A DNA stretch of 64,000 bases. It comes from Candidatus Omnitrophota bacterium (GTDB lineage: Bacteria > Omnitrophota > Gorgyraeia > Pluralincolimonadales > Pluralincolimonadaceae). The notes under the pieces are model-generated. The model searched no databases. It worked only from the letters and a program-made list of their open reading frames with translations, and was not told the DNA's origin. This document shows positions 1 through 64,000 of the stretch, piece by piece; the first letter of the stretch is position 1, and every line of letters begins with the position of its first letter. The position numbers and the translations under genes were made by a program. The stretch is taken from positions 107,804 through 171,803 of the forward strand of contig PLNR01000011.1 in NCBI GenBank assembly GCA_003141835.1. The letters are read 5' to 3'.

Positions 1-131
1 AGGTATAGGGGTATCTTGATGGTGCGCACCTTATAATCCACCCCCTGCCGGGTTGTAACCTCTGAACTAAGGATGGCTGCCGCCGTGATCAAGACGGCCA
101 AACCGAGCAGGAAATACCTGTATTTTTTCAT
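1..131 (-). CDS. 5' part of a gene encoding a probable secreted/membrane protein. Only the N-terminus is in the window (MKKYRYFLLGLAVLITAAAILSSEV..., signal-peptide-like). Its ATG overlaps the asnB-like stop as ATGA.
   Basis: Manual translation of the minus strand from the ATG at ~131. The hydrophobic N-terminus and ATGA coupling with the upstream gene are seen directly. No homology could be assigned. Confidence 0.3.
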   Translation of the reverse strand, partial: MKKYRYFLLGLAVLITAAAILSSEVTTRQGVDYKVRTIKIPLY

Positions 132-2029
132 ATACCGTTATCCATGAATTTTTTGTGCCACAACTCAAGCATCAAGAGCGACCATAATTGGAAGGTATGG
201 TCTTTTTTTCCGGCAATATGGTCCTCGACGATCTTCTTCAGCGCATCGGGCCTGAAATACCCTCTTTTAAGGGAAACTTCCGAAAGCAGTGTCTCCCGTA
301 AGAAACCCTTGAGTTCTCCCCTGAACCACTGCCCTACAGGCACGCCGAATCCCATCTTCCTCCTGCGGATATTCTCTTCAGGGAGTAATCCCTTGACAGC
401 TTTTCTCAGTATATATTTTTTTGCAGATCCCCTGATCTTAAGATCAGACGGCAGTTTAGCGGCGAATTCCATAAGCTCGTGGTCGAGGAACGGCGACCTT
501 GCCTCAAGGGAATTGGCCATGCTGGCTATATCGACCTTTACCAGCAGGTCGTCGGGCAGATAGGTCGATGTATCGGCCGAAAGGAGGCTGTCCAGAAGGT
601 CCGGTTTGTTTGCGCCGGACAGGTACTGTTCTATCACGGGCAAAGGATCCGCCTGCCTGGCTGATTTTAAAAACTCTCCCGAATACAGGTCATCCGGCCG
701 GATCTCCCCTAAGATCCCGACCCACCTTAGATATCTTTCCGCTCTCGGCAGTCCCGCGCTCGCGAAAAACCTCTTTAAGCGCCTAAGCGTATCTTTTTGG
801 TTGACCGAATCCGGCAGGATACCGGCTAACCCGCCGGTGATCCTTCTTAAATATGCCGGCAATCTTTGCAGGTTTTCCGAGACCATCATCGCCTGGTACC
901 TTTCGTACCCGCCGAATGATTCGTCGCCGCCGTCGCCGTTCAAAGCTACAGTGACAAACCGTTTCGTCTCCCGTGAAACGTAATAAGTCGGTATACAGGA
1001 GGAGTCGGCATAAGGCTCCCCATACCTTTCCACCAACAAGGGAAGGATCTCAATGGCATTAGGTTTAACGATAAATTCGTGATGTTCAGTACCGAATCTA
1101 TCCGCGATCGCCCTGGCGTATTTCAGTTCACTGTAATCAGATTCCTCAAAACCTATCGAGAAAGTCTTGACCTTGGAACCGGATACCCTGCTCATCAGGC
1201 CCACGATCGCGCTTGAATCGATACCGCCGCTTAAAAAGGCGCCCAAAGGCACGTCGCTGTACAGCCTGATCTTTACCGCTTCTTCAAGCCGCTTTAGGAC
1301 TTCGCCGGAAGCCTCTTCTTCCGAGATCCTGGTCTTGGGTGAATAGTCCAGTTGCCAGTATCGCTTCAGGCGGATATCCCCGTCTTTCAAAACCAGGATA
1401 TGCGCGGGAGGAAGCTTGAAGACGCCTTTATAGATCGAAAGCGGGGCAGGCACATACCCAAAAGTCAGGTAATAATTTAGCGCCTTAAGGTCGATCTCCT
1501 TATCGATCAGGCCGCTTGCCAGTATCGATGTAAATTCGGATGAAAAACAAAAAGTTCCGCTCGAGTGATGGTAAAGGAGGGGCTTCTTCCCGACCCTGTC
1601 CCTTCCCAATAAAAGAGTCTTCTTTTTTTCATCCCATACGGCAAAAGCGAACATGCCGCGCAGCCGGTTGACGCAATCTTCCCCGTAAGTTTCGTAAAGA
1701 TGGACCATGACCTCGGTGTCGGAATCGGACCTGAAGATATGCCCCAACCTTTTTAATTCATCCCTTAGCTGCCTGTAATTATATATCTCTCCGTTAAAGA
1801 TCAGCCGGATCGACCCGTCTTCGTTTGTCATAGGCTGATGGCCGGCTTGGGACAAGTCGATGATGCTCAGCCTCCTGTGGCCCAATCCTACCGAAGGCGA
1901 ATCTTTGTTCAGGTAAATGCCCTCGTCATCAGGGCCCCTGTGCCTCAGGCTCCCGCACATATTACTTATTGTCTTCTCTTCGACCCTGTTATTGCTTCTA
2001 TGGTCGACTATTCCGCAGATGCCGCACAT
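128..2029 (-). CDS. Asparagine synthase (glutamine-hydrolysing) family amidotransferase, AsnB/WbpS-like. Paralogue 1 of 3.
   Basis: N-terminal MCGI (Cys2 class-II glutamine amidotransferase) and the SGGIDSS PP-loop motif. 633 aa. Confidence 0.88.
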   Translation of the reverse strand: MCGICGIVDHRSNNRVEEKTISNMCGSLRHRGPDDEGIYLNKDSPSVGLGHRRLSIIDLSQAGHQPMTNEDGSIRLIFNGEIYNYRQLRDELKRLGHIFRSDSDTEVMVHLYETYGEDCVNRLRGMFAFAVWDEKKKTLLLGRDRVGKKPLLYHHSSGTFCFSSEFTSILASGLIDKEIDLKALNYYLTFGYVPAPLSIYKGVFKLPPAHILVLKDGDIRLKRYWQLDYSPKTRISEEEASGEVLKRLEEAVKIRLYSDVPLGAFLSGGIDSSAIVGLMSRVSGSKVKTFSIGFEESDYSELKYARAIADRFGTEHHEFIVKPNAIEILPLLVERYGEPYADSSCIPTYYVSRETKRFVTVALNGDGGDESFGGYERYQAMMVSENLQRLPAYLRRITGGLAGILPDSVNQKDTLRRLKRFFASAGLPRAERYLRWVGILGEIRPDDLYSGEFLKSARQADPLPVIEQYLSGANKPDLLDSLLSADTSTYLPDDLLVKVDIASMANSLEARSPFLDHELMEFAAKLPSDLKIRGSAKKYILRKAVKGLLPEENIRRRKMGFGVPVGQWFRGELKGFLRETLLSEVSLKRGYFRPDALKKIVEDHIAGKKDHTFQLWSLLMLELWHKKFMDNGI

Positions 2030-3120
2030 TATCTTCGTTCCTGTTTGTTTTGGGAATAGGCTTCTTTTATGACGTTCAGGAACTTCGGCGCGTTCACTTT
2101 AACAGAATACTTCTCTTCTGCCGTTTTTCTCGCCGCAAGCCCCATCTTCCTCCTTAGCGCCGCGTCTTTTATCAATATGCCCAGTTTTTCGACCCACTGG
2201 TTTTCATCGATAGCCAGAAAACCGTTCACCCCGTCTGCCACTATTTCCTTGTTCATGCCAACCGGCGAGCATACGGCAGGTATGCCCATACTCATGTACA
2301 GGATCGCCTTGAATCCGCATTTACCGCGCGTCCATTCATTGTCGGGCATCGGCATTATCCCTATATCGAATGATCTCAGGTCCGCGATCTCCTGGTCCAG
2401 CGCCCAAGGCTTGCTGGTAATATTGGACTGGCCGCCGGCCTGAAAATTGCCCCCGACTATCCTGAATTCTATATTATCGAACTTTTTCGACAATGCGGCG
2501 AATACGCGTTCCATTTCGTTAAGGAAATCCGAAGTAGTAACGCTCCCTATCCATCCGATGATTATTTTATTATTGGTCGTTTTCATCTCCGGATAATATT
2601 TATCCGAATCGATAGGCGTAGGTATGACCGATACATTTTTGTTGTAACGCAGCGCGTAATCTGCCAGATAGCTGTTCCCGGCTATGACCCGACTGCTCAT
2701 CTTTATGATCCCGCATACCTTCTCGGGTTTTTTAAACCTTTCGATAAAAATGTTCTGGCGGCTGCTGTACGGCAGGAAGATCGCGTCGTCAAAATCGAAG
2801 ATCACGGGTTTTTTCAGCAATCCGAGCAGCGTCTCAAAAAAAGAGCTGCCCAGGGGGTAGGCTTCCCTGTGGATAAAGACCACATCGTATTTAGGTATAC
2901 GCGCCAGATCTAAAAACCGGGATACGACCCCCATGATAAAGAAATATATTTTATTAAGGTACCTTCCTTTTTTATACAAGATCGAAAAAGCGGAGCTGCT
3001 CCAAAAAGCGTGAAGGTCGTATTTTATCCCTTCCCTCCCAAGATAAGGCAGGTATTGTTCGACCCTGAACCTGTTGCTCGCTCCCTCGGTAGGATACGGC
3101 ACCCAGAATAATATTCTCAT
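2029..3120 (-). CDS. Glycosyltransferase, GT-B fold (GT4/family 1-like).
   Basis: C-terminal GT1 donor-binding region (…FKAILYMSMGIPAVCSPVG…EIVADGVNGFL). 363 aa. Confidence 0.78.
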   Translation of the reverse strand: MRILFWVPYPTEGASNRFRVEQYLPYLGREGIKYDLHAFWSSSAFSILYKKGRYLNKIYFFIMGVVSRFLDLARIPKYDVVFIHREAYPLGSSFFETLLGLLKKPVIFDFDDAIFLPYSSRQNIFIERFKKPEKVCGIIKMSSRVIAGNSYLADYALRYNKNVSVIPTPIDSDKYYPEMKTTNNKIIIGWIGSVTTSDFLNEMERVFAALSKKFDNIEFRIVGGNFQAGGQSNITSKPWALDQEIADLRSFDIGIMPMPDNEWTRGKCGFKAILYMSMGIPAVCSPVGMNKEIVADGVNGFLAIDENQWVEKLGILIKDAALRRKMGLAARKTAEEKYSVKVNAPKFLNVIKEAYSQNKQERR

Positions 3121-3124
3121 GCGA

Positions 3125-4315
3125 TCATAGCCTTTGATACAGTTCCATATATTTATCCACGCCGGAAGCCAAAGAAAAATAATTTTCCGCCGCGGCGCGG
3201 CATTTCTTCTTTACGGTATCCCCCCCGTCAACCAGCGCCAGGGCTTCCCGCGATGCTCTCTCATAATTGCCGGGTGAGTTATCCAGCACCACCCCTATCC
3301 CCTCTTTTTCTATTATCTCTCCCGTATCCCCTATGCCGGAATTGATCACGACCGGCAAGCCGCATGAGAGGCTTTCGGCGAATTTGATCGGAGAGCAGCC
3401 GGCGCCGGAGAGCTCCCTCTTATAAAACATGACAGACATATCAGAGCCGCATAAAGCACCGGGTACGTCCGCGAAATCCAGATTTTCCACCGCATAATCT
3501 TCGGGATCAATACCCCCATTTTTGACGGCGCCTTTAACTTCTTCGGCGTCGGAATTCGTGGCTACCCGGAAAAAAGCGTCTTTCCTGATCTTCTTGAAAT
3601 ATTTGAAAAAGGCGATCGACCCCTCAAGGTCGTAGAAAGTGCCTGAGCTCCCTAAATAGATAAGTACGGTCCTGTTTTTTGCGTTTTCGGGCAAAATACT
3701 TTTCCCCGGTTTACAGCCGAATAGGTCAAGGTCGACACAGCAGGGAATTACCGTGACCCGCGCCCCGGGATGGTTTGTTTTGAGCCGCTTCATTGCCGCT
3801 TCGCTTAAAACTACGACCTCGTCACTCCTGTTCACGAGGAACCTTTCTATCCCGTTGAACAAATGATATAAGGCACTCTTCCTGCCCCATGCGCCGCCGT
3901 CCACTTTCTCGTCCGGCCAAAAACCCCTCATGTCGAATATAAGCTTCCTGCCGGAAAAACCTTTCAGCATCACGCCGATCAAAGCAGGTATATAACCCCT
4001 CGCATGGATGATCTTGACATTATTTTTAAGCATACAACGGATCCCCGTAAAATAACCCGAAAAAATATCCATAATAGTGGCGGGAATAGCCGGCCGTTTA
4101 TGGTATCTGAGCAAAAACCAGCCTATTCCGGATCCCTTAAGCTCATCTTTACGGGCATCGAGAGCCGCGTGCCTTTCCAGCTTATCATTTTTTTCGAAGC
4201 TGATGACTGAAATATTGAATTCCCGCGATGCCAACTTCTTGAGATAAGGCAGGACCTGGGACCGCGCGACCGGGTCCAGCAGACCGTCGTAAGTTATATA
4301 CAGGATGCCTTTCAT
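3125..4315 (-). CDS. Glycosyltransferase, GT4 family.
   Basis: GT4 N-terminal domain followed by a GT1 C-terminal domain. The ORF extends to 4339, but the internal ATG at 4315 forms an ATGA overlap with the upstream gene's stop, so that start was chosen. Confidence 0.72.
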   Translation of the reverse strand: MKGILYITYDGLLDPVARSQVLPYLKKLASREFNISVISFEKNDKLERHAALDARKDELKGSGIGWFLLRYHKRPAIPATIMDIFSGYFTGIRCMLKNNVKIIHARGYIPALIGVMLKGFSGRKLIFDMRGFWPDEKVDGGAWGRKSALYHLFNGIERFLVNRSDEVVVLSEAAMKRLKTNHPGARVTVIPCCVDLDLFGCKPGKSILPENAKNRTVLIYLGSSGTFYDLEGSIAFFKYFKKIRKDAFFRVATNSDAEEVKGAVKNGGIDPEDYAVENLDFADVPGALCGSDMSVMFYKRELSGAGCSPIKFAESLSCGLPVVINSGIGDTGEIIEKEGIGVVLDNSPGNYERASREALALVDGGDTVKKKCRAAAENYFSLASGVDKYMELYQRL

Positions 4316-5730
4316 GGTTTTCGCCTGACAGCGTCCCATTTCGAGAAACCATAAGCCGCAAATACAAAGGCTACAGGCATAAACATGTCTTTATGCCGGA
4401 AAGCCGTGCCGATGTTACTTTCGTAAACGGCCATGGGAATAATGATCATCGATAACAAGACCGTAAACATCAACGCCGTGTAAGGCTCTTTCTTTAAGTA
4501 AATTAGCCAGCCTTTTATGACGAACGGGACCATAAGATACCAATAAATGACTTGCGGATAAAAAGGAAGAAAATTAAGCGACCAGTTTCCTAACGGGAAC
4601 GGCGCGAAGAAGAAATAAACTAGCCCCTTGAAGATCGTAACCAAATAGCTGAAAGAAAAAACATCGTTTGCAGTCAACGCCCTCTGTTGATATGCCCAAA
4701 CGGAGTATATCCTGTAATTGGCCGCTGAGATCTCTCCGAGCACGGTGCTCGGGATATTGCCGCTGGCTAAATAGTTTGCCGCGTCGACGATTTTCGAGAC
4801 CACCATCGATTTATATAATAAACAAAAACATGCGATGTAAATAACCACAAATAACAGCGAGATCTTAAAAGTGGACCGCCTCCTCGACTTAAGCATCGCA
4901 AATAAAGATGAGGCCAGCGCCAGGCCAGCGCCGGCCAATAACACCACCAACATCCTCGTACGGAACAAATTGTTGAGATAGGCGAATAAGACAGCCCATA
5001 ATATGAATACCATTTTCTTTTTGGTTATAGCCTTGACAATGAAGAATAAATAAACCAAAACAAGCAGGTTAGAAAGCGTATCGCGCAAGGCTGTGACGGA
5101 CCAATAAAAAATTGACGGGAAAAGCGCGAAGATAGCGGCGGCGATCCTGGCGGGCCTCTCTTCTTCAAGCAGTTGGCGCGCTATCAGGTAAACCATTACG
5201 ATGCTTATGCACCCGAACAGGCTGTTGAGCATTTTAGCCGCGATAGGCGCGTACCCAAGCCAGGCATACAGGATCCCCAGTAAGAATGTGTAAACACCGA
5301 ATTGGTATCCGGAGACGGGAGGAAATTTGTCATTATAATAAGTCCGCTCTATATTCATCCTCTTGGCCAAATACGGGTCTTTAGCCATCACCAAATTCTC
5401 TTCTGTGGGATCATTTTTTAATAAATGCGCAATATAAAAAGCATTCCCGCTGTAGACTGTCGCGTCCGGCTGGGTATCGCCTCCCCAGAACGGGCGCTCT
5501 GACCCCACATTATAATTGACCACGCAGAACAGCGCCCTCAGCGCGAAGCTTATGATGAATAACTTTATCAAAAAGCCCGAAGACTCTGTTTTGACAAAAA
5601 CCTTTATAATGAACACAGAGCACAGGAAGAGGAGAAAGATGAACAATCCGGCGGGATAAAAAGTCATAAAGAGCCCCGCGGCGATGCCGGTTAAAACCAG
5701 GATTAATGTCTCTTTTTTGGTAAGCATCAT
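4312..5730 (-). CDS. Polytopic inner-membrane protein (>=10 TM). Candidate O-antigen polymerase (Wzy-like) or GT-C-fold glycosyltransferase.
   Basis: 472 aa and highly hydrophobic, with a loop containing PFWGGDTQPD. No soluble catalytic motif is visible. Confidence 0.5.
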   Translation of the reverse strand: MMLTKKETLILVLTGIAAGLFMTFYPAGLFIFLLFLCSVFIIKVFVKTESSGFLIKLFIISFALRALFCVVNYNVGSERPFWGGDTQPDATVYSGNAFYIAHLLKNDPTEENLVMAKDPYLAKRMNIERTYYNDKFPPVSGYQFGVYTFLLGILYAWLGYAPIAAKMLNSLFGCISIVMVYLIARQLLEEERPARIAAAIFALFPSIFYWSVTALRDTLSNLLVLVYLFFIVKAITKKKMVFILWAVLFAYLNNLFRTRMLVVLLAGAGLALASSLFAMLKSRRRSTFKISLLFVVIYIACFCLLYKSMVVSKIVDAANYLASGNIPSTVLGEISAANYRIYSVWAYQQRALTANDVFSFSYLVTIFKGLVYFFFAPFPLGNWSLNFLPFYPQVIYWYLMVPFVIKGWLIYLKKEPYTALMFTVLLSMIIIPMAVYESNIGTAFRHKDMFMPVAFVFAAYGFSKWDAVRRKP

Positions 5731-5732
5731 AT

Positions 5733-6725
5733 TTACATCTTCCTCGCTACGATAAATATACCCCCGATGAGCAGGTTTTCATCGGAAAGCCGCTTGAATT
5801 CCGCAAGCAGCCGGGGCCTTATCTCCTCGATGGTCCTGAGATCCCCGCCGTCATAATCTATCCCTCTTGCTATCAGTTTTTTGTGAGGGACTATCTCGCC
5901 CTCGCGCGTCATCAAATTCGTTATCCGGGCATTGTAATCGTATCCGAGCCCCTTAAACTTCTCTTCGAAGTAATCCGCCCTCTTCCTGTTAGGTTTACCG
6001 CAATGTTTTGTCATCAGCGCCCAGGTATAAGCCGGTATCGTCAGGAAAAAGAACGGATTGTACCCGTCGCGCGTGAACATCCCGTGGTCCCGAAGGTCGA
6101 CTTTATGTATGTGATAACCGCCCTTTTTTAAATATTTATCCATGGCGTCGATCGCGGAATCTATGTCATAGACATGTTCGAGCGCCGCGCGGGAGATGAT
6201 CACATCAAAACTTTCGCCTTTAACCGCCTTATCCGCATCTTTTATATCCACGCCGTAAATATATTTTATCCTGTCACCGCAAAACCTGGCCTTGCCGTCT
6301 TTTAATATAACGGCTGAATCGAAGCGCTCCCTTTCCCCGGGGCCAAGCCGGTCCCTTAAGGCTGTGTATATCCCGTGTTGCTGGCGTTCATTTCTTGACG
6401 GATATATCCTGTCGATACAGGCGACTTTAGCGGCTCCGGAGGCTATGAGCCTCAGAGCCACGCCCAGGTTGTCTCCCGGGCCTATCTCCAGGACGCTCTT
6501 ACCTGATAAGTCGGCTTTTCCCAAGCCCGAATATTTCATATAATCATCATATACGGTATCTATGTAAGAGACGCTTTTCTCCAGCGAGAACCCGGTGTGG
6601 GTCGAGCCTATATGGAAGACATACCGGCCCGCCTTCAATTTTGCGGCGCTTACCCGGTCCTCAAGTATGTGTTTTGCTATCTTTAGCGCCTTGATCTTCC
6701 TTATGCTTTTCATTAATCCTGTCAT
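5733..6725 (-). CDS. Class I SAM-dependent methyltransferase.
   Basis: Motif I VLEIGPGDNLG. 330 aa. Confidence 0.7.
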   Translation of the reverse strand: MTGLMKSIRKIKALKIAKHILEDRVSAAKLKAGRYVFHIGSTHTGFSLEKSVSYIDTVYDDYMKYSGLGKADLSGKSVLEIGPGDNLGVALRLIASGAAKVACIDRIYPSRNERQQHGIYTALRDRLGPGERERFDSAVILKDGKARFCGDRIKYIYGVDIKDADKAVKGESFDVIISRAALEHVYDIDSAIDAMDKYLKKGGYHIHKVDLRDHGMFTRDGYNPFFFLTIPAYTWALMTKHCGKPNRKRADYFEEKFKGLGYDYNARITNLMTREGEIVPHKKLIARGIDYDGGDLRTIEEIRPRLLAEFKRLSDENLLIGGIFIVARKM

Positions 6726-6743
6726 TATCTTATTTTCCCGCGC

Positions 6744-8303
6744 TTATTTTTCAAATTTTACTATATCTATGTTCCTGAACCGGTGTTTTTCCACCGCCGT
6801 ATAGCCCTCTTTCTTCAGGAAATCGTCCACCTGCGCATACAGGCCGAATAACTCGAAATGCCCCTGGACCCTGTATAACCAAACGCTTCGGCAAGGATTG
6901 ATCTTTTTCCTGATATCGGCCCAGGCCTGGTCCGGCAGCGGCATGTAAGCGGATCTTTGCGTGTTCAGGCTTATGAACCGCCCTTCTATAATGACGGCAT
7001 TTTTGGACACTGATACGTCCGGCGGAGAATTCACGCAAATAAGACGGTCATTTTTCGCCAGGTTTCCATTCAAAAATGCTATCGATTTCCGGTAGTCAAA
7101 TTCGGGCGAGACCGCCGCAGGTATCCTGGAGGCGAAAACCAATAATATTAAAGACAAGGATATGATCGAAACCCACCTGTTCCTTGACCACAGGCTACCT
7201 ATAAAAGCCGCGACCAGCATTAAGAACATTGAATGCGAAACCGCAAAATATTTTGCTGTCGGCAGCGTATTTAGAAATCCGGCAAATAACCAGGAAAAGA
7301 ACAAAGGCAGGAAAGCCAGGAAGAAAGGAAGCCACAACAAGCGGTTTTCCCCGGCATTTTTAAACTTATTTTTCAGGAAACTGAAACTGTTATAAACAAA
7401 GAAAATAAGCGCTCCACATGAGGCAACCACTATCGAGGCTAGGGCCGCCTTCGAGAAATGTGCCTGTACCCCGCCCGGAAGGACCATGAATGAAGGATCT
7501 AACCCTGCCAATGATGCTAAATTCCTGACATATAAGCCAAGGCGAAGCGGTCCCACGTTAAAGCCCTTGTCTGACCAATCGTAATAGATGCTCGACGCGT
7601 TACGGAATTGCCCTAAAGCTGACGGCACCCATGGCGCGAAGACCAGGCCGGCTGCGGCCAATGACAGGATCCACTTAAAGATAAGCTTTTTATCTCTCCC
7701 CATGAACAGGACGACATATACGAACTGGGAGAAGATGAACAACGCGGAAAAGTAGAAAGTATAAAGGGCTAACGCGGAAGCCGCCGTATAGGCGGACCAG
7801 TCAAAAAGCGTATCCTTCCCCTTGATTATCCTTATCATGAAATACGTTGATAATAATAACCAAAACGCGGAATCGGAATAACTCCGCAGGATCTGGGAGA
7901 CGGATATCAAAAGCGGCGAAAATACGGCAAGTAAAAGCACGAGCAAGGCGAATTTCCCGCCTAAGTATTCTTTGGCTATCAGATAGGCCAAAAGACAACT
8001 GCCTGCCCCGAACAGAACGAAATACATCCTCAGCCAGGCGGTCGAATCATTGATAAACGACCACAGGTGCACCAGGGTATAGGTCAAGGGAGGGTATATC
8101 TCCCTGCTTTTCAGCTCGCCTATCATCTTATCGAGACCCATGTGCGCCATCTCCACAAGCGAGCTTTCGTCCCCGGAATACTCCTTGCCCAGGTTGACCA
8201 TCCTTACGGACAGGCCGATGGCAAGCAAAATGCAGACGATAAGCAACGAATGATAGAACCTGTTATTTAAGGAGGAGCTATTTATCTTTTTGGGCATTTT
8301 CAT
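6744..8303 (-). CDS. GT-C-fold membrane glycosyltransferase, ArnT/PMT (GT83/GT39)-like.
   Basis: 519 aa and polytopic. An acidic DE motif sits in the first extracytoplasmic loop (…KEYSGDESSL…), followed by an ArnT/PMT-like hydrophobic core (FALLVLLLAVFSPLLI). Confidence 0.62.
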   Translation of the reverse strand: MKMPKKINSSSLNNRFYHSLLIVCILLAIGLSVRMVNLGKEYSGDESSLVEMAHMGLDKMIGELKSREIYPPLTYTLVHLWSFINDSTAWLRMYFVLFGAGSCLLAYLIAKEYLGGKFALLVLLLAVFSPLLISVSQILRSYSDSAFWLLLSTYFMIRIIKGKDTLFDWSAYTAASALALYTFYFSALFIFSQFVYVVLFMGRDKKLIFKWILSLAAAGLVFAPWVPSALGQFRNASSIYYDWSDKGFNVGPLRLGLYVRNLASLAGLDPSFMVLPGGVQAHFSKAALASIVVASCGALIFFVYNSFSFLKNKFKNAGENRLLWLPFFLAFLPLFFSWLFAGFLNTLPTAKYFAVSHSMFLMLVAAFIGSLWSRNRWVSIISLSLILLVFASRIPAAVSPEFDYRKSIAFLNGNLAKNDRLICVNSPPDVSVSKNAVIIEGRFISLNTQRSAYMPLPDQAWADIRKKINPCRSVWLYRVQGHFELFGLYAQVDDFLKKEGYTAVEKHRFRNIDIVKFEK

Positions 8304-9066
8304 ATCGCTTTATTATGTCTCTTAAATGGGCCTTGCTGCTCGCGACCTCTTTCCCTATGAGTCCGAAATAACTTAAGAGCGTCTTTGATTTGTTCATCTT
8401 GCTCTTGCCCTTCCTGAAATCGCAGCGGAGTATCATCGGCACTTCCTTGATGCGGATCGGCAAACGGTTCAGGTTTATCAGCAACTCCACCATGCAAATA
8501 AACCCCTTATACTCGATAAGGCGGTTATCGTAAGCGTAAAATGCCTTTTTTAACATACCCGCCCTGTAAGCCCTGTAAAATGAACTGTAAGTATTGACCC
8601 CCTTTATCGGGAAGAATAATTTTAAAAGCGTGTTTGCTGCCGAGCTTAAGACCACGCGGTCGAGCGTCGTCCCCACTACTTTCCCGCCGGGGGCATAACA
8701 AGAGGCCAGGACCAGGTCATTCCCGTCATTTACTTCTTTTAACATCGCCTCCAGGATATCCAGGTCGCTCGTGTTGTCGGCTTCCTTAGTCACGATGATG
8801 TCATTATCTCCCGCGGTTTCCAACGCCCGCGAGAAACCTGCCTTAAAACCCTCTCCGACCCCTTTGCCTTCGGGGAAATCTATTATCTCCAGCGGTATCT
8901 TGTCTTTAAAACCTTGCGCCAGCTTCAGCGTAGAATCGGTGCTCCCGTCGTTTATCAATATTATCCGGTAGCCGATACCGAGCTTCCCGGTCTTCGCCGC
9001 CAGGTTTGAAAACAATCGATCGATATTTTCTTCTTCGTTCCGCGCCGGAATAATGAATATGACCAT
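8278..9066 (-). CDS. GT2 polyprenyl-phosphate glycosyltransferase (ArnC/DPM1/GtrB-like).
   Basis: MVIFIIPARNEEENI…ILINDGSTDST is a GT2 DXD-type fold. The track ORF starts at a TTG at 9123; the ATG at 9066, preceded by GGGAG, is the more likely start. Confidence 0.75.
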   Translation of the reverse strand: MVIFIIPARNEEENIDRLFSNLAAKTGKLGIGYRIILINDGSTDSTLKLAQGFKDKIPLEIIDFPEGKGVGEGFKAGFSRALETAGDNDIIVTKEADNTSDLDILEAMLKEVNDGNDLVLASCYAPGGKVVGTTLDRVVLSSAANTLLKLFFPIKGVNTYSSFYRAYRAGMLKKAFYAYDNRLIEYKGFICMVELLINLNRLPIRIKEVPMILRCDFRKGKSKMNKSKTLLSYFGLIGKEVASSKAHLRDIIKRYENAQKDK

Positions 9067-9080
9067 GTTGTTTATCTTTT

Positions 9081-9782
9081 TTATCTCCCTTGTTTGACCG
9101 CGTAGATCAGGTAACGCCAGCAAAAATGCTTTTGCAAACGCAGTTTGCGAATGACATTGTTAAGTAATTTATCCGTGGCTATTACGGCCTTCTTTACCGG
9201 TTTTATATTCGGCACTAGTTCGCTTCCGACAAATCCGCCGCTCAAGGGAAAGGCGATCACGTCCCTTAACCTGCATTCCCTGACATTGAACCCGTTGGCC
9301 TCCAGGACGTCGACTACTTTGTCCAGGGGCGCTTCCGGATCCACGTGTTTTATCAGTTTCCTCGAAAACCTGAGGATCCAATTCGGGTTCGGGTCAAAGA
9401 TTATCAATTCTTTGCGGCAAACCCTTCTTATTTCCTTTAGGGCCAGTTCAAAGGAGGCATCGGCCGCGATATGGTGGATCGCCTCCCTCAGGATGACCGT
9501 GTCAAAGGAGTCATCGGGGAATTCCAGTTTACATACCGACATATTCCTTACATCGATACCATACAGTTTCTTTGCCATCCTTATCGATTCCGGGTCGATA
9601 TCGATTCCTGTTATCTCTATATCACCCTTCTCCCTCCTGATCTGGTCTATGAGGCTCCCGTAACCGCAGCCTATATCCAATACCCTGCGGCCGGTTATCA
9701 GCTTTATGATGTCCGAGTTCTGGAGCCTTGCGACGTCGCCGTAGAACCTCTTTAGCCGTCTCTCTGGCTGCGGAACATTCAA
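9081..9782 (-). CDS. Class I SAM-dependent methyltransferase.
   Basis: VLDIGCGYGSL motif I. 233 aa. Confidence 0.75.
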   Translation of the reverse strand: MNVPQPERRLKRFYGDVARLQNSDIIKLITGRRVLDIGCGYGSLIDQIRREKGDIEITGIDIDPESIRMAKKLYGIDVRNMSVCKLEFPDDSFDTVILREAIHHIAADASFELALKEIRRVCRKELIIFDPNPNWILRFSRKLIKHVDPEAPLDKVVDVLEANGFNVRECRLRDVIAFPLSGGFVGSELVPNIKPVKKAVIATDKLLNNVIRKLRLQKHFCWRYLIYAVKQGR

Positions 9783-10768
9783 ACCGGCCTCCTTAGCATA
9801 TTTTGCGCCCTTAGCCCGTCACAAAAAGACCGGAGCGTGACAGGCTCGTAATATCTTTTTACCTTATCCAGAATATCCCTGAACATCTCCTCTTTTCTTT
9901 CCAGGCCAAGGCGGAAGCCCGGGTGGTTAAGGGATAATTTATCGCTTCCGGAGGAGAGCATGTCCGTCGAATGGAAGTTATAATTGAGGTTCCCTCCCCG
10001 TGCCCTCGTGGACCAGAGGCCGAAGTCAAACAGCCCGGGGCCCATTAGAAATAAAAATGTGGTATTGAACGGCATCCCAAGGAACGGAACTACGCTCAGC
10101 GGCACTTCCAGGATCTTCCTGCCGGCACTTTTCCGCCAGAACCTGCCCTGGCTCGGCGTATACGGCTCCATCGGCGAAAAAATCGAATAAAAAACCTCAG
10201 CCGGCAGGTTTTTAAAGATACGGGATTTAGGGACCTCGTCCAGGTTTACATAACTGGCCCTCCTCATGAGGGGATATGCGGGAAACTTATAGAGCGAGGA
10301 ATCATAGGAATATCCCATCCTGTCCAGTATCTCTATAGTCTCCTCATCCACATCGTATCCCGGGACACGGAATCCCACCGGCGCCTCCCCGCAAGTATCC
10401 TTTATGAGCTGCGTAGACTCGGCGATGTCCTTATACTTCTCGCTCTTTGGCATGAGCGAAAAAGCAAATCTATGGTCCAAACTGTGGTTTGCTACCTCAT
10501 GGCCCTTTAATATGATCTCCCTGACGGCTTTTTGGGTGGCCGGCTTGCGGCAATCACTCGCCACGACAAAGAAAGTGGCTTTTATGCCTCGCTCGTCGAA
10601 TAACTTCAGGAACCTCGGCACAGCCAACTCGTACACGGGATCCTTGCCGTTAAAGCCACTCTCCTTCTTGCCGTAGAACTTAAGCACTGAGTCGATCGAA
10701 TCAACGTCTACCGATATAGTGCAGCGAGGCGTTTTGTCCGGAGAAACCATTTTATGCTTATGCCCCAT
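9779..10768 (-). CDS. Polysaccharide deacetylase family protein (NodB-homology, ArnD/PgdA-like).
   Basis: GHEVANHSLDH matches the NodB metal-binding motif HE(V/I)xNHS..H. 329 aa. Confidence 0.62.
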   Translation of the reverse strand: MGHKHKMVSPDKTPRCTISVDVDSIDSVLKFYGKKESGFNGKDPVYELAVPRFLKLFDERGIKATFFVVASDCRKPATQKAVREIILKGHEVANHSLDHRFAFSLMPKSEKYKDIAESTQLIKDTCGEAPVGFRVPGYDVDEETIEILDRMGYSYDSSLYKFPAYPLMRRASYVNLDEVPKSRIFKNLPAEVFYSIFSPMEPYTPSQGRFWRKSAGRKILEVPLSVVPFLGMPFNTTFLFLMGPGLFDFGLWSTRARGGNLNYNFHSTDMLSSGSDKLSLNHPGFRLGLERKEEMFRDILDKVKRYYEPVTLRSFCDGLRAQNMLRRPV

Positions 10769-11363
10769 TCCTGTCCTTTACCTCAAAATAATCACCAAGA
10801 TCGTCGGTGTATTCTATCCCGAGTTTCTTGAGCATCTTTATCGATCTCGCGTTCTTCTTGGATACGGCGGAGTGCGGCTCGAACTTCAGTTTCCTTATAA
10901 GATCGAGTTGTTTCCCGAGAGCGGCTGTCCCTATGCCCTTGCCCTGCCATTTATCGGATACGAATATGGCGTACGACGCCCTCTTTGGGAATAATAACCT
11001 TATAAGGGCATATCCGACCAGATCGTCGTTATGGAAGATGCCCAGCGGGATATGCGAGACCATTTTAAATATCTTCTCAATAGACCCGGCGTCCGTCTTG
11101 TGCGGCATCACATAGTCCGGGCCGCCGGCCTTTATTGAATATTTGAAAAAGTCGCAGACCTTGGCCTGACCGGAAGCGCCAAGTACCCTGATCACGAACT
11201 CCTCCCCGCCTGCGGAAAAGGCCTCGGCATAACCCTTTGACGGGCCTAACTGCCCGGATAAGAATGACTTTATATACAATTCGTTCACAGACAGGATAAG
11301 CTTATAGAGGAAGCCCTGCTTTTTCTGTATATTCAGCATAAAATTAAGGAGGTTCTTGTTCAT
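10758..11363 (-). CDS. GNAT-family N-acetyltransferase.
   Basis: Q/R-x-x-G-x-G/A-like acetyl-CoA loop (WQGKGIGTAAL). 201 aa. Confidence 0.7.
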   Translation of the reverse strand: MNKNLLNFMLNIQKKQGFLYKLILSVNELYIKSFLSGQLGPSKGYAEAFSAGGEEFVIRVLGASGQAKVCDFFKYSIKAGGPDYVMPHKTDAGSIEKIFKMVSHIPLGIFHNDDLVGYALIRLLFPKRASYAIFVSDKWQGKGIGTAALGKQLDLIRKLKFEPHSAVSKKNARSIKMLKKLGIEYTDDLGDYFEVKDRNGA

Positions 11364-12343
11364 CTTGCCTTAAGCAGCGAGCGCCTGCGCTCCTCTATCG
11401 TAAGCCTTATGCCATCGGTTATCTTAACGCCCGGGCGGTATCCGAGGACCGCCTTCGCTTTCCGCAGGTCCGGCACCCTCCTAGTTATCTCTTCATACGT
11501 GCCGAATATCCTCTTGTGCGGGATGAATTTTATTTTAAGCCGTTTCCCGGTAGCCGCGATCTTATGGATAAGATAAGCGGTATCCGCGACACTCATCTCC
11601 TCGTCATTACCGATATTAAATATTTCGCCCGCCGCTTTCGGGCTTTCCATGGCAAGGACCGTCCCCCGCACCACGTCATCTACATAGGCCATGGACCGGG
11701 TCTGTTTCCCGTCGCCGTGGATCAGTACTTCCTTATCGTTAAGGATGGCGTCTATGAACAGGGGCACATGCCCGCCGCTCCAGCTGAAGCTCGCCCTCGG
11801 GCTGAAACTCCCGAAATAGCGCAGCACGACAACCGGCACGTTAAATTCCTTGAAATAAGCGAAAGCTAATTGTTCCGCATAGATCTTTGACGCGGCATAA
11901 GCCCATCTCTTCGCGGTCGGGGGGCCGATCACCAGGTTCCCGTCTTCCTTGAAAGGCAAATCCCTGGAAACGCCGTAAACGTCGGAAGTCGAAGCGAGTA
12001 TGACCTTTGCCCGCCTTTTCCTGGCGATCTCCAAGACATTGCGCGTTCCCTCGGCGTTGATCCTCAAAGTATTGAAGGCGTCACCCTTCTCATCGATCTT
12101 CTTGGATGCGGCTAAATGCACGATGGTATCGATATCCCCGGCGGCGCGCTCCAGTTTTTTAGGGTCCAGTATGTCGCATTTTACGAATTTAAAATTAATA
12201 TTGTCCAGGTTATGCTTAATATTGGGCATCCTGCCGACCTTAAGATTATCTATACCCGTGACTTTATAACCAGTTCCAAGCAGGGAATCCAAAAGATGGG
12301 ACCCTATCATCCCTGCTACCCCTGTTATCAGGACTTTTTTCAT
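11360..12343 (-). CDS. NAD-dependent sugar-nucleotide epimerase/dehydratase (extended SDR).
   Basis: TGVAGMIGSHL Rossmann motif and YxxxK region. 327 aa. Confidence 0.8.
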   Translation of the reverse strand: MKKVLITGVAGMIGSHLLDSLLGTGYKVTGIDNLKVGRMPNIKHNLDNINFKFVKCDILDPKKLERAAGDIDTIVHLAASKKIDEKGDAFNTLRINAEGTRNVLEIARKRRAKVILASTSDVYGVSRDLPFKEDGNLVIGPPTAKRWAYAASKIYAEQLAFAYFKEFNVPVVVLRYFGSFSPRASFSWSGGHVPLFIDAILNDKEVLIHGDGKQTRSMAYVDDVVRGTVLAMESPKAAGEIFNIGNDEEMSVADTAYLIHKIAATGKRLKIKFIPHKRIFGTYEEITRRVPDLRKAKAVLGYRPGVKITDGIRLTIEERRRSLLKAR

Positions 12344-12349
12344 TATCGC

Positions 12350-13414
12350 TTATCCCTTATGTTTTTCCAGGATATCTGCTATTTTTTTGTGCGCTGTCCC
12401 GTTCCCGTAGACGCTTTCGGGATCGGCATGTTTTCTCGGGCCCTTATAAATATCCCTAACCGCCTTGACCAGTCTTTCCCCGGAAGCGCCGACGAGCGCG
12501 TTCATGCCTTTATCCACGGTTTCAACCCACTCGGTTTCGTTGCGTAAAGTGACGCAGGGGACCCCAAAAATGAAAGCCTCTTTCTGCACTCCCCCGGAAT
12601 CCGTAATTATCACTGGCGCGTCCTTTTCCAGCTTTAGCATCTCGATATAACCGACAGGCCCGATGAGCTTGATATTCCCGGATACCTTGATGCCGTATTT
12701 CTTCAAGCACCCGGCCGTCCTTGGGTGGAGAGGGATCAAGACCTCCTTCCCCAGTTTAGCCAGTCCCGCAAATATTTGCCTCAGGTTCGCGGGATCATCG
12801 GTATTTTCCGCCCTGTGTATCGTGCATAAAATACGGCCTCTCCCGGCCGCGGTAAGCCCTGCCTTATCGATAATGCGCCGGTATTTTTTTATGGAATCAT
12901 ACATGACATCGCCGACCAAGTATACGCCATTCGTCTTACCTTCTTTTTTCAAGTTTCCCACCGCGGTCTTTGTGGGACAGAAGAACAGGCTGGAAACGCC
13001 ATCCGCAACTATCCTGTTGATCTCTTCCGGCATCCTCTTATTATAGCTTCTCAGGCCGGCCTCGATATGCGCGACGGCGATATTCAATTTGGCGGCTGCG
13101 AGCGCCCCGGCTAAAGTGGAATTTGTATCCCCGTATACCAGGACGATATCAGGCTTATCTTTTACCAATATTTTTTCTATTCCCGCAAGCATCCCGGCCG
13201 TCTGCTCCCCGTGCCGGGCCGAACCTACGCCGAGGTTATAATCCGGCCTTGGAATTTTCAGTTCTTTGAAAAATATCCCGGACATGCACTTATCGTAATG
13301 CTGGCCTGTGTGGATGACTACCTCTTTTATATTCCTCGACCTAAGCTCCCGGGAAACCAGGGCCATCTTTACGAATTGGGGCCTTGCCCCTATGACCGTC
13401 GCTATCTTTTTCAT
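12350..13414 (-). CDS. UDP-N-acetylglucosamine 2-epimerase (WecB/WbpI/NeuC family).
   Basis: N-terminus [13 protein letters not shown]…HTGQHYD is diagnostic for the family. 354 aa. Confidence 0.85.
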
Positions 13415-14004
13415 CTATTTTCGCGCACTACTTTTGTTTTATTCTTTTTGTATTTCTTCAGGCAATTTTTGCACACGGCCCGGCCGTTCCTGAAATCCAG
13501 CTTCTCCCCGCATTCGCACATCCATCCGCATAACGCGGCCGGGTTGCCGTAAACAAGCGCGTAGTCCGGGACGTCTTTTGTAACAACCGATCCCGCTCCG
13601 GCGAAGGCATAAGCGCCGATCGTGTTGCCGCATATGATAGTCGCGTTGGCACCTATGCTGGCGCCGCGCTTGACCAGCGTATGCCGGATCTCGTCCATCC
13701 TCGGGACGGCGCTCCTGGGGTTGAATACGTTGGTAAAGACGCAGGAGGGCCCGCAGAATACGTCGTCCTCAAGCGTCACGCCCTTGTAAACCGAAACGTT
13801 GTTCTGGACCTTGACATTATTCCCTATCGACACATCCGGCCCGATCACGACGTTTTGCCCGATCCTGCAATCCTTTCCGACCCTGGAACCTTTCAATATG
13901 TGGGAAAAATGCCATATCTGAGTCCCCGCCCCTACCGTTGCGCCTTTATCCACATAGGAGGATTTATGGGCGCTGAAGACCTTCTTCTTGTTATTCTTTT
14001 CCAA
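13411..14004 (-). CDS. Left-handed beta-helix (hexapeptide) sugar N-acetyltransferase, WbpD/PglD-like, with a C-terminal Cys-rich tail.
   Basis: Repeated [LIV]GxxxxI hexapeptides. Tail motif [23 protein letters not shown]. Confidence 0.78.
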
Positions 14005-15007
14005 TTTTTACCGGCCTCCCGTTTTTATCGAGGGACTTTTGCGCGGCGGTCAGCACCCTCAGGACCTGCAACCCGTTCTTTCCGTCAGTCACGGGCCTCG
14101 TATTGTTCTTTATTGAATCGATGAAATGCTGGCATTCGACTTTTAAGGGCTCGACCATGTCGATCCTGGGTATATGTATATCCCCCTCGCGTATGGTCAG
14201 GAACGCGTCATAACTGCTTTGCCCCTTCTGCCAATCGACGCCTTTATCGTAAACGCGTATCTTTTCCGTCGCTTCCATATCGTCGAATACGACCATTTTC
14301 TTCGAACCCACGACCGTAAATTTCCTTACCTTATGGGGGTCGAGCCAGCTGGCGTGAATGTGCGCCATCATCTTGTTATCGAAATTCAGCGACACGAAGA
14401 CCACATCTTGTACCGAATCGCGGATATAGCATTTGCCCGTGGCCGAGACCTCTTTCGGCATCTTATCAGCCAGGTAGATGGCGAGCGATATGTCATGGGC
14501 TGTCAGGCTCCATAAGGCATTCTCCTCGGCCCTCACCTGCCCCAAGTTCACGCGGGTGGAATACATGTAATTCAGATCCCCCAACGAACCGTCTTCGATG
14601 TATGATTTAAGTTTCTTCGCGGCGGGATGGTAAAGCAGCAAATGGCCTACCATAAGGATCTTTTTGCTCTTCTCCGCCATCCTGACCATCTTTTCCGCGT
14701 CTTCAACGCTCAGCGCCAGGGGTTTTTCTACGAATACGTGTTTCCCGGATGAGAGCGCCTTTAACGTGAGCCGGGCGTGGGTCTCGGAGGGCGTGGTTAT
14801 GACGACCCCGTCTATCTCTTTGTCTTTTATTATGTCGTCGAAATCATGTGTAAACTTTGTGCCGCACCTGAGGCTCTCCGGAATTTTATCCAAAGCCTCC
14901 TTATTTTTGTCGCAGCAAGTCTTTAAGCAGCAATTTTTCAAGCCCGAAAAGACCCTGAAATGATTTTTACCCCAGAAACCCACTCCTGCCTGGCCAAGTA
15001 CGATCAT
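13991..15007 (-). CDS. Gfo/Idh/MocA-family NAD-dependent sugar-nucleotide oxidoreductase (WbpB-like).
   Basis: N-terminal Rossmann motif [12 protein letters not shown] with an EKPLALS-type motif. 338 aa. Confidence 0.8.
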
Positions 15008-16131
15008 TGCGGACCTCCTCTTCGTTCTGTCAGTTCCCGATACAGCCCTTCAAGGCTTTGGACATAATCTTTGGGCAAGTAAGCCGACTCAATCTTTTTT
15101 CTCGACCTGGCGGCGAAATCGCCGCGCAATGGTTTGTCGTTATACAACTCCAAGATCCTGTTTTTCAAAGCTTCAGGGTCTCCGGGCGGGACTAAAAACC
15201 CGTCCTCCCCTTCTCTTACGATTTCGGGTATGCCGCTGATATCCGAGGCCACCACCGGCAGTCCCGTATACATCGCCTCGATCAAAGTACGCGGGAAACC
15301 TTCCTGCAAAGACGGCAGGACAAACACATCCATCGCCTTCATAAGCCCGGGAATATCAAACCTGGCCCCTAAGAAAACTACTTTGTTTTCGATCCCCAGG
15401 GACCGGGCCAGGGCCGTCAATTCCGCCCTGCTCTCCCCTTCGCCTATGATAAGTGTTTTCAGCCGCGGTATCTGCCCATCGAGCCCCTTGACAGCTTCTA
15501 TCAAGAACCTGTGCCCTTTTTTAGGGATAAGCGAACCTACGGTCCCGACTATGAAATCTTCGCCAGAAAACCCGTATTTTTTCCTTAGGGCCTCTTTCGT
15601 CCCGGGAATATTAAATCTCTCCGCATCCACCGCGTTGTAGATAAGATAAAATTTATCTTCAGCTATGCCTTCCTGCTTACGGGTAAAATCCAGGACAGAC
15701 CTGGAGCAGACGATGATCCTGTCGGTGAAACCGGCCAATATCCTGTCCAGGATAACGTGGTAAAATTTCTTCTCCGTATACATGCTTCTTTCCTCGGTCA
15801 CGATAAAGCGCGGATTACAAAACAGCGAGGCGGCCCTCCCGAAGAAATTTGCATAAAAAAGCGACGTATGCAAGATATCCGGCTTCTCCTTCTCCAGGAT
15901 CAAGGCTATCTTTCTTATCAAAGATATGTTAAAGAGCCTCGCCTTGCTATCCAGGCATGTCACCTTGAAGCCCAGCTTTTCGATCTCTTCCGCGATCCGC
16001 CCCTTCTTTTCTATGCTGACTACGCTGCAGTCGAAACGGCTTTTGTCTATGTTCTTTAAAGTCGTCAGCAGGCCCACTTCCGCGCCGCCGTAATCCAAAT
16101 GCACAAAAAGGAAAAGGACTTTTATCTTCAT
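15004..16131 (-). CDS. Glycosyltransferase, GT4 family.
   Basis: GT-B fold with the C-terminal EGFPRTLIEAMYTGLPVVASD motif. 375 aa. Confidence 0.82.
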   Translation of the reverse strand: MKIKVLFLFVHLDYGGAEVGLLTTLKNIDKSRFDCSVVSIEKKGRIAEEIEKLGFKVTCLDSKARLFNISLIRKIALILEKEKPDILHTSLFYANFFGRAASLFCNPRFIVTEERSMYTEKKFYHVILDRILAGFTDRIIVCSRSVLDFTRKQEGIAEDKFYLIYNAVDAERFNIPGTKEALRKKYGFSGEDFIVGTVGSLIPKKGHRFLIEAVKGLDGQIPRLKTLIIGEGESRAELTALARSLGIENKVVFLGARFDIPGLMKAMDVFVLPSLQEGFPRTLIEAMYTGLPVVASDISGIPEIVREGEDGFLVPPGDPEALKNRILELYNDKPLRGDFAARSRKKIESAYLPKDYVQSLEGLYRELTERRGGPQ

Positions 16132-16973
16132 CTTAATTTTTTAAGGATGAGGCTGAATTGGGGAGCGCAAGCCGGGAAAAAGACCTTATTGACCGTCCCG
16201 GCGGCCCTTGGCCGCTCTTTGTAATGATAGATTATTTTAGCCTCGTACCCCTTAAAAACGCCTTTAACCAGGCCCGGTATATCGAACCCTTTACCGGGGT
16301 CTATCTTTTTCCCCGCGTTAGGCGAATGTATATCGACGTATTTTAACAGCTCCGCAACAGGTAAAGGCTTCCCGATAGTCTTGTCCGAGAGCAGCCTCTC
16401 GTTCACTCGCCTGCATATCGCTTCATATGAAGGGCCGGCTTTTGAAGCACCTCCTATCCTGGCGATGATCCTGTAGAGCAATGACAAGGGCCGGTTCGCC
16501 CAAAACTTCCGGTTCGCCTCAAAACCTATCACCAGGAAGCCGCCGTCCTTTAAAACACGCCCTGCCTCCCCGGCAAAGCTTTCAATAGAGGGGAAATGGT
16601 GCATCGCCGCGTTACAGGTGACGATATCGAAGGTCCCGGCCTTAAAAGGCAGGTTTTCCGCATCGGAAATTATATAGCCGAGGCGCACACCCCTGTTTTC
16701 GTTCGACTGCCTTGTCTTGTTAAGCATCCCGAAGGAGATATCTGAACATATAAAATTGTATTTCCCGGCATTTAAGCTTGACGGGACCAGGCCTGTGCCC
16801 GTGCCGATGTCCAGGATATCCGCGTGTTCTTTGCCTTTGAAATAACCTTCAAAAAAACTTTTATAGAAAAGGGACTCGGCATCGATCCTGGACCTGTGCC
16901 TTTTTTCAAAGAACGCCGCTTCTTCGTCATGAAAATACCGGTTGATCTTTTTAATAAGCGCGTTTTCCGTCAT
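16128..16973 (-). CDS. Class I SAM-dependent methyltransferase.
   Basis: ILDIGTGTGLV motif I and AAMHHF post-II motif. 281 aa. Confidence 0.75.
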   Translation of the reverse strand: MTENALIKKINRYFHDEEAAFFEKRHRSRIDAESLFYKSFFEGYFKGKEHADILDIGTGTGLVPSSLNAGKYNFICSDISFGMLNKTRQSNENRGVRLGYIISDAENLPFKAGTFDIVTCNAAMHHFPSIESFAGEAGRVLKDGGFLVIGFEANRKFWANRPLSLLYRIIARIGGASKAGPSYEAICRRVNERLLSDKTIGKPLPVAELLKYVDIHSPNAGKKIDPGKGFDIPGLVKGVFKGYEAKIIYHYKERPRAAGTVNKVFFPACAPQFSLILKKLR

Positions 16974-16991
16974 TTTTATCCCTGTATTCCC

Positions 16992-18017
16992 TTAGAAGAC
17001 TCTTTGAAAAATAAACCGTGCTAAAAGGTTAAAATCATAAGGGTGCGTCCTCAATGCTTCTAAAAAATAACGCCTGGCGCTGATGGCATCGTTCCTCTTC
17101 GAATAAGCCATCGCTATAATATACTTAAATCTTGACGTCATTTTATTTATCTCCCCGGAGCGTTTATTACAAACACCCATAAAAGCATAAAAGACTTTTT
17201 CCATAGCCTTCACTCCATTCCCCATCTCCTCGTCCCCCAGAGAAACAGGAGAATGGAATGTCTTAGATATGCTTATCGCCTCTTCATTAGATATATTTAT
17301 GCCGGCAAGGGTAAGGGCGTTTTTTTTAATGATCTTAGAAGCCTCTAAAATAAATCTCTCGGCTCTGTGTATAGCGCTCGAGGAGTTGCTATGCATCCTC
17401 AAAGACACCAAGGGTTCTTCTATGTTGGTAAACTCGTAACCGGCCTCCAACGCTCTCGACCATAAATCATAATCTTGGCCCAATACAAAACTTTCGTCAT
17501 ACCCGCCAAGGCTCAATAACGCGTCTTTACGTATAATAACGGAAGAATGGATCATGGGGTTGCTGAACAGTATTTCCATCCTTAAACGAAAACCATCGCA
17601 GGAGGCGTGCACCTTGCCTGTTCTTTTTCCGTTCTCATCTATGACAATAGCTGATGTCCCTAACAGCGCGATATCATGCCTGTTTATTAAAAAATTTATC
17701 TGCTTTTGAAATCTGTGTTTATTACAAATGTCATCCTGGTCCATCCTGGCCACAAACTCGCCTGCGGCAGATTCGATCGCCAGATTAAGCGATTTCGACT
17801 GACCGATATTCAAATTGTTTTGAAGAAACCTGATCCTGGAATCTTTATAGCTTTTAATTTTTTCTGGAGAGCCGTCCGTGCTGGCATCGTCTATAATAAT
17901 AAATTCAAAATCGCCGTATGTCTGGCCCAAAACGCTTTCTATGGCGCGTGCCAGGAACTTTTCCCCGTTATATACAGGCATCGCTACGCTTATCTTTACC
18001 GGATATTTATCTGTCAT
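16992..18017 (-). CDS. Glycosyltransferase, GT2 family.
   Basis: VSVAMPVYNGEKFL…FEFIIIDDASTDGS. 341 aa. Confidence 0.85.
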   Translation of the reverse strand: MTDKYPVKISVAMPVYNGEKFLARAIESVLGQTYGDFEFIIIDDASTDGSPEKIKSYKDSRIRFLQNNLNIGQSKSLNLAIESAAGEFVARMDQDDICNKHRFQKQINFLINRHDIALLGTSAIVIDENGKRTGKVHASCDGFRLRMEILFSNPMIHSSVIIRKDALLSLGGYDESFVLGQDYDLWSRALEAGYEFTNIEEPLVSLRMHSNSSSAIHRAERFILEASKIIKKNALTLAGINISNEEAISISKTFHSPVSLGDEEMGNGVKAMEKVFYAFMGVCNKRSGEINKMTSRFKYIIAMAYSKRNDAISARRYFLEALRTHPYDFNLLARFIFQRVF

Positions 18018-18898
18018 TTCGCCGAAACGCCGGAGTAGTCATTCAATAAGTAATCCCTCAGCGCGTCCTTCCAGTTACGCATACCGTCAAGCCCGATCTC
18101 TTTCAGGCGAGAATTCTCCATGGCTTCTGACCGCCCCCTGGGAGCCGGCAACGGAAACACGGAAGAGCTTACCGGAACTATCTCGACTTTGTTCAGCCCC
18201 AGGATATTCTTGATTTCGAGCGCTATATCATATCGCGAAACCATCCCATGATTGGCCATGTGGTATAGCCCGGGGCTGCCTCTCTCTATCAACTTTCCGG
18301 TGCATGCCAGGAGATCCTTGGCATAAGTCAGGCTTCCGAATTTATCATTTACGGCCTTGATGGAATTGGATCCGGCCATCATGCGCGCTATCTTCCCGAC
18401 AAACTTAACATCCTTGCCGCCGCCACCCACCATCCATCCTGCTCGTATTATAAAATAATCTTTGAGCCGCGAAGCAATTATACCTTCGGCCTCAAGTTTA
18501 GTTTTACCATAAAAATTCAACGGCCCTGTCTTGTCCGCCTCTATATACGGAAGCGGTTTCGAACCGTCAAAAACCGCGGCGGAACTTAAAAATACAAGCT
18601 TCACCCCGTTATTCTTACAGGCTGACACGACGTTTTCCGTGCCCGTGACATTGACCTTACGAGCCCAATCCCTGTCAGTTTCACATCTATCAACATCCGT
18701 AGCGGCAGCGAGGTGCAGCACCAGGCCAGGAGAAGTTTTTTCTACCGCGATCATTACAGAATCGCGATCGCATATGTTTAAATCTGCCAAGTCGGTAAGT
18801 ATGCATTCGGCATCATTAAATACCTGTTTCACATAACTGCCGACCATGCCGGAACCGCCGGTAACCAAAATACGGGTTATGCTATTAATCTTCGGCAT
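18014..18898 (-). CDS. RmlD-like NAD(P)-dependent 4-ketosugar reductase (dTDP-4-dehydrorhamnose reductase family). Second copy in the window.
   Basis: VTGGSGMVGSY and HLAAATDVDRCETD resemble the RmlD substrate-binding region. 294 aa. Confidence 0.68.
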   Translation of the reverse strand: MPKINSITRILVTGGSGMVGSYVKQVFNDAECILTDLADLNICDRDSVMIAVEKTSPGLVLHLAAATDVDRCETDRDWARKVNVTGTENVVSACKNNGVKLVFLSSAAVFDGSKPLPYIEADKTGPLNFYGKTKLEAEGIIASRLKDYFIIRAGWMVGGGGKDVKFVGKIARMMAGSNSIKAVNDKFGSLTYAKDLLACTGKLIERGSPGLYHMANHGMVSRYDIALEIKNILGLNKVEIVPVSSSVFPLPAPRGRSEAMENSRLKEIGLDGMRNWKDALRDYLLNDYSGVSAK

Positions 18899-20370
18899 GA
18901 CGATATTCCTTTTTTTATCAGGCCCAAAGGATCGTTGAACATTTTGGCAGCAAGTTTCCTGGAAAATAATACAGGGTGTTTTTTATAAAATTCCATCTGG
19001 AGGTAGCTGTAGCCCTCTTCGAATATCTTTCTGACATCATCACCGCTCCATTTATCCGTGGAAATGGAACAGCTTGTGATATATAAGTTATCTAAAAATG
19101 ATTTTTCGTCGATATAGCCTTCCTTAAGGGACCTCGCGTAAAGCTCCGATCCGGGATAAGGCGTGGCCACGGAGACAAAAGGCTTGTAGATGCCGATTTT
19201 TTTTGCGAAATTGTAGCTGTCCCACATCTCGCCGACCGTCTCTCCGGGCATGCCTATTATAAGAAAAATGTTCGCATCAAGGCCTATGCTTTTCGCGTGC
19301 TTAATAAGGACTTCGACCTTTTTTAAATTAACGGGTTTTTTTATCACATCCCTAAGGACCCTTTCACTGCCCGACTCTACTGCAATATTAAGCTTGTAGC
19401 AGCCGGCCTCTTTCATTTTGTCGATAAGACCCTCGGTAAGCGCGAAAGCGGCGACGCCGTTAGGAGTATCCCATTTGAAATCCAGTTTTTCTTTTATCAT
19501 GAGATCGAATATCTCTTCGGCGCGGTTGACATCGAGGGTTACATTATCGTCTTCAAATAAAAGTTCCTCTATTTGATATTTTTCTTTAAGGTCCCTCATT
19601 TCTTCTATAACATTCATAGGGGATCTTTTCCTGAACGTCTTTCCCCACACATGATGGGCAGTGCAAAAACTGCAGCCCACCGGGCATCCTCGCGAGGTTA
19701 TAATGGGGGAAAATCTGCGGCACATCCTTTTGCCGTGCGACGCCTCCAGGCCAAAGTATTTCTCCATGCTTAATAAATGCCTTGCAGGGAAAGGGATGCT
19801 ATCGAGATCTTTAATAAACCGCTGTTTGGGAATAATTTTGATAATATCTTTATCCCTATATCCTATGCCGTCAAGGCTTGAGAGATCCGCCCTTCCTTCT
19901 ATAGCCCCTATTAAAGCTATCAGGCTCTCTTCTCCTTCGCCAAGCACAACGTAATCCACATTTTTGTCCGCCAATACATTCTCCGGCATCACCGTGGCAT
20001 GCGCCCCGCCAGCAATTACGATAATATCTTTACTGACATTTTTTGCAATCCTGTATATATCGTGAGCATTCCTTCTCTGCCTTGTAAAGAGATTATTTAC
20101 TCCTACGATATCAGGAGCGAAATTTCTTATAATACTTTCAATTTCGTCAATCCCCAGCCCGATCTTTATAATATTCTCCGCCACATCGGTCCTTGAGTCC
20201 CAGCCTTCTATCAGGCAATCGACGATTTTTACCTGAATACCGTTTTTTTCTAAAACACTTCCCAGATACGCAAGCCCAAGCGGAGGGAGCGGATTGATAT
20301 CTAATAAGTCCTTAAAGGTAAACGCGGATGGTGTAAAAAGAAGTATTTTTTTTATTTTTCTTTTAAGCAT
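18877..20370 (-). CDS. B12-binding (class B) radical SAM enzyme.
   Basis: N-terminal cobalamin-binding Rossmann region (PLPPLGLAYLGSVL…VKIVD) plus the CxxxCxxC motif TSRGCPVGCSFC. 497 aa. Confidence 0.85.
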   Translation of the reverse strand: MLKRKIKKILLFTPSAFTFKDLLDINPLPPLGLAYLGSVLEKNGIQVKIVDCLIEGWDSRTDVAENIIKIGLGIDEIESIIRNFAPDIVGVNNLFTRQRRNAHDIYRIAKNVSKDIIVIAGGAHATVMPENVLADKNVDYVVLGEGEESLIALIGAIEGRADLSSLDGIGYRDKDIIKIIPKQRFIKDLDSIPFPARHLLSMEKYFGLEASHGKRMCRRFSPIITSRGCPVGCSFCTAHHVWGKTFRKRSPMNVIEEMRDLKEKYQIEELLFEDDNVTLDVNRAEEIFDLMIKEKLDFKWDTPNGVAAFALTEGLIDKMKEAGCYKLNIAVESGSERVLRDVIKKPVNLKKVEVLIKHAKSIGLDANIFLIIGMPGETVGEMWDSYNFAKKIGIYKPFVSVATPYPGSELYARSLKEGYIDEKSFLDNLYITSCSISTDKWSGDDVRKIFEEGYSYLQMEFYKKHPVLFSRKLAAKMFNDPLGLIKKGISSCRRLIA

Positions 20371-21634
20371 ATGACTTCGGAGATTCCCCTATGCTTTCAT
20401 AAAGCGCTAAATACCTGCTTATCATCCTATCCAATGTGAAGAGCTTGTCAAAACGCTCGCGGGACGCCTTCCCCATCTTGATGCGCAGATTATCGTCGGA
20501 TATCAGGCTCACCATGGCGGTCTTGATAGCCTCGGCGTCTTTAGGCGGAACCACGATCCCGGTGATCCCGTTTTCAATCTCTTCCGGTATGCCTGCGACG
20601 TCCGTTCCTATTACGGGAACGCCTAACGACATGGCCTCAAGGATCACGAACGGCAGGTCCTCATAGCCGATGGACGGCAGGAGCAGAAAAAGGCTTTTTG
20701 CGATATAATCGATACAATCATCCCGTTGGCCCATAAAAATTATATTTTTATCAAGTCCTTCCCGCGACACGAGCTCCTTTATCTCTCCTGACATGGGCCC
20801 CTCTCCCATCAGGATGAGCTTAACGCCGGATAATCCTTTATTCTCCTGCAGCATTTCTTTAAAAGCCTCGATCGCGTACTTATGCCCTTTTCTCTCCTCA
20901 AACCTTGCGGCTATCGATACAATCCTGTCGTTTTGGACTTTCATATTACCGGCGGCAAGATTCGAATCGGGATTGCGAAGAGCGCCTTCTATCCCGTGAG
21001 GCAGGGTAATGATCTTCTTAGGGTTAAATCCCCTATTTACGGCCAGGGCCCTCCCAGCCGCCGCGGAGGCCGTGGTGATGGCATCGACGCTCCTGCGGAC
21101 AAGGCTATCTATTACGCGGTCGATATATCCCGTATCCTTAAAAGCGATATTATTCACGCTCATTATAACATTTCTTGCGCCCGCATTTTTTGCGGCGACC
21201 GCAGCGGCACGGCAGCTTAAGGATGCCGGGTAACCCCCGTTATTTATATGGACAATTTCGGGTTTATTCCTCAAGAAGATGAAATACAATATAATATAAT
21301 CATAGATGAATATAAAGGGCGAGAGTAAAATGAATATTTCGGTTATCAGTTTCTTGAGGATTTTTAAAGCATATCTATTCTTTACCATTTCCCATAAGTA
21401 GATATTGACTGTATTTATATCGAATAAATTTATGCCCAATAATTTATCCGCCGGGAAATCGGGGTGGTTTATGCGCATACCTTTCGTATATTCTTTTGTC
21501 ATCCGGTAGACCAGCAGGTAATCGTACCTGGATACGAATGCCTGCGAGGCCATGACCTCAAACATGGACTTTTCGCATCCGCCGTATACAAGACAGTCCG
21601 TATAATATACCACACGCCGATTATTTGTTTTCAT
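20363..21634 (-). CDS. Glycosyltransferase, GT4 family, with a hydrophobic N-terminal segment.
   Basis: GT-B C-terminal domain (…MGEGPMSGEIKELV…ILEAMSLGVPVIGTD). 423 aa. Confidence 0.75.
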   Translation of the reverse strand: MKTNNRRVVYYTDCLVYGGCEKSMFEVMASQAFVSRYDYLLVYRMTKEYTKGMRINHPDFPADKLLGINLFDINTVNIYLWEMVKNRYALKILKKLITEIFILLSPFIFIYDYIILYFIFLRNKPEIVHINNGGYPASLSCRAAAVAAKNAGARNVIMSVNNIAFKDTGYIDRVIDSLVRRSVDAITTASAAAGRALAVNRGFNPKKIITLPHGIEGALRNPDSNLAAGNMKVQNDRIVSIAARFEERKGHKYAIEAFKEMLQENKGLSGVKLILMGEGPMSGEIKELVSREGLDKNIIFMGQRDDCIDYIAKSLFLLLPSIGYEDLPFVILEAMSLGVPVIGTDVAGIPEEIENGITGIVVPPKDAEAIKTAMVSLISDDNLRIKMGKASRERFDKLFTLDRMISRYLALYESIGESPKSYA

Positions 21635-22440
21635 GGCTTAAAAATAAGGCCCTGGCCCGTAGGCAGGGACAGCACTTCCACTCCCTTCTCTTTCGCGAAT
21701 TTATCGAATGCCTTTTTCTGCAAAAAGTACGGTTGCCAGCCGTAGTCATCAAGCACTATCACCGCTCCGCTGACAAGCTTATCCCAAAAGAATTCGGCGG
21801 CCGCTATTTCCGGCGTCACGCAATTCATGTCTATCGACAGGAAGGAGACCTTTACCGTATCCGCCTGCGGCAACGTCTCCGGGATCGGGCCCCTGATTAT
21901 CTTGACGTTCGGGAAGTCCTTGAAAGTCTTTTTCACTCCCTCATAGCATTCCTCGTAACGGGATCCGGGCAGCCTGCCGAGCTTCTTCTCCTCTTCTATG
22001 GTATATTTTTCCGAAAAACCGCAGAAAGTGTCCAATAAATAAAATTTTTTGTTTAAACGGTTAAAATCCACGTAATGCACCACCGCCCGGGAGAACCAGC
22101 CCCTGTAGACGCCGCATTCCACGAAATCGCCTTCCAGGTGTTTTGCGTGAGAGGCGGCCCAGCAAAGCACGTGGATTCTCCAGTGCATCTTTCCTTCGTT
22201 TGCGGAAAATTTTATCCCCCGGTATGTAGCCTCGCCGAGCTTATACGCCTCGATGAATAATTTGTCTTTCATGAAATCACCATTATGCTGGGTCGCCAAG
22301 CCGTCTTGGTTATAGGTGAGCGGGCCCTGGACTAACCTGAGATTAAAGATCCTCCTTATGTATTCGATCATATTCCTGACCGGCTTGACTTCAAGCAGCT
22401 GCCTGATCACCGGTGCTTGTTTAATAAATTTCTTTATCAT
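21631..22440 (-). CDS. TylF/MycF-family (Methyltransf_24-like) SAM-dependent sugar O-methyltransferase.
   Basis: FVECGVYRGWFSRAV and VIVLDDYGW motifs are typical of macrocin-O-methyltransferase-like enzymes. 269 aa. Confidence 0.68.
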   Translation of the reverse strand: MIKKFIKQAPVIRQLLEVKPVRNMIEYIRRIFNLRLVQGPLTYNQDGLATQHNGDFMKDKLFIEAYKLGEATYRGIKFSANEGKMHWRIHVLCWAASHAKHLEGDFVECGVYRGWFSRAVVHYVDFNRLNKKFYLLDTFCGFSEKYTIEEEKKLGRLPGSRYEECYEGVKKTFKDFPNVKIIRGPIPETLPQADTVKVSFLSIDMNCVTPEIAAAEFFWDKLVSGAVIVLDDYGWQPYFLQKKAFDKFAKEKGVEVLSLPTGQGLIFKP

Positions 22441-23246
22441 TTATCTCCTCCCAGCCTTACATCAGCCGTTTCCGGCCGTTCTTTCTTTAAAACCGCCAAA
22501 TAATCCGAATATCTGCATAATTTAGAAGCCGCCCCCGTAAAAATCCTGTAGAAAAAATATAATGGTCCGAAAAGATTCCCTACTATGCTCCTTTTAATTT
22601 TAAAAACTGTGGTATTATTTTCCCATTTGTTAGCTATGGTGTCATAGTAATGCCGGCTTGTTTCGCATATGTGCCTTCTGAGCAGCCAGGTATTCTTGAT
22701 ATAGGCCAGCTCTTCTATCCTGAACCCAAGCCTTCCGCTCAATTGCGACAGGCATTGCGGGTCTATCCAGCATGTATGCTCCGGGTTGACGATGAAATTC
22801 TTATTGAAAGAGACATAATGGAACTCGCCGCAAAAAAACGGGTTAGGCGTCGTTACGATGAGGATGCCTTCCGGTTTAAGCAGCCTCTCGCAATTGGAAA
22901 AGAAACCCTCAAAATTCACAAGATGTTCCAGGAGGTCGCCGGCGACGATCACGTCGAATTCTTCCGCTATATCAAGAGGTTTCGTCACATCCCCGAAGAC
23001 CAGGTCGTAACCGTGGGAATTTAGCTTCGCTATCTCGCCGGGCAGGTAATCGAGCCCCACCACCTTCTTCGCGACCGCCTTTATCCTTTTGTGGAGCCAA
23101 TTCTCGTCCTTAAGCGCGAATTCCGCAGTATGCCTTATGCAGCCCAGGTCGAGCACGACCTTTCCCCTGCACCTGTCGCAGATAAAGGACTCCCTATTGA
23201 CCGGCTTAGACTTTTTTATCATATCCGCAAGCTCGAACTTATTCAT
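22437..23246 (-). CDS. Class I SAM-dependent methyltransferase.
   Basis: VVLDLGC motif I and VIVAGDLLEHL motif II. 269 aa. Confidence 0.7.
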   Translation of the reverse strand: MNKFELADMIKKSKPVNRESFICDRCRGKVVLDLGCIRHTAEFALKDENWLHKRIKAVAKKVVGLDYLPGEIAKLNSHGYDLVFGDVTKPLDIAEEFDVIVAGDLLEHLVNFEGFFSNCERLLKPEGILIVTTPNPFFCGEFHYVSFNKNFIVNPEHTCWIDPQCLSQLSGRLGFRIEELAYIKNTWLLRRHICETSRHYYDTIANKWENNTTVFKIKRSIVGNLFGPLYFFYRIFTGAASKLCRYSDYLAVLKKERPETADVRLGGDK

Positions 23247-23261
23247 GGCCCCTCCTCGGCT

Positions 23262-24746
23262 TCATAACGCGCCTGAACGCAAAATTTTTAACCAAAAATC
23301 CGCGTAGATTATCGGTGTTATGACGAGTTCTTTGAGCAAAAAATCCAGGTAGGCGAGTTTTCTTTTGGACCTGAGCACTGCCATCCAATACTGTCGATCG
23401 GCTTTAAACATATTCATTTCGATAGGCGCATATATGCCATATTTAATCCACCAGCTATTGAGCAAAGTATTGAAATTGATATTGTGCTTCGACATCCTGT
23501 ACTCTTCCGGAGGATTAAGGCGGTCCAGCCTCCAATACTGCTCCTTGGGGATAGGAGCTTTTAAGTATTTATCATAAAAAGCGGTGCCGGGATAAGGCTG
23601 TGTAACTCCCACGGAAATATAGGTCGGCTTTATTCGCGCCAACAGCTTATAGGACATCTCCAGGTCATCTTCCGTTTCTCCGGGCAGATTAAGCAGCATA
23701 TTAGCAAAAGTCCTTATGTTGTATTTCCTGCATAAGGAAAAGGCGTTGACTATTTCGGGTATGCTTATCTTTTTGTTGATCGTTTCCAGTAATTTCGGTG
23801 AACCCGTCTCGACGCCGAAATCGAGCTGTATGCATCCCGCTTCTTTCATCATCCTTACGATCTTTTCGTTCTTTAGGCAGTTTACCCTTGTATCGGCGGC
23901 CCAGAGCATCCTTAACCCGCTTTTGCGGTAAGCATCGCAAAACTCTATTATGTCCGCCTCGGTCATCCCGAAAGTATCATCAAGGATATAAAAAAAATCG
24001 AAATGGTATTTATCCTGCAATATGCGCAATTCTTCCATTACGCGGGCCATCGGCCGCTTCCTGGCCAGGGGCGGGCCGCCAGGGACTTTATCCATGGCTT
24101 TCCATACCGCGTTCGAAGCGCAAAAACCGCAATTATAAGGGCATCCCCGCGATGTTTGTATTACGGCGGTAGACACTATCAACCGCCTTATGATAAGTTT
24201 TGTCGGTTTCGCGTTCCATTCCATATCTATCATGTGATAGGCAGGCATTCCGCATTCACTGAGATCCATGAACTCCCTGTTGCCGTTTATTTTAACTGCG
24301 CCGTTATCCAGGTACGCTATGCCCTTTATGCGGCTATTATCCTTATTCTCGTCATATTCTTTAAGGACCTGCTCCAGGGTAAGCTCCCCCTCCCCGCGGA
24401 CGACCAGGTCGAAAGGGCTGCCATCATATAAAAAATCCTGCGGAGAGACCGAAGGGTGCGCGTTCCCTACGATAATTTTTGAACCGGTCTCCTCTTTTAT
24501 CTTTTTCGCCAGCTCGACTATCGCGTTGTAGTCGGTCACAAATGCTGCCAGCCCAACATAGCGCGGCTTCTTTTCCTTTATTTCGCGCATTATGATGTTT
24601 ACATTCGCCTCGATACTTTTCTCATGCGGGTCGGCTATCCCGACCTTGAAACCCTTCTTTTCCAGGTATCCGGCCAGGTAGAGGTAATAGAACGGCATAT
24701 ACCTGCTTCTTGCGTTTGAGGGCGAAACTACGAATAGTATATCCAT
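23262..24746 (-). CDS. B12-binding (class B) radical SAM enzyme.
   Basis: N-terminal B12-binding-like domain with SRGCPYNCGFC. 494 aa. Confidence 0.85.
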   Translation of the reverse strand: MDILFVVSPSNARSRYMPFYYLYLAGYLEKKGFKVGIADPHEKSIEANVNIIMREIKEKKPRYVGLAAFVTDYNAIVELAKKIKEETGSKIIVGNAHPSVSPQDFLYDGSPFDLVVRGEGELTLEQVLKEYDENKDNSRIKGIAYLDNGAVKINGNREFMDLSECGMPAYHMIDMEWNAKPTKLIIRRLIVSTAVIQTSRGCPYNCGFCASNAVWKAMDKVPGGPPLARKRPMARVMEELRILQDKYHFDFFYILDDTFGMTEADIIEFCDAYRKSGLRMLWAADTRVNCLKNEKIVRMMKEAGCIQLDFGVETGSPKLLETINKKISIPEIVNAFSLCRKYNIRTFANMLLNLPGETEDDLEMSYKLLARIKPTYISVGVTQPYPGTAFYDKYLKAPIPKEQYWRLDRLNPPEEYRMSKHNINFNTLLNSWWIKYGIYAPIEMNMFKADRQYWMAVLRSKRKLAYLDFLLKELVITPIIYADFWLKILRSGAL

Positions 24747-24749
24747 GCC

Positions 24750-26285
24750 TCAGGCCTTGGCCAATTTGGCGAACAGGCCGTTGACATAGTCCCTGAAATA
24801 ACCGGAAAAAACATAATACAAGCATAAGGCGCCGAATGACGCCAGCCCTCCGGCGCATATCACGATCAACAGGTCCATCTTATTTTTATCGGCCGGCATG
24901 AACCTGCCTGCATAAGCCAGTACGCCCACTAAAAATAATGTGGGGATCACGGCAGGGCTGATGACCTTTTTAATGAGATCTACGGTTTTATATTTTAAAA
25001 AATCATTCATCAGGATAAAATACAGAACAGCGGAAACCGTGAACGCGATGAACTTAAACACTGCAAAAGCAAGTATGCCCATTGAAGAATAGGTCGCTAA
25101 TATCCCGCCCCAATAAATAATGACCGCGATAACGGCGATCGCGCCCATAGCTTTGACCCTTACCTGCGTCGTGACCAGGATGCCGGCTGGCTGGACGAAA
25201 AAATTATACACCCAGCTCATAACCAGGAATTGCGCTACCAGTATCGACGGTACATAATTAGCGCCTACCCAGCAAAGGATCACCGGCCTCATCAGAACCA
25301 CTATGCTGACTACGGGGAATACCACTAAAGGAAGAGTCAGGACGATAACGCTGTAGATGATCCTCCGCAGGCTTGCCATGTCATTTTGCCCCATAAAATG
25401 GTTAAAACGGGCCAGGAAGGGGCCGTAAATAACCCCGAGTATACCCCTGAAAAATCCCATGACGGTCAGCCCCACCGCATAGAGCGCGGCCATCTCCGCT
25501 CCGGATAATTTACCGATCGCAAACAGGTCCAATTCATAATAAAGTATGCAGACCAACGTAGTGAAAAAAGTGCCGAACGCGAGCCTTTTAGTCCGGTTAT
25601 AGATCTCTCCTGAAAACCTGAAAGACCTCGCCAGAAGGCCGAAATCGTAATGGTATTTGGCCTTTATGATGCCCAGGAAAATGATATTGGCTATTAATCC
25701 CGTGGACTGGTAAAACAGGAAATATCCCACGATATCATATTTGCTGCCGTTAAAAAAATAGAACACCGAACACACCCTCGCCAGGTTGACCAGGATGGAA
25801 AGCCTCTGGTAGATATAATCTTCCAGCCTTATGCCGAAGACTATCTGGCATAACTTTTGCAGGATGACGGTCGGCGAAAAGAGCGAAAGAATCAGTAATA
25901 ACCTTGAAGCGACGGCTATCTCCTTTGCGTCATTGAGATTTTTTATCAACAGATGGGGATCGAATGCGAAGACCAGGATGACCATCGAGAACAAGAGGAC
26001 GAAAATAAACAGGACAAAACTCACAAAACCGAGTATCCTTATCTCTTCCTTCAGGTCGTTAATGGCGAATTGCTCGCTTACGTATTTAAACGCGGCGCCC
26101 AAAAACCCGATATCCGCGTATGTCAGGAAAAAGGTGACTGAGACGCATATAGAATAGATGCCGTAGATCGCCGGGGCGCTGGTAAGTTTCGGTATCACTA
26201 TGAAAAGCGAAAGGAACCCGAGCAGGATCGAAATGCCTTGCCAGAGGTATATCTTTACATAATTTTTCGTATACGATTCTTGCAT
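24750..26285 (-). CDS. wzx: Oligosaccharide/polysaccharide flippase (Wzx, MOP superfamily).
   Basis: 511 aa with about 12-14 TM helices and a polysaccharide-biosynthesis-protein topology. Sits inside a glycosyltransferase cluster. Confidence 0.75.
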   Translation of the reverse strand: MQESYTKNYVKIYLWQGISILLGFLSLFIVIPKLTSAPAIYGIYSICVSVTFFLTYADIGFLGAAFKYVSEQFAINDLKEEIRILGFVSFVLFIFVLLFSMVILVFAFDPHLLIKNLNDAKEIAVASRLLLILSLFSPTVILQKLCQIVFGIRLEDYIYQRLSILVNLARVCSVFYFFNGSKYDIVGYFLFYQSTGLIANIIFLGIIKAKYHYDFGLLARSFRFSGEIYNRTKRLAFGTFFTTLVCILYYELDLFAIGKLSGAEMAALYAVGLTVMGFFRGILGVIYGPFLARFNHFMGQNDMASLRRIIYSVIVLTLPLVVFPVVSIVVLMRPVILCWVGANYVPSILVAQFLVMSWVYNFFVQPAGILVTTQVRVKAMGAIAVIAVIIYWGGILATYSSMGILAFAVFKFIAFTVSAVLYFILMNDFLKYKTVDLIKKVISPAVIPTLFLVGVLAYAGRFMPADKNKMDLLIVICAGGLASFGALCLYYVFSGYFRDYVNGLFAKLAKA

Positions 26286-26289
26286 ATAT

Positions 26290-28071
26290 TTATCTATTAA
26301 CCAGGTTATCGATCAGGCCCAGTATCTTCCCTTCCGTTCCTTCTTTATACATATAATGCTTATAAAAGGTATCGTCCCGTTTTTTCTCCAATTCGCCCTT
26401 CATGAAAAGATCGATCTTTGCGATGGCCTCAGCGGTATCTTCGCAATAATGGACGCGCCTTTTCAGTTCTTCGAGAGCCTTCGCCTCATACGGATTCAGC
26501 GGGTCGTCCATTAGGAATATCTCGGCATCAAGAGGTAAAACATCAAATAACGGCTGCGACGGGACCTCTATTAAAACGGCCTTGGGCGAGTATTCCAGGA
26601 GAAAATCGGTCAGGGATACGTTATCGACGACCTTTAAATTATTGAGCCTCTCAAAGACCGACCAGGCGGAGCAGTTCAGGTAACCGGAATCTATAAACGG
26701 TTTTATATAGATATCCCGCGATTTTAACGAATTGAGGTGTTCCAGAAGGGTTATCTGCCTTTCAACCACCATATCCGGGGAGATCCTGTCCATCCCGGAC
26801 TCAAACATGGAGATGCTCACCGTTATCGGGAACAGGAAGTCTATCTTCCTGGAAGCCTTTTCGTATTTTACTATTTTTGTTTTTCCTAACGGCAGGATCT
26901 CCGCTTTTATCTTTATCGAGGGATATACCCTCTCCAGGTCTTCCCTGGTAAATCCCCAGCTGATAAAATGATCGCACCTGTTAAAATCTGTTTCCACGTT
27001 CCACGGAGAAAGCGCTTCGCCGTAAAGGCAGCCGTGCTGCGAACCCACGACCTTTATGCCTTTTGACGATAAATATTCGAAGATCATGGCCCTTGACCTC
27101 CATGACGGAGAGACCCCCCATATCCCCAGGGAAACAGGATGTTTCATGTTGATCATCTCGATCGAACGAACGGCATTCAAATACCGGTTCCCGTTAGCCG
27201 CGAAGTCCTCCTCAATATTTTCCAAAAGGAGTTTCACGAACGGGTCGGTGTCGTCCTTGATAAAACCCTTGCTCCTGAGGTCCAAATTTACGTCATAAGT
27301 TAAGCGTTGCGTTCCGAATCCCAGAAATCCTTCTTCCCTGAAGTCATAATATAAAATATTATACTTATTTAAGCTGTTAACCAGGAATTCCAACTCATAT
27401 AAAGGCTCGCTTATCAATACGGTCTTCCTGTCATCGCGGAATCTCTTGAATCCATATTTATGGACGGCAACGGCTATTCCCTTTAATATAAACCTGAAAT
27501 TGCGGCCTTTCAGCCTCCTGAGCGCGTTCATTATCCTTTTCATCCCGCGCCCTGGTCCCGGGATATCCTTATCCGCCGGGATCTCTATGATATCGGTCCG
27601 GATGCCCGCAAAAAACAAAGGTACCAGGTCGCTTACGGAGGTACTTACATTTAAGAATTTATTAAACCTGTAATCATAAAACAATATCTTTTCCGGCTTA
27701 TGGACATCCGCCGCCCTTTTGACGCAATCCACGAACGTGGCGTATCCCAGCAGCTGCAGTCCGCAATAGAAAAAATATAACGGGGTAAAATAATCCAATT
27801 TGAGGTTAAACTTCTTATTCAATGACGGCGAAAGGCCGGAATCTAAATTTTTTAACAGGCCGCCTACCGTTTTTGCGCACTTCTCCCTCATGCTGATCAA
27901 TTCTTCGGTAGGCAGGAATCCGCTCAAACATTTACAATCCAGGCCGTGCTTTTCTTTAAGGTAAACATCTACGCTGGAATGCGTGGAAAAAAGCACATTG
28001 CCTTCGAAAAACTTATTTTCAACGCAGTGCCTCGCGTCGGATACGCTATGGAGAATGACGGCCGTTCTCAT
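26290..28071 (-). CDS. Large hypothetical protein (593 aa) with no recognisable family. Candidate novel glycosyltransferase or nonulosonate transferase.
   Basis: Uninterrupted ORF tightly packed between wzx and a radical SAM gene. No diagnostic motif found by eye. Confidence 0.5.
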   Translation of the reverse strand: MRTAVILHSVSDARHCVENKFFEGNVLFSTHSSVDVYLKEKHGLDCKCLSGFLPTEELISMREKCAKTVGGLLKNLDSGLSPSLNKKFNLKLDYFTPLYFFYCGLQLLGYATFVDCVKRAADVHKPEKILFYDYRFNKFLNVSTSVSDLVPLFFAGIRTDIIEIPADKDIPGPGRGMKRIMNALRRLKGRNFRFILKGIAVAVHKYGFKRFRDDRKTVLISEPLYELEFLVNSLNKYNILYYDFREEGFLGFGTQRLTYDVNLDLRSKGFIKDDTDPFVKLLLENIEEDFAANGNRYLNAVRSIEMINMKHPVSLGIWGVSPSWRSRAMIFEYLSSKGIKVVGSQHGCLYGEALSPWNVETDFNRCDHFISWGFTREDLERVYPSIKIKAEILPLGKTKIVKYEKASRKIDFLFPITVSISMFESGMDRISPDMVVERQITLLEHLNSLKSRDIYIKPFIDSGYLNCSAWSVFERLNNLKVVDNVSLTDFLLEYSPKAVLIEVPSQPLFDVLPLDAEIFLMDDPLNPYEAKALEELKRRVHYCEDTAEAIAKIDLFMKGELEKKRDDTFYKHYMYKEGTEGKILGLIDNLVNR

Positions 28072-29474
28072 GATGACTTAGCCGGAGAAGACCCGCGTGA
28101 TAAACCATCTTTGGGTTTTTGATATGTGACGGTCTTGAAAACGGAATCCAGCTTCAATCCCAAATGCACCGCTAATCTTCTCAGTTTCTCTTCAACGATC
28201 GAGACAAATTCATTATCCGGCATCCCGGTAAGGTTGACATGGAAATCCTGCCTGTCCCCTATCCTCTCCAGGTACCCGATCTCATCGGTTATGCGGCCGT
28301 TTTTCCTCGCCCAATCATATATCGGGGTGCCCGGCAAAGGCAGCAGAAAACCGACGCTTGGATACATCCGGCATTCCTCGCAAACCTCGATGGTGCGCTG
28401 GATAGTTTCAGGCGTTTCCTGCGGATAGCCGAAAATTACGCTTGTCAGGGGGGTGACGCCTCCATCCCACAGCGCCCTCGACTGCTCTATGATCTGCGGG
28501 ACCGAGATCTTTTTATTCATCGCGGACAGAATCCCGGGGTCGGCGTTCTCCAAAGAAAAAGCGATGTTCTCGCAACCGGCCTCTCTCATTCTCTTTATCA
28601 GGTCCAGGTCTTTCTTCTTGAAGAGATCTCCTCTCGAGGTGGCTTCCCATTTTATCTTAAAATCCAGGCTTTCTATTATCCCGACCATCTGCTCTACGCC
28701 TTTTATGTTAGGGAAGGTCAACTCGTCCCAAAAAGAAACGTAATTGCAATTGTACTTGCCGTGGAGCCTGTTAAGCTCCCCGGTGAAAGCCCCTTCGGAA
28801 TACCTCCTGTATTTCTCCCCTTTAAAAACATGGTAACAAAAAGTGCAGTTGAACGGGCATCCCCTCGCGTAATTCAACGGATACGACAGGGCTTTCTCCG
28901 AGGAAAAATTATTTACGTTTATATACCCGTATTCGTCATATTTGGCCAGTTCGAACAGGTCCCAATCGGGAAATCCGAAAACATCCAATGACGGCGCGAC
29001 AGGCCGTTTTTGCGTATAGACTATCCTGTCTCCATCCTTAAATACGATGCCTTCTACATCCGACAACGGGCTCTTCGCTTCTATCGCCTTCATGAGCTCT
29101 ACGACCGTTATGTCGCTTTCGCCCATGACAGCTATGTCAACCTTTGTATTTTTTAAGAGAAGTTCGGGGATAGATGTAGCGACGGAATTTCCCGCCATTA
29201 TAACGGCCTTGGGGTTAGTCTTTTTCACGATATCGGCAATCTGCCTAACCAGCTTGAACCCGGTCACTATGCATCCGAGGCCGTAAACATCGTAAGGCCT
29301 GCCGGCCAGGATCTTTTCCAAGTCGGAAATAGTGAGGTTGTTAATATCCATGTCTATAAGGTCGAATTCAAAGCCTGCTTTTTTTATTGCGGTCATTATA
29401 TAACCGAGGCCGACAGGAAGCTGCCTTCTTTTTGAACCTGGCCTTAGGGATGGATTAATAAAAACGATCTTCAT
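28068..29474 (-). CDS. B12-binding (class B) radical SAM enzyme.
   Basis: N-terminal LPVGLGYIMTAIKKAGFEFDLID (B12-binding-like) plus ARGCPFNCTFC. 468 aa. Confidence 0.85.
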   Translation of the reverse strand: MKIVFINPSLRPGSKRRQLPVGLGYIMTAIKKAGFEFDLIDMDINNLTISDLEKILAGRPYDVYGLGCIVTGFKLVRQIADIVKKTNPKAVIMAGNSVATSIPELLLKNTKVDIAVMGESDITVVELMKAIEAKSPLSDVEGIVFKDGDRIVYTQKRPVAPSLDVFGFPDWDLFELAKYDEYGYINVNNFSSEKALSYPLNYARGCPFNCTFCYHVFKGEKYRRYSEGAFTGELNRLHGKYNCNYVSFWDELTFPNIKGVEQMVGIIESLDFKIKWEATSRGDLFKKKDLDLIKRMREAGCENIAFSLENADPGILSAMNKKISVPQIIEQSRALWDGGVTPLTSVIFGYPQETPETIQRTIEVCEECRMYPSVGFLLPLPGTPIYDWARKNGRITDEIGYLERIGDRQDFHVNLTGMPDNEFVSIVEEKLRRLAVHLGLKLDSVFKTVTYQKPKDGLSRGSSPAKSS

Positions 29475-29481
29475 TCCCGCA

Positions 29482-30243
29482 TCAACTCCACCTGTGAAAA
29501 ATTATCATTGTCTCTTTTACTTCGTTGAAGCCGTTCTTAATATAGGTGTTTTGGGCGGAGACGTTCTTTGCCTGTGTCCCTACCGTGAGTTCCGTTGCCT
29601 GCAATTTTTTTGCGGCGTAGCGGAGCAAGGCCGAGCCGATCCCTTTTCCCTGAAATCTCTTTAAGACGGCTACGAAGAAAAGCCTGGAGCGCTTTCCGTC
29701 CCGGCTGACGTTGGCCAAGACCGCACCGGCTGTTTCATTGCGGAACTTGGCTATGAAGATGCGCCCGGCCTTCGAAGGCCTGAAGCATTTTATGTAATTT
29801 ATCCAGAGCAGGTCCGCTTTTTCTTTGGGGATACGGGTATCCGAATGGAACCTAGAATACCTGAAAACGCCCCCAAGCTCCTCACAGGGAAGGCCTTCGT
29901 TCTTTTTCAATTCAAGCACCTTTACGCCGGGCGCCAAGGACGGATCTTTTGCCTTCCCGCCGGCATATTTGAACGTGATCTCGGTATCTATGTAGGCGAA
30001 GCCCATAGTCTGTAAAAATGCTATCGATCCATTATCCGAATCTGCGGGGATCTTGACCGTCACGAAACTATTTTTGAGCTTACCGGCTGCCATGGCCCTT
30101 ATTTTAGCCGAAGGCACAAGTATGGAATTATCCGCGTCCAGGAGATAACAATCCCTCCCGAAGAAAACGGTATCCCATTCCAGGAACTTGAAATGATATA
30201 CGGCGCCGCCGGCTTTTAGCGTGATATCTTTAGAGGATGCCAT
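29482..30243 (-). CDS. GNAT-family acetyltransferase, candidate PseH-like N-acetyltransferase.
   Basis: FQGKGIGSALL acetyl-CoA loop. Lies immediately downstream of the PseG-like and PseI-like genes. 253 aa. Confidence 0.6.
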   Translation of the reverse strand: MASSKDITLKAGGAVYHFKFLEWDTVFFGRDCYLLDADNSILVPSAKIRAMAAGKLKNSFVTVKIPADSDNGSIAFLQTMGFAYIDTEITFKYAGGKAKDPSLAPGVKVLELKKNEGLPCEELGGVFRYSRFHSDTRIPKEKADLLWINYIKCFRPSKAGRIFIAKFRNETAGAVLANVSRDGKRSRLFFVAVLKRFQGKGIGSALLRYAAKKLQATELTVGTQAKNVSAQNTYIKNGFNEVKETMIIFHRWS

Positions 30244-31231
30244 CGATATAGTCCTTTATTTCCCTTGTCTTGAATACGGCGTTTGGCAGGCGGGTTAACG
30301 GGTCCCGTATACCTTCCAGCAACTTTTTTTCGTCGAAAGACCTGAACCCGAGGTATTTCGCCCAGCCCATTTTATCGAAGTACTCGCACCTGCCTATCTG
30401 GTGTTCGTGAATAGCGATGAGGACCGACGGCGTCCTTGTCGCGACAAGCTCGAAACTGGTAAGCCCGCCCGCGGAAACGGCTATATCGCAATTCATGAAC
30501 TCATCGAACATATTCGTTATATCCTGCTTTATCCTGTATTTAACGCCTGAATCCTTTAAGCTTCCGGCCAGCCCTTCCATGTGCCGGTATCCCCCGCCCA
30601 CGACCACATACAGCTCCAGACCTGTTTTTCCCCTGATAAGGGCATCTACCACTTTTTGGGTGAAATTATATTCATCGGCTCCGCCCATCGATACCAGCAA
30701 TACCTCCGGCTTGCTTTTATAAGACCTGTTACGGATCCTCGTGAAATCAAAATCAAGCGGCAGGACCGCGTACTGCGGCCCAAGAAGGAATTTGGTGCCG
30801 GGATATTTCTTTTGGTCAAACAGCTTATCCGTACCTACATCCCAGTTCACCACCAGTGACATGCCGTCAGGGATAATGCCGTCGAAATTGATGCAGGCCT
30901 TTACCGCGCGATTTGTGACCCCCTTGTATTCCGTCAAGGGCCTTTCCGTTATTTCAAAGAAGGCCGCGTCGATCCCCCGGGACTCGATGTAACCATTTAT
31001 CTCTTCCGTTTCCTTCCCGATCGAATGCGGCCCTATGATAGCTAGATAATTATTTATCTTGTTCCTCTTTACTATTTCGACGGACTCATCATAATCCCTG
31101 ATGATAAAGTGAGATTCCCAGCCGTCATTCTCGAAATAGCGCGACAGGTGGATAAGCGAAACGAGGTCGCCGGTGCCTATCGACTGCTTCGCGTCGGCCC
31201 TGAAAAGCACTTTTTTTGTCACAGTATGCAA
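30230..31231 (-). CDS. pseG: PseG-like UDP-sugar hydrolase (UDP-2,4-diacetamido-2,4,6-trideoxy-beta-L-altropyranose hydrolase family, MurG-like fold).
   Basis: KVLFRADAKQSIGTG near the N-terminus, LVSMGGAD, and C-terminal DIAVSAGGLTSFEL match the conserved PseG blocks. 333 aa. Confidence 0.68.
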   Translation of the reverse strand: MHTVTKKVLFRADAKQSIGTGDLVSLIHLSRYFENDGWESHFIIRDYDESVEIVKRNKINNYLAIIGPHSIGKETEEINGYIESRGIDAAFFEITERPLTEYKGVTNRAVKACINFDGIIPDGMSLVVNWDVGTDKLFDQKKYPGTKFLLGPQYAVLPLDFDFTRIRNRSYKSKPEVLLVSMGGADEYNFTQKVVDALIRGKTGLELYVVVGGGYRHMEGLAGSLKDSGVKYRIKQDITNMFDEFMNCDIAVSAGGLTSFELVATRTPSVLIAIHEHQIGRCEYFDKMGWAKYLGFRSFDEKKLLEGIRDPLTRLPNAVFKTREIKDYIDGIL

Positions 31232-32289
31232 TCCCAGGTTATCGGGTCCTCGAAAAAGATATCTTTCTTTGCGGTGACCTTATTAGCCTTGAAAAGATCC
31301 AGGTATTTAGGCTCTAACCCGCGTTTTTTCTTCCCCGGCCTTAAGATCTCTATATCGGACGGCCCTATCCTCCGGCCTGCTTTTATGTCCTTGTTGGCGA
31401 AAAGCGCCATGTAAGCGAAATCCCTGAGGTATTTTTCCTTCTCGCCGGTGGTCTTCGCGCTGCTGCCGTAGATGAGCTTATCTATCCTGCATTTTCCTGC
31501 TTTAAGGCCGGATCCGGCCTTCCGTATCGCGGCGACCATCTCTTTCAGTTCATCCGGTTCCAGCGCAAAAAAATGGTCCGGCCCTTTCATCCTTTTATCA
31601 AGGGTTATGTGCTTTTCTATCACCCTGGCACCGAGATATACCGCCTGGACCGGGGCCGCGCAGGCCTCTTTGGTATGGTCAGAGTATCCTATCTCGAGGT
31701 CCGGAAAAGCCGACCCAAGGGTCCTGATAACCCCCAAATTACATTCCCTGAGGTCGGTGGGGTAAGCTATGGAGCAATGCAGCAGGGTGAGTTTATCGTG
31801 ATAACGCTTTACGGTGCTTACCGCATCCTCTACCTCCCCGAGCGTCGCCCCGCCGGTCGAGAGGAAGATCCTGAACCGCTTTTTTGCGCAATATTCAATG
31901 AACGGTATGTTGGTAACGGCATAAGAAGGGATCTTTATCGACCTTAACCCTCCGGCGATCAGCATATCCAGGCATGATCTGTCTGAAGCCGAACACAGGA
32001 AATCGATCTTCTTTTTCTTGCAATAGGCCGTCAACTTGCCTATCCAGGCGCGCGGCATCTCAAAACGGGCCGAGGCCTCATATATATCGTAGGAATACTT
32101 CTTGTCGTTATCGGTCCAGTCGAGCCTCCCTGCGCTTTTCGGATAGAGATATTTTGCCTTGAACAACTGGAACTTTGCCGCGTCGCATCCGGCCTCAGCA
32201 GCCGAATCGATAAGCCTGAAACAATTTTCGAGCAGGCCATTATGGTTTATCCCGATCTCGGCTATTATATATACTTTATTTTTCATCAA
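31219..32289 (-). CDS. pseI: Nonulosonic acid synthase (NeuB/PseI/LegI family), most likely pseudaminic acid synthase.
   Basis: YIIAEIGINHNGLLE…AKFQ TIM-barrel N-terminus and a C-terminal SAF domain. 356 aa. Confidence 0.82.
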   Translation of the reverse strand: MMKNKVYIIAEIGINHNGLLENCFRLIDSAAEAGCDAAKFQLFKAKYLYPKSAGRLDWTDNDKKYSYDIYEASARFEMPRAWIGKLTAYCKKKKIDFLCSASDRSCLDMLIAGGLRSIKIPSYAVTNIPFIEYCAKKRFRIFLSTGGATLGEVEDAVSTVKRYHDKLTLLHCSIAYPTDLRECNLGVIRTLGSAFPDLEIGYSDHTKEACAAPVQAVYLGARVIEKHITLDKRMKGPDHFFALEPDELKEMVAAIRKAGSGLKAGKCRIDKLIYGSSAKTTGEKEKYLRDFAYMALFANKDIKAGRRIGPSDIEILRPGKKKRGLEPKYLDLFKANKVTAKKDIFFEDPITWDCIL

Positions 32290-34171
32290 AATTTTTCCTG
32301 AACCAAAGCTCGAGGTTTATCAGCTGCCACAAGAACATCTGGTGGTCCTTGCCGCCTGCCAAATGCTCGTCGTATATCGCGTTCAATCTATCGACCTTAA
32401 AAATACCCCTGCTTTTTACGGATGGTGAATTGATCAGGTCGTATAACTCCCGCCTGTTCGTGGTCCTGAACCATTCGTTGGCGGGTGCTATGAAACCCGC
32501 CTTATCCTTCCTTGTCCTTACTTTCTCCGGTAATACGCCCTTCATGGACTCGCGCAACAGCCATTTCCCCAGGCCGCGGCGTATCTTGAACTTGTTGGGC
32601 AGCGAAAAACAGAACTCCGCAAGCCGGTAATCCAAAAACGGGGACCTCGACTCTATGGACTGGGACATCGTGTTCCTGTCCTCAGGCCTCAATGAGGCGG
32701 GTATCGTCTCGAACATCATCTCCGAATACAGCCGTTTTGATAAAAGGCTGCTGTAAGGGTTAGGCCAATGTATATCCCTCTTATGCCTGGATACTATATC
32801 CGCGTTAAAACATTCCGAGTAATCCGGGAACCTGCTCATTTCGCTGGTCTTGTTATCCACCAGCCGGCCGATATATTCTTTATACTTGTCTATCTCTGAA
32901 ATATCCCTGCCGTGGTTCTCCTTCCAAGTTTTCAACTCTTCCTGCAAAGATACGGCCTCGCCCTTCTGTTCCAGGTCATAAAAATTATAATGATAATGGT
33001 CCCAGTAGCCGGCAAGGAGCTCATCGCCGCCGTGGCCGTTTAACACGACCGGCGTCCTTTCGAGCTTCACTTTCTTGGCGATCAGGTAAAGGCTGTACCA
33101 GGTGACCGTGCATACCGGTTCGTCATGGTAACCCAACATCTCGTTTATGGTGCCAAAGAGATCCGCCGGGTCAGGCCTGATATAATGAAAATCGGCGTTC
33201 GTTTCTTTTATGACCGAATCGATGTACTCGCTCTCATCGTAAACGCCTTTTTTCTCGCCTGTGATCCCGGAGAACGCCACGATCGGTTTTTTCAGGATCT
33301 TGTAAGCGATACTGGTGATGGAAGTCGAATCCAACCCTCCGCTGAGCATGCATCCGACAGGGACATCGCTTCTCAGCCTTAACTTGACTGAATCGACCAG
33401 CAGGGCCTTAAACCTGTCTATCGCTTCGCCGTCGGATATCCCGCTCCTGTCCTCGGACGGGCGCAGCTGCCAATAATGATCCGTCCTGCATCCGAGGTTT
33501 TCATCGATCTCCATAAATGAGCTTTTGGGCACTTGGGAGATGCCGCTGAAATACGAATCCGCATCAACGTCTACATATCTGTAATTTGCCGCGATATACC
33601 TGTATATCTTGTCGTAATTCGGCTCTTTGACGGCCTTCGGGTGCTTCAAGATCCCTTTTATCTCAGAAGCGAATATAAGTTCGTTCCCGTTCTTTTGGTA
33701 ATAAAGCGGTTTTTTACCGAACCTGTCCCTCGACAATATTACTTTTTTACGTTTCTTGTCAAAGATCGCCAAAGCCCACATCCCGTTAAACCGCTCAAAA
33801 CACTCGGTCCCCCACTTCCCGTAGGCCTTAAGCACGACTTCCGTATCGCTCGTAGAGACGAACCGGCATCCGGCGCGGCCCAGTTCTTCCTTAAGCTCAA
33901 GATAATTATAGACCTCGCCGTTAAAGGTGATCGCTGCCCCGGTCTCGGGATCGACCATCGGCTGGCGGCCGGTTTCGGTAAGGTCGATGATCTTAAGCCT
34001 CCTGTGGCCGAATGCGACAAAACCGCCGTTCTTGCCGCTAAAGTCCGAAAAGATACCGCACCCGCTGCCGTCAGGGCCGCGGTGCGACTGCGCATCGGTC
34101 ATATTCTTGATCGTTGATGCCAGGTCGTAATCCGGCTTACGTATGCCGATAACGCCAGCTATGCCGCACAT
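32276..34171 (-). CDS. Asparagine synthase (glutamine-hydrolysing) family amidotransferase. Paralogue 2 of 3.
   Basis: MCGIAG N-terminus and SGGLDST PP-loop. 631 aa. Clearly paralogous to the gene at 128..2029. Confidence 0.88.
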   Translation of the reverse strand: MCGIAGVIGIRKPDYDLASTIKNMTDAQSHRGPDGSGCGIFSDFSGKNGGFVAFGHRRLKIIDLTETGRQPMVDPETGAAITFNGEVYNYLELKEELGRAGCRFVSTSDTEVVLKAYGKWGTECFERFNGMWALAIFDKKRKKVILSRDRFGKKPLYYQKNGNELIFASEIKGILKHPKAVKEPNYDKIYRYIAANYRYVDVDADSYFSGISQVPKSSFMEIDENLGCRTDHYWQLRPSEDRSGISDGEAIDRFKALLVDSVKLRLRSDVPVGCMLSGGLDSTSITSIAYKILKKPIVAFSGITGEKKGVYDESEYIDSVIKETNADFHYIRPDPADLFGTINEMLGYHDEPVCTVTWYSLYLIAKKVKLERTPVVLNGHGGDELLAGYWDHYHYNFYDLEQKGEAVSLQEELKTWKENHGRDISEIDKYKEYIGRLVDNKTSEMSRFPDYSECFNADIVSRHKRDIHWPNPYSSLLSKRLYSEMMFETIPASLRPEDRNTMSQSIESRSPFLDYRLAEFCFSLPNKFKIRRGLGKWLLRESMKGVLPEKVRTRKDKAGFIAPANEWFRTTNRRELYDLINSPSVKSRGIFKVDRLNAIYDEHLAGGKDHQMFLWQLINLELWFRKNFDEK

Positions 34172-34516
34172 CTATCGTTCTTTCCACTCGTCAAGCCAGC
34201 AGATTATCCTGTTATCCTGTCCCGTCTTCAGGTATTTTCTGAACTCCTTCATCTTTTCCTTTTCGACGGCATGGACATATAACTGGTGCCTCTCATTGAC
34301 GACGAGGGCAACCTTGAAACCCTCCTTTTTGAGCCTGCTGTTCAGGGAAGGGCCCAGGTAGAAACCCCAATCTTTGGCGGCAAAATCGCATTCCTTCCCG
34401 CTTTTCGTGACGAAGGATACCATCTCGCCGTCGTTGAGATATATCTTCCCGAGATCCTTTACTTTATGGCCCTTCACCTCAAAGACCCTCGGCGTTCTCT
34501 TGAATTTGGTTTTCAT
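34172..34516 (-). CDS. Small hypothetical protein (~114 aa).
   Basis: The ORF is wedged with zero spacing between an AsnB paralogue and the PseA-like gene. The internal ATG at 34516 gives an ATGA overlap. No recognisable motif. Confidence 0.38.
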   Translation of the reverse strand: MKTKFKRTPRVFEVKGHKVKDLGKIYLNDGEMVSFVTKSGKECDFAAKDWGFYLGPSLNSRLKKEGFKVALVVNERHQLYVHAVEKEKMKEFRKYLKTGQDNRIICWLDEWKER

Positions 34517-35631
34517 TTCCAATCCCGTCCTTTTACCAGAAAATCCTTTATCATCCACCTGCCGTTATCTTTCGACCATATCCTGCGGTTACGGAAATGT
34601 TCTTCGATCTCATGGAAACGGGCCAGGGAGATCCCCAAGAACGCGCACAGCCTGCGGATATCCCCATGCGGGACCTGGGGCCCTGTTTTCGCGATAACGC
34701 CGATTGCCCTTTCCCTCGTCATCCTGCCGTTGCGTATCTCGACCGAGAGGTTATCGAACAGCCTCGTAAAGCCGAACTTAAGCCATTTAAAATAATGGTG
34801 GACCGAGATGAAGTCGCAATCGATATCCGCATAGTCGTAATACCCTAATTTCGGTGCGCCGGGCCTGTTCTTGAACCCGTTCTCACGCGCTACCCTGTAA
34901 GTCTCCTGCGGGTCCCAGGGGATATAAAACCCTAAAAATATTGACTCGATCTTCTTTTCGCTGAATTCTTTGCCGCTTGGCAAAAAATACGGCTCAAGGC
35001 CTTTTCTTGTAAGGTCCCTGCCGACCCAATCCGCCGCCGAAGTCCCCTGCAATATCCCGTGGCGGTTGAACCAGCCCATGTCCAGCCTGTCGCGGTCCCT
35101 GTCCTTCTCAGGCCCGCCGTACTCCATGTGCGGGCTTTCGCCCCACACGACCAGCGGAATATTTAAACGGACCGCTATTTTTAAAGGGATGCTGAATAGC
35201 GCCATATGCATCGGGACTGCGGTGCTTCCCGTCTTTACAAGCGCCTTGTACATAAAGCGCCTTTCTATTTCCGGGTCGATGGAATAATCTATATGGTCGA
35301 CTCCCAGCCGGATGATGTTATCAAGGTTCTCCTGCCCCAATTCCGTCCTCGCCGGGGTCCTCCAGGTTACGGCCAGGATACGCAGCCCGTATTCCAGGCA
35401 TTTAACCACCTGCCAGGTGCTGTCCTTGCCTCCGCTTACCGGGACTATGCAATCATAACCGCCGGCCCTCGATCTCGCCTTACGGATGATCGCGGACAAT
35501 TCTTTCTTTCTTTTTGCCCAATCGATCGTCGCCTTATATTCATGCCCACGGCATGCCGAACAAACGCCATCCGGGCCGATCGTCAAACCCGGCCTTGTAT
35601 CCGGCAAGACACACTTAGCGCAATATCTCAT
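34513..35631 (-). CDS. N-acetyl sugar amidotransferase (PP-loop ATP-pyrophosphatase, WbuX/LfnA/PseA family), predicted to form an acetamidino sugar.
   Basis: N-terminal Zn-ribbon (CAKC…CSAC) followed by the PP-loop VPVSGGKDST. 372 aa. Confidence 0.7.
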   Translation of the reverse strand: MRYCAKCVLPDTRPGLTIGPDGVCSACRGHEYKATIDWAKRKKELSAIIRKARSRAGGYDCIVPVSGGKDSTWQVVKCLEYGLRILAVTWRTPARTELGQENLDNIIRLGVDHIDYSIDPEIERRFMYKALVKTGSTAVPMHMALFSIPLKIAVRLNIPLVVWGESPHMEYGGPEKDRDRDRLDMGWFNRHGILQGTSAADWVGRDLTRKGLEPYFLPSGKEFSEKKIESIFLGFYIPWDPQETYRVARENGFKNRPGAPKLGYYDYADIDCDFISVHHYFKWLKFGFTRLFDNLSVEIRNGRMTRERAIGVIAKTGPQVPHGDIRRLCAFLGISLARFHEIEEHFRNRRIWSKDNGRWMIKDFLVKGRDWK

Positions 35632-36261
35632 CTAAGTTCTTTCCTTGATCTTGACGGCCGGCACTCCCGCCAAAACTGAATTTTTTCCATACCTGCCCTC
35701 CCTTACAAGCGCCTTTGCGCCGACAACGCACCCATCCTCAAGGACCGCACCTTTCATGATCGCCGCGTTAGCCGCTATCCAGACATCGTTGCCGATGGAT
35801 ATCTTACCGTAAGTGTGTTTCTGGTCCTTTATCAGGGCGCCTTTACCGAAACCGTGCTGCGACGACTGTATGAAGATCATCCCTGAAATAAGGCAATCCT
35901 CTCCGATCGTGACATCCGTGCCGCAGTTAAAAAGGCAATATGGGCCGATCGAGGTGCGCTTGCCTATTTTTAAAATGGCGTCATTAGCCGAAACGAACCT
36001 GCAATCGTTATCTATCGCGACCCCGTCTTCGATGACTATCCTGCCGTTCTCCCTGTTCCTTATGTCTATGTCCCCGAAGATAGAGACGTTATCGCCTATC
36101 GAGATGTTGCGCGGATCACCTCTTAATTTCAATTTAGGGATGCCCTCTATGTAAAAATTCTTACCGACACGGATGCCATAGATCTTCAGTATGCTCTTGA
36201 TCACCCAGCTGTGGAAATAGCAGTATTTCTTGTTAGTTACCAGCGCGAGAAAATCAGGCAT
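35632..36261 (-). CDS. Hexapeptide-repeat (LbH) acyl/acetyltransferase.
   Basis: Multiple [LIV]Gxx hexapeptide turns (IGDNVSIFGDIDI…VIEDGVAIDNDC…). 209 aa. Confidence 0.7.
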   Translation of the reverse strand: MPDFLALVTNKKYCYFHSWVIKSILKIYGIRVGKNFYIEGIPKLKLRGDPRNISIGDNVSIFGDIDIRNRENGRIVIEDGVAIDNDCRFVSANDAILKIGKRTSIGPYCLFNCGTDVTIGEDCLISGMIFIQSSQHGFGKGALIKDQKHTYGKISIGNDVWIAANAAIMKGAVLEDGCVVGAKALVREGRYGKNSVLAGVPAVKIKERT

Positions 36262-37930
36262 GTTTGACCCCGTTCACTTTGAAGACTTTTTTCCAGTCCT
36301 CGAATACCATTGTTTTATAAGCGACCCTGTCATATTTACCCTGCCTTCCCCACTCGAACCACCTGTTCACCGGCGCGGAAAAACCCCTCTTATCCGTCCG
36401 CTCGACTATCTCTTTCGGTATGAATTTCCTGGCGACCTCTTTCAAGGCCCATTTGGTGATCCCGTTCTTTATCTTGTATTTTGACGGCATGGAAAAACCG
36501 AACTGGACGAGCCGGTAATCCAGGTACGGCGACCGGTTCTCTATGCTAAAAGCCATGCAAAGCCTGTCCGACATCTGCAGGAGGACCTGCATCGTGGAAT
36601 AGAAATCGTTAAGCCCCATGGCGTGGACTATGTCGTTGCTCATCTTGTCGAAGTAAAACCCGACCGATTCGCGGAGATACCTGTTTACGGATTCGTCATA
36701 CTGGTTCTCGCACCTGTTTATCAGCTTCGAGTATCTCTCTATGGGGCTTCCGTAATATTTGTCGACCAGGTATGAGTACTGTTTCATCGCCTCCAGGTGG
36801 TGTATCTGTTCGTCATGGTGGAGCAGGTGGTACCTGTGGTATCCCGCGAACGTCTCGTCCGCCCCTTCGCCGGAAAGGATCACCTTGAGGTCCTTCCTGG
36901 CCCTTTCCAGCAGCATCCATAACGAGAAGCTCGTCCAGGTGCACGGCGTATCGAGGTGATAGGCTATCTTTTCCCTGGTACGCAGAAAATCATCCCTTGT
37001 AGGCCTTATCACTATCAGTTTTTTCTTGATCTTTTTCGCGACGAGCTGCGCGTAGTCGAGTTCGTTGAAATCCTCATAGTCGTAATGGGCATGATAGATG
37101 AAATCCGGTTTCGCGATGCAGGCGATCAAAGCGCTGTCTACGCCGCCGCTGATAAAACACCCGTAGCTGTGGACGCAATTCTTGGTCCTCAGCATGATCG
37201 CGTCCTCTACCAATTCACCCAGCGTATTCAATACTTTCTTCTCGTTGTCTTTTACCTCGATGAGGTTATCCCATATCTTCCAGTATCCGTGTTTCGTAAA
37301 ATTATTTCCCTTCACCTTAAGGTATTCGCCGGGCTCGAGAGAATAAATGTCCTTAAACAGCGTCTCCGAAGAGACCGTGAATTCGTAAGCCTTATAGGAC
37401 AGGGCCGCGTCGTTAAACCTGGGTTTGACCACCCGGAGAAGGCATTTCATTTCGCTTGCAAACGCGAAGAAATCGCTACCATAAGCGTAATAAACCGGCT
37501 TTTCCCCGGTCTTGTCCCTTACTATATATGTGGTCTTCTTTCTCGCGTCAAAAAGCGCGAAAGCGTACATGCCGTTGTAATCGTTAAACGACTTTTCCCC
37601 GGTCTCGATGTAGTTACAAAGGATCGTCTCGGCCTCGGATGAGGTCTTGAACTCGTACTTGCCGGCCAGCCCCTTTCTTATTGAATCGTGGTTATAGACT
37701 TCACCGTTGTAGACTATCGCGTGGCTTGATGCCGCGTCTTCATACGGTATCCGGTGCCTGGAAGTGTCTATGATGCTCAATCTCGTCATGCCGATGGTGA
37801 CGTCGCCGTACGTCTCCACCCCGCGCTGGTCCGGGCCCCTGTAGCACATGTCATCGAGCATCTTCGACACGACCGACGAGGAGTTATATTTCTTTTTGTT
37901 GGAAGTTGTAAAACCCGCTATGCCGCACAT
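36254..37930 (-). CDS. Asparagine synthase (glutamine-hydrolysing) family amidotransferase. Paralogue 3 of 3.
   Basis: MCGIAG N-terminus and a GGVDSAL PP-loop variant. 558 aa. Confidence 0.82.
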   Translation of the reverse strand: MCGIAGFTTSNKKKYNSSSVVSKMLDDMCYRGPDQRGVETYGDVTIGMTRLSIIDTSRHRIPYEDAASSHAIVYNGEVYNHDSIRKGLAGKYEFKTSSEAETILCNYIETGEKSFNDYNGMYAFALFDARKKTTYIVRDKTGEKPVYYAYGSDFFAFASEMKCLLRVVKPRFNDAALSYKAYEFTVSSETLFKDIYSLEPGEYLKVKGNNFTKHGYWKIWDNLIEVKDNEKKVLNTLGELVEDAIMLRTKNCVHSYGCFISGGVDSALIACIAKPDFIYHAHYDYEDFNELDYAQLVAKKIKKKLIVIRPTRDDFLRTREKIAYHLDTPCTWTSFSLWMLLERARKDLKVILSGEGADETFAGYHRYHLLHHDEQIHHLEAMKQYSYLVDKYYGSPIERYSKLINRCENQYDESVNRYLRESVGFYFDKMSNDIVHAMGLNDFYSTMQVLLQMSDRLCMAFSIENRSPYLDYRLVQFGFSMPSKYKIKNGITKWALKEVARKFIPKEIVERTDKRGFSAPVNRWFEWGRQGKYDRVAYKTMVFEDWKKVFKVNGVKHA

Positions 37931-39250
37931 CTATTTTATATTTCCCATCTTTCCGTCGCCAACCAGGTGATATACCGTCTTGGGGGAGAATTTAAAATCC
38001 TTGAACAAGGCGACGTTATCGATCACAAGCGAGGCGTCGCGTATCCCGAGCGAATCAATATCCTTTTGGGTGAAATATTTATACCTGTTATGATCGGTCA
38101 TCAGGAGCACGGCCTGGCTCTTCAGCCCCTGCTTAAGCAGGTCGACATGGCGCGAGAACGGCAGGAGCTTCCGGATCGTCTTTTCATCGTAAAGCGGGTC
38201 GTCTATATAGACCTCGATCCCGAGTTTGTTCAGGTATTCCGCGATGGCAACGGACGGCGAAAGGTCTATGCTCTTCTGGTTGCCGCGCACCGTAAGCCCC
38301 ATGATCGTCACGGACTTGCAGCCTGCTTTCTTTATTACCTCTGCGTAATTGAAGATCAGGCTCATGTTGGATTCCTGGGATTCCTTGATCAGCGACAGGA
38401 ACTGGGGCTTTTTGCTTCCTTCGGAAATGTTCTCTACGGAGATCGGGATCTTGCTGCCTCCTGCCCCGATACACAGGTGCGACTCGTTAAGCTCGACGTC
38501 ATTGAGGAGATACTTGACCATGCCCCTGACATTCGTATCAGGATAAGCGAAGGAAAGCTGGTTGATGAAGACTGTCGTCATATATTGGAATGTATTCTTG
38601 GCGTTTTCGTAAAGTTCGGCCTCTTTTATCGTCCCGAGGGCCTTGAATTTGATGCCCAGCAGATTATAAAAGAACTGCGCCTCCGCCAATGATTTTTCGC
38701 TATCCGCCGCTAATATGCGTTTTTCGTTGCGGGCGAAATAATCCTCGATAGTCCAATCGCTGCGGAAAGCCGACGCGAAACCGCAGCCGCAGCCGTTCTG
38801 TTTTAACGGCGCGGTAAAATACCTGTCTATCACTCCGGGCCTGCCGGCGGATTGGAATATCACGAGGGCCCCTTTCAGGCGGCGCTTGTTCTTTATGAAT
38901 ATGCCGGCGAGTTCCTTAAGCGCGTTGTTGCCTTCCCTGTCGATCGCGGGGAACGCTATTACATGCACGCGGGAATCGAACATGCGGGCAGGGTCTTTTA
39001 TCATATTTATCCTGGAAATATCCAGGACCGGGATATCGCCGTTCACAGACCAGCTATATACCTGTTCCCTGTCCAGGTATTCGCCTTTCTTCAGTTTCTT
39101 TTCGAAATTCGTGCCGGTATAATCGAAGACGTCGGCCTTAAAACCCCTCGACTGCAGCTTTATGAGTTTCGTATAGCCGAGATACCCGGCTCCCCAAACG
39201 GAAACCAGTTTTGTCTTAAGCAATTCCTCTTTGAAGTTCTTCATGGTCAC
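37931..39250 (-). CDS. Divergent nucleotide-sugar dehydrogenase-family protein (UDP-glucose/GDP-mannose dehydrogenase-like).
   Basis: N-terminal VWGAGYLG Rossmann motif. The C-terminal block GLTVRGNQKSIDLSPSVAIAEYLNKLGIEVYIDDP resembles the UDPG_MGDP_dh C-terminal domain. 439 aa. Confidence 0.5.
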   Translation of the reverse strand: MTMKNFKEELLKTKLVSVWGAGYLGYTKLIKLQSRGFKADVFDYTGTNFEKKLKKGEYLDREQVYSWSVNGDIPVLDISRINMIKDPARMFDSRVHVIAFPAIDREGNNALKELAGIFIKNKRRLKGALVIFQSAGRPGVIDRYFTAPLKQNGCGCGFASAFRSDWTIEDYFARNEKRILAADSEKSLAEAQFFYNLLGIKFKALGTIKEAELYENAKNTFQYMTTVFINQLSFAYPDTNVRGMVKYLLNDVELNESHLCIGAGGSKIPISVENISEGSKKPQFLSLIKESQESNMSLIFNYAEVIKKAGCKSVTIMGLTVRGNQKSIDLSPSVAIAEYLNKLGIEVYIDDPLYDEKTIRKLLPFSRHVDLLKQGLKSQAVLLMTDHNRYKYFTQKDIDSLGIRDASLVIDNVALFKDFKFSPKTVYHLVGDGKMGNIK

Positions 39251-40392
39251 CCCCTTAATAGTTCTTTCAAGTGCCCTGTGACATATCCCGCGTCTTTTAC
39301 CGTCATCGAGGAGAACATCGGGATCGATAATATCTCGTTAAAGATCTTGTTGGCTACGGGAAAATCTCCCGCGCAGAACCTCTTTTTGTAATAGCTGTGC
39401 ATATGGAGAGGTATGTAATGGACGCTGGTCCCTATGTTCCTTTTCTTGAGCTCGATTATCAGGCTGTCCCTCTCCTGCCCCGAAGAGCCGGTCTTTATCA
39501 TGAACAAATGGTAATTGTGGAAGTGCTCGTCCGAATCTTTTGTAAAACCTGCCAAACCGTCCAATTCCTTACGGTAGAACGCCGCGAGCTTCCTGCGTTT
39601 CGCGAGCATCCGGTCGAGTTTCTTTAGCTGCACCAGCCCTATGGCCGCGTGGAGGCTGTCGAGGTTATATTTATATCCCTTCTCTTCGATGTCGTAGAAC
39701 CAGTTGCCGGTCTTGCCGTATCGTTTAAATGCCTGCTTATTAATGCCGAAATAACTTTTTTTCCGTATGCTCTCTATGAGATCCTTATTCCTCGATACCA
39801 CGAGGCCGCCCTCGCCCATGGCCAGGTTCTTTGTAGCGTAAAAACTGAAAACGGCGACGTCCGAGAAATTGCCGATCTTTTTACCGAAGTAGCGCGTCCC
39901 GATGGCATGGGCGGCGTCTTCGATCACCTTCAGGCCGTGCCTTTGCGCCAATTTATTTATCCCGTCTATATCGCAGGGGTATCCCGCTATATGGACCGGG
40001 ATTATCGCCTTGGTCCTTGAAGTGACGAGCCGCGAGGCTTTCTCGAGATCAATGTTCAGCGAATCTTCCTCCACGTCGCAAAGCACAAGTTTCGCGCCCA
40101 CCCAATCGACCACCTGCGCGGTAGCGGCAAAAGTCCATGTCGGGACGATCACCTCGTCGCCGGGCCCGATACCCAGCGCCTCAAGCGAAAGATGGAGGCC
40201 TGCGGTGCAGGAATTTAACCCAACGGCATAGAGCTGTTCCGGGCCTTTCAGGTAATCGACGATTTTGTCTTCAAATTCGGTGACTTTCGGGCCGGTCGTC
40301 CACCAGCCTGACCGCAAGACCGCCGCGGCGGCCTTCACCTCCTCATCCGAAACTTCAGGCCTCGAAAACGGAAGGAAATCTTTCCTTATCAT
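39247..40392 (-). CDS. DegT/DnrJ/EryC1/StrS-family PLP-dependent sugar aminotransferase (ArnB/PseC-like).
   Basis: FLPFSRPEVSDEEVKAAAAVLRSGWWTTGP N-terminus and a conserved lysine region. 381 aa. Confidence 0.85.
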   Translation of the reverse strand: MIRKDFLPFSRPEVSDEEVKAAAAVLRSGWWTTGPKVTEFEDKIVDYLKGPEQLYAVGLNSCTAGLHLSLEALGIGPGDEVIVPTWTFAATAQVVDWVGAKLVLCDVEEDSLNIDLEKASRLVTSRTKAIIPVHIAGYPCDIDGINKLAQRHGLKVIEDAAHAIGTRYFGKKIGNFSDVAVFSFYATKNLAMGEGGLVVSRNKDLIESIRKKSYFGINKQAFKRYGKTGNWFYDIEEKGYKYNLDSLHAAIGLVQLKKLDRMLAKRRKLAAFYRKELDGLAGFTKDSDEHFHNYHLFMIKTGSSGQERDSLIIELKKRNIGTSVHYIPLHMHSYYKKRFCAGDFPVANKIFNEILSIPMFSSMTVKDAGYVTGHLKELLRG

Positions 40393-41243
40393 TTTTCAAC
40401 CACCTCCCCTGTTCCCTGTTGCCCGACTTCGGGATACCAGCTGTCGCATTTCGCGCATAGCGAGTCCGTAAAAACGAGTTTTTCGTGTTCCATCCTCAAC
40501 CGGGCGTATTTTTCATTATGCCAGATCTCTCTTATAGTCTGCGAATTGACGTCGCCCATCGGCTCGCCGGCCCAATCATGGTTGCACCTGCCGGTCTTTC
40601 CGTCATAATAGACAAGCAGCTCGTAGTTAGGCATCACGCAGGGCTTTCTTTCTTTGCGCGGCTTGCGTATCGCGCCGAAGACGCCATTTATCGAGTGCTC
40701 CTCGTATACCCGGATCCTGTCGACCTTTCCGTCCCATATCTTCTTAAAAAGCTCGACGTTATTTTGAGGCGTCCCGGCCGTCTTTACCATCGATACCTGC
40801 GTCCTGACCTTCCCTTTATTGAATTTCAGGAAATCCAGGATGTTGCCTTCCACGGCGGAATATACGGCAGGCTTCCTGGTTTTATCGAAGACCGAAGGGA
40901 CATCTATACTGAAAGAGATGAAAGTAAGGCCCTTTACGATCGCTTCAAATTTTTCCGGATTGAGGAGCGTGGCGTTCGTCGCCATCTGAACTTCCTTGAA
41001 TTTCCCCGGGATATACCCCATCAGGCTGTTGAAGGCCGGATGAAGCAGGCTCTCTCCTCTCCTGTGCAGGACCAGGATGGTATCGGGAAAAGGGCTTATC
41101 TCATCTATGATCTTCCTGAAAAGTTTTTCGCTTATGAACCCGCTCGGGTTATCCAAATAACTACGCGGGCAATAGGTGCAGCGCAGGTTGCAGGAATTGG
41201 AAAGCTCGATCTCTACCCTTTTAGGAAAATCAGGAGTCAGCAT
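40389..41243 (-). CDS. Radical SAM protein (non-B12), possibly with a C-terminal Cys-rich auxiliary (twitch/SPASM-like) region.
   Basis: ELSNSCNLRCTYCP CxxxCxxC motif, and CAKCDSW near the C-terminus. 284 aa. Confidence 0.75.
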   Translation of the reverse strand: MLTPDFPKRVEIELSNSCNLRCTYCPRSYLDNPSGFISEKLFRKIIDEISPFPDTILVLHRRGESLLHPAFNSLMGYIPGKFKEVQMATNATLLNPEKFEAIVKGLTFISFSIDVPSVFDKTRKPAVYSAVEGNILDFLKFNKGKVRTQVSMVKTAGTPQNNVELFKKIWDGKVDRIRVYEEHSINGVFGAIRKPRKERKPCVMPNYELLVYYDGKTGRCNHDWAGEPMGDVNSQTIREIWHNEKYARLRMEHEKLVFTDSLCAKCDSWYPEVGQQGTGEVVEK

Positions 41244-41926
41244 TTTTTTTCTTTCAACAGCAGGTCAAATATATCCCTCGACTTGAAATCATAAACCGGG
41301 CCCAGGGCCGCGGCTATTTTATTGCATAACTTAATGTCTTCGGGATTATCGACTGTCAGCGAAATATCCGATATCTCCAACGGGCGCATCTTTGCGTCAA
41401 CAAATTTCGTTTTGAATTTTCCATTGTTATTCTTCAGGAACAGGGTGACATGCTCAGACTCGGCTTCGGATGCCCCTTCGGAAGACCTCCGCAGCGCTGA
41501 CAAGGTAATGACTTCCGAGTCCAGCCCGGCGATACAAGTGTTTTTATCCGGCGCGACGTAATCCAGCCCTTCATCAGCCTGTATATTGAACATTTTGTCT
41601 ATGAGCCCGGTGTCTACGAACGGGGAATCGCCGCATACCCGGCAAACGACGCCCGCTTTAAAAAACTCGGCGGCTTTTATATACCTGTCCAGGACGTTAT
41701 CAAGCGACCCGCGGAAGGCCTTGATCCCGCGCTTTACGCAATAAGCATAAAGCCCGTCATCACTGCCGTCGTCCGAGGTGATAACGGCGATGATCTCCGC
41801 TTCTTTCGAGGCCGAAGACCTTTTGTAGACATATTCGACCAAAGGTACGCCATCCAGGACCGGAGCGAGCATCTTTCCCGGGAATCTTTTTGAAGAAGAA
41901 CGCGCCTGGATCAACAAGGCCTTCAT
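41237..41926 (-). CDS. CMP-nonulosonic-acid synthetase / acylneuraminate cytidylyltransferase family (PseF/NeuA/SpsF-like).
   Basis: MKALLIQARSSSKRFPGK (cytidylyltransferase P-loop). 229 aa. Confidence 0.7.
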   Translation of the reverse strand: MKALLIQARSSSKRFPGKMLAPVLDGVPLVEYVYKRSSASKEAEIIAVITSDDGSDDGLYAYCVKRGIKAFRGSLDNVLDRYIKAAEFFKAGVVCRVCGDSPFVDTGLIDKMFNIQADEGLDYVAPDKNTCIAGLDSEVITLSALRRSSEGASEAESEHVTLFLKNNNGKFKTKFVDAKMRPLEISDISLTVDNPEDIKLCNKIAAALGPVYDFKSRDIFDLLLKEKKC

Positions 41927-42025
41927 TGCGATACACAGGGAAGCGGACAGAGCTTCGCCCCTTCGGTTACATACCTGTAACTTTTTTTCATTTTTTTGTT
42001 TTTTTTTAAGTAACTGTCCTGTACT
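41927..42025 (-). promoter_or_regulatory. 99-nt A-rich leader between the NusG paralogue and the first biosynthetic gene. It contains two adjacent short hairpins (GTTAC-N6-GTAAC and GAAGC-N7-GCTTC) and has no obvious SD.
   Basis: Read directly from the sequence. It is the only sizeable non-coding gap inside the ~43-kb gene array. Confidence 0.3.
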
Positions 42026-42535
42026 CTAAAGCCTCTCCACCACGTCGTTGTCCACTTCCGCGGCCAACGACCTGCCGAGAAGGTCCACCGAGATGACCAG
42101 CGTGCCCTTTTTGTCGTTGAATTTCTCGAATATGCCGATAGCTCCCCTGAGCGGCCCGTCTACAACGACGATCCTCTCGCCGGCGTTCAGGTAAGGGTGC
42201 GGCGACGGATCTATCCCCGATTCTACGATCATTCTTACGCTCTCTATCTGCTCTACGGGAATGGCCAGGGGGGCCGTTTTTGTGCCCAGGATATTGACCA
42301 CGCCTTCGGTCTTTTTGACCTCAAGCCAATCCTGGGTGGTAGCGGCACACTCGACAAAAAGATAGCCCGGGAAAAGCGGCCTTGCCACTTTTATCTTCCT
42401 GTCCTTCCTCCTGCTCCATTTGAGGACGGTCGGATAGAAGGTCTTGATCGATCTCTTGTTCAGGAGGTAGCTTACCTTGAACTCGTAGTTCGACCGCGTC
42501 CTTACCGCATACCATTTGTGGGCAAGCGCTATCAT
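42026..42535 (-). CDS. NusG/RfaH-family transcription antitermination paralogue (UpxY/LoaP-like), locus-specific.
   Basis: NGN domain (KWYAVRTRSNYEFKV…PLFPGYLFV) plus a KOW motif (GERIVVVDGPLRGAIGIF). 169 aa. Located at the head of the glycan operon rather than in a secE-nusG-rplK context. Confidence 0.8.
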   Translation of the reverse strand: MIALAHKWYAVRTRSNYEFKVSYLLNKRSIKTFYPTVLKWSRRKDRKIKVARPLFPGYLFVECAATTQDWLEVKKTEGVVNILGTKTAPLAIPVEQIESVRMIVESGIDPSPHPYLNAGERIVVVDGPLRGAIGIFEKFNDKKGTLVISVDLLGRSLAAEVDNDVVERL

Positions 42536-42538
42536 ATT

Positions 42539-43150
42539 TTATAGTCCGTGCACGGGCATTTTAGCCAGTTCCGCGTCATCGTTTATCCTCTTCAGGATCT
42601 TATCCTTATAACGCATGGATGTGATTATTATCGCGTCCGGTTTGAGGGCTTTGATCGTCTCCGGGCCGCCTATTGTGAAATTGAACTTCTTTGTGCCCTG
42701 CTTTTCCTTATCATCGTCGATTATCCCCAAAACCTCTATACCGGCCTCATGAGATATCACGAACGCAACTTCCATGACATCTCCGGCACCGTAGAATACG
42801 GCGCGCTTAACGCCTTGTCTTGAGATGGAATCGAGCTTTTCGGCGAGGTTTTTTTTGAGGTCTATGTAATAGTGGACTGTATATTCGAGGAAATGGTAGG
42901 TAAGCCTTGTCTTCTCGCTGAAACCTTCGGGAGTGAGGAAATACGATATGCGCTTGTGGTTTATGCCCTTGATCTTTATATAGCCCTTATTCGCCATCTT
43001 TTTAAGGCAGGCGTTGGTCACGCCCAGAGCCACGCCAAGCCGCTCCGAAAGTTTCCTCTGGGACGCGCCGGAATCCCTGGAGATCTCCTCCAGCAACTGA
43101 AGATTTCGCAAGTCTTCTGTTGGTTTACGGAAGCTGTTATCAGTGGGCAT
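42539..43150 (-). CDS. Rex-like transcriptional regulator: N-terminal winged helix fused to a C-terminal CoA-binding-type Rossmann domain.
   Basis: wHTH region (…SQRKLSERLGVALGVTNACLKKMANKGYIKI…) followed by VFYGAGDVMEVAF…GIEVLGIIDDDKEKQGTKK…AIIITS, which parallels the Rex GxGxxG…F-D-x-D-P-x-K dinucleotide-binding region. 203 aa. Confidence 0.6.
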   Translation of the reverse strand: MPTDNSFRKPTEDLRNLQLLEEISRDSGASQRKLSERLGVALGVTNACLKKMANKGYIKIKGINHKRISYFLTPEGFSEKTRLTYHFLEYTVHYYIDLKKNLAEKLDSISRQGVKRAVFYGAGDVMEVAFVISHEAGIEVLGIIDDDKEKQGTKKFNFTIGGPETIKALKPDAIIITSMRYKDKILKRINDDAELAKMPVHGL

Positions 43151-43182
43151 TTGGCTATAACGTTCTAAAGATGAACGATACT

Positions 43183-43211
43183 ATTTTACGTTATAACCCC
43201 TGTCCTGTCAA
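43183..43211 (-). promoter_or_regulatory. Sigma70-type promoter, TTGACA-17 nt-TAAAAT, about 32 nt upstream of the regulator ATG. Candidate promoter for the regulator, nusG paralogue and glycan operon.
   Basis: Minus-strand -35 (plus coordinates 43206-43211) and -10 (43183-43188) hexamers with 17-nt spacing, read from the sequence. Confidence 0.42.
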
Positions 43212-43239
43212 TAGGAAAAATAAAGGCTGGCTGCAGGAA

Positions 43240-44169
43240 TCAAGCGAAAAACTTGAAGAATTGGACCGTTCTCTTCAGCCCGTCATTTAGGTTAACTTTA
43301 GGGCTCCATTTGAGGATTTTTTTAGCTTTGGAAATATCCGGCCTGCGGACCTTTGGGTCATCTATGGGAAGGCGTTTATACGCTATCCTGCTTCTGCTTC
43401 CGGTGAGCGATAATATCCTTTTGGCCAGTTCAAGCAGGGTCTCTTCGTTGGGGTTGCCTATGTTGACCGGGGCATTCTCGCCGGATAGCATCAAGGCGTA
43501 GAGCCCCCTTACGAGGTCGTCTACGTAACAAAAACTCCTCGTCTGCCTGCCTTTTCCGTATACGGTGATCGGCTTGCCTTCGAGGGCCTGCATTATGAAA
43601 TTCGGTATCGCGCGTCCGTCGTTTTTGCGCATGCGCGGGCCGTAGGTATTGAAGATGCGGACGATCTTTGTATCGAGCTTATGCACCCGGTGGTAGGCCA
43701 TAGTTATCGCCTCGGCGAAACGCTTCGCCTCGTCGTAGACGCCTCTCGGGCCTATCGGGTTTACGTTGCCCCAATATGATTCCGGTTGGGGGTTTACGAG
43801 CGGGTCGCCGTATACTTCGCTCGTCGAGGCAAGCAGGAATTTTGCCCCCTTTGCCTTCGCGAGGCCCAAGGCGTTGTGCGTCCCCAAGCTTCCCACTTTC
43901 AGGGTCTGGATGGGATACATCAGGTAGTCGACAGGGCTCGCCGGAGAGGCGAAATGGAGGACATAGTCCAGCGGCCCGGCGACATTTATCTTGACCGAGA
44001 CGTTATGGTTCACGAATTTGAAATTCTTGTTGCCCAGAAGATGGGCGATGTTCTCTTTCTTGCCGGTTATAAGGTTATCCACGCAGATGACCTTATGCCC
44101 TTTGCCTATGAGAAAATCGCAGAGGTGCGACCCGATGAAACCTGCCCCTCCGGTTATTAGTATCCTCAA
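43240..44169 (-). CDS. UDP-glucuronate decarboxylase (UXS/ArnA-C-terminal-like extended SDR).
   Basis: [41 protein letters not shown] is UXS-like. The track ORF reaches 44304 with an Arg-rich, non-homologous extension. A TTG at 44169 preceded by GGAGGGGGG and overlapping the upstream stop is the likely start. Confidence 0.78.
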
Positions 44170-45287
44170 TTTCCCCCCTCCAGAAAATCTATCACTGCCT
44201 GCGCGACGAAACCGGCCTCCTCTTCGTTCAGCTCCGGAAAGACGGGAAGGGCGAGCACTTCTTCGCACGCCTTTTCGCTCACCGGGAAATCGCCTTTCTT
44301 CCATCCGAGCCCGCTATAGACAGGCTGCAGGTGCAGCGGTATCGGGTAATATACAGCCGTAGCGACATCCTTCACGGTAAGCGACTCCCTCAATTTGTCC
44401 CTCTCCTTTATCTTTATGTTATAAATATTATATACGTGTTTCCGGTCCTTTTTCTCGACGGGGACCGTCAATTTTCCGGCCCTGCTTAAATTTTCGAATA
44501 ATTTGTCATAAATGCCGGCGTTATTGCGCCGGGAATCGTTCCACGCGTCTAAATGCCGCAATTTGACCCTTAATATCGCCGCCTGGAGCTCATCGAGCCT
44601 GCTGTTCCGGCCTTCTGTCTCGTGGCGATACCTGCCGGCTTGCCCGTGGGCGCGAAGCATCATTACCCTGTCGGCAAGCGCCTTATTGTCAGTCGTTACC
44701 ATGCCCCCGTCGCCGAAACAACCCAGGTTCTTGCTCGGGAAGAAACTGAAACATCCGATATCCCCGAAACCTCCGACCTTTTTCGACCTGAATTCGGCGC
44801 CTATCGCCTGCGCGCAGTCCTCGATGATCTTTATGCCGTGTTTTTCGGCAATGCCCATAACGGCAACCATGTCGCAGGCCTGGCCGAAGAGATGGACCGG
44901 TACTATTGCCTTCGTCCTTGGAGTTATCGCTTTCTCTATGCGGTCCGCGTCTATATTAAAGGTATCAGGTTCGATATCGACGAGAACGGGTTTCGCGCCG
45001 TTAAGGCAGATAGCTTCGGTGGTAGCGATGAAAGTAAACGGGGTAGTAATGACTTCGTCGCCGTCTCCTATGCCAAAAGATTTAATGGCAAGTTCCAGGG
45101 CATCGGTGCCGTTAGCTACGCCGACCGCGTATTTCGTACCGCAATAAGCAGCAGCCTCTTCCTCGAATTTCGCGACGTTCTCTCCGAGTATGAAAACGCC
45201 TTTTTCAAGGACAGCCTTCACGGCCGGGTCTATCTCACCCTGTAATTCCCTGTACTGCCTGACCAGTTCCAGCAACGGCACTTTCAT
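44166..45287 (-). CDS. DegT/DnrJ/EryC1-family sugar aminotransferase (WbpE/ArnB/WecE-like).
   Basis: [12 protein letters not shown]…[13 protein letters not shown]…[12 protein letters not shown]. 373 aa. Confidence 0.85.
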
Positions 45288-45288
45288 T

Positions 45289-46233
45289 TCAGCTTTTTCC
45301 GCTCACCGATTTGAAATACTCGACGGTTTTTTTCAGGCCCGATACAAAATCGACTTTGGGATCAAGTTTTAAGAGTTTCTTCATTTTCGTCACATCCGCT
45401 AGCGTATGCTTGACGTCTCCGGCCCGCGGCGGCATGAACTTAGGCTTTATATCTTTCCCTATGATCTCGTTGAGTATGCGGACTAATTCGAGCAGATTGT
45501 ACCCCTTGCCGCAAGCGACATTAAATGCCTCTCCCGATACCCCTTCGCGCACCGCCGCGGCAAGGTTCGCCTCTACGACATTGTCCACATAAGTGAAATC
45601 CCGGCTTTGCTTCCCGTCGCCGTCTACAGGCGGTTGCTCGTCTTTCAGGATACAGGTGATGAATTTAGGGATAACTACGGCGTATTCCGATTCAAGCGAT
45701 TGCCTTGGCCCGAATACGTTAAAATACCGGAGCGCCACGGTCTCAAGGCCGTAGGATTTAGCGAAGACCCGGAGATAATGTTCGCCGGAAAGTTTGGTGG
45801 CGGCGTATGGAGAAATAGGCTGCGGTATCTGGTCTTCGCTCTGCGGAAGCTTGACCGTATCCCCGTAGACCGAGCTGGACGACGCGAAGACTACCCTTTT
45901 TATCTTGTTCTCATGGGAAGCGACCAGGACGCTGAGGGTGCCTTTGACGTTTACGTCGTCATACAATAACGGGTTCTCCAGGGACTTCGGAACGGAACGG
46001 AGCGCGGCCTGGTGTATGACATAATCGCAACCCCCCAGCGCTTTTTTCAATGCGGCGGGATCGCGTATGTCCCCTTCTATCAATTCGATCTTGCTAAGGA
46101 CATCCTCAAGGTTCTTCTTTTTTCCCGACGAGAAATCGTCGAGGACCTTTACTTCTTCGCGTCGGCGCACAAGTTCATCGACGATACTGGAACCGATGAA
46201 TCCCGCGCCTCCGGTGACAAGGTATCTGGCCAT
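45289..46233 (-). CDS. NAD-dependent UDP-sugar 4-epimerase (WbpP/TviC/UDP-GlcA 4-epimerase-like).
   Basis: [18 protein letters not shown] and YAATK. 314 aa. Paired with the upstream dehydrogenase as in WbpO-WbpP and TviB-TviC pairs. Confidence 0.78.
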   Translation of the reverse strand: MARYLVTGGAGFIGSSIVDELVRRREEVKVLDDFSSGKKKNLEDVLSKIELIEGDIRDPAALKKALGGCDYVIHQAALRSVPKSLENPLLYDDVNVKGTLSVLVASHENKIKRVVFASSSSVYGDTVKLPQSEDQIPQPISPYAATKLSGEHYLRVFAKSYGLETVALRYFNVFGPRQSLESEYAVVIPKFITCILKDEQPPVDGDGKQSRDFTYVDNVVEANLAAAVREGVSGEAFNVACGKGYNLLELVRILNEIIGKDIKPKFMPPRAGDVKHTLADVTKMKKLLKLDPKVDFVSGLKKTVEYFKSVSGKS

Positions 46234-46237
46234 GAGA

Positions 46238-47548
46238 TTACAGCCTTTCTATTTTATTACGGTTCGTTTTAATATTCCTCAACGCGTTACGGGTATCGAG
46301 GATGAACTTCGAATTCTTGACTACAAAACCGTAATCGACGTTCGAGTGGTCGGTCACTATTACCACGCATTCTTTGGCCTTGAGCTCCGATGCGGTAAGC
46401 TTCACCGACTTCAGCTTGTGCCCGTTGAACGCGGATTCCGGCACGAAGGGATCATAATATGATATGACCGCCCCGCGCTCCTTGAGTTTTTCTATTACCT
46501 CGTATGCCGGTGATTCCCTCGTGTCTGTCACGTCTTTTTTGTAGGAGAGGCCTATAATGAGTATCTTAGCGCCCTTGACCGCCTTCCCGAACCTGTTATT
46601 GAGCGAACGCGATACCCTTTCGGCGACGTGTTCCGGCATGTCGGCGTTCACTTTTGAGGCCAGGTCGATGAACCTGGGCTCGAATCCCTGGATCCTCGCC
46701 TTCCATGCCAGGTATATGGGGTCTATAGGGATGCAATGCCCTCCTAATCCCGGGCCGGGGTAGAACGGCATGTAGCCGAACGGCTTTGTCTTCGCGGCCT
46801 CGATGATCTCCCATACGTCCACCTTGAGGCTGTCGCACATGAGCGCGAGTTCGTTCACGAGCCCGATGTTGACCGACCTGAAGGTATTCTCGAGGAGCTT
46901 GACCATCTCCGCCACTTTCACCGACGAGACCGGTATGACCTTCCCACATATCTGGGAGTACAGCAATTCTATATTATTCCTGCATATCTTCGTCATGCCG
47001 CTTACGACTTTCGGTATGTTATGCGTCATATATGTGGGATTGCCCGGGTCGATCCTCTCAGGGGAAAACCCGAGGCAGAAATCCTTTCCCACTTTCAGGC
47101 CGGTGGCCTCCAATATCGGGAGTATTACCTCCTCTGTGGTACCGGGATAAGTCGTGGATTCGAGCACTATCACCTGCCCCCGCCTTAAATTCCCGGCGAT
47201 CGCCTCGGCTGCCGAGACGATGAAAGACATGTCCGGATCTTTTGTCTTCCTTAACGGCGTCGGGACGCAGATTATTATGGCGTCCACTTCCTTTAGCTTC
47301 GAATAATCGCGGGTAGCCCTGAGCGCGCCCCTCTTTACCAGGGGCTTGATCTCCTCGCTGGGGATATCCAGTATATAGGAATTACCCGAGGTTATGGAAT
47401 CCACCTTGTTCTTGTCGAGGTCGACGCCGAGCGCCTTGAAGCCTTTCTTGGCGAATTCCACCGCAAGGGGCAATCCGACATAACCGAGGCCGATCACCGC
47501 GACCCTGGCCTCTTTCCGGTTTATCTTTGCTTTAAATTTCGCAACCAT
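46238..47548 (-). CDS. UDP-N-acetyl-D-glucosamine/mannosamine 6-dehydrogenase (WbpA/WbpO/TviB/WecC family).
   Basis: VAVIGLGYVGLPLAVEFAKKG and the UDPG_MGDP_dh C-terminal domain. 436 aa. Confidence 0.85.
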   Translation of the reverse strand: MVAKFKAKINRKEARVAVIGLGYVGLPLAVEFAKKGFKALGVDLDKNKVDSITSGNSYILDIPSEEIKPLVKRGALRATRDYSKLKEVDAIIICVPTPLRKTKDPDMSFIVSAAEAIAGNLRRGQVIVLESTTYPGTTEEVILPILEATGLKVGKDFCLGFSPERIDPGNPTYMTHNIPKVVSGMTKICRNNIELLYSQICGKVIPVSSVKVAEMVKLLENTFRSVNIGLVNELALMCDSLKVDVWEIIEAAKTKPFGYMPFYPGPGLGGHCIPIDPIYLAWKARIQGFEPRFIDLASKVNADMPEHVAERVSRSLNNRFGKAVKGAKILIIGLSYKKDVTDTRESPAYEVIEKLKERGAVISYYDPFVPESAFNGHKLKSVKLTASELKAKECVVIVTDHSNVDYGFVVKNSKFILDTRNALRNIKTNRNKIERL

Positions 47549-47555
47549 TAAATGA

Positions 47556-48455
47556 TTATCTCCTCTTTCTTGTCTTTAAGTAATCTTTCAGCGCTTCCCT
47601 GTAATGCCTTAACTCATACCCAAGTACCTTGTTTATCTTCAAATGGTCCAAAGCCGATAATTTCGGCCTCAAGGCCGTGCCGCCGGCTTCCTTGGCGGTT
47701 ATAGATACGATATCTGCTTTCAGCCCGCAAAGATCGGCTATCTCCCTCGCTAATTCGTAACGCGAACATACCCCCTCGTTGGAAATATTATAAATACCGG
47801 ACGGGGCTTTGCCCTGCATTATCTTCGCCGACAGGCCGGAAACGGCCTTCGCCAGGTCCAGCGTGTAGGTAGGGTTCCCGGATTTCTCCCCGACCGCCCT
47901 TATCCTGCCGCCTTTTTTGGCCGTTTCGACGACAGAATCCACGAAATTCTTTCCGCAGGAGCCGAACATCCAGCTCGAGCGTATTATGGCGTATTTCCCG
48001 ATATTCGACCTTACATAATCGTCGGCCGCAAGTTTCGAGAGCCCGTAGACGCTTACCGGGTCAGGGCTGTCGTCTTCCGTATAAGCCGACCCCTTCTCGC
48101 CGTCGAAGACGTAATCCGTGCCGATCTGTATAAATAACGCCCCGGCCTCTTCCGCCGCATCGGCCACGTTCTTGGCACCCTCGGCGTTTACCCTGAAGGC
48201 GTCTTCGGGATTGAGCTCGCAAAAATCGACATCGGCCAGCGCGGCCGCGTTTATGACCAGGTCAGGTTTGAGCTTGCGGACTGCCCTCGCTAAACCGTCC
48301 CTGTCGGTTATATCAGCCGCCAGCAGTTCTGAGGCGCGGTACTGTTTCGCCTCGCGCTTCCCGCGTGCCAGCCCGGCGACTTCGCCGGAGGCGGAAAATT
48401 CCCTGCAAAGATCGCACCCCAACATGCCTGTCGCGCCGGTAATAAGTACTTTCAA
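47556..48455 (-). CDS. rfbD: dTDP-4-dehydrorhamnose reductase.
   Basis: MKVLITGATGMLG… with an RmlD substrate-binding fold. 299 aa. Adjacent to rfbB, rfbA and rfbC. Confidence 0.8.
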   Translation of the reverse strand: MKVLITGATGMLGCDLCREFSASGEVAGLARGKREAKQYRASELLAADITDRDGLARAVRKLKPDLVINAAALADVDFCELNPEDAFRVNAEGAKNVADAAEEAGALFIQIGTDYVFDGEKGSAYTEDDSPDPVSVYGLSKLAADDYVRSNIGKYAIIRSSWMFGSCGKNFVDSVVETAKKGGRIRAVGEKSGNPTYTLDLAKAVSGLSAKIMQGKAPSGIYNISNEGVCSRYELAREIADLCGLKADIVSITAKEAGGTALRPKLSALDHLKINKVLGYELRHYREALKDYLKTRKRR

Positions 48456-49456
48456 GTCTTGCCCTTATATTGTTTCGTGTAATATTTTTTGTACGCGCCC
48501 TTATGCTTTATCTTCATCCACCAGTCGCGATGCTCTTCGTACCACTTGACGGTCTTATCGAGAGCTTCCTTGAATGTGTGGTTCGGCTTCCATCCCATAT
48601 CCCTTAATTTTGAATCGTCGAGCGAATATCTCCTGTCGTGCCCAAGGCGGTCCTTTACGTATTCTATCATCAGCTTGTCGCCGCCTGCGGCCCTGATGAT
48701 ATCGTGCACCATCTCTATATTCATCATCTCGTACCCGCCGGCAATATTGTAGACCTCCCCTGCCGCGCCCTTGTTCAATACGAAATATATACCGTCGCAA
48801 TTATCCTCGACATAAAGCCAGTCGCGGACGTTCTTCCCGTCGCCGTAAAGGGGTATCTTATTCCCCTCGATGAGGTTCGTTATGCTCAGCGCGACGAACT
48901 TCTCCGGGTACTGGTAAGGCCCGAAATTATTCGAGCTGCGGGTTATGACCACCGGCAGGCCGAACGTGACGAAATACGCGCGGCACATGTGCTCGGCGGC
49001 GGCCTTGCTCGCCGAATACGGGCTGTTCGGGGCGAGGGCGCTGCCCTCGTTGAACGAGCCGTCCGCTATCGAGCCGTAAACCTCGTCGGTAGATATCTGT
49101 ATAAATTTGGATATGCCGTTCATCCTGGCCTTCTCGAGTAGGACGTTCGTGCCGAGGACATTCGACATTATGAACTCGTCTGCCCTGTGGATCGACCTGT
49201 CGACATGGCTCTCGGCCGCGAAATTCACGACGTAGTCGCAGCCCTTGATCGCCTTTTCCACGGCTTTATGGTCGCAGATGTCGCCTTTGATAAAGGTGTA
49301 GTTCTCATTCTTCTCGATATCTTTGAGGTTCTCGAGGTTGCCGGCGTAGCTCAATTTGTCGAGATTGACTATCTCGCAGCTCATGTTCTTATAGAGGACA
49401 TATCTTATGAAATTGGAGCCGATGAAACCGGCGCCGCCCGTGACTAGTATTCGCAT
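48452..49456 (-). CDS. rfbB: dTDP-glucose 4,6-dehydratase.
   Basis: [16 protein letters not shown]…YASKAA. The track ORF (to 49540) has a 28-aa non-homologous N-terminal extension; the internal ATG was used. Confidence 0.88.
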   Translation of the reverse strand: MRILVTGGAGFIGSNFIRYVLYKNMSCEIVNLDKLSYAGNLENLKDIEKNENYTFIKGDICDHKAVEKAIKGCDYVVNFAAESHVDRSIHRADEFIMSNVLGTNVLLEKARMNGISKFIQISTDEVYGSIADGSFNEGSALAPNSPYSASKAAAEHMCRAYFVTFGLPVVITRSSNNFGPYQYPEKFVALSITNLIEGNKIPLYGDGKNVRDWLYVEDNCDGIYFVLNKGAAGEVYNIAGGYEMMNIEMVHDIIRAAGGDKLMIEYVKDRLGHDRRYSLDDSKLRDMGWKPNHTFKEALDKTVKWYEEHRDWWMKIKHKGAYKKYYTKQYKGKT

Positions 49457-50196
49457 ATCTTCCTTTCCCCCTTGCACGGCTCCTTCTCGACCAGGCTGCC
49501 GGCGCGGAAGAGCGACTCGAAGGTCCCGCAGTCGGTCCACCAGCCGTCGAGGACGTCAAAGGTCATCTTGCCGGACCTTATGTACTCGTTATTGACATCG
49601 GTTATCTCCAGCTCGCCCCTCTTCGAGGGCTTAAGCGGCCTTATGATATCGAAGACCTTCGGGTCGTACATATATATGCCGGTCACTGCGAGGTCGGATT
49701 TCGGCTTTTTCGGCTTCTCTTCGATATTTATTATCTTCTTTCCCTTGATCTCGGCCACGCCGAAGCGCCCCGGGTCCTGCACTTTCTTCAAGAGCACCTT
49801 CGCCCCGGACGGCTGCCTCCTGAAATCCTGCACGTATTTCTTGATGCTCTTCTCGATGAGGTTGTCCCCCAGGATCACGACGATCTTATCGCCGTGGGCG
49901 AAGTGTTCCGCGAGGCCGAGCGCTTCCGCGATGCCGCCTTCGCCGCGCTGGTACGTATAATTTATGTGTTTCAGGCCGAATTCCGAGCCGTTCCCCAGAA
50001 GCCTCAGGAAGTCACCGGCGTTATTGCCGCCGGTCACTATGAGGATATCTTCTATTCCCGCGTCGACAAGCGTCTGGATAGGATAATATATCATGGGTTT
50101 GCAGTAGACCGGCAGAAGGTGCTTGTTGGTTATGCGGGTCAAGGGGTCCAGCCTCTTGCCCAGCCCGCCGGCCAGTATCACTCCTCGCATGGCCAT
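49444..50196 (-). CDS. rfbA: Glucose-1-phosphate thymidylyltransferase (short form).
   Basis: MRGVILAGGLGKRLDPLTRITNKHLLPVYCKPMIYYPIQTL. The ATG at 50196 has a GGAGG SD 5 nt upstream and overlaps the rfbC stop. Confidence 0.85.
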   Translation of the reverse strand: MAMRGVILAGGLGKRLDPLTRITNKHLLPVYCKPMIYYPIQTLVDAGIEDILIVTGGNNAGDFLRLLGNGSEFGLKHINYTYQRGEGGIAEALGLAEHFAHGDKIVVILGDNLIEKSIKKYVQDFRRQPSGAKVLLKKVQDPGRFGVAEIKGKKIINIEEKPKKPKSDLAVTGIYMYDPKVFDIIRPLKPSKRGELEITDVNNEYIRSGKMTFDVLDGWWTDCGTFESLFRAGSLVEKEPCKGERKICEY

Positions 50197-50642
50197 TATT
50201 TCCTCCAATCGTAAGGTATATCGTTATCGTACGCGTCTATCCTGAGTTCGTCCGGCTCCTTAGGGTTATACGCCATCGTCGGTATGTTGACGATCATCGA
50301 TTCAATATCTGCGACGCACTTGAAACCGTGGTAGACGCCCTTCGGTATCTTGACGACGAACGGGTCCTCGAGCGACAGGATGAACTCGTTCACCTCGCCC
50401 TTGGTCTTCGACCCGTCCCTGGCGTCGTAAAGGCCGAGGCGTATCTTTCCCTGCAAGCAGACGAAATGATCGTCCTGTTTCTTATGGAAATGCCACGCCT
50501 TTACCACTCCAGGGAAAGCGGTCGTGAAATACGCCTGCCCGAACTTTTCGAAGATCTCGTCATCGCAGCGCATGATCTCCATGAGCTTTCCGCGGTCATC
50601 CGGGATTATCTTAAGCTTCTTTATCTTCACTCCGTCGATCAT
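50196..50642 (-). CDS. rfbC: dTDP-4-dehydrorhamnose 3,5-epimerase-like cupin (compact, 148 aa).
   Basis: IPDDRGKLMEIMR…FHKKQDDHFVCLQGKI… cupin core typical of RmlC. Confidence 0.72.
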   Translation of the reverse strand: MIDGVKIKKLKIIPDDRGKLMEIMRCDDEIFEKFGQAYFTTAFPGVVKAWHFHKKQDDHFVCLQGKIRLGLYDARDGSKTKGEVNEFILSLEDPFVVKIPKGVYHGFKCVADIESMIVNIPTMAYNPKEPDELRIDAYDNDIPYDWRK

Positions 50643-51967
50643 TAGGATGCCCTCCCTATGCAGGTATACCTGAAACCGAGCTCCTTCATCTTCTTGGGAT
50701 CGTATAAGTTCCTGCCGTCGATGACGACCGGATGCTTGAGAAGTTTTTTGACTTTTTTAAGGTCGAGCTCCTTGAATTCGTTCCATTCCGTCACTATCAC
50801 GGCGCAATCGGCGCCTTTTACCGCGTCATAAGGCCCCTTGCAGAATTTTACCTTCCCGAGTTCGGGCAAGCGCTTCGCCTTATCCATGGCCTGCGGGTCG
50901 TACGCCCTTATCGCGGCCCCTTCGCTTATGAGCTTTTCTATTATACTGACCGAAGGCGCGAACCTCATGTCATCGGTATTGGGCTTGAACGCCAGCCCGA
51001 GGACCGCGATCGACTTGCCCTTGATGTTCCATAACGCCCTCTCTATCTTCCCTATGAGGAGCATCTTCTGTTTTTCGTTCACCCTCTTTACCGCTTTAAG
51101 CAGTTCAAAATCGTATCCGACCTTCTCGGATATATGGATGAAGGCTTCTATGTCCTTCGGGAAACAAAAACCGCCGAAACCTATGCCGGCGTTCAGGAAC
51201 GCCCTGCCTATCCTTTTATCGAAACCCATGCCCCTGGCGACTTCCTCGATGTCCGCGCCGGATTTCTCGCAGACATTCGCCACGGCATTGATGAACGATA
51301 TCTTCGTCGCCAAAAACGAGTTCGACGCGTGCTTTATCATCTCCGCGCTGTTTATGTTGGTAACGATTATCTCGGCGCCGAGCGGCCTGTAGAGCTCAAG
51401 GAGCATCTCCTTCGCCTTCTTGCTCTCAACCCCTATTATTATCCTGTCGGGATGCATGAAATCCTCTATGGCAGATCCTTCCCTTAAAAATTCCGGGTTA
51501 GAGGCCACGTCGAATTTGACGCCCTTGCGCGCGTTAGCCTCGAGCACCCGTTTTATCCACTGGCCGGTCTCGACCGGGGTGGTCGATTTCTCGACGACGA
51601 GGTGGTACGAGGTCATATAGCGGGCGATGCCCTCGGCGACCGCTTCGATATGCGTAAGGTCGGCTTCGCCGTTATCTTTCGGGGGAGTGCCTACCGCGAT
51701 AAATATGATACCGCTCTTTCCCACAGCGTCCTTGAGGTTCGTGGAGAAAACTATCCTCTTCTCCTTGCGGTTCCTTTTTAGGAGGTCCTCTAGGCCGGGC
51801 TCGTAGATCGGCACCATGCCCCGGTTAAGTTTCGATATCTTGGCCTTGTCTATATCGACGCATATGACATCGTTCCCGAGGTCGGCGAGGCACGCGGCCG
51901 TCACCAGACCCACATATCCCGCCCCTATCACAGTTATTCTCATATTTTCACCATTTTTTTCATTCAT
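50642..51967 (-). CDS. ugd: UDP-glucose 6-dehydrogenase.
   Basis: MRITVIGAGYVGLVTAACLADLGNDVICVDID…GLAFKPNTDDMR. 441 aa. Confidence 0.9.
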   Translation of the reverse strand: MNEKNGENMRITVIGAGYVGLVTAACLADLGNDVICVDIDKAKISKLNRGMVPIYEPGLEDLLKRNRKEKRIVFSTNLKDAVGKSGIIFIAVGTPPKDNGEADLTHIEAVAEGIARYMTSYHLVVEKSTTPVETGQWIKRVLEANARKGVKFDVASNPEFLREGSAIEDFMHPDRIIIGVESKKAKEMLLELYRPLGAEIIVTNINSAEMIKHASNSFLATKISFINAVANVCEKSGADIEEVARGMGFDKRIGRAFLNAGIGFGGFCFPKDIEAFIHISEKVGYDFELLKAVKRVNEKQKMLLIGKIERALWNIKGKSIAVLGLAFKPNTDDMRFAPSVSIIEKLISEGAAIRAYDPQAMDKAKRLPELGKVKFCKGPYDAVKGADCAVIVTEWNEFKELDLKKVKKLLKHPVVIDGRNLYDPKKMKELGFRYTCIGRAS

Positions 51968-54234
51968 TAACCCGGAGGCAAAGTGGAACCGAACATCGGC
52001 GGATTGTAATTCTGCTGGAATTCGAAAGGCATCTCCGGGAAAGCCTTGAGCCGCAGCGCGAACATGAAAGTGGCCCCGTGGTCCTGCGAAAAGTTACAGA
52101 TGAAATCCCCGATCCAGCAATGCAGGTCGCGGCTGATCCTGTATTCCTGCTCGGCAACCTGGTTTATGACCTTAACCCCGGACCTGAATGCCTTCAGATC
52201 GACCCTCTCGTAAGCGGTGATCTTCCATTTCTCGGTAAGGTTGAACATCAACTGCCCTTCCAACTGGCTGTAGACCTCATCCTGCCACCTGTATCCCGCG
52301 CCCCAGCTCCATTTCTTCCGGGTCAGGTCCGTGTATACCGTACCCCTGAGGTCCGGGTTGTCGAGGTTATATTCCGGGTCTCCGACGATATTGAAAGTAA
52401 ACGACTTGAATCCCGAAGAATGCTGGTCGTACGATGTGGTCGAGAGGATCCTCATCCAGTTATACGGCTTTGACTCGAAGAGGAAATCGTAATTTCCGAC
52501 CTTGCCCTTCCTCTTGTCCCCGGCCCTGAAATTGTAATTGGTGCTCGCTATCAATCTCGCGATATCGACAGTCTGCATCACCCCTCCTACCATCCTCTTC
52601 GTCTGGAGTTTGTTTTCCAGGGAAGGCGTTATGACGTTGCTGAAGTCGAGGGAGTCTATCGTATCGAACTGGGCCAGGTTACCGGGACGGAACGTGGGCC
52701 TGTGTGCATAAAAATAACTGACCGTCGGGGAGATCACGTGCCTGAGGTTGTTTATCTCCATATTTAACATGCTTGACTTGATGTCATATGTCTTATAGAA
52801 GCGGGTGTTGAGGTCGATGCCCGTGAAAAAATTCCCGCGGATGAAATTGGTGTTATCCCCTGTCATGTCCCTGCTGTAATATGTCTGTTCCGTGCCGGAG
52901 AAAGGCCTGATGCCCAGCCAACCTAAAATATTCGACTGGTATGAGAGCTGGTTCCTTGTATCCACCCTGTTGACGCTGGAAACACCGTTGATCGGCGCGG
53001 GATCCAGTTTATTGATATTGGCGGCCTGGGCGCTGCCGTCATAATAAAAATTCGTCTGGCCGATCTGCAGGCTGCGCGTCTGGAATTGCACCTGGGGCAG
53101 GTATTCTACGACGGCATCGAAGCGGTTTACGCGAGGCTGCACCAAGAGGCTTGTGGTGTAAAATTCATCGGTCCTTATGAGGGAAGCATAGTTGTTGTTG
53201 ACCATGTCCCGCTGGTAATCTTTGATATAATAATCCTTGATGACGTTGGCGTCGGACAGCTTGTTGTATTCCAGGATCCCGCTGGTCGCCTTGTCAGGCT
53301 GCCATTTATGCCTCAACTGCACCCTATAGCGGTCGATATCCTTGCCGCTTGCCGAATCCCCTTGCTGGTCCGGGCGCGAACTCCAGATGTGCTGTTTCCG
53401 CTCGTCAAAATAATTAGCCCTTAAGACGCCGCTCCCGTAATTGTCGGTATCGTAATTGGTGGTAATACCGTAAGCAAAATCCCTTAATTCCCTGTAGTCG
53501 ATGTTTATCTTGCCCCTTATCTTGTCGTTCAGGTAATATTTCCAGGAAGTCAGGAGGAAATAGCCCCAGTCCGCGTTATGGCCCGGGATGACAGAGACCG
53601 GGGGACGGTGGTCCTTTAACGGGATGCTAATGTAGGGGAAATAAAATACCGGGATCTCTCCCACCAGGACCATGATATTATTCGCGGTCACCCTCTCGCC
53701 GAGGTAGACGTTCAATTGCTTGGCCTGGACCCTGTAATGCGGATGCTCCTTGTCACAGGTCGTAACGTAGCCTTGTTTCATGTAATAATGGTTTTGGTCC
53801 TGCTTTTCGGCTTTCTCCCCGCCGCCGTAATAAGTGGGGTCTATGAAGACGCGGGGTTTGACCAGCGTCCCTGTCTTCGTCTCGACATTATAGACCATGC
53901 TTTCGCCCTTGAGGAAATCCTTGCCCTGGGTCAGGTTGACGTCGCCTTCGGCCAGGACCTCCTTGGTATCGGTGTGGAAGATCGCCTTCTTGCAGGTCAA
54001 TTTCGCGTCCTGGTAAGTTATGACGACATTGCCGTTCGCGACCGCGGTCATGTCCGTCTCGGAATATTCCACAGTATCGCCGTTTATTACCACCGGCTCT
54101 TTAGTGTTCTTGTCGACTTTGATAGCGGGAAGACTCGGCTCCGCCGCTCCCCCGAAATTGGAAGCAGAGGCTGACCACGGGAATATGGCGGTCATCATTA
54201 CGGTTAAAACAATAATTGAAAAATTACGGATCAA
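51967..54234 (-). CDS. lptD: LPS-assembly protein LptD/OstA-family outer-membrane protein.
   Basis: Signal peptide, an N-terminal OstA-like beta-jellyroll (INGDTVEYS…VVITYQDAKLTCKKAIFHTDTKEVLAEGDVNL) and a long C-terminal beta-barrel-like region ending in aromatic-rich strands. 755 aa. Confidence 0.68.
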   Translation of the reverse strand: MIRNFSIIVLTVMMTAIFPWSASASNFGGAAEPSLPAIKVDKNTKEPVVINGDTVEYSETDMTAVANGNVVITYQDAKLTCKKAIFHTDTKEVLAEGDVNLTQGKDFLKGESMVYNVETKTGTLVKPRVFIDPTYYGGGEKAEKQDQNHYYMKQGYVTTCDKEHPHYRVQAKQLNVYLGERVTANNIMVLVGEIPVFYFPYISIPLKDHRPPVSVIPGHNADWGYFLLTSWKYYLNDKIRGKINIDYRELRDFAYGITTNYDTDNYGSGVLRANYFDERKQHIWSSRPDQQGDSASGKDIDRYRVQLRHKWQPDKATSGILEYNKLSDANVIKDYYIKDYQRDMVNNNYASLIRTDEFYTTSLLVQPRVNRFDAVVEYLPQVQFQTRSLQIGQTNFYYDGSAQAANINKLDPAPINGVSSVNRVDTRNQLSYQSNILGWLGIRPFSGTEQTYYSRDMTGDNTNFIRGNFFTGIDLNTRFYKTYDIKSSMLNMEINNLRHVISPTVSYFYAHRPTFRPGNLAQFDTIDSLDFSNVITPSLENKLQTKRMVGGVMQTVDIARLIASTNYNFRAGDKRKGKVGNYDFLFESKPYNWMRILSTTSYDQHSSGFKSFTFNIVGDPEYNLDNPDLRGTVYTDLTRKKWSWGAGYRWQDEVYSQLEGQLMFNLTEKWKITAYERVDLKAFRSGVKVINQVAEQEYRISRDLHCWIGDFICNFSQDHGATFMFALRLKAFPEMPFEFQQNYNPPMFGSTLPPG

Positions 54235-54246
54235 GTGTCTCTCCGG

Positions 54247-55227
54247 TTATTTACAGCGGCCTCGGGTCTCGGGGTTGAAAAAAAGCGCTGCGGCGCCGAT
54301 GATCCCGGCGTCGTTTCCGAGTTTCGCCTTGAGGATCTTTACGGTTTTACCCGGAACGGGTAAAGCCCTCTCGTTCACCGTTTTCCTGATTGACTTGAAC
54401 AAAAATTCTCCCGCGTCAGCGACCCCGCCCCCGATTATTATACGCTCGGGATTAAGGAGGTTCACTATGCCTGCCAGCGTAACACCTATCCTTTCACCCA
54501 CTGTATCCCAAAAATCTATCGAAAGCCTGTCGCGCTTTTGCGCTGCTTTACTTATGACCTCCGGCGTCAAGGCCGAGAGATCGCCGTTTACAAGTTTCTT
54601 TATGATCGTCGGGCTGCCGCGGCGTATCTTCGCTTTAAGCTCATCGACGATATACCTGTTGCCGACGTAGCGCTCCAGGCATCCGTAGCTTCCGCAGCCG
54701 CACGGCAAACCTTCTTCCTTAAGCGGCATATGGCCTACTTCCCCTGCGGAAAAAGAGGAACCCCTGTAAAGGTCTCCGCCGATTATTATCCCGCCGCCGA
54801 CGCCTGTCCCCAAAGTGATGCAGACGAGGTTCTCCGCGCCCTTGCCTGCGCCGAACCTGCTTTCGCCGAGCGCCATCAGGTTGACGTCGTTGTCTACAAG
54901 GACGGGAAGGCCAAGCTTAGCCTCAAGCATTTTCTTGAGGGGCGTATCCTTCCATCCCGGGACATTCGTCAGGTAGTAGACGTGCCCTCGCCTGAAATCC
55001 ACGATACCGGGGACGCCTATGCCCACACCCAGCACTTTTTTAGGTGAAAGGCGCGCTTTCCCCAACACTGCCATTACCTCGGCGACAATGGCGCCTACCA
55101 ACCCTGCCCTTGTGCCGTAAGCGGTTGTGGACAATTTTGACCTATGGGAGACCCTTCCGTTCGTATCTACAAGGGCCAGCTTGGTATAGGTGCCTCCGAG
55201 GTCTATTCCGATTGCGAATTTAGTCAT
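54247..55227 (-). CDS. ROK-family sugar kinase (glucokinase/N-acetylhexosamine kinase-like).
   Basis: IGIDLGGTYTKLALV ATP motif and the CGCGSYGCLE zinc motif. 326 aa. Confidence 0.85.
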   Translation of the reverse strand: MTKFAIGIDLGGTYTKLALVDTNGRVSHRSKLSTTAYGTRAGLVGAIVAEVMAVLGKARLSPKKVLGVGIGVPGIVDFRRGHVYYLTNVPGWKDTPLKKMLEAKLGLPVLVDNDVNLMALGESRFGAGKGAENLVCITLGTGVGGGIIIGGDLYRGSSFSAGEVGHMPLKEEGLPCGCGSYGCLERYVGNRYIVDELKAKIRRGSPTIIKKLVNGDLSALTPEVISKAAQKRDRLSIDFWDTVGERIGVTLAGIVNLLNPERIIIGGGVADAGEFLFKSIRKTVNERALPVPGKTVKILKAKLGNDAGIIGAAALFFNPETRGRCK

Positions 55228-55237
55228 TAAGTAGATA

Positions 55238-55266
55238 ATTTTAACTCAAAAACGGCCATTTTTCAA
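55238..55266 (-). promoter_or_regulatory. Possible sigma70-type promoter (TTGAAA-17 nt-TAAAAT) only ~10 nt upstream of the ROK kinase ATG, implying a leaderless or short-leader transcript.
   Basis: Hexamers and spacing read from the minus strand. No SD is present. Confidence 0.28.
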
Positions 55267-55290
55267 TATAATTCAGCCCAAAATCCCGTC

Positions 55291-56736
55291 CTAAGGCCAT
55301 ATTACGGCCCTATTCCTTCCGGCTTCTTTCGCCTTATAAAGGGCCTGGTCTGCCCGGTCTATAAGCGTCGCCACATCATCGCCGGTCTCCGGAAAAGTCG
55401 CCACGCCGATGCTTATCGTCATCGATATCGTCTCGTCGTAAGCCCTGAATTTATGCTTTTCCACGGACATCCTTATCCTGTCCGCGACGTTGAGGGCAGA
55501 ATTCTTGTCGGTATCGGGCAGAGCTATAACGAACTCCTCACCGCCGTATCTTCCTATGAGGTCGACCTGCCGCACGTATTCCTTCATTATCCTGGATATC
55601 TCCTTGAGCACGATATCCCCTACGAGGTGGCCGTACGTATCGTTGCACTGCTTAAAATGGTCAAGGTCTATCATGAGGAGCGAAAGCTTGAGGTTGTGCC
55701 TCTTCGAACGCGCGACCTCTTCGTTGAGCCTCTCTATGAAATGCCGCCTTACGTATATGGCGGTCAAACCGTCCGTTATCGCGAGTTCCTGGATCTTTTC
55801 ATACAGGCTTATCTTCTTGAGCTCGAGCGCCAGCTGTTCCGCGAGGATCGAGAAACTCTCGGTGTGTTCAGCTTCGACGCCCAGTATTGCAAGCATGCCT
55901 AAGGGCACTCCCTCCGAAAGCAGGGGCAGCGCGATGAACGACCTGTCCAATCCTCCGAGGAAAGGGGCGAAAGGATGGCCCTTTTCGACCGGCGCCTTGA
56001 GCGATATCGCTACTTTGCCGGCCGAGACCGTTTCCGCCAGTACCTGGTCGAACTTGTCCGGAGGGCCGCTGCGGATCTCAGTTGAGGATAACTTACCCCT
56101 GGACGGGTTGTGTATCTCATAAGTTATGCGGGCCATGTGCTTGTGATGGGATTCATCCAGCAATATGACCCTGGCGGTGACGAATTTGGAGATCTTGCTG
56201 ACCGCCTCCCTGAATATCTTGAGCATCTCAGCCATATCGAGGGACGCGCTCATCTTCTTGGTCACCTCGTAGAGATCGAGGATATCGTGGACCTGGTTCT
56301 GCAAAGAAACGTTCACGACCTTTATGGCCTTGAGCTCGCTCGTGAACTCGTCATATGACCTGTTCTCGTTGGCAAACGCCGAATTCTTTGAAGCGAAATA
56401 GTCGGCGTATTTTTTATTGAAATACGAAGGTACGAGGGGGACGAGGTTCAAGAACGCGATCGAGGCGAAATAAGGCAGCTCGAATCCCCTGTTGAAGAAC
56501 ATCATGACTATGGTGAAAACGGTCACGCAGCCCGATATCATATACGACACCGCCAACCCGAACTCAAATGCCGCGGCTATTATCGCTATAAGCGAAAAAT
56601 TAAGCGTGAAGACATATATGTGCGCCGGCCTGCCGATGCAGTAAAGCGGCGGTATGAGGGCAAGGATGAAGAATACGGGAAGGACTCCCTTCTTGGACAG
56701 GGCCCATTTGTTCGGGGATATGTTCAGGCGAGGCAT
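55291..56736 (-). CDS. Membrane-anchored GAF-GGDEF diguanylate cyclase.
   Basis: N-terminal TM segments, a GAF-like middle domain, and GGEEF with the RYGGEEF motif and inhibitory-site-like RxxD. 481 aa. Confidence 0.85.
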   Translation of the reverse strand: MPRLNISPNKWALSKKGVLPVFFILALIPPLYCIGRPAHIYVFTLNFSLIAIIAAAFEFGLAVSYMISGCVTVFTIVMMFFNRGFELPYFASIAFLNLVPLVPSYFNKKYADYFASKNSAFANENRSYDEFTSELKAIKVVNVSLQNQVHDILDLYEVTKKMSASLDMAEMLKIFREAVSKISKFVTARVILLDESHHKHMARITYEIHNPSRGKLSSTEIRSGPPDKFDQVLAETVSAGKVAISLKAPVEKGHPFAPFLGGLDRSFIALPLLSEGVPLGMLAILGVEAEHTESFSILAEQLALELKKISLYEKIQELAITDGLTAIYVRRHFIERLNEEVARSKRHNLKLSLLMIDLDHFKQCNDTYGHLVGDIVLKEISRIMKEYVRQVDLIGRYGGEEFVIALPDTDKNSALNVADRIRMSVEKHKFRAYDETISMTISIGVATFPETGDDVATLIDRADQALYKAKEAGRNRAVIWP

Positions 56737-58220
56737 ATCTTGTTGCCTCCGCTCTTTTTGGCTTCATAGAGGGCCGCATCAGCCGACCTGATGATCTCAT
56801 CCCTCGATACCGCGTCTTCCGGCACCGCGGCGCAGCCGATCGAGACTGTGACGTGGGTCTCTACCTGCCTAAGGATGAATTTTTCGGTCTCTATTTTTTT
56901 CCGTATCTCCTCGCCCAGCTTCTGCGCGACGGCTTTGTCTTTTCCGAAGAGAAGGATGACGAACTCCTCCCCTCCGTACCTGGCCGCGATATCGCCGATC
57001 TCCAGCGAGCCCTTGAGCAGGCCTCCGATCGACTTGAGGACTATGTCGCCGGCTATATGGCCGTATTTGTCGTTATAGCCCTTGAAGCCGTCTATATCGA
57101 ACATGAGCAGCGAGAGCGGCTGTTTTATCCGGACCGCCTTCACGATATCTTCCGCTAACCTGTCCTTGAAATACCTCTGGCAGTAGAGCCCGGTCAACCC
57201 GTCGCTTATAGCGAGCTCTTCGATACGGTGATAGAGCTTTGCGTTCTCGAGCGCGATAGCCGCGAGGTCGGAGATGATAGTGAGCAGCCTCAGGTCATCT
57301 GATATGTAAGCCTCGGCCTCGCTGCTTTCGACCCTCAGGATCCCGATGACCTTCTTCTCGGAAATAAGCGGCGCGGCGATCAGGGACTTGAAATCACGCC
57401 TGAACTCGACGGGTATCAGGTCAAGGTTGAACCTGAAATCCTTATCCGCGTCCGATACCATGAGCGGCTGCCTCTGTTTCAGGACCCATATATCGAAGAT
57501 GTCGCCTTTTTTCGATTTGACTGATACGGCGCCTTCATTGCCCCTGGCCGCTTTAAGGGCCAGCTCGTGGGCATCCTCGTCCACCAAAAAGAGGATGGAC
57601 GCGTCCGCCTTCTCGACCAGGTCGCTGACGTTATCTATTACTATATTCACCACCGAATCGAGAGACAATGTCGAGCTGAGCTTGCCTGTGAGATCTTTCA
57701 GGATAGCGTACCTTACGACCTTCTCCTTAAGCGCCTCGTTCGTCCCCTTCATGGAGGAATGTTCGGCCTCGAGGGCGTTCTTCTCCTCCTCAAGCGTGTC
57801 TATCTGCCTGTCTATGGAAAGCGCGTACGAGACCATGCTGTTCTTGAAGATGGACACGAAGAGGCCGACGACGAAAAAAATAAGTATCTGCATGTTCATG
57901 TTGGGGGTATGGATATTACCGGCCGCGGCGATCCTGGATGCGGAGATAACTTCTACGGAAGTGGTTATGTTGGTGTTGGTGACGAGCGAAACGAAAAGCG
58001 TGAGTATCGACGAGAGGGCTACGAATATCCAGAGGCCCCATTCCCCGAAAGCGACCCACGCCAGGAGTATGAGGACATTAAGGAGTATGATAAGCGAACT
58101 TATCAGCCCGTAGACCCAGTATTGCACCGGGTAACGATGGCAGGCCGAGATTATCAAGGAAGAAATGAGGAGAAAACCTGCTATCGCAAGTATTCCTGAA
58201 ACAAGCTTTTCCTTTTTCAA
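56724..58220 (-). CDS. Membrane-anchored GAF-GGDEF diguanylate cyclase with a coiled-coil linker.
   Basis: TM N-terminus, coiled-coil (EEEKNALEAEHSSMKGTNEALKEK), GAF, and the RYGGEEF motif. 498 aa. Confidence 0.85.
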   Translation of the reverse strand: MKKEKLVSGILAIAGFLLISSLIISACHRYPVQYWVYGLISSLIILLNVLILLAWVAFGEWGLWIFVALSSILTLFVSLVTNTNITTSVEVISASRIAAAGNIHTPNMNMQILIFFVVGLFVSIFKNSMVSYALSIDRQIDTLEEEKNALEAEHSSMKGTNEALKEKVVRYAILKDLTGKLSSTLSLDSVVNIVIDNVSDLVEKADASILFLVDEDAHELALKAARGNEGAVSVKSKKGDIFDIWVLKQRQPLMVSDADKDFRFNLDLIPVEFRRDFKSLIAAPLISEKKVIGILRVESSEAEAYISDDLRLLTIISDLAAIALENAKLYHRIEELAISDGLTGLYCQRYFKDRLAEDIVKAVRIKQPLSLLMFDIDGFKGYNDKYGHIAGDIVLKSIGGLLKGSLEIGDIAARYGGEEFVILLFGKDKAVAQKLGEEIRKKIETEKFILRQVETHVTVSIGCAAVPEDAVSRDEIIRSADAALYEAKKSGGNKICLA

Positions 58221-58221
58221 G

Positions 58222-59325
<1,104 letters not shown>

Positions 59326-59354
59326 TTGAACCTCCTTGGGATAGATTTAAGTCA

Positions 59355-59383
59355 ATGATACTACGGAAGTTAACTACTGTCAA
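59355..59383 (-). promoter_or_regulatory. Sigma70-type promoter, TTGACA-17 nt-TATCAT, upstream of the ABC ATPase gene. It is followed by an AGGAGG SD 6 nt before the ATG.
   Basis: Read on the minus strand: -35 at plus coordinates 59378-59383, -10 at 59355-59360, SD (CCTCC on the plus strand) at 59331-59335. Confidence 0.45.
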
Positions 59384-59415
59384 CCCTCATCAACTATTAG
59401 CAATAGGGCTGCCCC

Positions 59416-60255
59416 CTACGGGGTCAGGTAATCTATTACCTGGGCGATGCCGGATTTCAGGTTCTTCCTGTGGATTATCATGTCTAAAAGGCCGTGTTCC
59501 AGGAGGAATTCCGAACGTTGGAAGCCGGGCGGCAGTTTCTGCCTGATCGTCTGCTCTATTACGCGCGGGCCGGTAAAACCTATCAGCGCCTTCGGCTCGG
59601 CCATTATTATATCGCCCAGCGACGCGAAACTCGCCATGACGCCGGCCATAGTGGGATTGGTCAGTACGGAAATATACGGGACACCTGCCTCGTGGAGCTT
59701 TGCTATGGCGGCGGACGTTTTGGCCATCTGCATAAGGGAAAAGAGGCCTTCATACATGCGCGCTCCCCCGCCCGAACCGGAGACGATGACCAGGGGCAGC
59801 CTCAGGTTCGTGGCCAGTTCGGTCGCCCTGGCTATCTTCTCTCCCACGACCGAACCCATCGAACCCATTATGAAACGCGAATCCGTGACGACGAATATTA
59901 CCCTTTTGCCATCTATCATGCCCCTGCCGCTGATGCATGCTTCGGTAAGCCCGGTATCAGCCTCGTCCTGTTTTAATTTTTCCTCATACGTCCTCGGCCC
60001 CTTGAACTGGAGCGGATCCATGGACCTCAGGCCTGAGTCCCGTTCCTCGAAACTGCCGGCATCGAGGAGCATCGTTATCCTCTCCTGCGCTGTCAGGACG
60101 AAATGATAATTGCACTTGGGGCATACCTTCATGTTCTCTTCGAGGGCCTTGTTATATATTATCTCTCCGCACTCCTCGCACTTGGTCCAGAGGCCTTCGG
60201 GTATGTCCTTTTTCTTCGCGACTTTTACTATCGTATATTTAGGTTTTCCGAACAT
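59416..60255 (-). CDS. accD: Acetyl-CoA carboxylase carboxyltransferase subunit beta.
   Basis: N-terminal Zn-ribbon CEECGEIIY…CPKCNYH and the carboxyltransferase domain (…VVTDSRFIMGSMGSVVGEKI…). 279 aa. Confidence 0.9.
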   Translation of the reverse strand: MFGKPKYTIVKVAKKKDIPEGLWTKCEECGEIIYNKALEENMKVCPKCNYHFVLTAQERITMLLDAGSFEERDSGLRSMDPLQFKGPRTYEEKLKQDEADTGLTEACISGRGMIDGKRVIFVVTDSRFIMGSMGSVVGEKIARATELATNLRLPLVIVSGSGGGARMYEGLFSLMQMAKTSAAIAKLHEAGVPYISVLTNPTMAGVMASFASLGDIIMAEPKALIGFTGPRVIEQTIRQKLPPGFQRSEFLLEHGLLDMIIHRKNLKSGIAQVIDYLTP

Positions 60256-60259
60256 GTCC

Positions 60260-61543
60260 TTAGCCTATCTTGTTTATTACCAGGCCTGACGGGGGCTTGG
60301 GATAGAAATACGTGGTCTTGTGGGGCATCCTCTCCTGCCGCTTCACTATATTCTTTATCTCGTCAAATGCCGGAGGGTTAAGGAAGAATGAGGCCCGGCC
60401 GCTGCCCGATGATGCCCATTTGAACGCCGTCGCAAGATCCCTCGTGAACGATATCATCTTCTCCGCCTTCTCCCCTTTTATGCCCAGCGCCTTCTCGAAG
60501 ACGAGATGGTGCAATATCACTACGTCGAGGTTCCTCCAGTAATCGGAGTTGGCCGACTTTATCAGCCCGCCGGCGTCCCTGCGCTTCAGCGAGAGGCAGA
60601 GGAACTTCCTGCCGCCGAGATATACGCCTATGGTATGCTTCCTGTCCGCCTTCATCCTGGCGAGCATCTTCTCTTTACTGTTAACGTGTATTATATCAAA
60701 AAACTTTTCGATCTTACTGAGATTTTTTCGGAACGTCCCCGCGGGAAGCCCTTCCACCATCCGGTGCGTAGGGAGTATCGTCATGCCTGAGGGGTCTGAG
60801 GTCGCGAAATACATCATCACGTAATTGGCGGCAGGGCCTGATGCTCTATCATGCTCAAGCATGTATTTCCTGTATTCGAGGGAGACTTCGTAGCGGTGGT
60901 GCCCGTCGGCGATCAACGCGCGTTTGGCTTTGACGGACCTTTGCAGCCTTTTTATCGTCGCCGCGTCAGGCATAAGCCAGATCCTGTTCCTCGTCCCCTC
61001 GAACCTGACATCGACCGACGGTTTCTTGTTCCTTATGAAACCCCTCAGGATGTTTATTACTTTTTTATTCTCATCGATCACTATGGAAAATATCGGGCTG
61101 AGGTTCGCGCCGGTCTCTTTCATGAGCCTGAGCCTGTCGAGTTTCGGGCCCCTGAAAGTGCGCTCGTGGGGGAGGAACCCCTTCGTCCGGTCTTCCTCCA
61201 GCCTTGCCAGTGAGATAAAACCGAGGCGGTGCTTTTTCTTCCCGCCGTCAGTATATTCCTGGTCATAAACATAGACCGAATCCCGGGCGTCACGGACCAG
61301 GACTTCTTTATCTATACATTCCTCCAGGAAATCCCCGGCTCTCGTATATCTGTTGTTGCCCTTATTGTCCTTGGGAAGGGTCTTGCCGAGGTCCAGTCTT
61401 ATGAAGTTGTAAGGATGGGTTTTATAATACGACGCCTGCTGCCTCTTGTTTATGACGTCATAAGGTGGGGTTATGGCCTTGGAGAGATCGCCCACCGTTT
61501 TAGCATTATACCTGTAGCCTCTGAAGGGTTTGATTATCGTCAT
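60260..61543 (-). CDS. DUF1015-family protein.
   Basis: N-terminus IKPFRGYRYN…ITPPYDVI is characteristic of DUF1015. 427 aa. Confidence 0.65.
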   Translation of the reverse strand: MTIIKPFRGYRYNAKTVGDLSKAITPPYDVINKRQQASYYKTHPYNFIRLDLGKTLPKDNKGNNRYTRAGDFLEECIDKEVLVRDARDSVYVYDQEYTDGGKKKHRLGFISLARLEEDRTKGFLPHERTFRGPKLDRLRLMKETGANLSPIFSIVIDENKKVINILRGFIRNKKPSVDVRFEGTRNRIWLMPDAATIKRLQRSVKAKRALIADGHHRYEVSLEYRKYMLEHDRASGPAANYVMMYFATSDPSGMTILPTHRMVEGLPAGTFRKNLSKIEKFFDIIHVNSKEKMLARMKADRKHTIGVYLGGRKFLCLSLKRRDAGGLIKSANSDYWRNLDVVILHHLVFEKALGIKGEKAEKMISFTRDLATAFKWASSGSGRASFFLNPPAFDEIKNIVKRQERMPHKTTYFYPKPPSGLVINKIG

Positions 61544-61565
61544 TTTCAGGAAATTATATCACAAA

Positions 61566-62723
61566 TCACCTGAAAAAACTCTTTAATTTTCTTATGAATG
61601 ACGCGGAGTTGGGGAAAGTGCTTTCGCCTGATGCGCGGGTGAATTCCTGGAGTATGCGTTTCTGTGCGTCGCTGGTCACGGTAGGCGTCTCGACTATGAC
61701 GCGGACGTGCTCGTCGCCGCGGACGCCGGTATGGATATCTTTTATGCCTTTATCCCGTAACCTGAATATCTTGCCGCTCTGCGTGCCGGACGGGACTTTC
61801 ATCCGGACTTTGCCGTCGAGCGTCGGGACCTCGACCTCTGTCCCGAGAGCCGCGTCGACCATCGTGATGGGGACCTCGCAGAGTACATCGCTGCCGTGGC
61901 GTTCGAATATCTCGTGGGGCCTGACATAGATGAGGACATAAAGGTCTCCGCGCTGCCCGCCGCGCTGCCCTACTTCACCCTCGCCCGCGACGCGCAGCCT
62001 CATCCCGTTCTCGATGCCGGCCGGGATCTTCACCGTTATCTTCCTGTCGACGACTACCCTGCCGCCGCCCCTGCATTTGGGACAGGGTTTTGAGATGGTC
62101 GAGCCTTCGCCGCCGCATTTGTCGCATGCCCGGGAGTAGATCATGAAACCCTGTGAAGATTGCACCTGGCCCGCGCCGCCGCATTTCGAACAGGTAGTCC
62201 TCGAGGAACCGGGCGCCGTGCCTTCTCCCCTGCAGCTCGGGCATACCTCATGGCGGGGTATCACAAAATCTTTTGCCGCGCCGGACGCCGACTCGTTAAA
62301 ATTTATCTCCATGTCGAACTGGAGGTCTGAGCCGCGGCGCCTGCCGCCGGAACTTCGCCTTCCGCCTCCAAAAATGCCGCCGCCGAATATCCCGCCGAGA
62401 AGGTCTTCCAGGTCGACGCCTCCCATACCCATGTCCTCAAATACGCTGGAGAAATCTGCGCCGCGGAATATATCTTCGGAGGTGTAACGCGAATCTATGC
62501 CCGAATGGCCGAACTGGTCGTACTGCGCGCGCTTCTGCGTATCCGACAATACCGCGTAAGCTTCGGAGAGATCCTTGAACTTCTCTTCCGCGGCTTTCTT
62601 GTCGGTCGGGTTCCTGTCCGGATGGTATTTAAGCGCCAGCCTGCGGTAGGCGGTCTTCACCTCATCGGCTGAAGCGCCCTTTTGCACGCCAAGTATTTCA
62701 TAATAATCACGTTTTTCTGGCAT
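61566..62723 (-). CDS. dnaJ: Molecular chaperone DnaJ.
   Basis: J-domain (DYYEILGV…HPDRN), a G/F-rich linker, and four CxxCxGxG zinc-finger repeats. 385 aa. Confidence 0.95.
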
Positions 62724-62733
62724 TTTAAGTATT

Positions 62734-62812
62734 GGGGACGTTCCAATAAAGGGTACACTCCACTTACAGCTATTAATTGCGGAAGTGGGGTGTCCCTTTT
62801 TGGGACGTCCCC
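62734..62812. repeat. Long imperfect inverted repeat (~30-nt arms, 17-nt loop) filling the dnaK-dnaJ intergenic region. Predicted to form a stable RNA/DNA hairpin ending 10 nt before the dnaJ ATG.
   Basis: Left arm GGGGACGTTCCAATAAAGGGTACACTCCACTT and right arm AAGTGGGGTGTCCCTTTTTGGGACGTCCCC are reverse complements with about 4 mismatches or bulges. Confidence 0.6.
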
Positions 62813-62818
62813 TAAATT

Positions 62819-64000
62819 TTACTTTTTCTTCTTATCCTTATCCTCATCCTCGGCGCGGAAATCCGCGTCGATGATGTCGTCTTTCTTGCCGGGACCTTCT
62901 CCCGGGCCTTCAGGTCCAGGGCCGCCTGTCGGGCCGCCCTGCGGTTCTTCGGGCCCTGCCTGCGGACCTGCTCCTTGCCCGCCCGGCTGGCCTTTCTGCT
63001 GGCTCGACTTGTATATCTCTTCAGCCAGTTTATACGATGCCTGCTGGAGGCTCTCCATCGATTTCTTGATGCGGTCGACGTTCTTATCCTTTATCGCCTG
63101 CTTCAAGTCGTTCAAACCGGTCTCGATGTTAGCCCTGTCCTGCTGGCTTACCTTATCGCCGTAATCCTTGAGCGATTTCTCGGTAGAGTAGACGAGGTTA
63201 TCGGCCTGGTTGACGACCTCGACCTCTTCCTTTTTCTTCGTATCTTCGGAAGCGAACTTCTCTGCTTCCTTGACCATCCTGTCGATCTCTTCCTTGGACA
63301 GTTTCTTCGGAGCAGTGATCTTTATCGACTGCTCTTTTCCGGTGCCGACGTCTTTGGCGTTGACGTGCACAATGCCGTTAGCGTCGATATCAAATGTGAC
63401 CTCGATCTTCGGCATGCCCCTCGGGGCCGGCGGTATGCCCATGAGGTCGAATCGCCCGAGTTCGACGTTATCGTTCGCCATCGGACGCTCGCCCTGCAAT
63501 ACGCGGATCGTGACCGACGGCTGGTTATCCTGCGCCGTCGAGAATGTCTGGCTCTGGCGCGTAGGTATGGTCGTGTTCCTCTCTATCAATTTCGTCATTA
63601 CCGAGCCTAAAGTCTCGATGCCCAATGAAAGCGGCGTGACATCGAGAAGTTGTATGTCTTTAATTTCGCCTTTCAACGCGGCGGCCTGTATGGCGGCGCC
63701 CAAAGCGACGCACTCCATCGGGTCGACTCCGCGCTCTATTTTCTTACCGACATAATCCTCTACGAATTTCTGGATTATCGGCATCCTCGTCGGGCCGCCG
63801 ACGAGTATTACCCTGGCGATATCATTCATCGTCAGTTTCGCGTCCTTTACCGCGTTCTCCATCGGTGCGCGGCACCTGTTGACTATCGGGGAGATCAGGT
63901 CCTCGAGTTTCGCGCGCGTTATCGTGTGGGTGAAATGTTTCGGCCCTGACGCGTCGGCAGTGATAAACGGCAGGTTGATGTCGGTCTGCACTGTGCTCGA
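62819..64000 (-). CDS. dnaK: Molecular chaperone DnaK (Hsp70). C-terminal ~390 codons lie in the window; the N-terminus lies beyond the window edge.
   Basis: Substrate-binding and lid-domain sequence (…[22 protein letters not shown]…[15 protein letters not shown]…) and a G/P-rich acidic C-terminus. The ORF is open to the window boundary. Confidence 0.95.

Follow-up and report, generated by a model that had tools for sequence, protein, structure and literature searches.

A probable Arn-like lipid-carrier sugar relay within a large surface-glycan gene cluster of an uncultured Omnitrophota bacterium

In Francisella (FlmF2/NaxD/FlmK) and Bordetella (LgmA/B/C), GalN or GlcN is added to lipid A: a GT2 makes the polyprenyl-P-HexNAc, the N-acetyl group is removed while the sugar is still on the carrier, and a GT-C then carries out the transfer, giving a cationic sugar. 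In the rhizobial Rgt system, a UDP-GlcA 4-epimerase of the SDR type supplies the sugar. There, one GT2 donor synthase (RgtE, bactoprenyl-P-GalA) serves several PMT_2-type GT-Cs (RgtA-D/F), which attach a sugar from a UDP-uronic acid to LPS core and lipid A; RgtE with RgtD/F is a precedent for a GT-A plus GT-C relay (PMC7663294). Such relays have further precedent with several acceptors: in the streptococcal Pgf and GtrB/PgtC2 systems and in Gtr O-antigen glucosylation a GT-A makes the Und-P-sugar and a GT-C transfers it outside the cytoplasm (PMC12041528).

The window analysed here is a stretch of 64,000 nucleotides from a Candidatus Omnitrophota bacterium (contig PLNR01000011.1). An earlier note had pointed to a GT2, a NodB deacetylase, a GT-C and two methyltransferases between 5733 and 10768 and had read them, with sugar genes elsewhere in the window, as the Ara4N lipid A modification pathway. 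All five genes are indeed present by their Pfam domains, on the minus strand. Synteny in Omnitrophota MAGs outlines a larger conserved unit (about 4312-13414) with a WecB-like epimerase, a divergent UXS-like SDR, a GNAT, the CE4 deacetylase, a methyltransferase, the GT2, GT-C1 and a second GT-C. Four of these genes (GT-C2, the SDR, the GNAT and the epimerase) had been overlooked, and all four accompany the module in related genomes. Neighbouring genes across the unit overlap by 4-26 bp or are separated by gaps of at most 18 bp. The genes are as follows.

4312-5730, minus strand, GT-C2, second PMT_2-type GT-C membrane protein (PMT_2, 29.9 bits)
5733-6725, minus strand, MT2, class I SAM methyltransferase (Methyltransf_23, E 7.7e-10)
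6744-8303, minus strand, GT-C1, polytopic GT-C glycosyltransferase (PF13231 PMT_2, 32.0 bits)
8278-9066, minus strand, TM-less DPMS-like GT2 (PF00535, E 7.5e-19)
9081-9782, minus strand, MT1, class I SAM methyltransferase (Methyltransf_11, E 1.3e-19)
9779-10768, minus strand, NodB/CE4-fold deacetylase (PF01522, E 5e-20)
10758-11363, minus strand, GNAT N-acyltransferase (PF00583, E 3.1e-9)
11360-12343, minus strand, divergent UXS-like extended SDR (structure matches, alignment, synteny)
12350-13414, minus strand, WecB/WbpI-like non-hydrolysing UDP-HexNAc 2-epimerase (TIGR00236, 322.5 bits against a cut-off of 210; PF02350, E 2.9e-104)
13411-14004, minus strand, WbpD-like hexapeptide acetyltransferase (Pfam match)
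13991-15007, minus strand, WbpB-like Gfo/Idh/MocA oxidoreductase (Pfam match)

The unit is surrounded by a surface-glycan gene cluster of more than 50 kb. Cytoplasmic GT1, GT2 and GT4 genes flank the module, a Wzx gene is situated just past the window, and an LptD-like gene is present in the cluster context. The other GT2 of the cluster (16992) is of the ordinary type. We consider it reasonably likely that the unit encodes a lipid-carrier sugar relay within this cluster.

The GT2 (262 aa, its start agreeing with the public gene call) contains no hydrophobic segment and none of the TM helices of the GtrB type; TM-less catalytic subunits (DPM1/Ppm1 types) occur in the dolichyl/polyprenyl-phosphate mannose synthase family. 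Its best solved-structure match is PfDPMS (1.1e-16, followed by GtrB at 4.5e-8 and ArnC at 3.5e-6), and the alignment extends through the juxtamembrane-helix region. The top NCBIfam matches are AglJ, PgfS and a haloarchaeal dolichyl-phosphate hexose transferase, with ArnC in fifth place; polyprenyl-phosphate GTs make up three of the five best NCBIfam matches and also the best solved-structure matches. The protein retains a carboxylate-x-Asp motif for the metal as well as counterparts of R131, S135 and RGESK in PfDPMS, and E95-A-D97, R137, S141 and R218-x-G-x-S-K are invariant. The GT2 and PfDPMS are about 25% identical. The DADLQ motif has become an invariant EADNT, and an invariant Cys aligns with PfDPMS R117 / ArnC R128, which bind the acceptor phosphate. 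Because this Cys replaces the acceptor-phosphate Arg in the alignment, the acceptor of the GT2 could differ. We regard the protein as a candidate polyprenyl-phosphate glycosyltransferase, with polyprenyl phosphate as its presumed acceptor.

GT-C1 passes the proposed PMT_2 HMM check (PF13231, cut-off 26.1 bits), and a grouping with O-antigen ligases or Wzy does not apply. The protein has about 11 TM helices, and its soluble C-terminal domain, some 120 aa long, is periplasmic; the public call has a TTG start at 8246, 19 codons downstream. Confidence in the structure model is no more than moderate (pLDDT 72). TM1 is followed by an invariant GDE, which fits a catalytic GT-C. GT-C2 likewise exceeds the PMT_2 cut-off and has about 11 TM segments, and BLASTP finds no significant similarity between it and GT-C1. 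Its orthologues (33-35% identity) occur in the related loci L003 and L004, while L002 and L005 carry PMT_2 genes at the same position. The slot between the two GT-Cs, filled here by MT2, is variable: L002 and L004 have a B12-binding radical SAM gene directly after GT-C1, and L003 has one between its two GT-Cs.

One could also imagine that there is no relay and that the GT2 is an ordinary cytoplasmic GT extending an Und-PP-linked repeat unit. The CE4, the GNAT and the methyltransferases would then tailor nucleotide sugars or the repeat unit, and the GT-Cs would act independently, for example in association with a polymerase, a ligase or a flippase. The missing TM helices, the Cys at the acceptor-phosphate site and the non-canonical EAD motif of the GT2 would agree with this, as would the sole NCBIfam match of GT-C1, a weak one to the flippase-associated Agl23; moreover, gene clustering alone does not prove coupling. 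We nevertheless find this explanation unlikely. The GT2 matches Pren-P GTs best and not repeat-unit GT2s, whereas the other GT2 of the cluster is of the ordinary type. The GT-Cs need a lipid-linked donor, for which the unit holds no other candidate synthase, and the invariant GDE is in keeping with catalysis by GT-C1. In addition, the window and loci L002-L005, L007, L010 and L011 each have a GT-C1 orthologue or a PMT_2 protein beside the GT2, an adjacency that survives gene-order shuffling in divergent loci.

A relay could instead serve protein O-glycosylation of the PMT or Pgf type, the GT2 making the lipid-linked sugar and the GT-Cs modifying Ser/Thr-rich regions of secreted or membrane proteins. 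The Pgf system also has an epimerase and two GT-Cs, but PgfM1/PgfM2 are YfhO-type GT-Cs and not PMT_2 proteins (PMC12041528). More generally, the GT-Cs of the Pgf, PgtC2 and Gtr systems are of YfhO or GtrC types, their GT2s carry TM helices, their acceptors are proteins or O-antigen, and they have no tailoring trio. The module, in contrast, is part of a conserved operon that also contains sugar-nucleotide genes and genes for cytoplasmic GTs and a Wzx flippase, the window holds no candidate acceptor protein, and the fold search is indifferent to the acceptor. A protein acceptor therefore appears quite unlikely to us.

The donor sugar is best approached through the conserved partners of the GT2. 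Each of the eight related loci with a GT2 orthologue has an SDR orthologue (48-71% identity) upstream of it, either adjoining it or within one to four genes of it; the compared loci are not independent, five being orthologous clusters. Including the window, the SDR-GT2 pairing is kept in nine loci despite varied gene order, and the WecB-like epimerase, with which the SDR forms the conserved donor-sugar pair, is the immediate upstream neighbour of the SDR in the window, L002-L005 and L009. The closest solved relative of the SDR is human UXS1 (E 1.5e-48), then B. cereus UDP-GlcA 4-epimerase (7.5e-40), with ArnA reaching only 4e-23. The alignment spans the whole protein, with STSDVYG for STSEVYG and with YxxxK and QTR retained. 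The SDR is a candidate for a C4-oxidising decarboxylase or a 4-epimerase acting on a UDP-(N-acetyl)hexuronic acid. Decarboxylation of UDP-GlcNAcA to UDP-XylNAc is a precedent (PMC5078965). WbpB/D-like genes join WecB-SDR in two loci, the window and L009; in L009 the pair, a DegT and an NDP-sugar dehydrogenase are contiguous with WecB-SDR-GT2, and these WbpB/D-like enzymes possibly catalyse upstream steps of the donor sugar. The epimerase, the divergent UXS paralogue and the WbpB/D-like genes are syntenic with the GT2 and therefore indicate a sugar other than Ara4N, probably an N-acetylated amino sugar from a uronic acid.

The Ara4N reading deserves a closer comparison. The predicted ugd (50642-51967) is an NDP-sugar dehydrogenase with UDP-glucose 6-dehydrogenase as best match. 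Of the label UXS/ArnA-like decarboxylase for 43240-44169 the UXS part stands, as this is a canonical UXS by its motifs and by its match to human UXS1 (E 5e-111). An ArnB-like aminotransferase is found as well: the DegT at 39247-40392 is 41% identical to E. coli ArnB, and a second DegT (44166-45287) 33%. A genuine 4-aminopentose pathway modifying lipid A or core would run from Ugd (UDP-GlcA) through the UXS or the SDR (4-keto-pentose) to amination by a DegT; the GNAT would N-acetylate in place of a formyltransferase, the GT2 would load undecaprenyl phosphate, the CE4 would deacetylate, and the GT-C would deliver the sugar to lipid A. Every catalytic type is present, Ugd included, the genes for the canonical UXS and a DegT share 4 bp, and the GNAT beside the CE4 would account for the absent formyltransferase. 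The CE4 falls in ArnD's fold neighbourhood, the LptD-like gene implies LPS, and the distant locus L007 has a consecutive GT2-SDR-DegT-GT-C.

These types are, however, unlikely to form one pathway. At a distance of 33-43 kb, Ugd, the UXS and one DegT belong to another operon, which follows a pair of NusG-like and HTH genes, and their neighbours there are Rml- and TviB/C-like. The other DegT is about 29 kb away among Pse-like genes, which could use it. In relatives, none of these genes keeps synteny with the module. The normal product of a canonical UXS is UDP-xylose and not a 4-keto sugar. The constant partner of the GT2, a UDP-HexNAc 2-epimerase, has no role in Ara4N synthesis, and WbpB/D-like genes accompany the GT2 in two loci. 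All Arn equivalog models remain far below their cut-offs. The GT2 was rejected as an ArnC orthologue (model 30 bits against a cut-off of 529; BLASTP with E. coli ArnC, 23% over 183 aa), as was the CE4 as an ArnD orthologue (21.5 against 382; E. coli ArnD, 24% over 99 aa, E 0.006). BLASTP with E. coli ArnT, ArnE/F and the formyltransferase gave no matches, and no GtrA- or ArnE/F-type flippase was found. The lack of an ArnA formyltransferase, which had already been remarked, holds: no Formyl_trans Pfam match appears among minus-strand ORFs of at least 150 aa, and the ArnA N-terminal domain finds no match in the window by six-frame tblastn. We consequently hold an Ara4N pathway to be very unlikely, and the Arn label is not sustained.

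In the relay that we favour, the CE4 takes the ArnD-like role. Its catalytic motifs are intact, it has no TM segment, no signal-like N-terminus and no PgaB-like secretion signal, and it is cytoplasmic. The nearest structures are 3rxz, 3qbu and 1z7a, with ArnD ranking fifth; these three have been named as the closest relatives of ArnD (PMC10967932). The start of MT1 overlaps the CE4 stop by 4 bp. MT1 orthologues adjoin the CE4 in the window, L002, L003 and L005, as does a class I methyltransferase in L006 and L011, which gives six loci in all. GNAT orthologues occur in L002, L003 and L005, while L004 lacks GNAT, CE4 and MT1 all together. The CE4, MT1 and the GNAT may act on the lipid-linked sugar, but a nucleotide sugar or an Und-PP-oligosaccharide could equally be their substrate.

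In summary, the evidence supports the proposed architecture, in which a synthase of polyprenyl-phosphate sugar is combined with a deacylase in the cytoplasm and a GT-C transferase facing the periplasm, and the gene set most likely works like the Arn (polymyxin-resistance) pathway yet is not that pathway. Both would have an SDR-tailored UDP-sugar with a protected amine put on polyprenyl phosphate by a GT2, deprotected by a cytoplasmic NodB-fold enzyme and transferred by a GT-C in the periplasm. In contrast to Arn, no protein here is orthologous, the GT2 is soluble, formyltransferase and ArnE/F are missing, and the module adds conserved GNAT and methyltransferase genes and two GT-Cs. The order of GT2, carrier-bound de-N-acetylation and GT-C would be that of the Francisella and Bordetella systems, and the use of one GT2 for several PMT_2-type GT-Cs would resemble Rgt as described, which has no deacetylase, GNAT or methyltransferase. 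We suggest that the WecB-like 2-epimerase and the UXS-like SDR, probably with the neighbouring WbpB/D-like enzymes in the window, would turn a UDP-HexNAc uronic acid into an unusual N-acetylated amino sugar linked to UDP, and that the GT2 would load this sugar on polyprenyl phosphate at the cytoplasmic face of the inner membrane. The CE4 would strip the N-acetyl group, a step done by ArnD via deformylation, and the co-inherited MT1 and GNAT would retailor the freed amine. After a flippase has carried the lipid-linked sugar across the membrane, GT-C1, and probably also GT-C2, would hand it to the acceptor, most likely the polysaccharide or LPS-type glycan that the GT1, GT2 and GT4 enzymes encoded nearby assemble together with the Wzx flippase. 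The relay thus most likely decorates, in the periplasm, the glycan made by the surrounding cluster.

All substantial ORFs of the 64-kb window lie on the minus strand. They include a single glycan-biosynthesis island, which runs from ~51967 leftwards and continues beyond the left end of the window; there, the matching ENA assembly ERZ27254250 (contig k141_150837, 222 kb) carries transglutaminase-like, Wzx-type flippase, DegT and radical SAM genes. Every gene named in the earlier note is indeed present, including the two embedded methyltransferases, while the interpretation given to them is only partly supported. The unit also contains a GNAT, a WecB-type 2-epimerase, an extended SDR and a second GT-C gene, all absent from that note, the last lying just outside its interval.

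Genes of the module, in gene order
12350-13414, minus strand, WecB-type 2-epimerase (above the equivalog cut-off)
11360-12343, minus strand, extended SDR, related to UXS1
10758-11363, minus strand, GNAT
9779-10768, minus strand, NodB-fold deacetylase, CE4 (PF01522, E 5e-20)
9081-9782, minus strand, class I SAM methyltransferase, MT1
8278-9066, minus strand, glycosyltransferase GT2, 262 aa (PF00535, E 7.5e-19)
6744-8303, minus strand, polytopic PMT_2 protein, GT-C1
5733-6725, minus strand, class I SAM methyltransferase, MT2
4312-5730, minus strand, second PMT_2 protein, GT-C2

Since neighbouring genes either overlap (by 4-26 bp) or lie no more than 18 bp apart, we regard the unit as one operon. 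The hydropathy scan gave no TM segments for GT2, CE4 and the methyltransferases. CE4 reaches 72 bits with PF01522 (cut-off 23.1), and across 20 homologues its motif residues D21, D23, H95, H99, R134-P136-G137-Y138 and H266 do not vary. For MT1, the PDB search returned generic class I methyltransferases only, so that both N- and O-methylation have to be considered.

The closest solved structure to GT2 is PfDPMS of P. furiosus (E 1.1e-16, query residues 3-235), followed in the PDB search by GtrB (4.5e-8) and ArnC (3.5e-6). Among the best five NCBIfam matches we found AglJ, PgfS, a haloarchaeal dolichyl-phosphate hexose transferase and ArnC, with PpgS in ninth place; all of these are polyprenyl-phosphate glycosyltransferases, and every score is far under its cut-off. 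The best matches of the GT-A domain of GT2 thus lie within the DPMS/GtrB/ArnC family. We compared the GT2 alignment with the family features described in PMC12690121. The family motif DADLQ(D/N/H) aligns to an invariant E95-A-D97-N-T-S in GT2, in which the carboxylates are kept and Gln is exchanged for Thr. The acceptor phosphate is bound by R117 in PfDPMS and by R128 in ArnC; the aligned position of GT2 is an invariant C123 within an ASCY motif. Equivalents of the second Arg (R131, here R137), of S135 (here S141) and of RGESK (here RKGKSK) are retained. ArnC ends in two C-terminal TM helices that follow juxtamembrane helices (PMC12690121), and the 262 aa of GT2 hold no hydrophobic segment, in line with the soluble type that had been proposed. 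The corresponding subfamily comprises proteins of 240-280 aa w/o TM helices; with 526 matches at E<=1e-15 it is far commoner than GT-C1. It is the EADNT motif and the Cys, together with the kept R131, S135 and RGESK equivalents, that make GT2, judged by its sequence, a distinct TM-less branch. GT2 likely belongs to the polyprenyl-phosphate glycosyltransferases, and sugar transfer to polyprenyl phosphate is its predicted reaction.

The two GT-Cs both exceed the gathering threshold of PF13231 (32.0 bits for GT-C1 and 29.9 bits for GT-C2 vs 26.1). Because PDB sequence searches with GT-C1 and GT-C2 matched nothing, we turned to fold comparison. For GT-C1, this gave a GT-C fold rather than that of WaaL, Wzy or SEDS, and the objection that the protein might group with O-antigen ligases or Wzy therefore falls away. 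GT-C1 has ~11 TM helices and then a soluble C-terminal domain of ~120 aa; the public gene call begins at a later TTG than the 519-aa ORF. A G-D-E sequence after TM1 is invariant in ten GT-C1 homologues, and this acidic loop is predicted to be periplasmic because the N-terminus is basic. GT-C2 shows ~11 TM segments in the hydropathy scan and carries a putative GGDxxxD motif. A recent duplication of GT-C1 as the origin of GT-C2 is rejected, since the two share no significant mutual similarity. GT-C2 is kept in related loci. Close GT-C1 homologues are few, only 11 among 5.8 billion proteins. When 1.84 billion representatives were searched with a profile, 80 clusters matched at E<=1e-30, ~45 of them aligned full-length, and a further ~24,000 matches cover the N-terminal PMT_2 core only.

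The earlier note had read the module as ArnC/ArnD/ArnT-like, after the Arn pathway that places Ara4N on lipid A. The remote genes cited there do exist. Ugd is present at 50642-51967, and the decarboxylase at 43240-44169 is a canonical UXS (human UXS1, E 5e-111) with an 11-residue motif and YDEAKR. In BLASTP with the E. coli K-12 Arn proteins, ArnC matches GT2 (23% over 183 aa, E 5e-9), ArnD matches CE4 (24% over 99 aa, E 0.006), ArnB matches the DegT at 39247 (41%) and the C-terminal domain of ArnA matches two window SDRs (27-28%). The closest structures of ArnD are 3RXZ, 3QBU and 1Z7A (PMC10967932), and CE4 lies in the same NodB1.2-like fold neighbourhood. Membership in the Arn families themselves is not borne out. 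GT2 reaches 30 bits with the ArnC model NF007986 (cut-off 529), and CE4 21.5 bits with the ArnD model NF011923 (cut-off 382). ArnT homology of the GT-C failed in every comparison, with no BLASTP match at E<=1, no PF02366 and no PDB sequence match. An ArnE/F flippase gave only noise in six-frame tblastn of the window and no BLASTP match. The formyltransferase of ArnA is missing, just as had been noticed from the DNA: Pfam Formyl_trans found nothing, six-frame tblastn with ArnA gave only noise, and the N-terminal ArnA domain had no match.

The aminotransferase needs a closer look. Two DegT proteins were found. We rejected the DegT at 39247 as a sign of the Arn pathway, since a PseC model scores it equally and its neighbours are NeuB, CMP-transferase and GNAT genes. 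Ugd, UXS and the second DegT share another operon with RmlA/B/D- and TviB/C-like genes; it lies upstream, set apart by a pair of NusG-like and HTH genes. The PseC-like score and setting of the one DegT, together with the separate Ugd/UXS operon, therefore turn the claim that every catalytic type of the Ara4N pathway is reconstituted into what is most probably a coincidence of superfamilies, and not a demonstrated pathway.

The SDR at 11360-12343 and its neighbours bear on the donor sugar. Among solved structures, human UXS1 comes closest to the SDR (E 1.5e-48) and a UDP-GlcA 4-epimerase second, with ArnA much weaker. The score against human UXS1 is 169 bits, vs 374 bits for the canonical UXS at 43240. 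STSEVYG of UXS reads STSDVYG here (Glu to Asp), and Gly stands in place of the Asn of FNTFGPR, while the catalytic Tyr, Lys and Arg residues (YxxxK, QTR) are kept. From these comparisons the SDR is a divergent paralogue of canonical UXS. In the window, a Gfo/Idh/MocA protein, a hexapeptide acetyltransferase, WecB and the SDR follow one another from 13991 to 11360, in the same order as in the related locus L009, which has an NDP-sugar dehydrogenase, Gfo/Idh/MocA, hexapeptide acetyltransferase, DegT and WecB-like genes directly ahead of SDR-GT2. The sugar genes contiguous with SDR-GT2 in L009 (1-6849) are reminiscent of the WbpA/B/D/E/I genes for UDP-ManNAc3NAcA synthesis. For the SDR step there is a precedent in the known decarboxylation of UDP-GlcNAcA to UDP-XylNAc (PMC5078965).

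We compared the synteny by tblastn of the window proteins against nine related loci (among them L002-L005, L007 and L009-L011). Because five of the compared loci are orthologous clusters, the loci are not independent observations. All named relatives of GT-C1, CE4 and GT2 come from Candidatus Omnitrophota MAGs. Wherever a locus bears a GT2 orthologue, an SDR orthologue (48-71% identity) lies upstream of it, either directly or within 1-4 genes. In the window, L002-L005, L007, L010 and L011, GT2 has a GT-C1 orthologue or PMT_2 protein as its neighbour or at a distance of 1-3 genes; a methyltransferase adjoins CE4 in six loci. The order itself varies, for example SDR-x-GT2-CE4-MT-GT-C in L011. 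In L004, GNAT, CE4 and MT1 are jointly missing, with WecB-SDR-GT2-GT-C1 and GT-C2 kept. The slot behind GT-C1 is taken by MT2 in the window and by a B12-binding radical SAM gene in L002 and L004; in L003 such a gene is found further along, between two GT-Cs. Because the co-occurrence outlasts this shuffling of gene order, we take the genes to work together, which is our main argument. In L007, from a distant relative, a giant surface protein of >2354 aa (13046-16924; Big_1, invasin and GDSL lipase domains) sits directly behind a GT2 orthologue, and the locus also has GT2-SDR-DegT-GT-C in a row. L007 may hint at an acceptor protein or at an Arn-like variant. A preprint on Omnitrophota genomes mentions hypervariable polysaccharide cassettes and nothing on this module.

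The remainder of the window, all on the minus strand, holds further genes. The sugar-nucleotide operon upstream and the ~42 kb glycan operon downstream are divided by two genes (42026-43150), for a NusG-like paralogue (PF02357) and for a winged-helix HTH protein, which may act as an RfaH/UpxY-type antiterminator specific to the operon. Three B12-binding radical SAM proteins and one radical SAM/SPASM protein (18877-20370, 23262-24746, 28068-29474, 40389-41243), with up to five in related loci, suggest that sugars are tailored by radical chemistry, for instance by unusual C-methylation. Three AsnB-type glutamine amidotransferases share one cluster (128-2029, 32276-34171, 36254-37930); possible substrates for amidation are the carboxylates of uronic or nonulosonic acids. 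A GNAT, a GT28-like gene, NeuB, DegT and a CMP-sugar cytidylyltransferase (29482-32289 and 39247-41926) look like a set of pseudaminic- or legionaminic-acid type. At 43240-45287, the canonical UXS overlaps a DegT aminotransferase by 4 bp, a pairing that would fit 4-keto-pentose amination and is unusual for canonical UXS. No Pfam/NCBIfam match at E<=0.01 was obtained for a 593-aa soluble protein (26290-28071) and a 511-aa polytopic membrane protein (24750-26285); the latter is a possible Wzy-like polymerase. Adjoining Ugd, a 755-aa protein (51967-54234) weakly matches LptD and outer-membrane beta-barrels (E about 1e-13), implying that the envelope is diderm and transports LPS. Past a ROK-family gene and this LptD-like gene, near the upstream edge of the island, are two diguanylate cyclases (55291-58220; GGDEF, one with a GAF domain).

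From these data we propose the following relay. The starting compound would be a UDP-HexNAc uronic acid, from which the epimerase and the UXS-like SDR would make an unusual UDP-sugar, by decarboxylation or, alternatively, by 4-epimerisation. GT2 would load the UDP-derived sugar onto polyprenyl phosphate, CE4 would remove the N-acetyl group, and MT1 and GNAT would retailor the amine. After flipping, GT-C1 and GT-C2 would attach the sugar to the glycan made by the neighbouring GT1, GT2 and GT4 enzymes and Wzx. In the Rgt system, one donor synthase likewise serves several GT-Cs (PMC7663294), and relays in general act on protein or polysaccharide acceptors (PMC12041528). We consider the relay as a whole rather probable and are less sure of the stage at which CE4 acts and of the identity of the sugar. 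LPS is a plausible acceptor, given the LptD-like gene. One may further speculate that the module is an independently assembled, Arn-analogous charge modification. The UXS paralogue would then decarboxylate a uronic acid of UDP-ManNAc(3NAc)A type to an N-acetylated 2-amino- or 2,3-diamino-pentose, GT2 with its EAD and Cys would load it, CE4 would de-N-acetylate and MT1 N-methylate it on the carrier, and the two new GT-Cs would put a cationic methylated aminopentose on LPS or a surface glycan. We think this elaborate version unlikely.

Polymyxin resistance, serotype conversion of the O-antigen and glycosylation of the cell wall all depend on relays of a polyprenyl-phosphate sugar synthase and a GT-C. 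Here we describe a variant in an uncultured phylum of ultra-small cells, in which the proposed relay is coupled to a deacetylase, methyltransferase and GNAT set and to a dedicated UXS paralogue. The logic is familiar. What is new, and can be tested, is that the tailoring trio is conserved, that the module has a UXS paralogue of its own, that the active site of GT2 is altered and that the GT-C subfamily is small. Should the chemistry turn out to be ordinary, the module would be a side-branch decoration of a hypervariable polysaccharide locus. If the proposed relay chemistry is true, three things would be new, namely a lipid-linked amino sugar, a soluble Pren-P GT subclass with an altered active site and a small GT-C subfamily, and there would be concrete enzyme targets with which to reconstitute the surface glycans of Omnitrophota.

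Follow-up and report, generated by a model that had tools for sequence, protein, structure and literature searches.

Five genes of Candidatus Omnitrophota probably constitute a nucleotide-sugar branch of the Wbp/Wlb type, set within a surface-glycan cluster of about 50 kb. They comprise a trio encoding a UDP-sugar 2-epimerase, an LbH N-acetyltransferase and a Gfo/Idh/MocA (GFO) oxidoreductase, together with a DegT-family aminotransferase and a UDP-HexNAc 6-dehydrogenase, all contained in the window (the whole 64,000-nucleotide stretch of contig PLNR01000011.1 that was analysed). A preliminary description had matched this gene set to the WbpA-B-E-D-I pathway. That reading, in which UDP-GlcNAc is turned into UDP-ManNAc3NAcA or a closely derived sugar, is supported by the relatives of the epimerase and the acetyltransferase, by the gene context of the GFO clade in 80 genomes and by the placement of the DegT protein. 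The doubly N-acetylated uronic-acid sugar in question is rare and known from Pseudomonas and Bordetella, and its pathway here is an ordinary one with two small, unstudied twists. A defined rare-sugar branch can now be assigned to the big glycan cluster of this uncultured lineage of Omnitrophota, a gene set that opens no long-standing question.

All five genes were confirmed at their given positions on the minus strand, and chance could be excluded since their open reading frames are long and have very strong family matches. The trio is adjacent and translationally coupled, as had been described. The 3' end of the GFO gene (13991..15007, 338 aa) overlaps the TTG start of the acetyltransferase gene (13411..14004, 197 aa) by 14 nt, with GGGAGG located 10 nt upstream of the TTG, and the stop codon of the acetyltransferase shares an ATGA with the start of the epimerase gene (12350..13414, 354 aa), both overlaps being read directly from the DNA. 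The start of the GFO gene is in turn overlapped by 4 nt by an upstream GT4 glycosyltransferase gene (15004..16131, minus strand; Pfam Glycos_transf_1 and Glyco_transf_4), and a gene for an extended SDR (11360..12343, minus strand, 327 aa) lies immediately downstream of the epimerase. The DegT gene (44166..45287, 373 aa) and the dehydrogenase gene (46238..47548, 436 aa) were found upstream of the trio in the sense of transcription, as the preliminary description had it, at a distance of about 29 kb and with an HTH/NusG-like gene pair (42026-43150) in between. They are part of a precursor block distinct from the trio, together with the Rml genes and the gene of a TviC-like 4-epimerase, and could serve other sugars; it is comparative genomics that ties them to the trio.

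The epimerase is the sole Epimerase_2 gene within the window (Pfam E 2.9e-104) and is WbpI/WlbD-like and of the non-hydrolysing kind, scoring 322.5 bits against TIGR00236 (wecB; cut-off 210). Among solved structures it is closest to a biochemically proven UDP-GlcNAc3NAcA 2-epimerase, that of Thermus thermophilus HB27 (PDB 8SXV and related; E 1.2e-108; PMC10622841), and the catalytic and allosteric set of that enzyme (Asp98, Glu120, Glu132, His208 and Arg209) is kept in the alignment as D96, E118, E130, H200 and R201. Specificity in the Thermus enzyme is attributed to a triad of Trp307, Tyr96 and Ala18, the last of which is said to give space for the flipped Tyr; UDP-GlcNAc epimerases carry an Arg binding the 3-OH at the site of the Trp, and Leu or Met at the site of the Ala (PMC10622841). 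The window epimerase has both aromatic residues (W296 and Y94), but differs from its Thermus relative in having M17 where Ala18 stands. Among GFO-linked epimerases the Trp and a Tyr or Phe are near-universal, while the third site varies between A, S, M, L, I and E; the Met17 variant recurs in two loci whose epimerase gene is part of a GT4-epimerase-SDR module, L025 and L027. The activity predicted from the sequence is the interconversion of UDP-GlcNAc3NAcA and UDP-ManNAc3NAcA.

The acetyltransferase (Hexapep/LbH) is a putative 3-N-acetyltransferase of the WlbB/WbpD type. A PDB search placed Bordetella WlbB first (3mqg, E 4.3e-65), with FdtD (3.5e-37) and QdtC (1.7e-14) as lesser matches, and a Foldseek search with an AF2 model of high confidence (pLDDT 92.9) again returned WlbB first (3mqh; TM 0.89/0.91, rmsd 1.9 A over 188 columns, 53% identity). 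The model has an LbH fold with C-terminal hairpins of the WlbB type and is nearer to WlbB than to PglD, QdtC or LpxA. Homologues are named UDP-2-acetamido-3-amino-2,3-dideoxy-glucuronate N-acetyltransferase by JGI. The gene is coupled to those for C3 dehydrogenation and C3 amination by its overlap with the GFO gene, by 37 GFO-adjacent orthologues and by gene fusions, which are counted below.

The C-terminal tail of this protein carries four cysteines (Cys163-x-Cys165 and Cys178-x-x-Cys181; codons at 13462..13518, minus strand). Their conservation in orthologues had been put forward as a check, and it was borne out: the CxC...CxxC pattern is invariant in 120 out of 120 top homologues, and all four residues are kept in each of the 37 WlbB-type neighbours of the GFO gene, from genomes of several phyla. 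Among 127 alignable tails of the family the pattern is bimodal, with CCCC in 86 and the S-H-C-S/T arrangement of WlbB in 25. The tail is modelled with a pLDDT of 94-97, both Cys pairs being flanked by strands, and a Pfam scan of the tail alone gave no covering model, the only match being DUF4428, which was non-significant. Most likely the tail forms a small Cys4 metal-binding knuckle resembling a zinc ribbon, and Cys4, the common state within the family, was lost in the degenerate form of the Bordetella/Pseudomonas type. The preliminary description had reported the letters of the tail correctly and called it not typical of WbpD, which holds against the proteobacterial model enzymes, but not as an oddity within the family, where Cys4 is the majority state.

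The GFO protein has the two-domain Gfo/Idh/MocA fold (PF01408, E 8.2e-26, with C-terminal domains), and E94-K95-P96, the EKP motif, is invariant in the family alignment. Its best PDB matches were 3c1a (4e-28), GnnA (7bvj, 1.5e-21), B. pertussis WlbA (3q2k, 9e-14) and a C. violaceum protein (3q2i, 5.5e-12), while 3oa2/3oa0 from P. aeruginosa and T. thermophilus were not among the best 60. Unrelated GFO enzymes thus outscore WbpB/WlbA, and since its closest homology is not to these enzymes we class the protein as working like WbpB/WlbA without being a member of that clade. A check by best reciprocal matches, as had been proposed, would fail for this oxidoreductase, its clade being distinct from characterised WbpB/WlbA. 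The WbpB/WlbA enzymes, as UDP-GlcNAcA 3-dehydrogenases (EC 1.1.1.335), use 2-oxoglutarate to recycle a tightly bound NAD, in a reaction coupled to that of the aminotransferase. The best-scoring functionally named relatives of the window protein are GFO-family C3 dehydrogenases of UDP-HexNAc, namely GnnA (PDB 7BVJ) and the archaeal UDP-GlcNAc 3-dehydrogenases of NF040723, the latter being the top NCBIfam match at 200.9 bits, well under the cut-off of 450. The archaeal enzymes include MMP0352 of Methanococcus maripaludis, which, like GnnA, acts on UDP-GlcNAc and not on a uronic acid. GnnA partners GnnB for lipid A and is not known to have an acetyltransferase or epimerase partner. A WbpB-like role as C3 dehydrogenase is suggested for the window protein by its conserved context and by fusions.

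This context was surveyed in 80 genome loci with proteins of the GFO clade (45-74% identity, many phyla). An LbH gene lies no more than 3 kb downstream of the GFO gene in 57 of the 80, an aminotransferase of the 44166-45287 type within 3.5 kb in 53, a WbpI-like epimerase within 10 kb in 26 and, over the same distance, a WbpA-like dehydrogenase in 25, directly upstream in 10 of these; all five gene types occur together in 10 loci. Fusions among the 150 best representatives of the GFO family comprise 40 of GFO-LbH, three of LbH-DegT and one of GFO-LbH-DegT. The nearest full analogue is another Omnitrophota locus (L027), in which dehydrogenase, SDR, UXS, DegT, GFO and LbH genes are contiguous and are followed by the GT4-epimerase-SDR module.

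The distant DegT protein (PF01041, 424.9 bits; Pfam DegT E 3.8e-127) has top PDB matches that are all C3 aminotransferases: 7b0d, 7n63, DesV, QdtB and then WbpE. A best reciprocal match to P. aeruginosa WbpE, the check proposed earlier, was therefore not obtained, four other distinct solved sequences scoring better than WbpE (298 bits, 1e-88, 42% identity). Nevertheless, neighbour-joining trees, which are rough and carry no support values, placed the protein inside a clade of GFO/LbH-adjacent DegTs that includes WbpE, with DesV, QdtB and 7n63 outside. The sole other DegT within the window (39247-40392) was rejected as the partner of the trio, being of the PseC/ArnB-like C4 type and outside the clade. 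The dehydrogenase has three UDPG_MGDP_dh domains and scores 446.7 bits against TIGR03026 (cut-off 189.8), below all substrate-specific equivalog models (WecC 256.7 against 459, TviB 252.4 against 592). In the 10 loci with a dehydrogenase directly upstream of the GFO gene, which come from other phyla, that protein is 49-59% identical to the window enzyme, and the synteny with the GFO clade in 25 of the 80 loci speaks for a role of the dehydrogenase in the pathway.

Whereas the families, the overlaps, the conserved gene context and the fusions are observed, we infer substrates, order of steps and final sugar as follows. The dehydrogenase, as the putative WbpA equivalent, would oxidise UDP-GlcNAc at C6, the GFO enzyme would then oxidise C3, and the PLP (pyridoxal phosphate) enzyme encoded at 44166-45287, a putative WbpE equivalent, would transaminate this position. 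The WlbB-type LbH enzyme would N-acetylate C3 with acetyl-CoA as donor, and inversion at C2 by the WbpI-like epimerase would yield UDP-ManNAc3NAcA or a close derivative. This product would probably be transferred by the adjacent GT4, and it may be modified by the UXS-like SDR, possibly at C4. The GT4, a candidate transferase, has orthologues of 48-59% identity that directly precede the epimerase gene in L025 and L027. In the PDB the SDR best matches the human UDP-glucuronate decarboxylase (1.5e-48) and the UDP-GlcA 4-epimerase of B. cereus (6zl6, 7.5e-40), and in L018, L021, L022, L025 and L027 the epimerase is followed by an orthologue of the SDR with 62-71% identity.

The same chemistry could be envisaged on a non-oxidised sugar or in another order, with the GFO enzyme oxidising UDP-GlcNAc in the manner of GnnA and MMP0352 to give UDP-GlcNAc3NAc/UDP-ManNAc3NAc, C6 oxidation being absent or later and the distant dehydrogenase mainly feeding the TviC-like 4-epimerase. 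The archaeal model heading the NCBIfam matches, the rank of GnnA above WlbA, the Met17 of the epimerase at a site that is Leu or Met in UDP-GlcNAc epimerases (PMC10622841), and the position of the dehydrogenase 29 kb away and adjoining the TviC-like SDR all point in this direction. We regard it as unlikely, however, given that dehydrogenases of 49-59% identity stand directly upstream of the GFO clade in those 10 loci of other phyla, that WlbB, with which the acetyltransferase is 53% identical, was itself crystallised with a uronic substrate, that Tyr94 and Trp296 agree with a uronic-acid epimerase, and that the NF040723 score is far under its cut-off. More doubtful is a function of the 44166-45287 DegT, with RmlA, RmlB and a cupin, in making a dTDP-3-amino-3,6-dideoxyhexose, which would leave the aminotransferase of the trio outside the window or missing. 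The dTDP-sugar 3-aminotransferases QdtB, DesV and 7n63 are indeed among its best-named solved matches, and its block contains RmlA, RmlB and a cupin of 148 aa that matches FdtA weakly (25.1 bits). In addition, the close relatives L006-L009 retain the precursor block and also have another DegT gene just in front of the GFO gene, one without an orthologue in the window. The cupin, however, matches RmlC better (56.3 bits) and RmlD scores above its equivalog cut-off. The product of the block is therefore dTDP-rhamnose, and a dTDP-Qui3NAc/Fuc3NAc reading of it is weakened. The trees group the window DegT with WbpE and the GFO-adjacent DegTs and not with the dTDP-sugar enzymes, and in L014, L016, L017, L019, L021, L022, L026 and L027 its closest relatives are encoded directly upstream of GFO. 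The extra DegT of L006-L009 was itself considered as the true WbpE and rejected, as it is about 36% identical to both window DegTs and groups with C4-type enzymes.

The preliminary description had named as its refutation a PglD/LegH acetyltransferase paired with a NeuC-type hydrolysing epimerase, and this scenario fails. In such a case the epimerase would be a NeuC/LegG-type enzyme of a nonulosonic-acid branch (NeuB, 31219-32289), lying beside the GFO and LbH genes by accident. The window does contain NeuB, a CMP-sugar-type cytidylyltransferase and the PseC-like DegT, and it offers no second Epimerase_2 gene for that branch. The epimerase, however, reaches 58.8 bits against the NeuC model TIGR03568 (cut-off 235.9), far below its WecB score, and the acetyltransferase, with WlbB and not PglD as nearest relative, falls below the NeuD/PglB/VioB model (88.3 bits against 160.8), so that on HMM scores and PDB ranks the NeuC/PglD reading was rejected. 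Moreover, the NeuC-like epimerase of L003 had no match in the window at E 1e-5, the WbpI-like epimerases near the GFO clade in 26 of the 80 loci share the same E-W signature, and the ATGA overlap couples the epimerase to the acetyltransferase. We thus consider this explanation highly improbable.

The preferred Wbp-like branch shares all five enzyme classes with P. aeruginosa WbpA-B-E-D-I and Bordetella WlbA-D. Its acetyltransferase has the fold of WlbB including the C-terminal hairpins, and its DegT falls in the same rough clade as WbpE. In contrast, its putative C3 dehydrogenase comes from a GFO clade other than that of WbpB/WlbA, the tail of its acetyltransferase shows Cys4 in place of the S-H-C-T of WlbB, and its genes are split, unlike those of the Wbp/Wlb system, into two blocks 29 kb apart. 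In most environmental phyla the pathway uses this other C3 dehydrogenase clade and the Cys4-tailed acetyltransferase, and therefore it is the model enzymes of Pseudomonas and Bordetella that are atypical. The metal content of the tail and the substrate preference of the GFO clade are two cheap, testable targets for structural enzymologists. Tentatively, and with rather low confidence, one could go further and see in the branch a form of the diacetamido-uronic acid pathway that is widespread and uncharacterised. Here a third clade of GFO C3 dehydrogenases would be complexed with, and often fused to, a WlbB-type acetyltransferase whose Cys4 tail would bind metal and mediate assembly or stability, and the Met17-type epimerase with its co-travelling UXS-like SDR would lead to an undescribed diacetamido sugar, such as an epimer at C4 or a 2,3-diacetamido pentose formed by decarboxylation.

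Another LbH N-acetyltransferase annotated for the synthesis of diacetamido-2,3-dideoxy sugars, Pcryo_0615 of Psychrobacter cryohalolentis (PDB 8E62), is by contrast distant from the window acetyltransferase (E 1.2e-11). A second LbH type of about 250 aa (27-39% identity) was found beside the GFO gene in 20 loci. Thus, more than one LbH lineage serves the acetylation step.

The five genes that the preliminary description had assigned to a diacetamido-uronate pathway were confirmed at their claimed coordinates, all on the minus strand: an Epimerase_2 protein of 354 aa (12350-13414; E 2.9e-104), a hexapeptide-repeat left-handed beta-helix (LbH) protein of 197 aa with a TTG start (13411-14004), a Gfo/Idh/MocA (GFO) oxidoreductase of 338 aa (13991-15007), a DegT aminotransferase of 373 aa (44166-45287; E 3.8e-127) and a three-domain nucleotide-sugar dehydrogenase of 436 aa (46238-47548). 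A single minus-strand glycan supercluster spans 128 to about 51967. Translational coupling of the first three, also claimed earlier, is directly visible as gene overlaps: the acetyltransferase stop overlaps the epimerase start as ATGA, the acetyltransferase begins 14 nt before the end of the GFO gene, at a TTG with GGGAGG 10 nt upstream, and the GFO start is overlapped by 4 nt by an upstream GT4 gene, whose product is a candidate transferase.

Judged from sequence, the five enzymes would most likely provide a five-step route from UDP-GlcNAc to UDP-ManNAc3NAcA, in which C6 of UDP-GlcNAc would be oxidised to give UDP-GlcNAcA (step 1), C3 would be oxidised by the GFO enzyme (step 2), aminated by DegT (step 3) and acetylated by the LbH enzyme (step 4), and C2 would be inverted by the epimerase (step 5). 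While family membership, coupling, context and fusions could be observed directly, we infer the substrates and step order.

The best solved match of the acetyltransferase was Bordetella petrii WlbB (E 4.3e-65), with FdtD, the Helicobacter dTDP-sugar acetyltransferases and QdtC all well behind. An AlphaFold2 model built from 78 homologues (mean pLDDT 92.9; tail 94-97) superposed on WlbB over 188 columns (TM 0.89/0.91, rmsd 1.9 A, 53% identity), so that its Cys-rich tail is no extra domain but the homologue of the tail of WlbB. The motif C163-x-C165 ... C178-x-x-C181 was invariant in 120/120 listed homologues, among which C159 showed no conservation, and the four cysteines were present in 37/37 WlbB-type proteins encoded beside a GFO gene, from genomes labelled Omnitrophota, Clostridia, Elusimicrobia, Gloeobacterales, Patescibacteria and others. 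The family has 968 members at E <= 1e-30 in a library of 50%-identity representatives. The tail had been described as atypical of WbpD; it does differ from the characterised proteobacterial type, WlbB being the sequence compared, yet CCCC is the majority state of the family, found in 86 of 127 tails that could be aligned (WlbB and 126 of the best 150 representatives), with a WlbB-like S-H-C-S/T in 25, no Cys in nine and intermediate patterns in very few. No Pfam model covers the tail. Because the Cys pattern is all-or-none and strands flank both Cys pairs in the AlphaFold2 model, the tail may be read as a putative pair of small metal-binding knuckles.

The top solved relative of the epimerase was the T. 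thermophilus UDP-GlcNAc3NAcA enzyme (E 1.2e-108); the M. jannaschii UDP-GlcNAc epimerase ranked lower (7e-93). Activity of the Thermus enzyme on UDP-GlcNAc3NAcA was demonstrated biochemically, and three residues adapt its site to the 3-acetamido uronic substrate, namely Trp307 in place of the 3-OH-binding Arg, Tyr96 in place of His/Gln and Ala18 in place of Leu/Met (PMC10622841). The window epimerase shares the Trp and Tyr (W296, Y94) and differs at the third site, where M17 replaces Ala18. Of 25 epimerases encoded in other genomes beside GFO genes of the same clade as the window's, nearly all had the E-W and Y/F signatures, and the third site varied, with Met in the two closest homologues (loci L025 and L027). 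Assignment of the window epimerase to the WbpI type is thus strong, its exact substrate being less certain.

By sequence, the GFO oxidoreductase is the weak link of the pathway assignment. Its best solved matches were uncharacterised GFO proteins (3c1a, 4e-28; 3ezy), and the named ones were GnnA (7bvj; 1.5e-21) and the WlbA proteins of B. pertussis (9e-14) and C. violaceum (5.5e-12); neither the P. aeruginosa nor the T. thermophilus WbpB/WlbA enzyme was among the top 60 solved matches. The family profile gave the same ranking, and the top NCBIfam match, the archaeal UDP-GlcNAc 3-dehydrogenase, scored 200.9 bits, below its cut-off of 450. On these grounds, the protein was not classed as a member of WbpB/WlbA.

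The pathway role of the GFO enzyme is drawn from gene context, which was sampled at 80 GFO loci (45-74% identity; family-alignment scan, one genome per species), with neighbours counted by local tblastn using the window proteins. The counts are minima, contig ends cutting many loci, and are not fully independent since about 30/80 loci are Omnitrophota-like. An LbH gene lay within 3 kb downstream of GFO at 57/80 loci (37 WlbB-type, 20 of a second type), a DegT most like the 44166-45287 protein within 3.5 kb at 53, a WbpI-like epimerase within 10 kb at 26 and a dehydrogenase 43-86% identical to that at 46238-47548 within 10 kb at 25; all five genes, GFO included, were present at ten. The dehydrogenase was directly upstream of GFO at 10/80 loci, all from other phyla (49-54% identity). 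Fusions among the 150 best acetyltransferase-family representatives comprised 40 GFO-LbH, three LbH-DegT and one GFO-LbH-DegT protein of 892 aa (P0262, P0267, P0270, P0272, P0333 and P0345 are among the fusion proteins). The fused GFO domains were 22-43% identical to the window protein, and thus more than one GFO lineage has been fused to this acetyltransferase. That steps 2 and 4 are joined and step 3 is usually separate implies a putative multi-enzyme complex.

The second LbH type, about 250 aa long and encoded after the GFO gene (for example at L063, L070, L079, L081 and L085), shares 27-39% identity with the window enzyme; it lacks the Cys4 tail and terminates in ...VP..QLL.NQ. Its hosts are labelled Actinomycetes/Coriobacteriia, Dehalococcoidia, Cloacimonadota and Bacteroidetes, and its clusters are otherwise canonical (dehydrogenase-GFO-LbH-DegT-epimerase).

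The close relative L003, whose GFO protein is 73% identical, keeps a dehydrogenase-SDR-DegT-UXS-HTH-NusG block at 69-84% identity and has an additional DegT directly upstream of GFO, with no orthologue in the window, which at first counted against the DegT assignment of the preliminary description. The opposite is indicated by a 44166-type DegT directly upstream of GFO in the Omnitrophota loci L014, L016, L017, L019, L021, L022, L026 and L027, the last with an unbroken series, dehydrogenase-SDR-UXS-DegT-GFO-LbH, then GT4-epimerase-SDR. In neighbour-joining trees, which carry no support values, the window DegT was nested in a large clade of GFO/LbH-adjacent DegTs including P. aeruginosa WbpE; DesV, QdtB and 7n63 fell just outside, and the additional L003 DegT and the second window DegT (39247-40392) far outside. 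Pairwise identity was 42% to WbpE and 52% to 7b0d, and a strict reciprocal-best-hit check failed, WbpE being only the fifth-best solved match. The dehydrogenase passed the general nucleotide-sugar dehydrogenase model and no substrate-specific one; it is synteny that supports its putative WbpA-like role. In some Omnitrophota, the gene directly upstream of the GFO-LbH pair encodes another kind of DegT (at about 4.3-5.4 kb of loci L006 and L020, and at about 8.8-10.0 kb of L007-L009 and L011). This protein clusters with C4-type enzymes, at about 34-36% identity to the window DegTs, and the same genomes retain a DegT of the 44166 type in their precursor block.

The main rival is a non-uronic or re-ordered version of the pathway, which the similarity ranking of the GFO protein and Met17 of the epimerase favour; against it, the dehydrogenase adjoins GFO in other loci, and the WlbB and epimerase signatures likewise disfavour it. 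A role of the window DegT in dTDP-3-acetamido-3,6-dideoxyhexose synthesis is weakened by a 148-aa cupin (50196-50642) that scores as RmlC (56.3 bits versus 25.1 for FdtA) and by RmlB and RmlD, which pass their equivalog cut-offs. A NeuC role for the epimerase is excluded by its model scores, with 58.8 bits for NeuC (cut-off 235.9) and 322.5 for the non-hydrolysing WecB equivalog (cut-off 210), and by the NeuC-like gene of L003, which has no similar gene in the window at E 1e-5.

The route to UDP-ManNAc3NAcA would work like the P. aeruginosa and Bordetella (Wbp/Wlb) pathway and its T. thermophilus version. The epimerase and acetyltransferase qualify as WbpI- and WlbB-family members, the DegT and dehydrogenase are probable functional equivalents of the Wbp enzymes, and the GFO enzyme would be an analogue of WbpB/WlbA from another clade. 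For an SDR downstream of the epimerase (11360-12343), the best solved relatives are UDP-glucuronate decarboxylase and UDP-GlcA 4-epimerase. It comes after the epimerase in five relatives too, and the pathway may thus end in a C4-modified derivative. Since JGI annotation of acetyltransferase homologues already bears the pathway name, novelty does not lie in the pathway call; what appears undescribed so far is how prevalent the Cys4 tail is, and that this GFO clade is repeatedly coupled or fused to the acetyltransferase.

Elsewhere in the cluster, a NusG-like (UpxY-type) gene and a winged-helix regulator (42026-43150, minus strand), kept in L003 at 76-77% identity, lie between the long assembly operon and an upstream sugar-precursor block of UGDH, cupin, RmlA/B/D, HexNAc dehydrogenase, TviC-like SDR, DegT and UXS-like SDR. 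The mechanical ORF of this last SDR (43240-44304, minus strand) has a 46-aa Arg-rich N-terminal extension, which runs 139 nt into the DegT gene; its L003 orthologue has 309 aa and aligns from window position 44169, so the true start is probably near there. A separate nonulosonic-acid-like branch (31219-32289, 35632-36261 and 39247-41926, minus strand) encodes NeuB, an LbH O-acetyltransferase-like protein, a PseC/ArnB-like C4 aminotransferase, a radical-SAM/SPASM protein and a CTP_transf_3 cytidylyltransferase; the C4-type aminotransferase is the second window DegT, which belongs with NeuB and the cytidylyltransferase. No NeuC-like epimerase was found within the window. Three AsnB-type glutamine amidotransferases (128-2029, 32276-34171 and 36254-37930, minus strand) may convert the carboxylates of uronic or nonulosonic acids to amides, and three B12-binding radical SAM enzymes (18877-20370, 23262-24746 and 28068-29474, minus strand), surrounded by at least six SAM methyltransferases, suggest that the glycan is heavily C- or O-methylated. 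At E 1e-5, Pfam matched none of five sizeable minus-strand ORFs of 511, 593, 333, 372 and 755 aa (24750-28071, 30230-31231, 34513-35631 and 51967-54234), of which four are within the cluster and one is at its upstream edge. Just upstream of the cluster (55291-58220, minus strand) are two adjoining GGDEF diguanylate cyclases, one with GAF, and a ROK-family kinase.

Follow-up and report, generated by a model that had tools for sequence, protein, structure and literature searches.

Three class B radical SAM enzymes of a long surface-glycan operon from an Omnitrophota bacterium as probable sugar-tailoring enzymes

What do three B12-type radical SAM enzymes do among the genes for a surface glycan? 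We addressed this question for a stretch of 64,000 nucleotides from an uncultured Omnitrophota bacterium (contig PLNR01000011.1, positions 107,804 to 171,803; called the window for simplicity). All coordinates are window positions, and all features described lie on the minus strand. The window carries a single very long operon of about 42 kb, the product of which is a cell-surface glycan. Three B12 radical SAM reading frames, whose coordinates the first-pass annotation gave exactly, are part of the locus: rSAM1 (18877..20370, 497 aa), rSAM2 (23262..24746, 494 aa) and rSAM3 (28068..29474, 468 aa).

Domains, fold and family profiles

Each of the three proteins contains a B12-binding domain (PF02310, Pfam gathering threshold 32.1 bits) and a Radical_SAM domain (PF04055, threshold 29.5 bits), with scores of 79.0 and 87.4 bits in rSAM1, 58.5 and 75.3 bits in rSAM2, and 56.2 and 58.1 bits in rSAM3. 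These matches are beyond chance, since the E-values range from 1e-15 to 1e-24. One CxxxCxxC motif is present in each protein (C229/233/236 in rSAM1, C202/206/209 in rSAM2 and C206/210/213 in rSAM3), and pairwise identity among them is only 23-29%. AF2 models of rSAM1 (pLDDT 88) and rSAM3 (pLDDT 83.5) matched, at full length, class B structures only, with TM scores of 0.6-0.79 to TsrM, TokK, OxsB, MgmA, CysS and AprD4. Foldseek placed AprD4 first for rSAM1 (E 1.3e-23, TM 0.71-0.79; TMt 0.77-0.79), followed by TsrM and TokK; the top fold matches of rSAM3 were TsrM, OxsB and MgmA. In sequence alignments, the N-terminal domains of all three enzymes matched the cobalamin-binding domains of TokK, CysS, OxsB and MgmA; alignments to AprD4 covered the radical SAM core only. 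The domain content and motifs of the three enzymes and the class B fold of rSAM1 and rSAM3 show that they are members of class B.

No curated family cutoff of the NCBIfam profiles was reached by any of the three. TIGR04072, which the first-pass annotation had proposed as the family, was not borne out (126.7, 82.1 and 104.8 bits for rSAM1, rSAM2 and rSAM3, cutoff 360). Likewise rejected were the AprD4 family NF033070 (85.3, 73.8 and 39.7 bits in the same order, cutoff 500) and TIGR04295 (66.4, 75.9 and 78.2 bits, cutoff 400); a GT4 of the window scored 74 bits with TIGR04157 (cutoff 400). The best profile for rSAM1 was the Sden_1168 P-methyltransferase family NF038361, matched over nearly the full length with 306.8 bits (cutoff 575); rSAM2 and rSAM3 scored 98.1 and 80.9 bits with it. 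For rSAM2 and rSAM3 the top profiles were those of the non-methylating enzymes BchE and HpnJ. With the BchE cyclase profile TIGR02026 (cutoff 481.35) the three enzymes scored 133.2, 149.7 and 140.7 bits. Placement in a non-methylating family had been named earlier as the result that would speak against methylation; the BchE scores of rSAM2 and rSAM3 are about 30% of the cutoff. In public annotation pipelines the homologues receive the name of BchE-like cyclases, a generic label at COG level.

The operon and the neighbours of each enzyme family

The operon head (42026..43211) consists of a predicted sigma-70-like promoter (43211..43183, 11 of 12 consensus positions matched), a wHTH/MarR-like gene (42539-43150, PF13412) and a gene for a NusG paralogue (42026-42535, PF02357), followed by 38 closely packed genes. 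From position 41926 down to 128 every intergenic gap is at most 18 nt. These gaps, and overlaps of 22 nt between rSAM1 and the adjacent reductase gene and of 4 nt between rSAM3 and the next gene, support the membership of the three radical SAM genes in the operon.

Next to rSAM3 lies a module (29482..41926) which, according to Pfam and NCBIfam profiles, comprises from its operon-distal end a GNAT protein, a PseG-like protein, a NeuB-type synthase, an AsnB-like protein, a 128-aa unknown protein, a WbuX amidotransferase (TIGR03573, 325 bits, cutoff 203), a hexapeptide acyltransferase, a second AsnB-like protein, an NDP-sugar dehydrogenase-like protein, a DegT aminotransferase, an rSAM-SPASM protein and a CMP-transferase. 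Because the NeuB-type synthase (PF03102, 247 bits), the CMP-transferase (PF02348, 81.9 bits) and the DegT aminotransferase (PF01041, 412 bits) occur together, we assign it to nonulosonic acids of the Pse/Leg/Neu type. The equivalog cutoffs for a specific sugar were missed for NeuB (282 bits, cutoff 399.65), PseI (215, cutoff 340), PseG (103, cutoff 153.55) and PseC (355, cutoff 423.5). The same module order with rSAM3 at its end is found at three other loci (L007, L071 and L072).

The gene overlapping rSAM3 by 4 nt (26290..28071, 593 aa) encodes a putative transferase of the LIC12162 family (PF27859 match; TIGR04331 35.9 bits, cutoff 225) with no TM segments and no sequence relative in the PDB. 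It directly follows rSAM3 homologues at 5 of 14 close loci and also at L008 and L009, and would transfer the nonulosonic acid. The following gene (24750..26285, 511 aa) codes for a protein with about 12 hydrophobic segments, no Pfam match and a weak MOP-flippase match (NF007773, 26 bits, cutoff 273); genes in the flippase position at L002, L005 and L009 have Polysacc_synt domains, and it is probably a flippase of the MOP/Wzx type.

Around rSAM1 and rSAM2, the gene that overlaps rSAM1 by 22 nt (18014..18898, 294 aa) encodes a second RmlD-like NDP-4-ketohexose reductase (PF04321, 232 bits; TIGR01214 rmlD, 223.0 bits, cutoff 224.05). A GT4 glycosyltransferase (20363..21634, 423 aa; PF00534, 114.5 bits) shares 31.5% identity over 419 residues with the GT4 that follows rSAM2 at L150, and a soluble GT2 without TM segments (16992..18017, 341 aa; PF00535, 111 bits) is 27-30% identical to the GT2s that close the rSAM1 and rSAM2 cassettes described below. 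Two class I SAM methyltransferases (16128..16973, 281 aa, PF08241 78.6 bits; 22437..23246, 269 aa, PF13489 43.1 and PF08241 40.3 bits) are encoded here as well, the former with syntenic copies of 51% identity at L013 and L026, together with a TylF-family protein resembling macrocin O-methyltransferases (21631..22440, 269 aa; PF05711, 51.3 bits, threshold 23, E 1.3e-13), the like of which is also found near rSAM2 relatives at L149 and L098. Profile searches identified two further generic class I methyltransferases in the distal part (5733-6725 and 9081-9782). The first-pass annotation was right that the radical SAM genes are interleaved with those for glycosyltransferases, a probable flippase and methyltransferases, given the GT2, the GT4 and the 12-segment protein with its weak flippase match. 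Its count of six methyltransferases was one too high, because the gene at 21631-22440 is the TylF-like gene itself and was counted twice: there are four generic class I enzymes and one TylF-like enzyme, i.e. five, and only three of these lie within 16128-29474.

The operon-distal part (128..16131) holds sugar-transfer and tailoring genes: four GT4, one GT2 and two PMT_2 proteins (GT-C-like, 11 TM segments each), the two class I methyltransferases, a hexapeptide acyltransferase, a GNAT protein, a GFO oxidoreductase, a UDP-GlcNAc 2-epimerase, an epimerase/dehydratase, a polysaccharide deacetylase and an AsnB-like amidotransferase. Its 8-16 kb stretch has syntenic counterparts at L013 (Omnitrophota) and L026 (Planctomycetia). 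A group of dTDP-6-deoxyhexose genes (47556..50642) encodes, by profile scores, a small cupin, an RmlA-like protein (242 bits, cutoff 360), RmlB (TIGR01181, 443.7 bits, cutoff 365.1) and RmlD (267.8 bits, cutoff 224). The cupin shares 39-44% identity with the cupins of both the rSAM1 and the rSAM2 cassettes, and these genes probably supply the sugar on which rSAM1 and rSAM2 would act.

The three enzymes belong to large families (50-70% identity) in uncultured anaerobic bacteria and archaea; the families are widespread, have no characterised member and keep their own conserved neighbours. Among 28 genome loci of the rSAM1 family, DegT-type aminotransferases were present at 79%, the cassette GT2 at 75%, a 4,6-dehydratase at 64%, a cupin at 50% and NeuB at 11%. 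The typical cassette runs aminotransferase / CDP-glucose / 4,6-dehydratase / cupin / GT2, with the GT2 downstream of rSAM1 homologues at most loci, and its nucleotidyltransferase passed the glucose-1-phosphate cytidylyltransferase cutoff (333.7 versus 300.25 bits). This adjacent aminotransferase/CDP-glucose cassette, usual in the relatives, is absent beside rSAM1 in the window. For rSAM2, 4 of 8 homologous loci have a 6-deoxyhexose cassette (nucleotidyltransferase, 4,6-dehydratase, cupin, reductase, GT2), and the homologues are directly followed by an SDR reductase and then a GT4 (L148 and L150), by an SDR reductase (L006) or by a GT4 (L123). The 49 loci of the rSAM3 family show a different picture, with NeuB at 67%, a CMP-transferase at 41% and a cupin at none; NeuB lies within 10 kb of rSAM3 relatives at 64-67% of the loci, often with the LIC12162 transferase, and the gene order of the window recurs in Nitrospirota, Thorarchaeota and Ozemobacteraceae. 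The family-specific gene neighbourhoods are thus conserved across bacterial and archaeal phyla. The earlier assignment of the window to a surface-glycan locus held up well, the three families recurring beside sugar-pathway genes in many unrelated taxa, but calling the arrangement very unusual was an overstatement: among the 32 related genome loci that span 15 kb or more, 21 have at least two B12 radical SAM genes and 12 have at least three. Several B12 radical SAM genes in one locus are unusual only in comparison with studied model organisms, and the locus is not unique.

Sugar tailoring and the likeliest chemistry

As each radical SAM family keeps its own sugar-pathway neighbours, the reading that rSAM1, rSAM2 and rSAM3 tailor glycan sugars is well supported, and we hold it with high confidence. 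That they do so by cobalamin-dependent C-methylation is a narrower statement, towards which we lean with little more than even confidence; C-methylation is the likeliest chemistry of these enzymes. Each sugar branch would have one dedicated class B enzyme. rSAM3, whose gene follows those for nonulosonic-acid synthesis and immediately precedes those for the LIC12162 transferase and the probable flippase, would serve the nonulosonic-acid branch. The targets of rSAM1 and rSAM2 would be 6-deoxyhexose or amino-dideoxyhexose units, which the RmlA/RmlB/cupin/RmlD genes would supply together with the second RmlD-like reductase and which the neighbouring GT4 (20363-21634) and GT2 (16992-18017) would transfer, and the TylF-like and class I methyltransferases may add O- or N-methyl groups. 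In the proposed mechanism, the [4Fe-4S] cluster held by the CxxxCxxC motif would split SAM, the resulting 5'-deoxyadenosyl radical would remove a hydrogen from an unactivated carbon, either of the sugar or of its N-acyl group, and the substrate radical would then receive a methyl group from methylcobalamin bound in the N-terminal Rossmann domain. From domains and gene context we infer the substrates, their presentation as nucleotide sugars or as lipid-linked glycan, the binding of cobalamin and the methyl transfer; intermediates in nucleotide-sugar or lipid-linked form are the probable targets.

C-methyltransferases are present in all class B groups of which a member has been characterised (PMC12931638). 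The same review states that methylases and non-methylating members of class B are inseparable by sequence or structure and that AprD4 and ArsL belong to class B without binding cobalamin; it lists GenK, GenD1, Fms7 and MoeK5 as characterised Csp3-methyltransferases, with no mention of sugars, and SD1168 as a characterised methyltransferase (PMC12931638).

Several observations weigh against methylation: the missed curated cutoffs, the lack of an adjacent cassette beside rSAM1, the unstudied state of the families, BchE and HpnJ as top profiles of rSAM2 and rSAM3, and AprD4, a sugar-acting radical SAM dehydratase, as top fold match of rSAM1, which is translationally coupled to a reductase gene, much as AprD4 is paired with AprD3. 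It is possible, though on the unlikely side, that at least one of the three modifies its sugar through non-methylating radical chemistry such as AprD4-like 1,2-diol dehydration and reduction (deoxygenation), epimerisation, oxidation or an OxsB/HpnJ-like ring rearrangement, which would yield extra deoxy or rearranged sugars instead of C-methyl sugars. The SDR reductase genes right after rSAM2 homologues at L006, L148 and L150 fit such chemistry, as does the inseparability of the two kinds of enzyme noted above. The low AprD4-family HMM scores argue against it, as do the restriction of the AprD4 sequence similarity to the radical SAM core, N-terminal domains resembling true cobalamin-binding domains, PF02310 scores well over threshold in all three enzymes, and the characterised Sden_1168/PhpK methyltransferase family as the nearest profile of rSAM1.

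This last match could also be taken literally, rSAM1 being a PhpK / Sden_1168-type P-methyltransferase that converts a phosphonate decoration of the glycan to a phosphinate, and a PEP-mutase-like gene does lie near rSAM1 homologues at L002 and L026. We consider this very unlikely: the rSAM1 score is about half of the family cutoff, a PEP mutase homologue is absent from the window and from the rSAM1-family loci other than these two, and what is conserved beside the homologues are genes for an aminotransferase and for CDP-glucose rather than for phosphonates. More improbable still, and already disfavoured, is that the three enzymes have no part in the glycan, modifying for example lipids, cofactors or peptides, and that their genes are in the operon as hitch-hikers or by chance. 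Hopanoids, ladderane-type lipids, RiPPs and tetrapyrroles are substrates of related class B families, and public pipelines call the homologues cyclases, but the genes are translationally coupled within a gap-free operon, the sugar-gene neighbours of each family recur across bacterial and archaeal phyla, and the cutoffs of the lipid, RiPP and tetrapyrrole families are missed widely. The three families are probably unrecognised sugar-modifying enzymes of uncultured anaerobes.

Comparison with known systems

We found no report in the literature that ties radical SAM enzymes to nonulosonic acids. BchE, the anaerobic Mg-protoporphyrin cyclase, has the same domain architecture as rSAM2 and rSAM3, near which there are no tetrapyrrole genes. 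TIGR04295 ("B12_rSAM_oligo") and TIGR04157 ("glyco_rSAM_CFB") are uncharacterised, hypothetical families with cutoffs far above the scores of the window proteins; judging from these short names alone, NCBIfam curators seem to have been aware already that B12 radical SAM genes occur next to genes for glycans. The Sden_1168 / PhpK P-methyltransferases (NF038361, TIGR04479) provide the best-scoring curated profile for rSAM1, whose conserved neighbours are sugar genes and not phosphonate genes. In apramycin 3'-deoxygenation, AprD4 acts as a 1,2-diol dehydratase on a sugar together with the NAD(P)H reductase AprD3, which resembles the pairing of rSAM1 with an RmlD-like gene; AprD4, however, does not bind cobalamin, and its sequence resembles that of rSAM1 only within the radical SAM core.

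For the C-methylation that we favour, Fom3, the class B radical SAM methylase of fosfomycin biosynthesis, methylates CMP-activated cytidylyl-2-hydroxyethylphosphonate. It thereby sets an example of a class B enzyme that uses a nucleotide handle, which is what we propose for CMP-nonulosonate and for CDP- or dTDP-hexoses; Fom3 itself acts on a phosphonate and not on a sugar. The comparison with antibiotic sugar chemistry drawn in the first-pass annotation is apt, since GenK, GenD1 (GntE), Fms7 and MoeK5 of the gentamicin, fortimicin and moenomycin pathways are class B C-methylases that act on sugar rings. To our knowledge there are no other class B enzymes acting on sugars, and all known sugar-acting ones are C-methylases. 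The enzyme class is common to these four and to rSAM1, rSAM2 and rSAM3, for which a sugar substrate is proposed here; the known enzymes, none of them in the PDB, work on antibiotic pseudo-oligosaccharides in actinomycetes, whereas ours belong to a cell-surface glycan operon, and they are likened here by enzyme class and proposed substrate. The moenomycin pathway combines its methylase with AsnB-like amidotransferases, which it shares with the operon described here.

Domain architecture and family placement

All three B12 radical SAM reading frames called in the first-pass annotation were found at exactly the coordinates it gave, on the minus strand and with domain matches above cutoff: rSAM1 (18877-20370) scored 79.0 bits against PF02310 and 87.4 bits against PF04055, rSAM2 (23262-24746) 58.5 and 75.3 bits, and rSAM3 (28068-29474) 56.2 and 58.1 bits (cutoffs 32.1 and 29.5 bits, respectively), with the CxxxCxxC motif at C229/233/236, C202/206/209 and C206/210/213. 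Their mutual identity is only 23-29%, indicating three lineages rather than recent duplicates. None of the three attained any family cutoff in NCBIfam; the best profile was the Sden_1168 P-methyltransferase family for rSAM1 (306.8 versus a cutoff of 575) and BchE for rSAM2 and rSAM3 (150 and 141, respectively, versus a cutoff of 481). Membership in BchE, HpnJ, TIGR04072, AprD4, PhpK and TIGR04295 was rejected, as all three enzymes score far under the cutoffs, and the TIGR04072 type named in the first-pass annotation is therefore not their family. The enzymes are of class B architecture and stand outside every curated family of that class.

Solved structures are only distant sequence relatives (E 1e-15 to 1e-5), namely MgmA/QCMT (9ccb), AprD4, TokK, CysS, OxsB and TsrM. 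AlphaFold models of rSAM1 (pLDDT 88) and rSAM3 (pLDDT 83.5) gave full-length matches to exactly this set, with AprD4 as the top fold match of rSAM1 and TsrM as that of rSAM3. The fold search thus bears out the class B architecture; methylases and non-methylases are intermixed in its ranking, so that the chemistry is not decided by the fold. Besides the CxxxCxxC motif, alignments revealed invariant cysteines in the rSAM2 family (C270, C290, C305 and C339) and invariant (C68, C365) or near-invariant (C301, C368) cysteines in the rSAM3 family, and these residues may coordinate an auxiliary metal site or cluster. Eight very long proteins of 1,000-2,331 residues are likewise hit by the rSAM3-family profile (P0376, P0383, P0395, P0401, P0407, P0436, P0447 and P0472), most of them in several stretches, which suggests fused multi-radical-SAM giants; radical SAM domains are among the modules of giant proteins described in a 2026 Omnitrophota genome preprint.

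Family-specific gene neighbourhoods

Among the matches listed, each enzyme has more than 100 clusters of homologues at at least 50-70% identity, from Omnitrophota, Chloroflexota, Planctomycetota, Nitrospirota, Elusimicrobiota, Methanoregula, Methanosarcinales, Thorarchaeota and others, labeled with generic names or as BchE/YgiQ only. Judged by the titles of their records, all 58 recovered genome loci of the rSAM1 lineage come from metagenome-assembled or single-cell genomes, which is the likely reason why this lineage has no studied member.

Neighbourhoods were counted for the rSAM1 family (n=28) and for close (at least 55% identity to the window protein, n=14) and wider (at least 40%, n=49) relatives of rSAM3, and they are family-specific. 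A DegT-type aminotransferase accompanies 79% of rSAM1 homologues (directly downstream in 16), 21% of close and 41% of wider rSAM3 relatives. The other genes of the rSAM1 surroundings are the cassette GT2 (75%, versus 21% close and 12% wider for rSAM3), a 4,6-dehydratase (64% versus 7% and 6%) and a small cupin (50% versus 0% and 0%). Around rSAM3 the figures are 64% (close) and 67% (wider) for NeuB, 21% and 41% for a CMP-transferase and 50% and 16% for a LIC12162 transferase, against 11%, 7% and 7%, respectively, around rSAM1. In a Clostridia example of the rSAM1 cassette the nucleotidyltransferase passes the glucose-1-phosphate cytidylyltransferase cutoff (333.7 versus 300.25) and the dehydratase most closely resembles CDP-glucose 4,6-dehydratase. 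Half of the eight rSAM2-family loci carry a nucleotidyltransferase, dehydratase, cupin, reductase and GT2; this cassette is very highly conserved (nucleotidyltransferase 69-88% identity), and in several loci an SDR reductase and/or a GT4 directly follows the radical SAM gene. For rSAM3, the window order AsnB, NeuB, PseG-like, GNAT, rSAM3, LIC12162 was found again in metagenome loci and is largely kept in Ca. Magnetominusculus, there without the LIC12162 gene; in Thorarchaeota and Ozemobacteraceae rSAM3 adjoins LIC12162 and a flippase and has nonulosonic-acid genes nearby, in an order that differs from the window. These conserved surroundings support the role in glycan tailoring that had been proposed from the sequence.

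The window itself shows a merged arrangement (rSAM2, two methyltransferases, GT4, rSAM1, RmlD-like, GT2), and its nucleotidyltransferase, dehydratase and cupin, of dTDP type, are located apart at 47.5-50.6 kb. The first-pass annotation had considered several such enzymes in one glycan locus very unusual, which overstates their rarity: at least two B12 radical SAM genes occur in 21 and at least three in 12 of the 32 related genome loci of at least 15 kb, DPANN archaea and Paceibacterota included. The locus is one instance of a recurrent, unstudied pattern and not a singular oddity. In loci L044-L067 from DPANN (Woesearchaeota, Pacearchaeota, Nanoarchaeota), Paceibacterota and Verrucomicrobiota, two to four paralogous B12 radical SAM genes were seen in a stretch of about 20 kb, in several cases with CDP-glucose nucleotidyltransferase/dehydratase and glycosyltransferase genes alongside, and glycan loci with several such genes appear to be common in ultra-small lineages.

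Operon organization and the nature of the glycan

The contig measures 222 kb and stems from an ENA metagenome assembly; its DnaJ falls into a cluster, at 90% identity or more, with DnaJ of Candidatus Omnitrophota MAGs. A minus-strand gene train fills nearly the whole window. It comprises 38 genes from 41926 down to 128 with many overlaps and intergenic gaps of at most 18 nt, and is preceded on the same strand by a NusG paralogue (42026-42535), a winged-helix (wHTH/MarR-like) regulator gene (42539-43150) and, ahead of the latter, a near-consensus sigma-70-type promoter (TTGACA-17-TAAAAT, 43211..43183). This looks like an RfaH/UpxY-style operon-specific antitermination set-up for a 42-kb transcript. 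In the 15-31 kb stretch, sites resembling promoters or terminators occur at the frequency of shuffled sequence, giving no sign of internal promoters or terminators. The GC content is 0.45-0.49 at 16-30 kb, i.e. in the radical SAM core, versus 0.50-0.56 elsewhere, which would suit a strain-variable cassette subject to horizontal exchange and fits the variable surface-polysaccharide cassettes described for Omnitrophota in the 2026 preprint, where the three B12 radical SAM enzymes are not mentioned.

The core (all minus strand) further contains profile matches to a class I methyltransferase (16128-16973), an RmlD-like reductase (18014-18898), a GT4 (20363-21634), a TylF-family methyltransferase (21631-22440) and a second class I methyltransferase (22437-23246), together with a GT2 (16992-18017), a 12-TM MOP-like protein (24750-26285) and a LIC12162-family transferase (26290-28071), the last without a PDB sequence match even at E <=1. 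The methyltransferase count of the first-pass annotation was one too high, since the gene at 21631 is the TylF-like gene itself and was counted twice; the operon encodes four generic class I enzymes and one TylF-like enzyme, three of these five inside 16128-29474. The distal part of the operon (0.1-16 kb, minus strand) holds GT4 and GT2 genes, two 11-TM PMT_2 genes, a deacetylase, acyltransferases and a third AsnB-like gene. An Arn-like transfer of undecaprenyl-phosphate-aminosugar (GT2, ArnD-like deacetylase, PMT_2/ArnT-like) was rejected as the principal interpretation, since the GT2 at 16992-18017 lacks TM segments and resembles soluble EpsE/TuaG-type enzymes. Precursor genes lie just upstream of the promoter (43-52 kb, minus strand): RmlB (443.7 bits versus a cutoff of 365), RmlD (267.8 versus 224), an RmlA-like gene, a 148-aa cupin, sugar dehydrogenases and a second DegT. 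The mechanically called reading frames overlap by 139 nt for Epi43/DegT2 (43240-45287, minus strand) and by 97 nt for RmlB/RmlA-like (48452-50208, minus strand; GTG and TTG starts), and DegT2 and RmlB probably begin at start codons further downstream than those called. The stretch at 51967-58220 (minus strand), upstream of the sugar genes, encodes a ROK kinase, two tandem GAF-GGDEF diguanylate cyclases and a 755-aa OstA/LptD-like protein, a sign of a diderm envelope.

The nonulosonic-acid module (29.5-41.9 kb, minus strand) runs in operon order CMP-transferase, rSAM-SPASM, DegT (PseC/ArnB-like), NDP-sugar dehydrogenase-like, two AsnB-like, hexapeptide acyltransferase, WbuX (325 bits versus a cutoff of 203), NeuB-type synthase, PseG-like and GNAT; none of its enzymes reached the Pse, Leg or Neu equivalog cutoffs. 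The 284-aa rSAM-SPASM protein (40389-41243, minus strand), encoded between the DegT aminotransferase and the CMP-transferase, carries a SPASM/twitch domain, and its sole PDB sequence relative is BtrN (E 6.6e-10, twitch region), the radical SAM dehydrogenase of butirosin biosynthesis. Similar genes adjoin NeuB and/or DegT in one further homologous locus (L004) and in 10-29% of rSAM3-family loci, and in another (L006) such a gene has methyltransferase genes and a second B12 radical SAM gene as neighbours; the protein may be a fourth radical sugar enzyme of the operon.

Three AsnB-like amidotransferases (128-2029, 32276-34171 and 36254-37930, minus strand), mutually 26-32% identical, occur in the one operon with WbuX (34513-35631, minus strand) and three NDP-sugar dehydrogenase-type genes, suggesting that the glycan bears uronamide and acetamidino groups. 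XrtA/PEP-CTERM exosortase exopolysaccharide families are the best, sub-cutoff matches of the AsnB-like protein at 128-2029 (676 bits versus 817), the deacetylase (9779-10768) and the GT4 (20363-21634). These matches hint at an exopolysaccharide, and not an LPS O-antigen, as the possible product; within the window, no exosortase gene was seen.

Probable chemistry and relation to known systems

It is highly probable that the three enzymes tailor sugars in the glycan pathway, each in a branch of its own. We favour cobalamin-dependent C-methylation, whose target would be an unactivated carbon in the sugar or in its N-acyl/acetimidoyl group, and methylation by the three enzymes is plausible on several grounds. 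GenK, GenD1, Fms7 and MoeK5, the class B enzymes known to us to act on sugars, are C-methylases, and Fom3 is a class B methylase that uses a CMP-activated substrate; both favour C-methylation. So does a 2026 review, according to which C-methyltransferases occur in all class B groups that have a characterised member, GenK, GenD1, Fms7 and MoeK5 being listed as Csp3-methyltransferases (PMC12931638).

The main rival, less likely than C-methylation, is non-methylating radical chemistry, especially an AprD4/AprD3-like dehydration followed by reduction. It is supported by the AprD4 fold match of rSAM1 and by the reductases that adjoin the radical SAM genes, and weakened by the low AprD4 HMM scores and the cobalamin-type N-terminal domains. 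AprD4 does not bind cobalamin, and its sequence alignments to the window enzymes span the radical SAM core only, whereas those of TokK, CysS, OxsB and MgmA take in the N-terminal domain; true cobalamin binding is therefore modestly favoured from these alignments. P-methylation of a phosphonate decoration by rSAM1 is unlikely, as a PEP mutase lies near only two relatives and not in the window. PEP-mutase-like genes stand near the rSAM1 homologue in a Chloroflexota locus (L002, 1540-2184), there beside a LIC12162-family gene and a methyltransferase-kinase fusion, and in a Planctomycetia locus (L026, 1193-1702), which suggests a phosphonate-decorated glycan in these two organisms. A role of the radical SAM enzymes unrelated to the glycan is very unlikely, the conserved family-specific synteny making sugar tailoring very likely.

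In the full-text literature, we found nothing tying radical SAM enzymes to nonulosonic, pseudaminic or legionaminic acids, nothing relevant tying B12/cobalamin radical SAM enzymes to O-antigen, polysaccharide or nucleotide-sugar pathways, and nothing on Sden_1168. To judge by how two uncharacterised NCBIfam models are named (TIGR04295 'B12_rSAM_oligo' and TIGR04157 'glyco_rSAM_CFB'), associations of this kind had apparently been noticed by curators. Class B radical SAM enzymes comprise 83,589 sequences in more than 100 groups, of which the largest are unexplored (PMC12931638). Through the locus and its conserved neighbourhoods, three families without a characterised member are tied to defined sugar branches, nonulosonic acids among them; this supplies concrete candidate substrates and predicts that uncultured anaerobes bear new sugar structures on their surfaces. 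Many carriers are ultra-small and host-associated (Omnitrophota, DPANN, Paceibacterota), and in these the surface glycan likely matters for attachment and for phage or host evasion; if our reading is true, its synthesis would depend on vitamin B12. With somewhat less than even confidence, we propose that the three enzymes are founding members of three unrecognised cobalamin-dependent radical SAM families that would C-methylate nucleotide-activated or lipid-linked surface-glycan sugars, and that one of these families would be the first known to tailor nonulosonic (pseudaminic/legionaminic-type) acids by radical chemistry; the products would be C-methylated or chain-extended surface sugars, distributed over uncultured anaerobes of both bacteria and archaea, Asgard and DPANN lineages among them. 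To our knowledge, C-methylated or chain-extended nonulosonic acids are undescribed, and the sugar-acting class B members known to us are all from antibiotic pathways. What is new here is that class B radical SAM sugar tailoring, known from those pathways, is placed in surface-glycan and nonulosonic-acid pathways.
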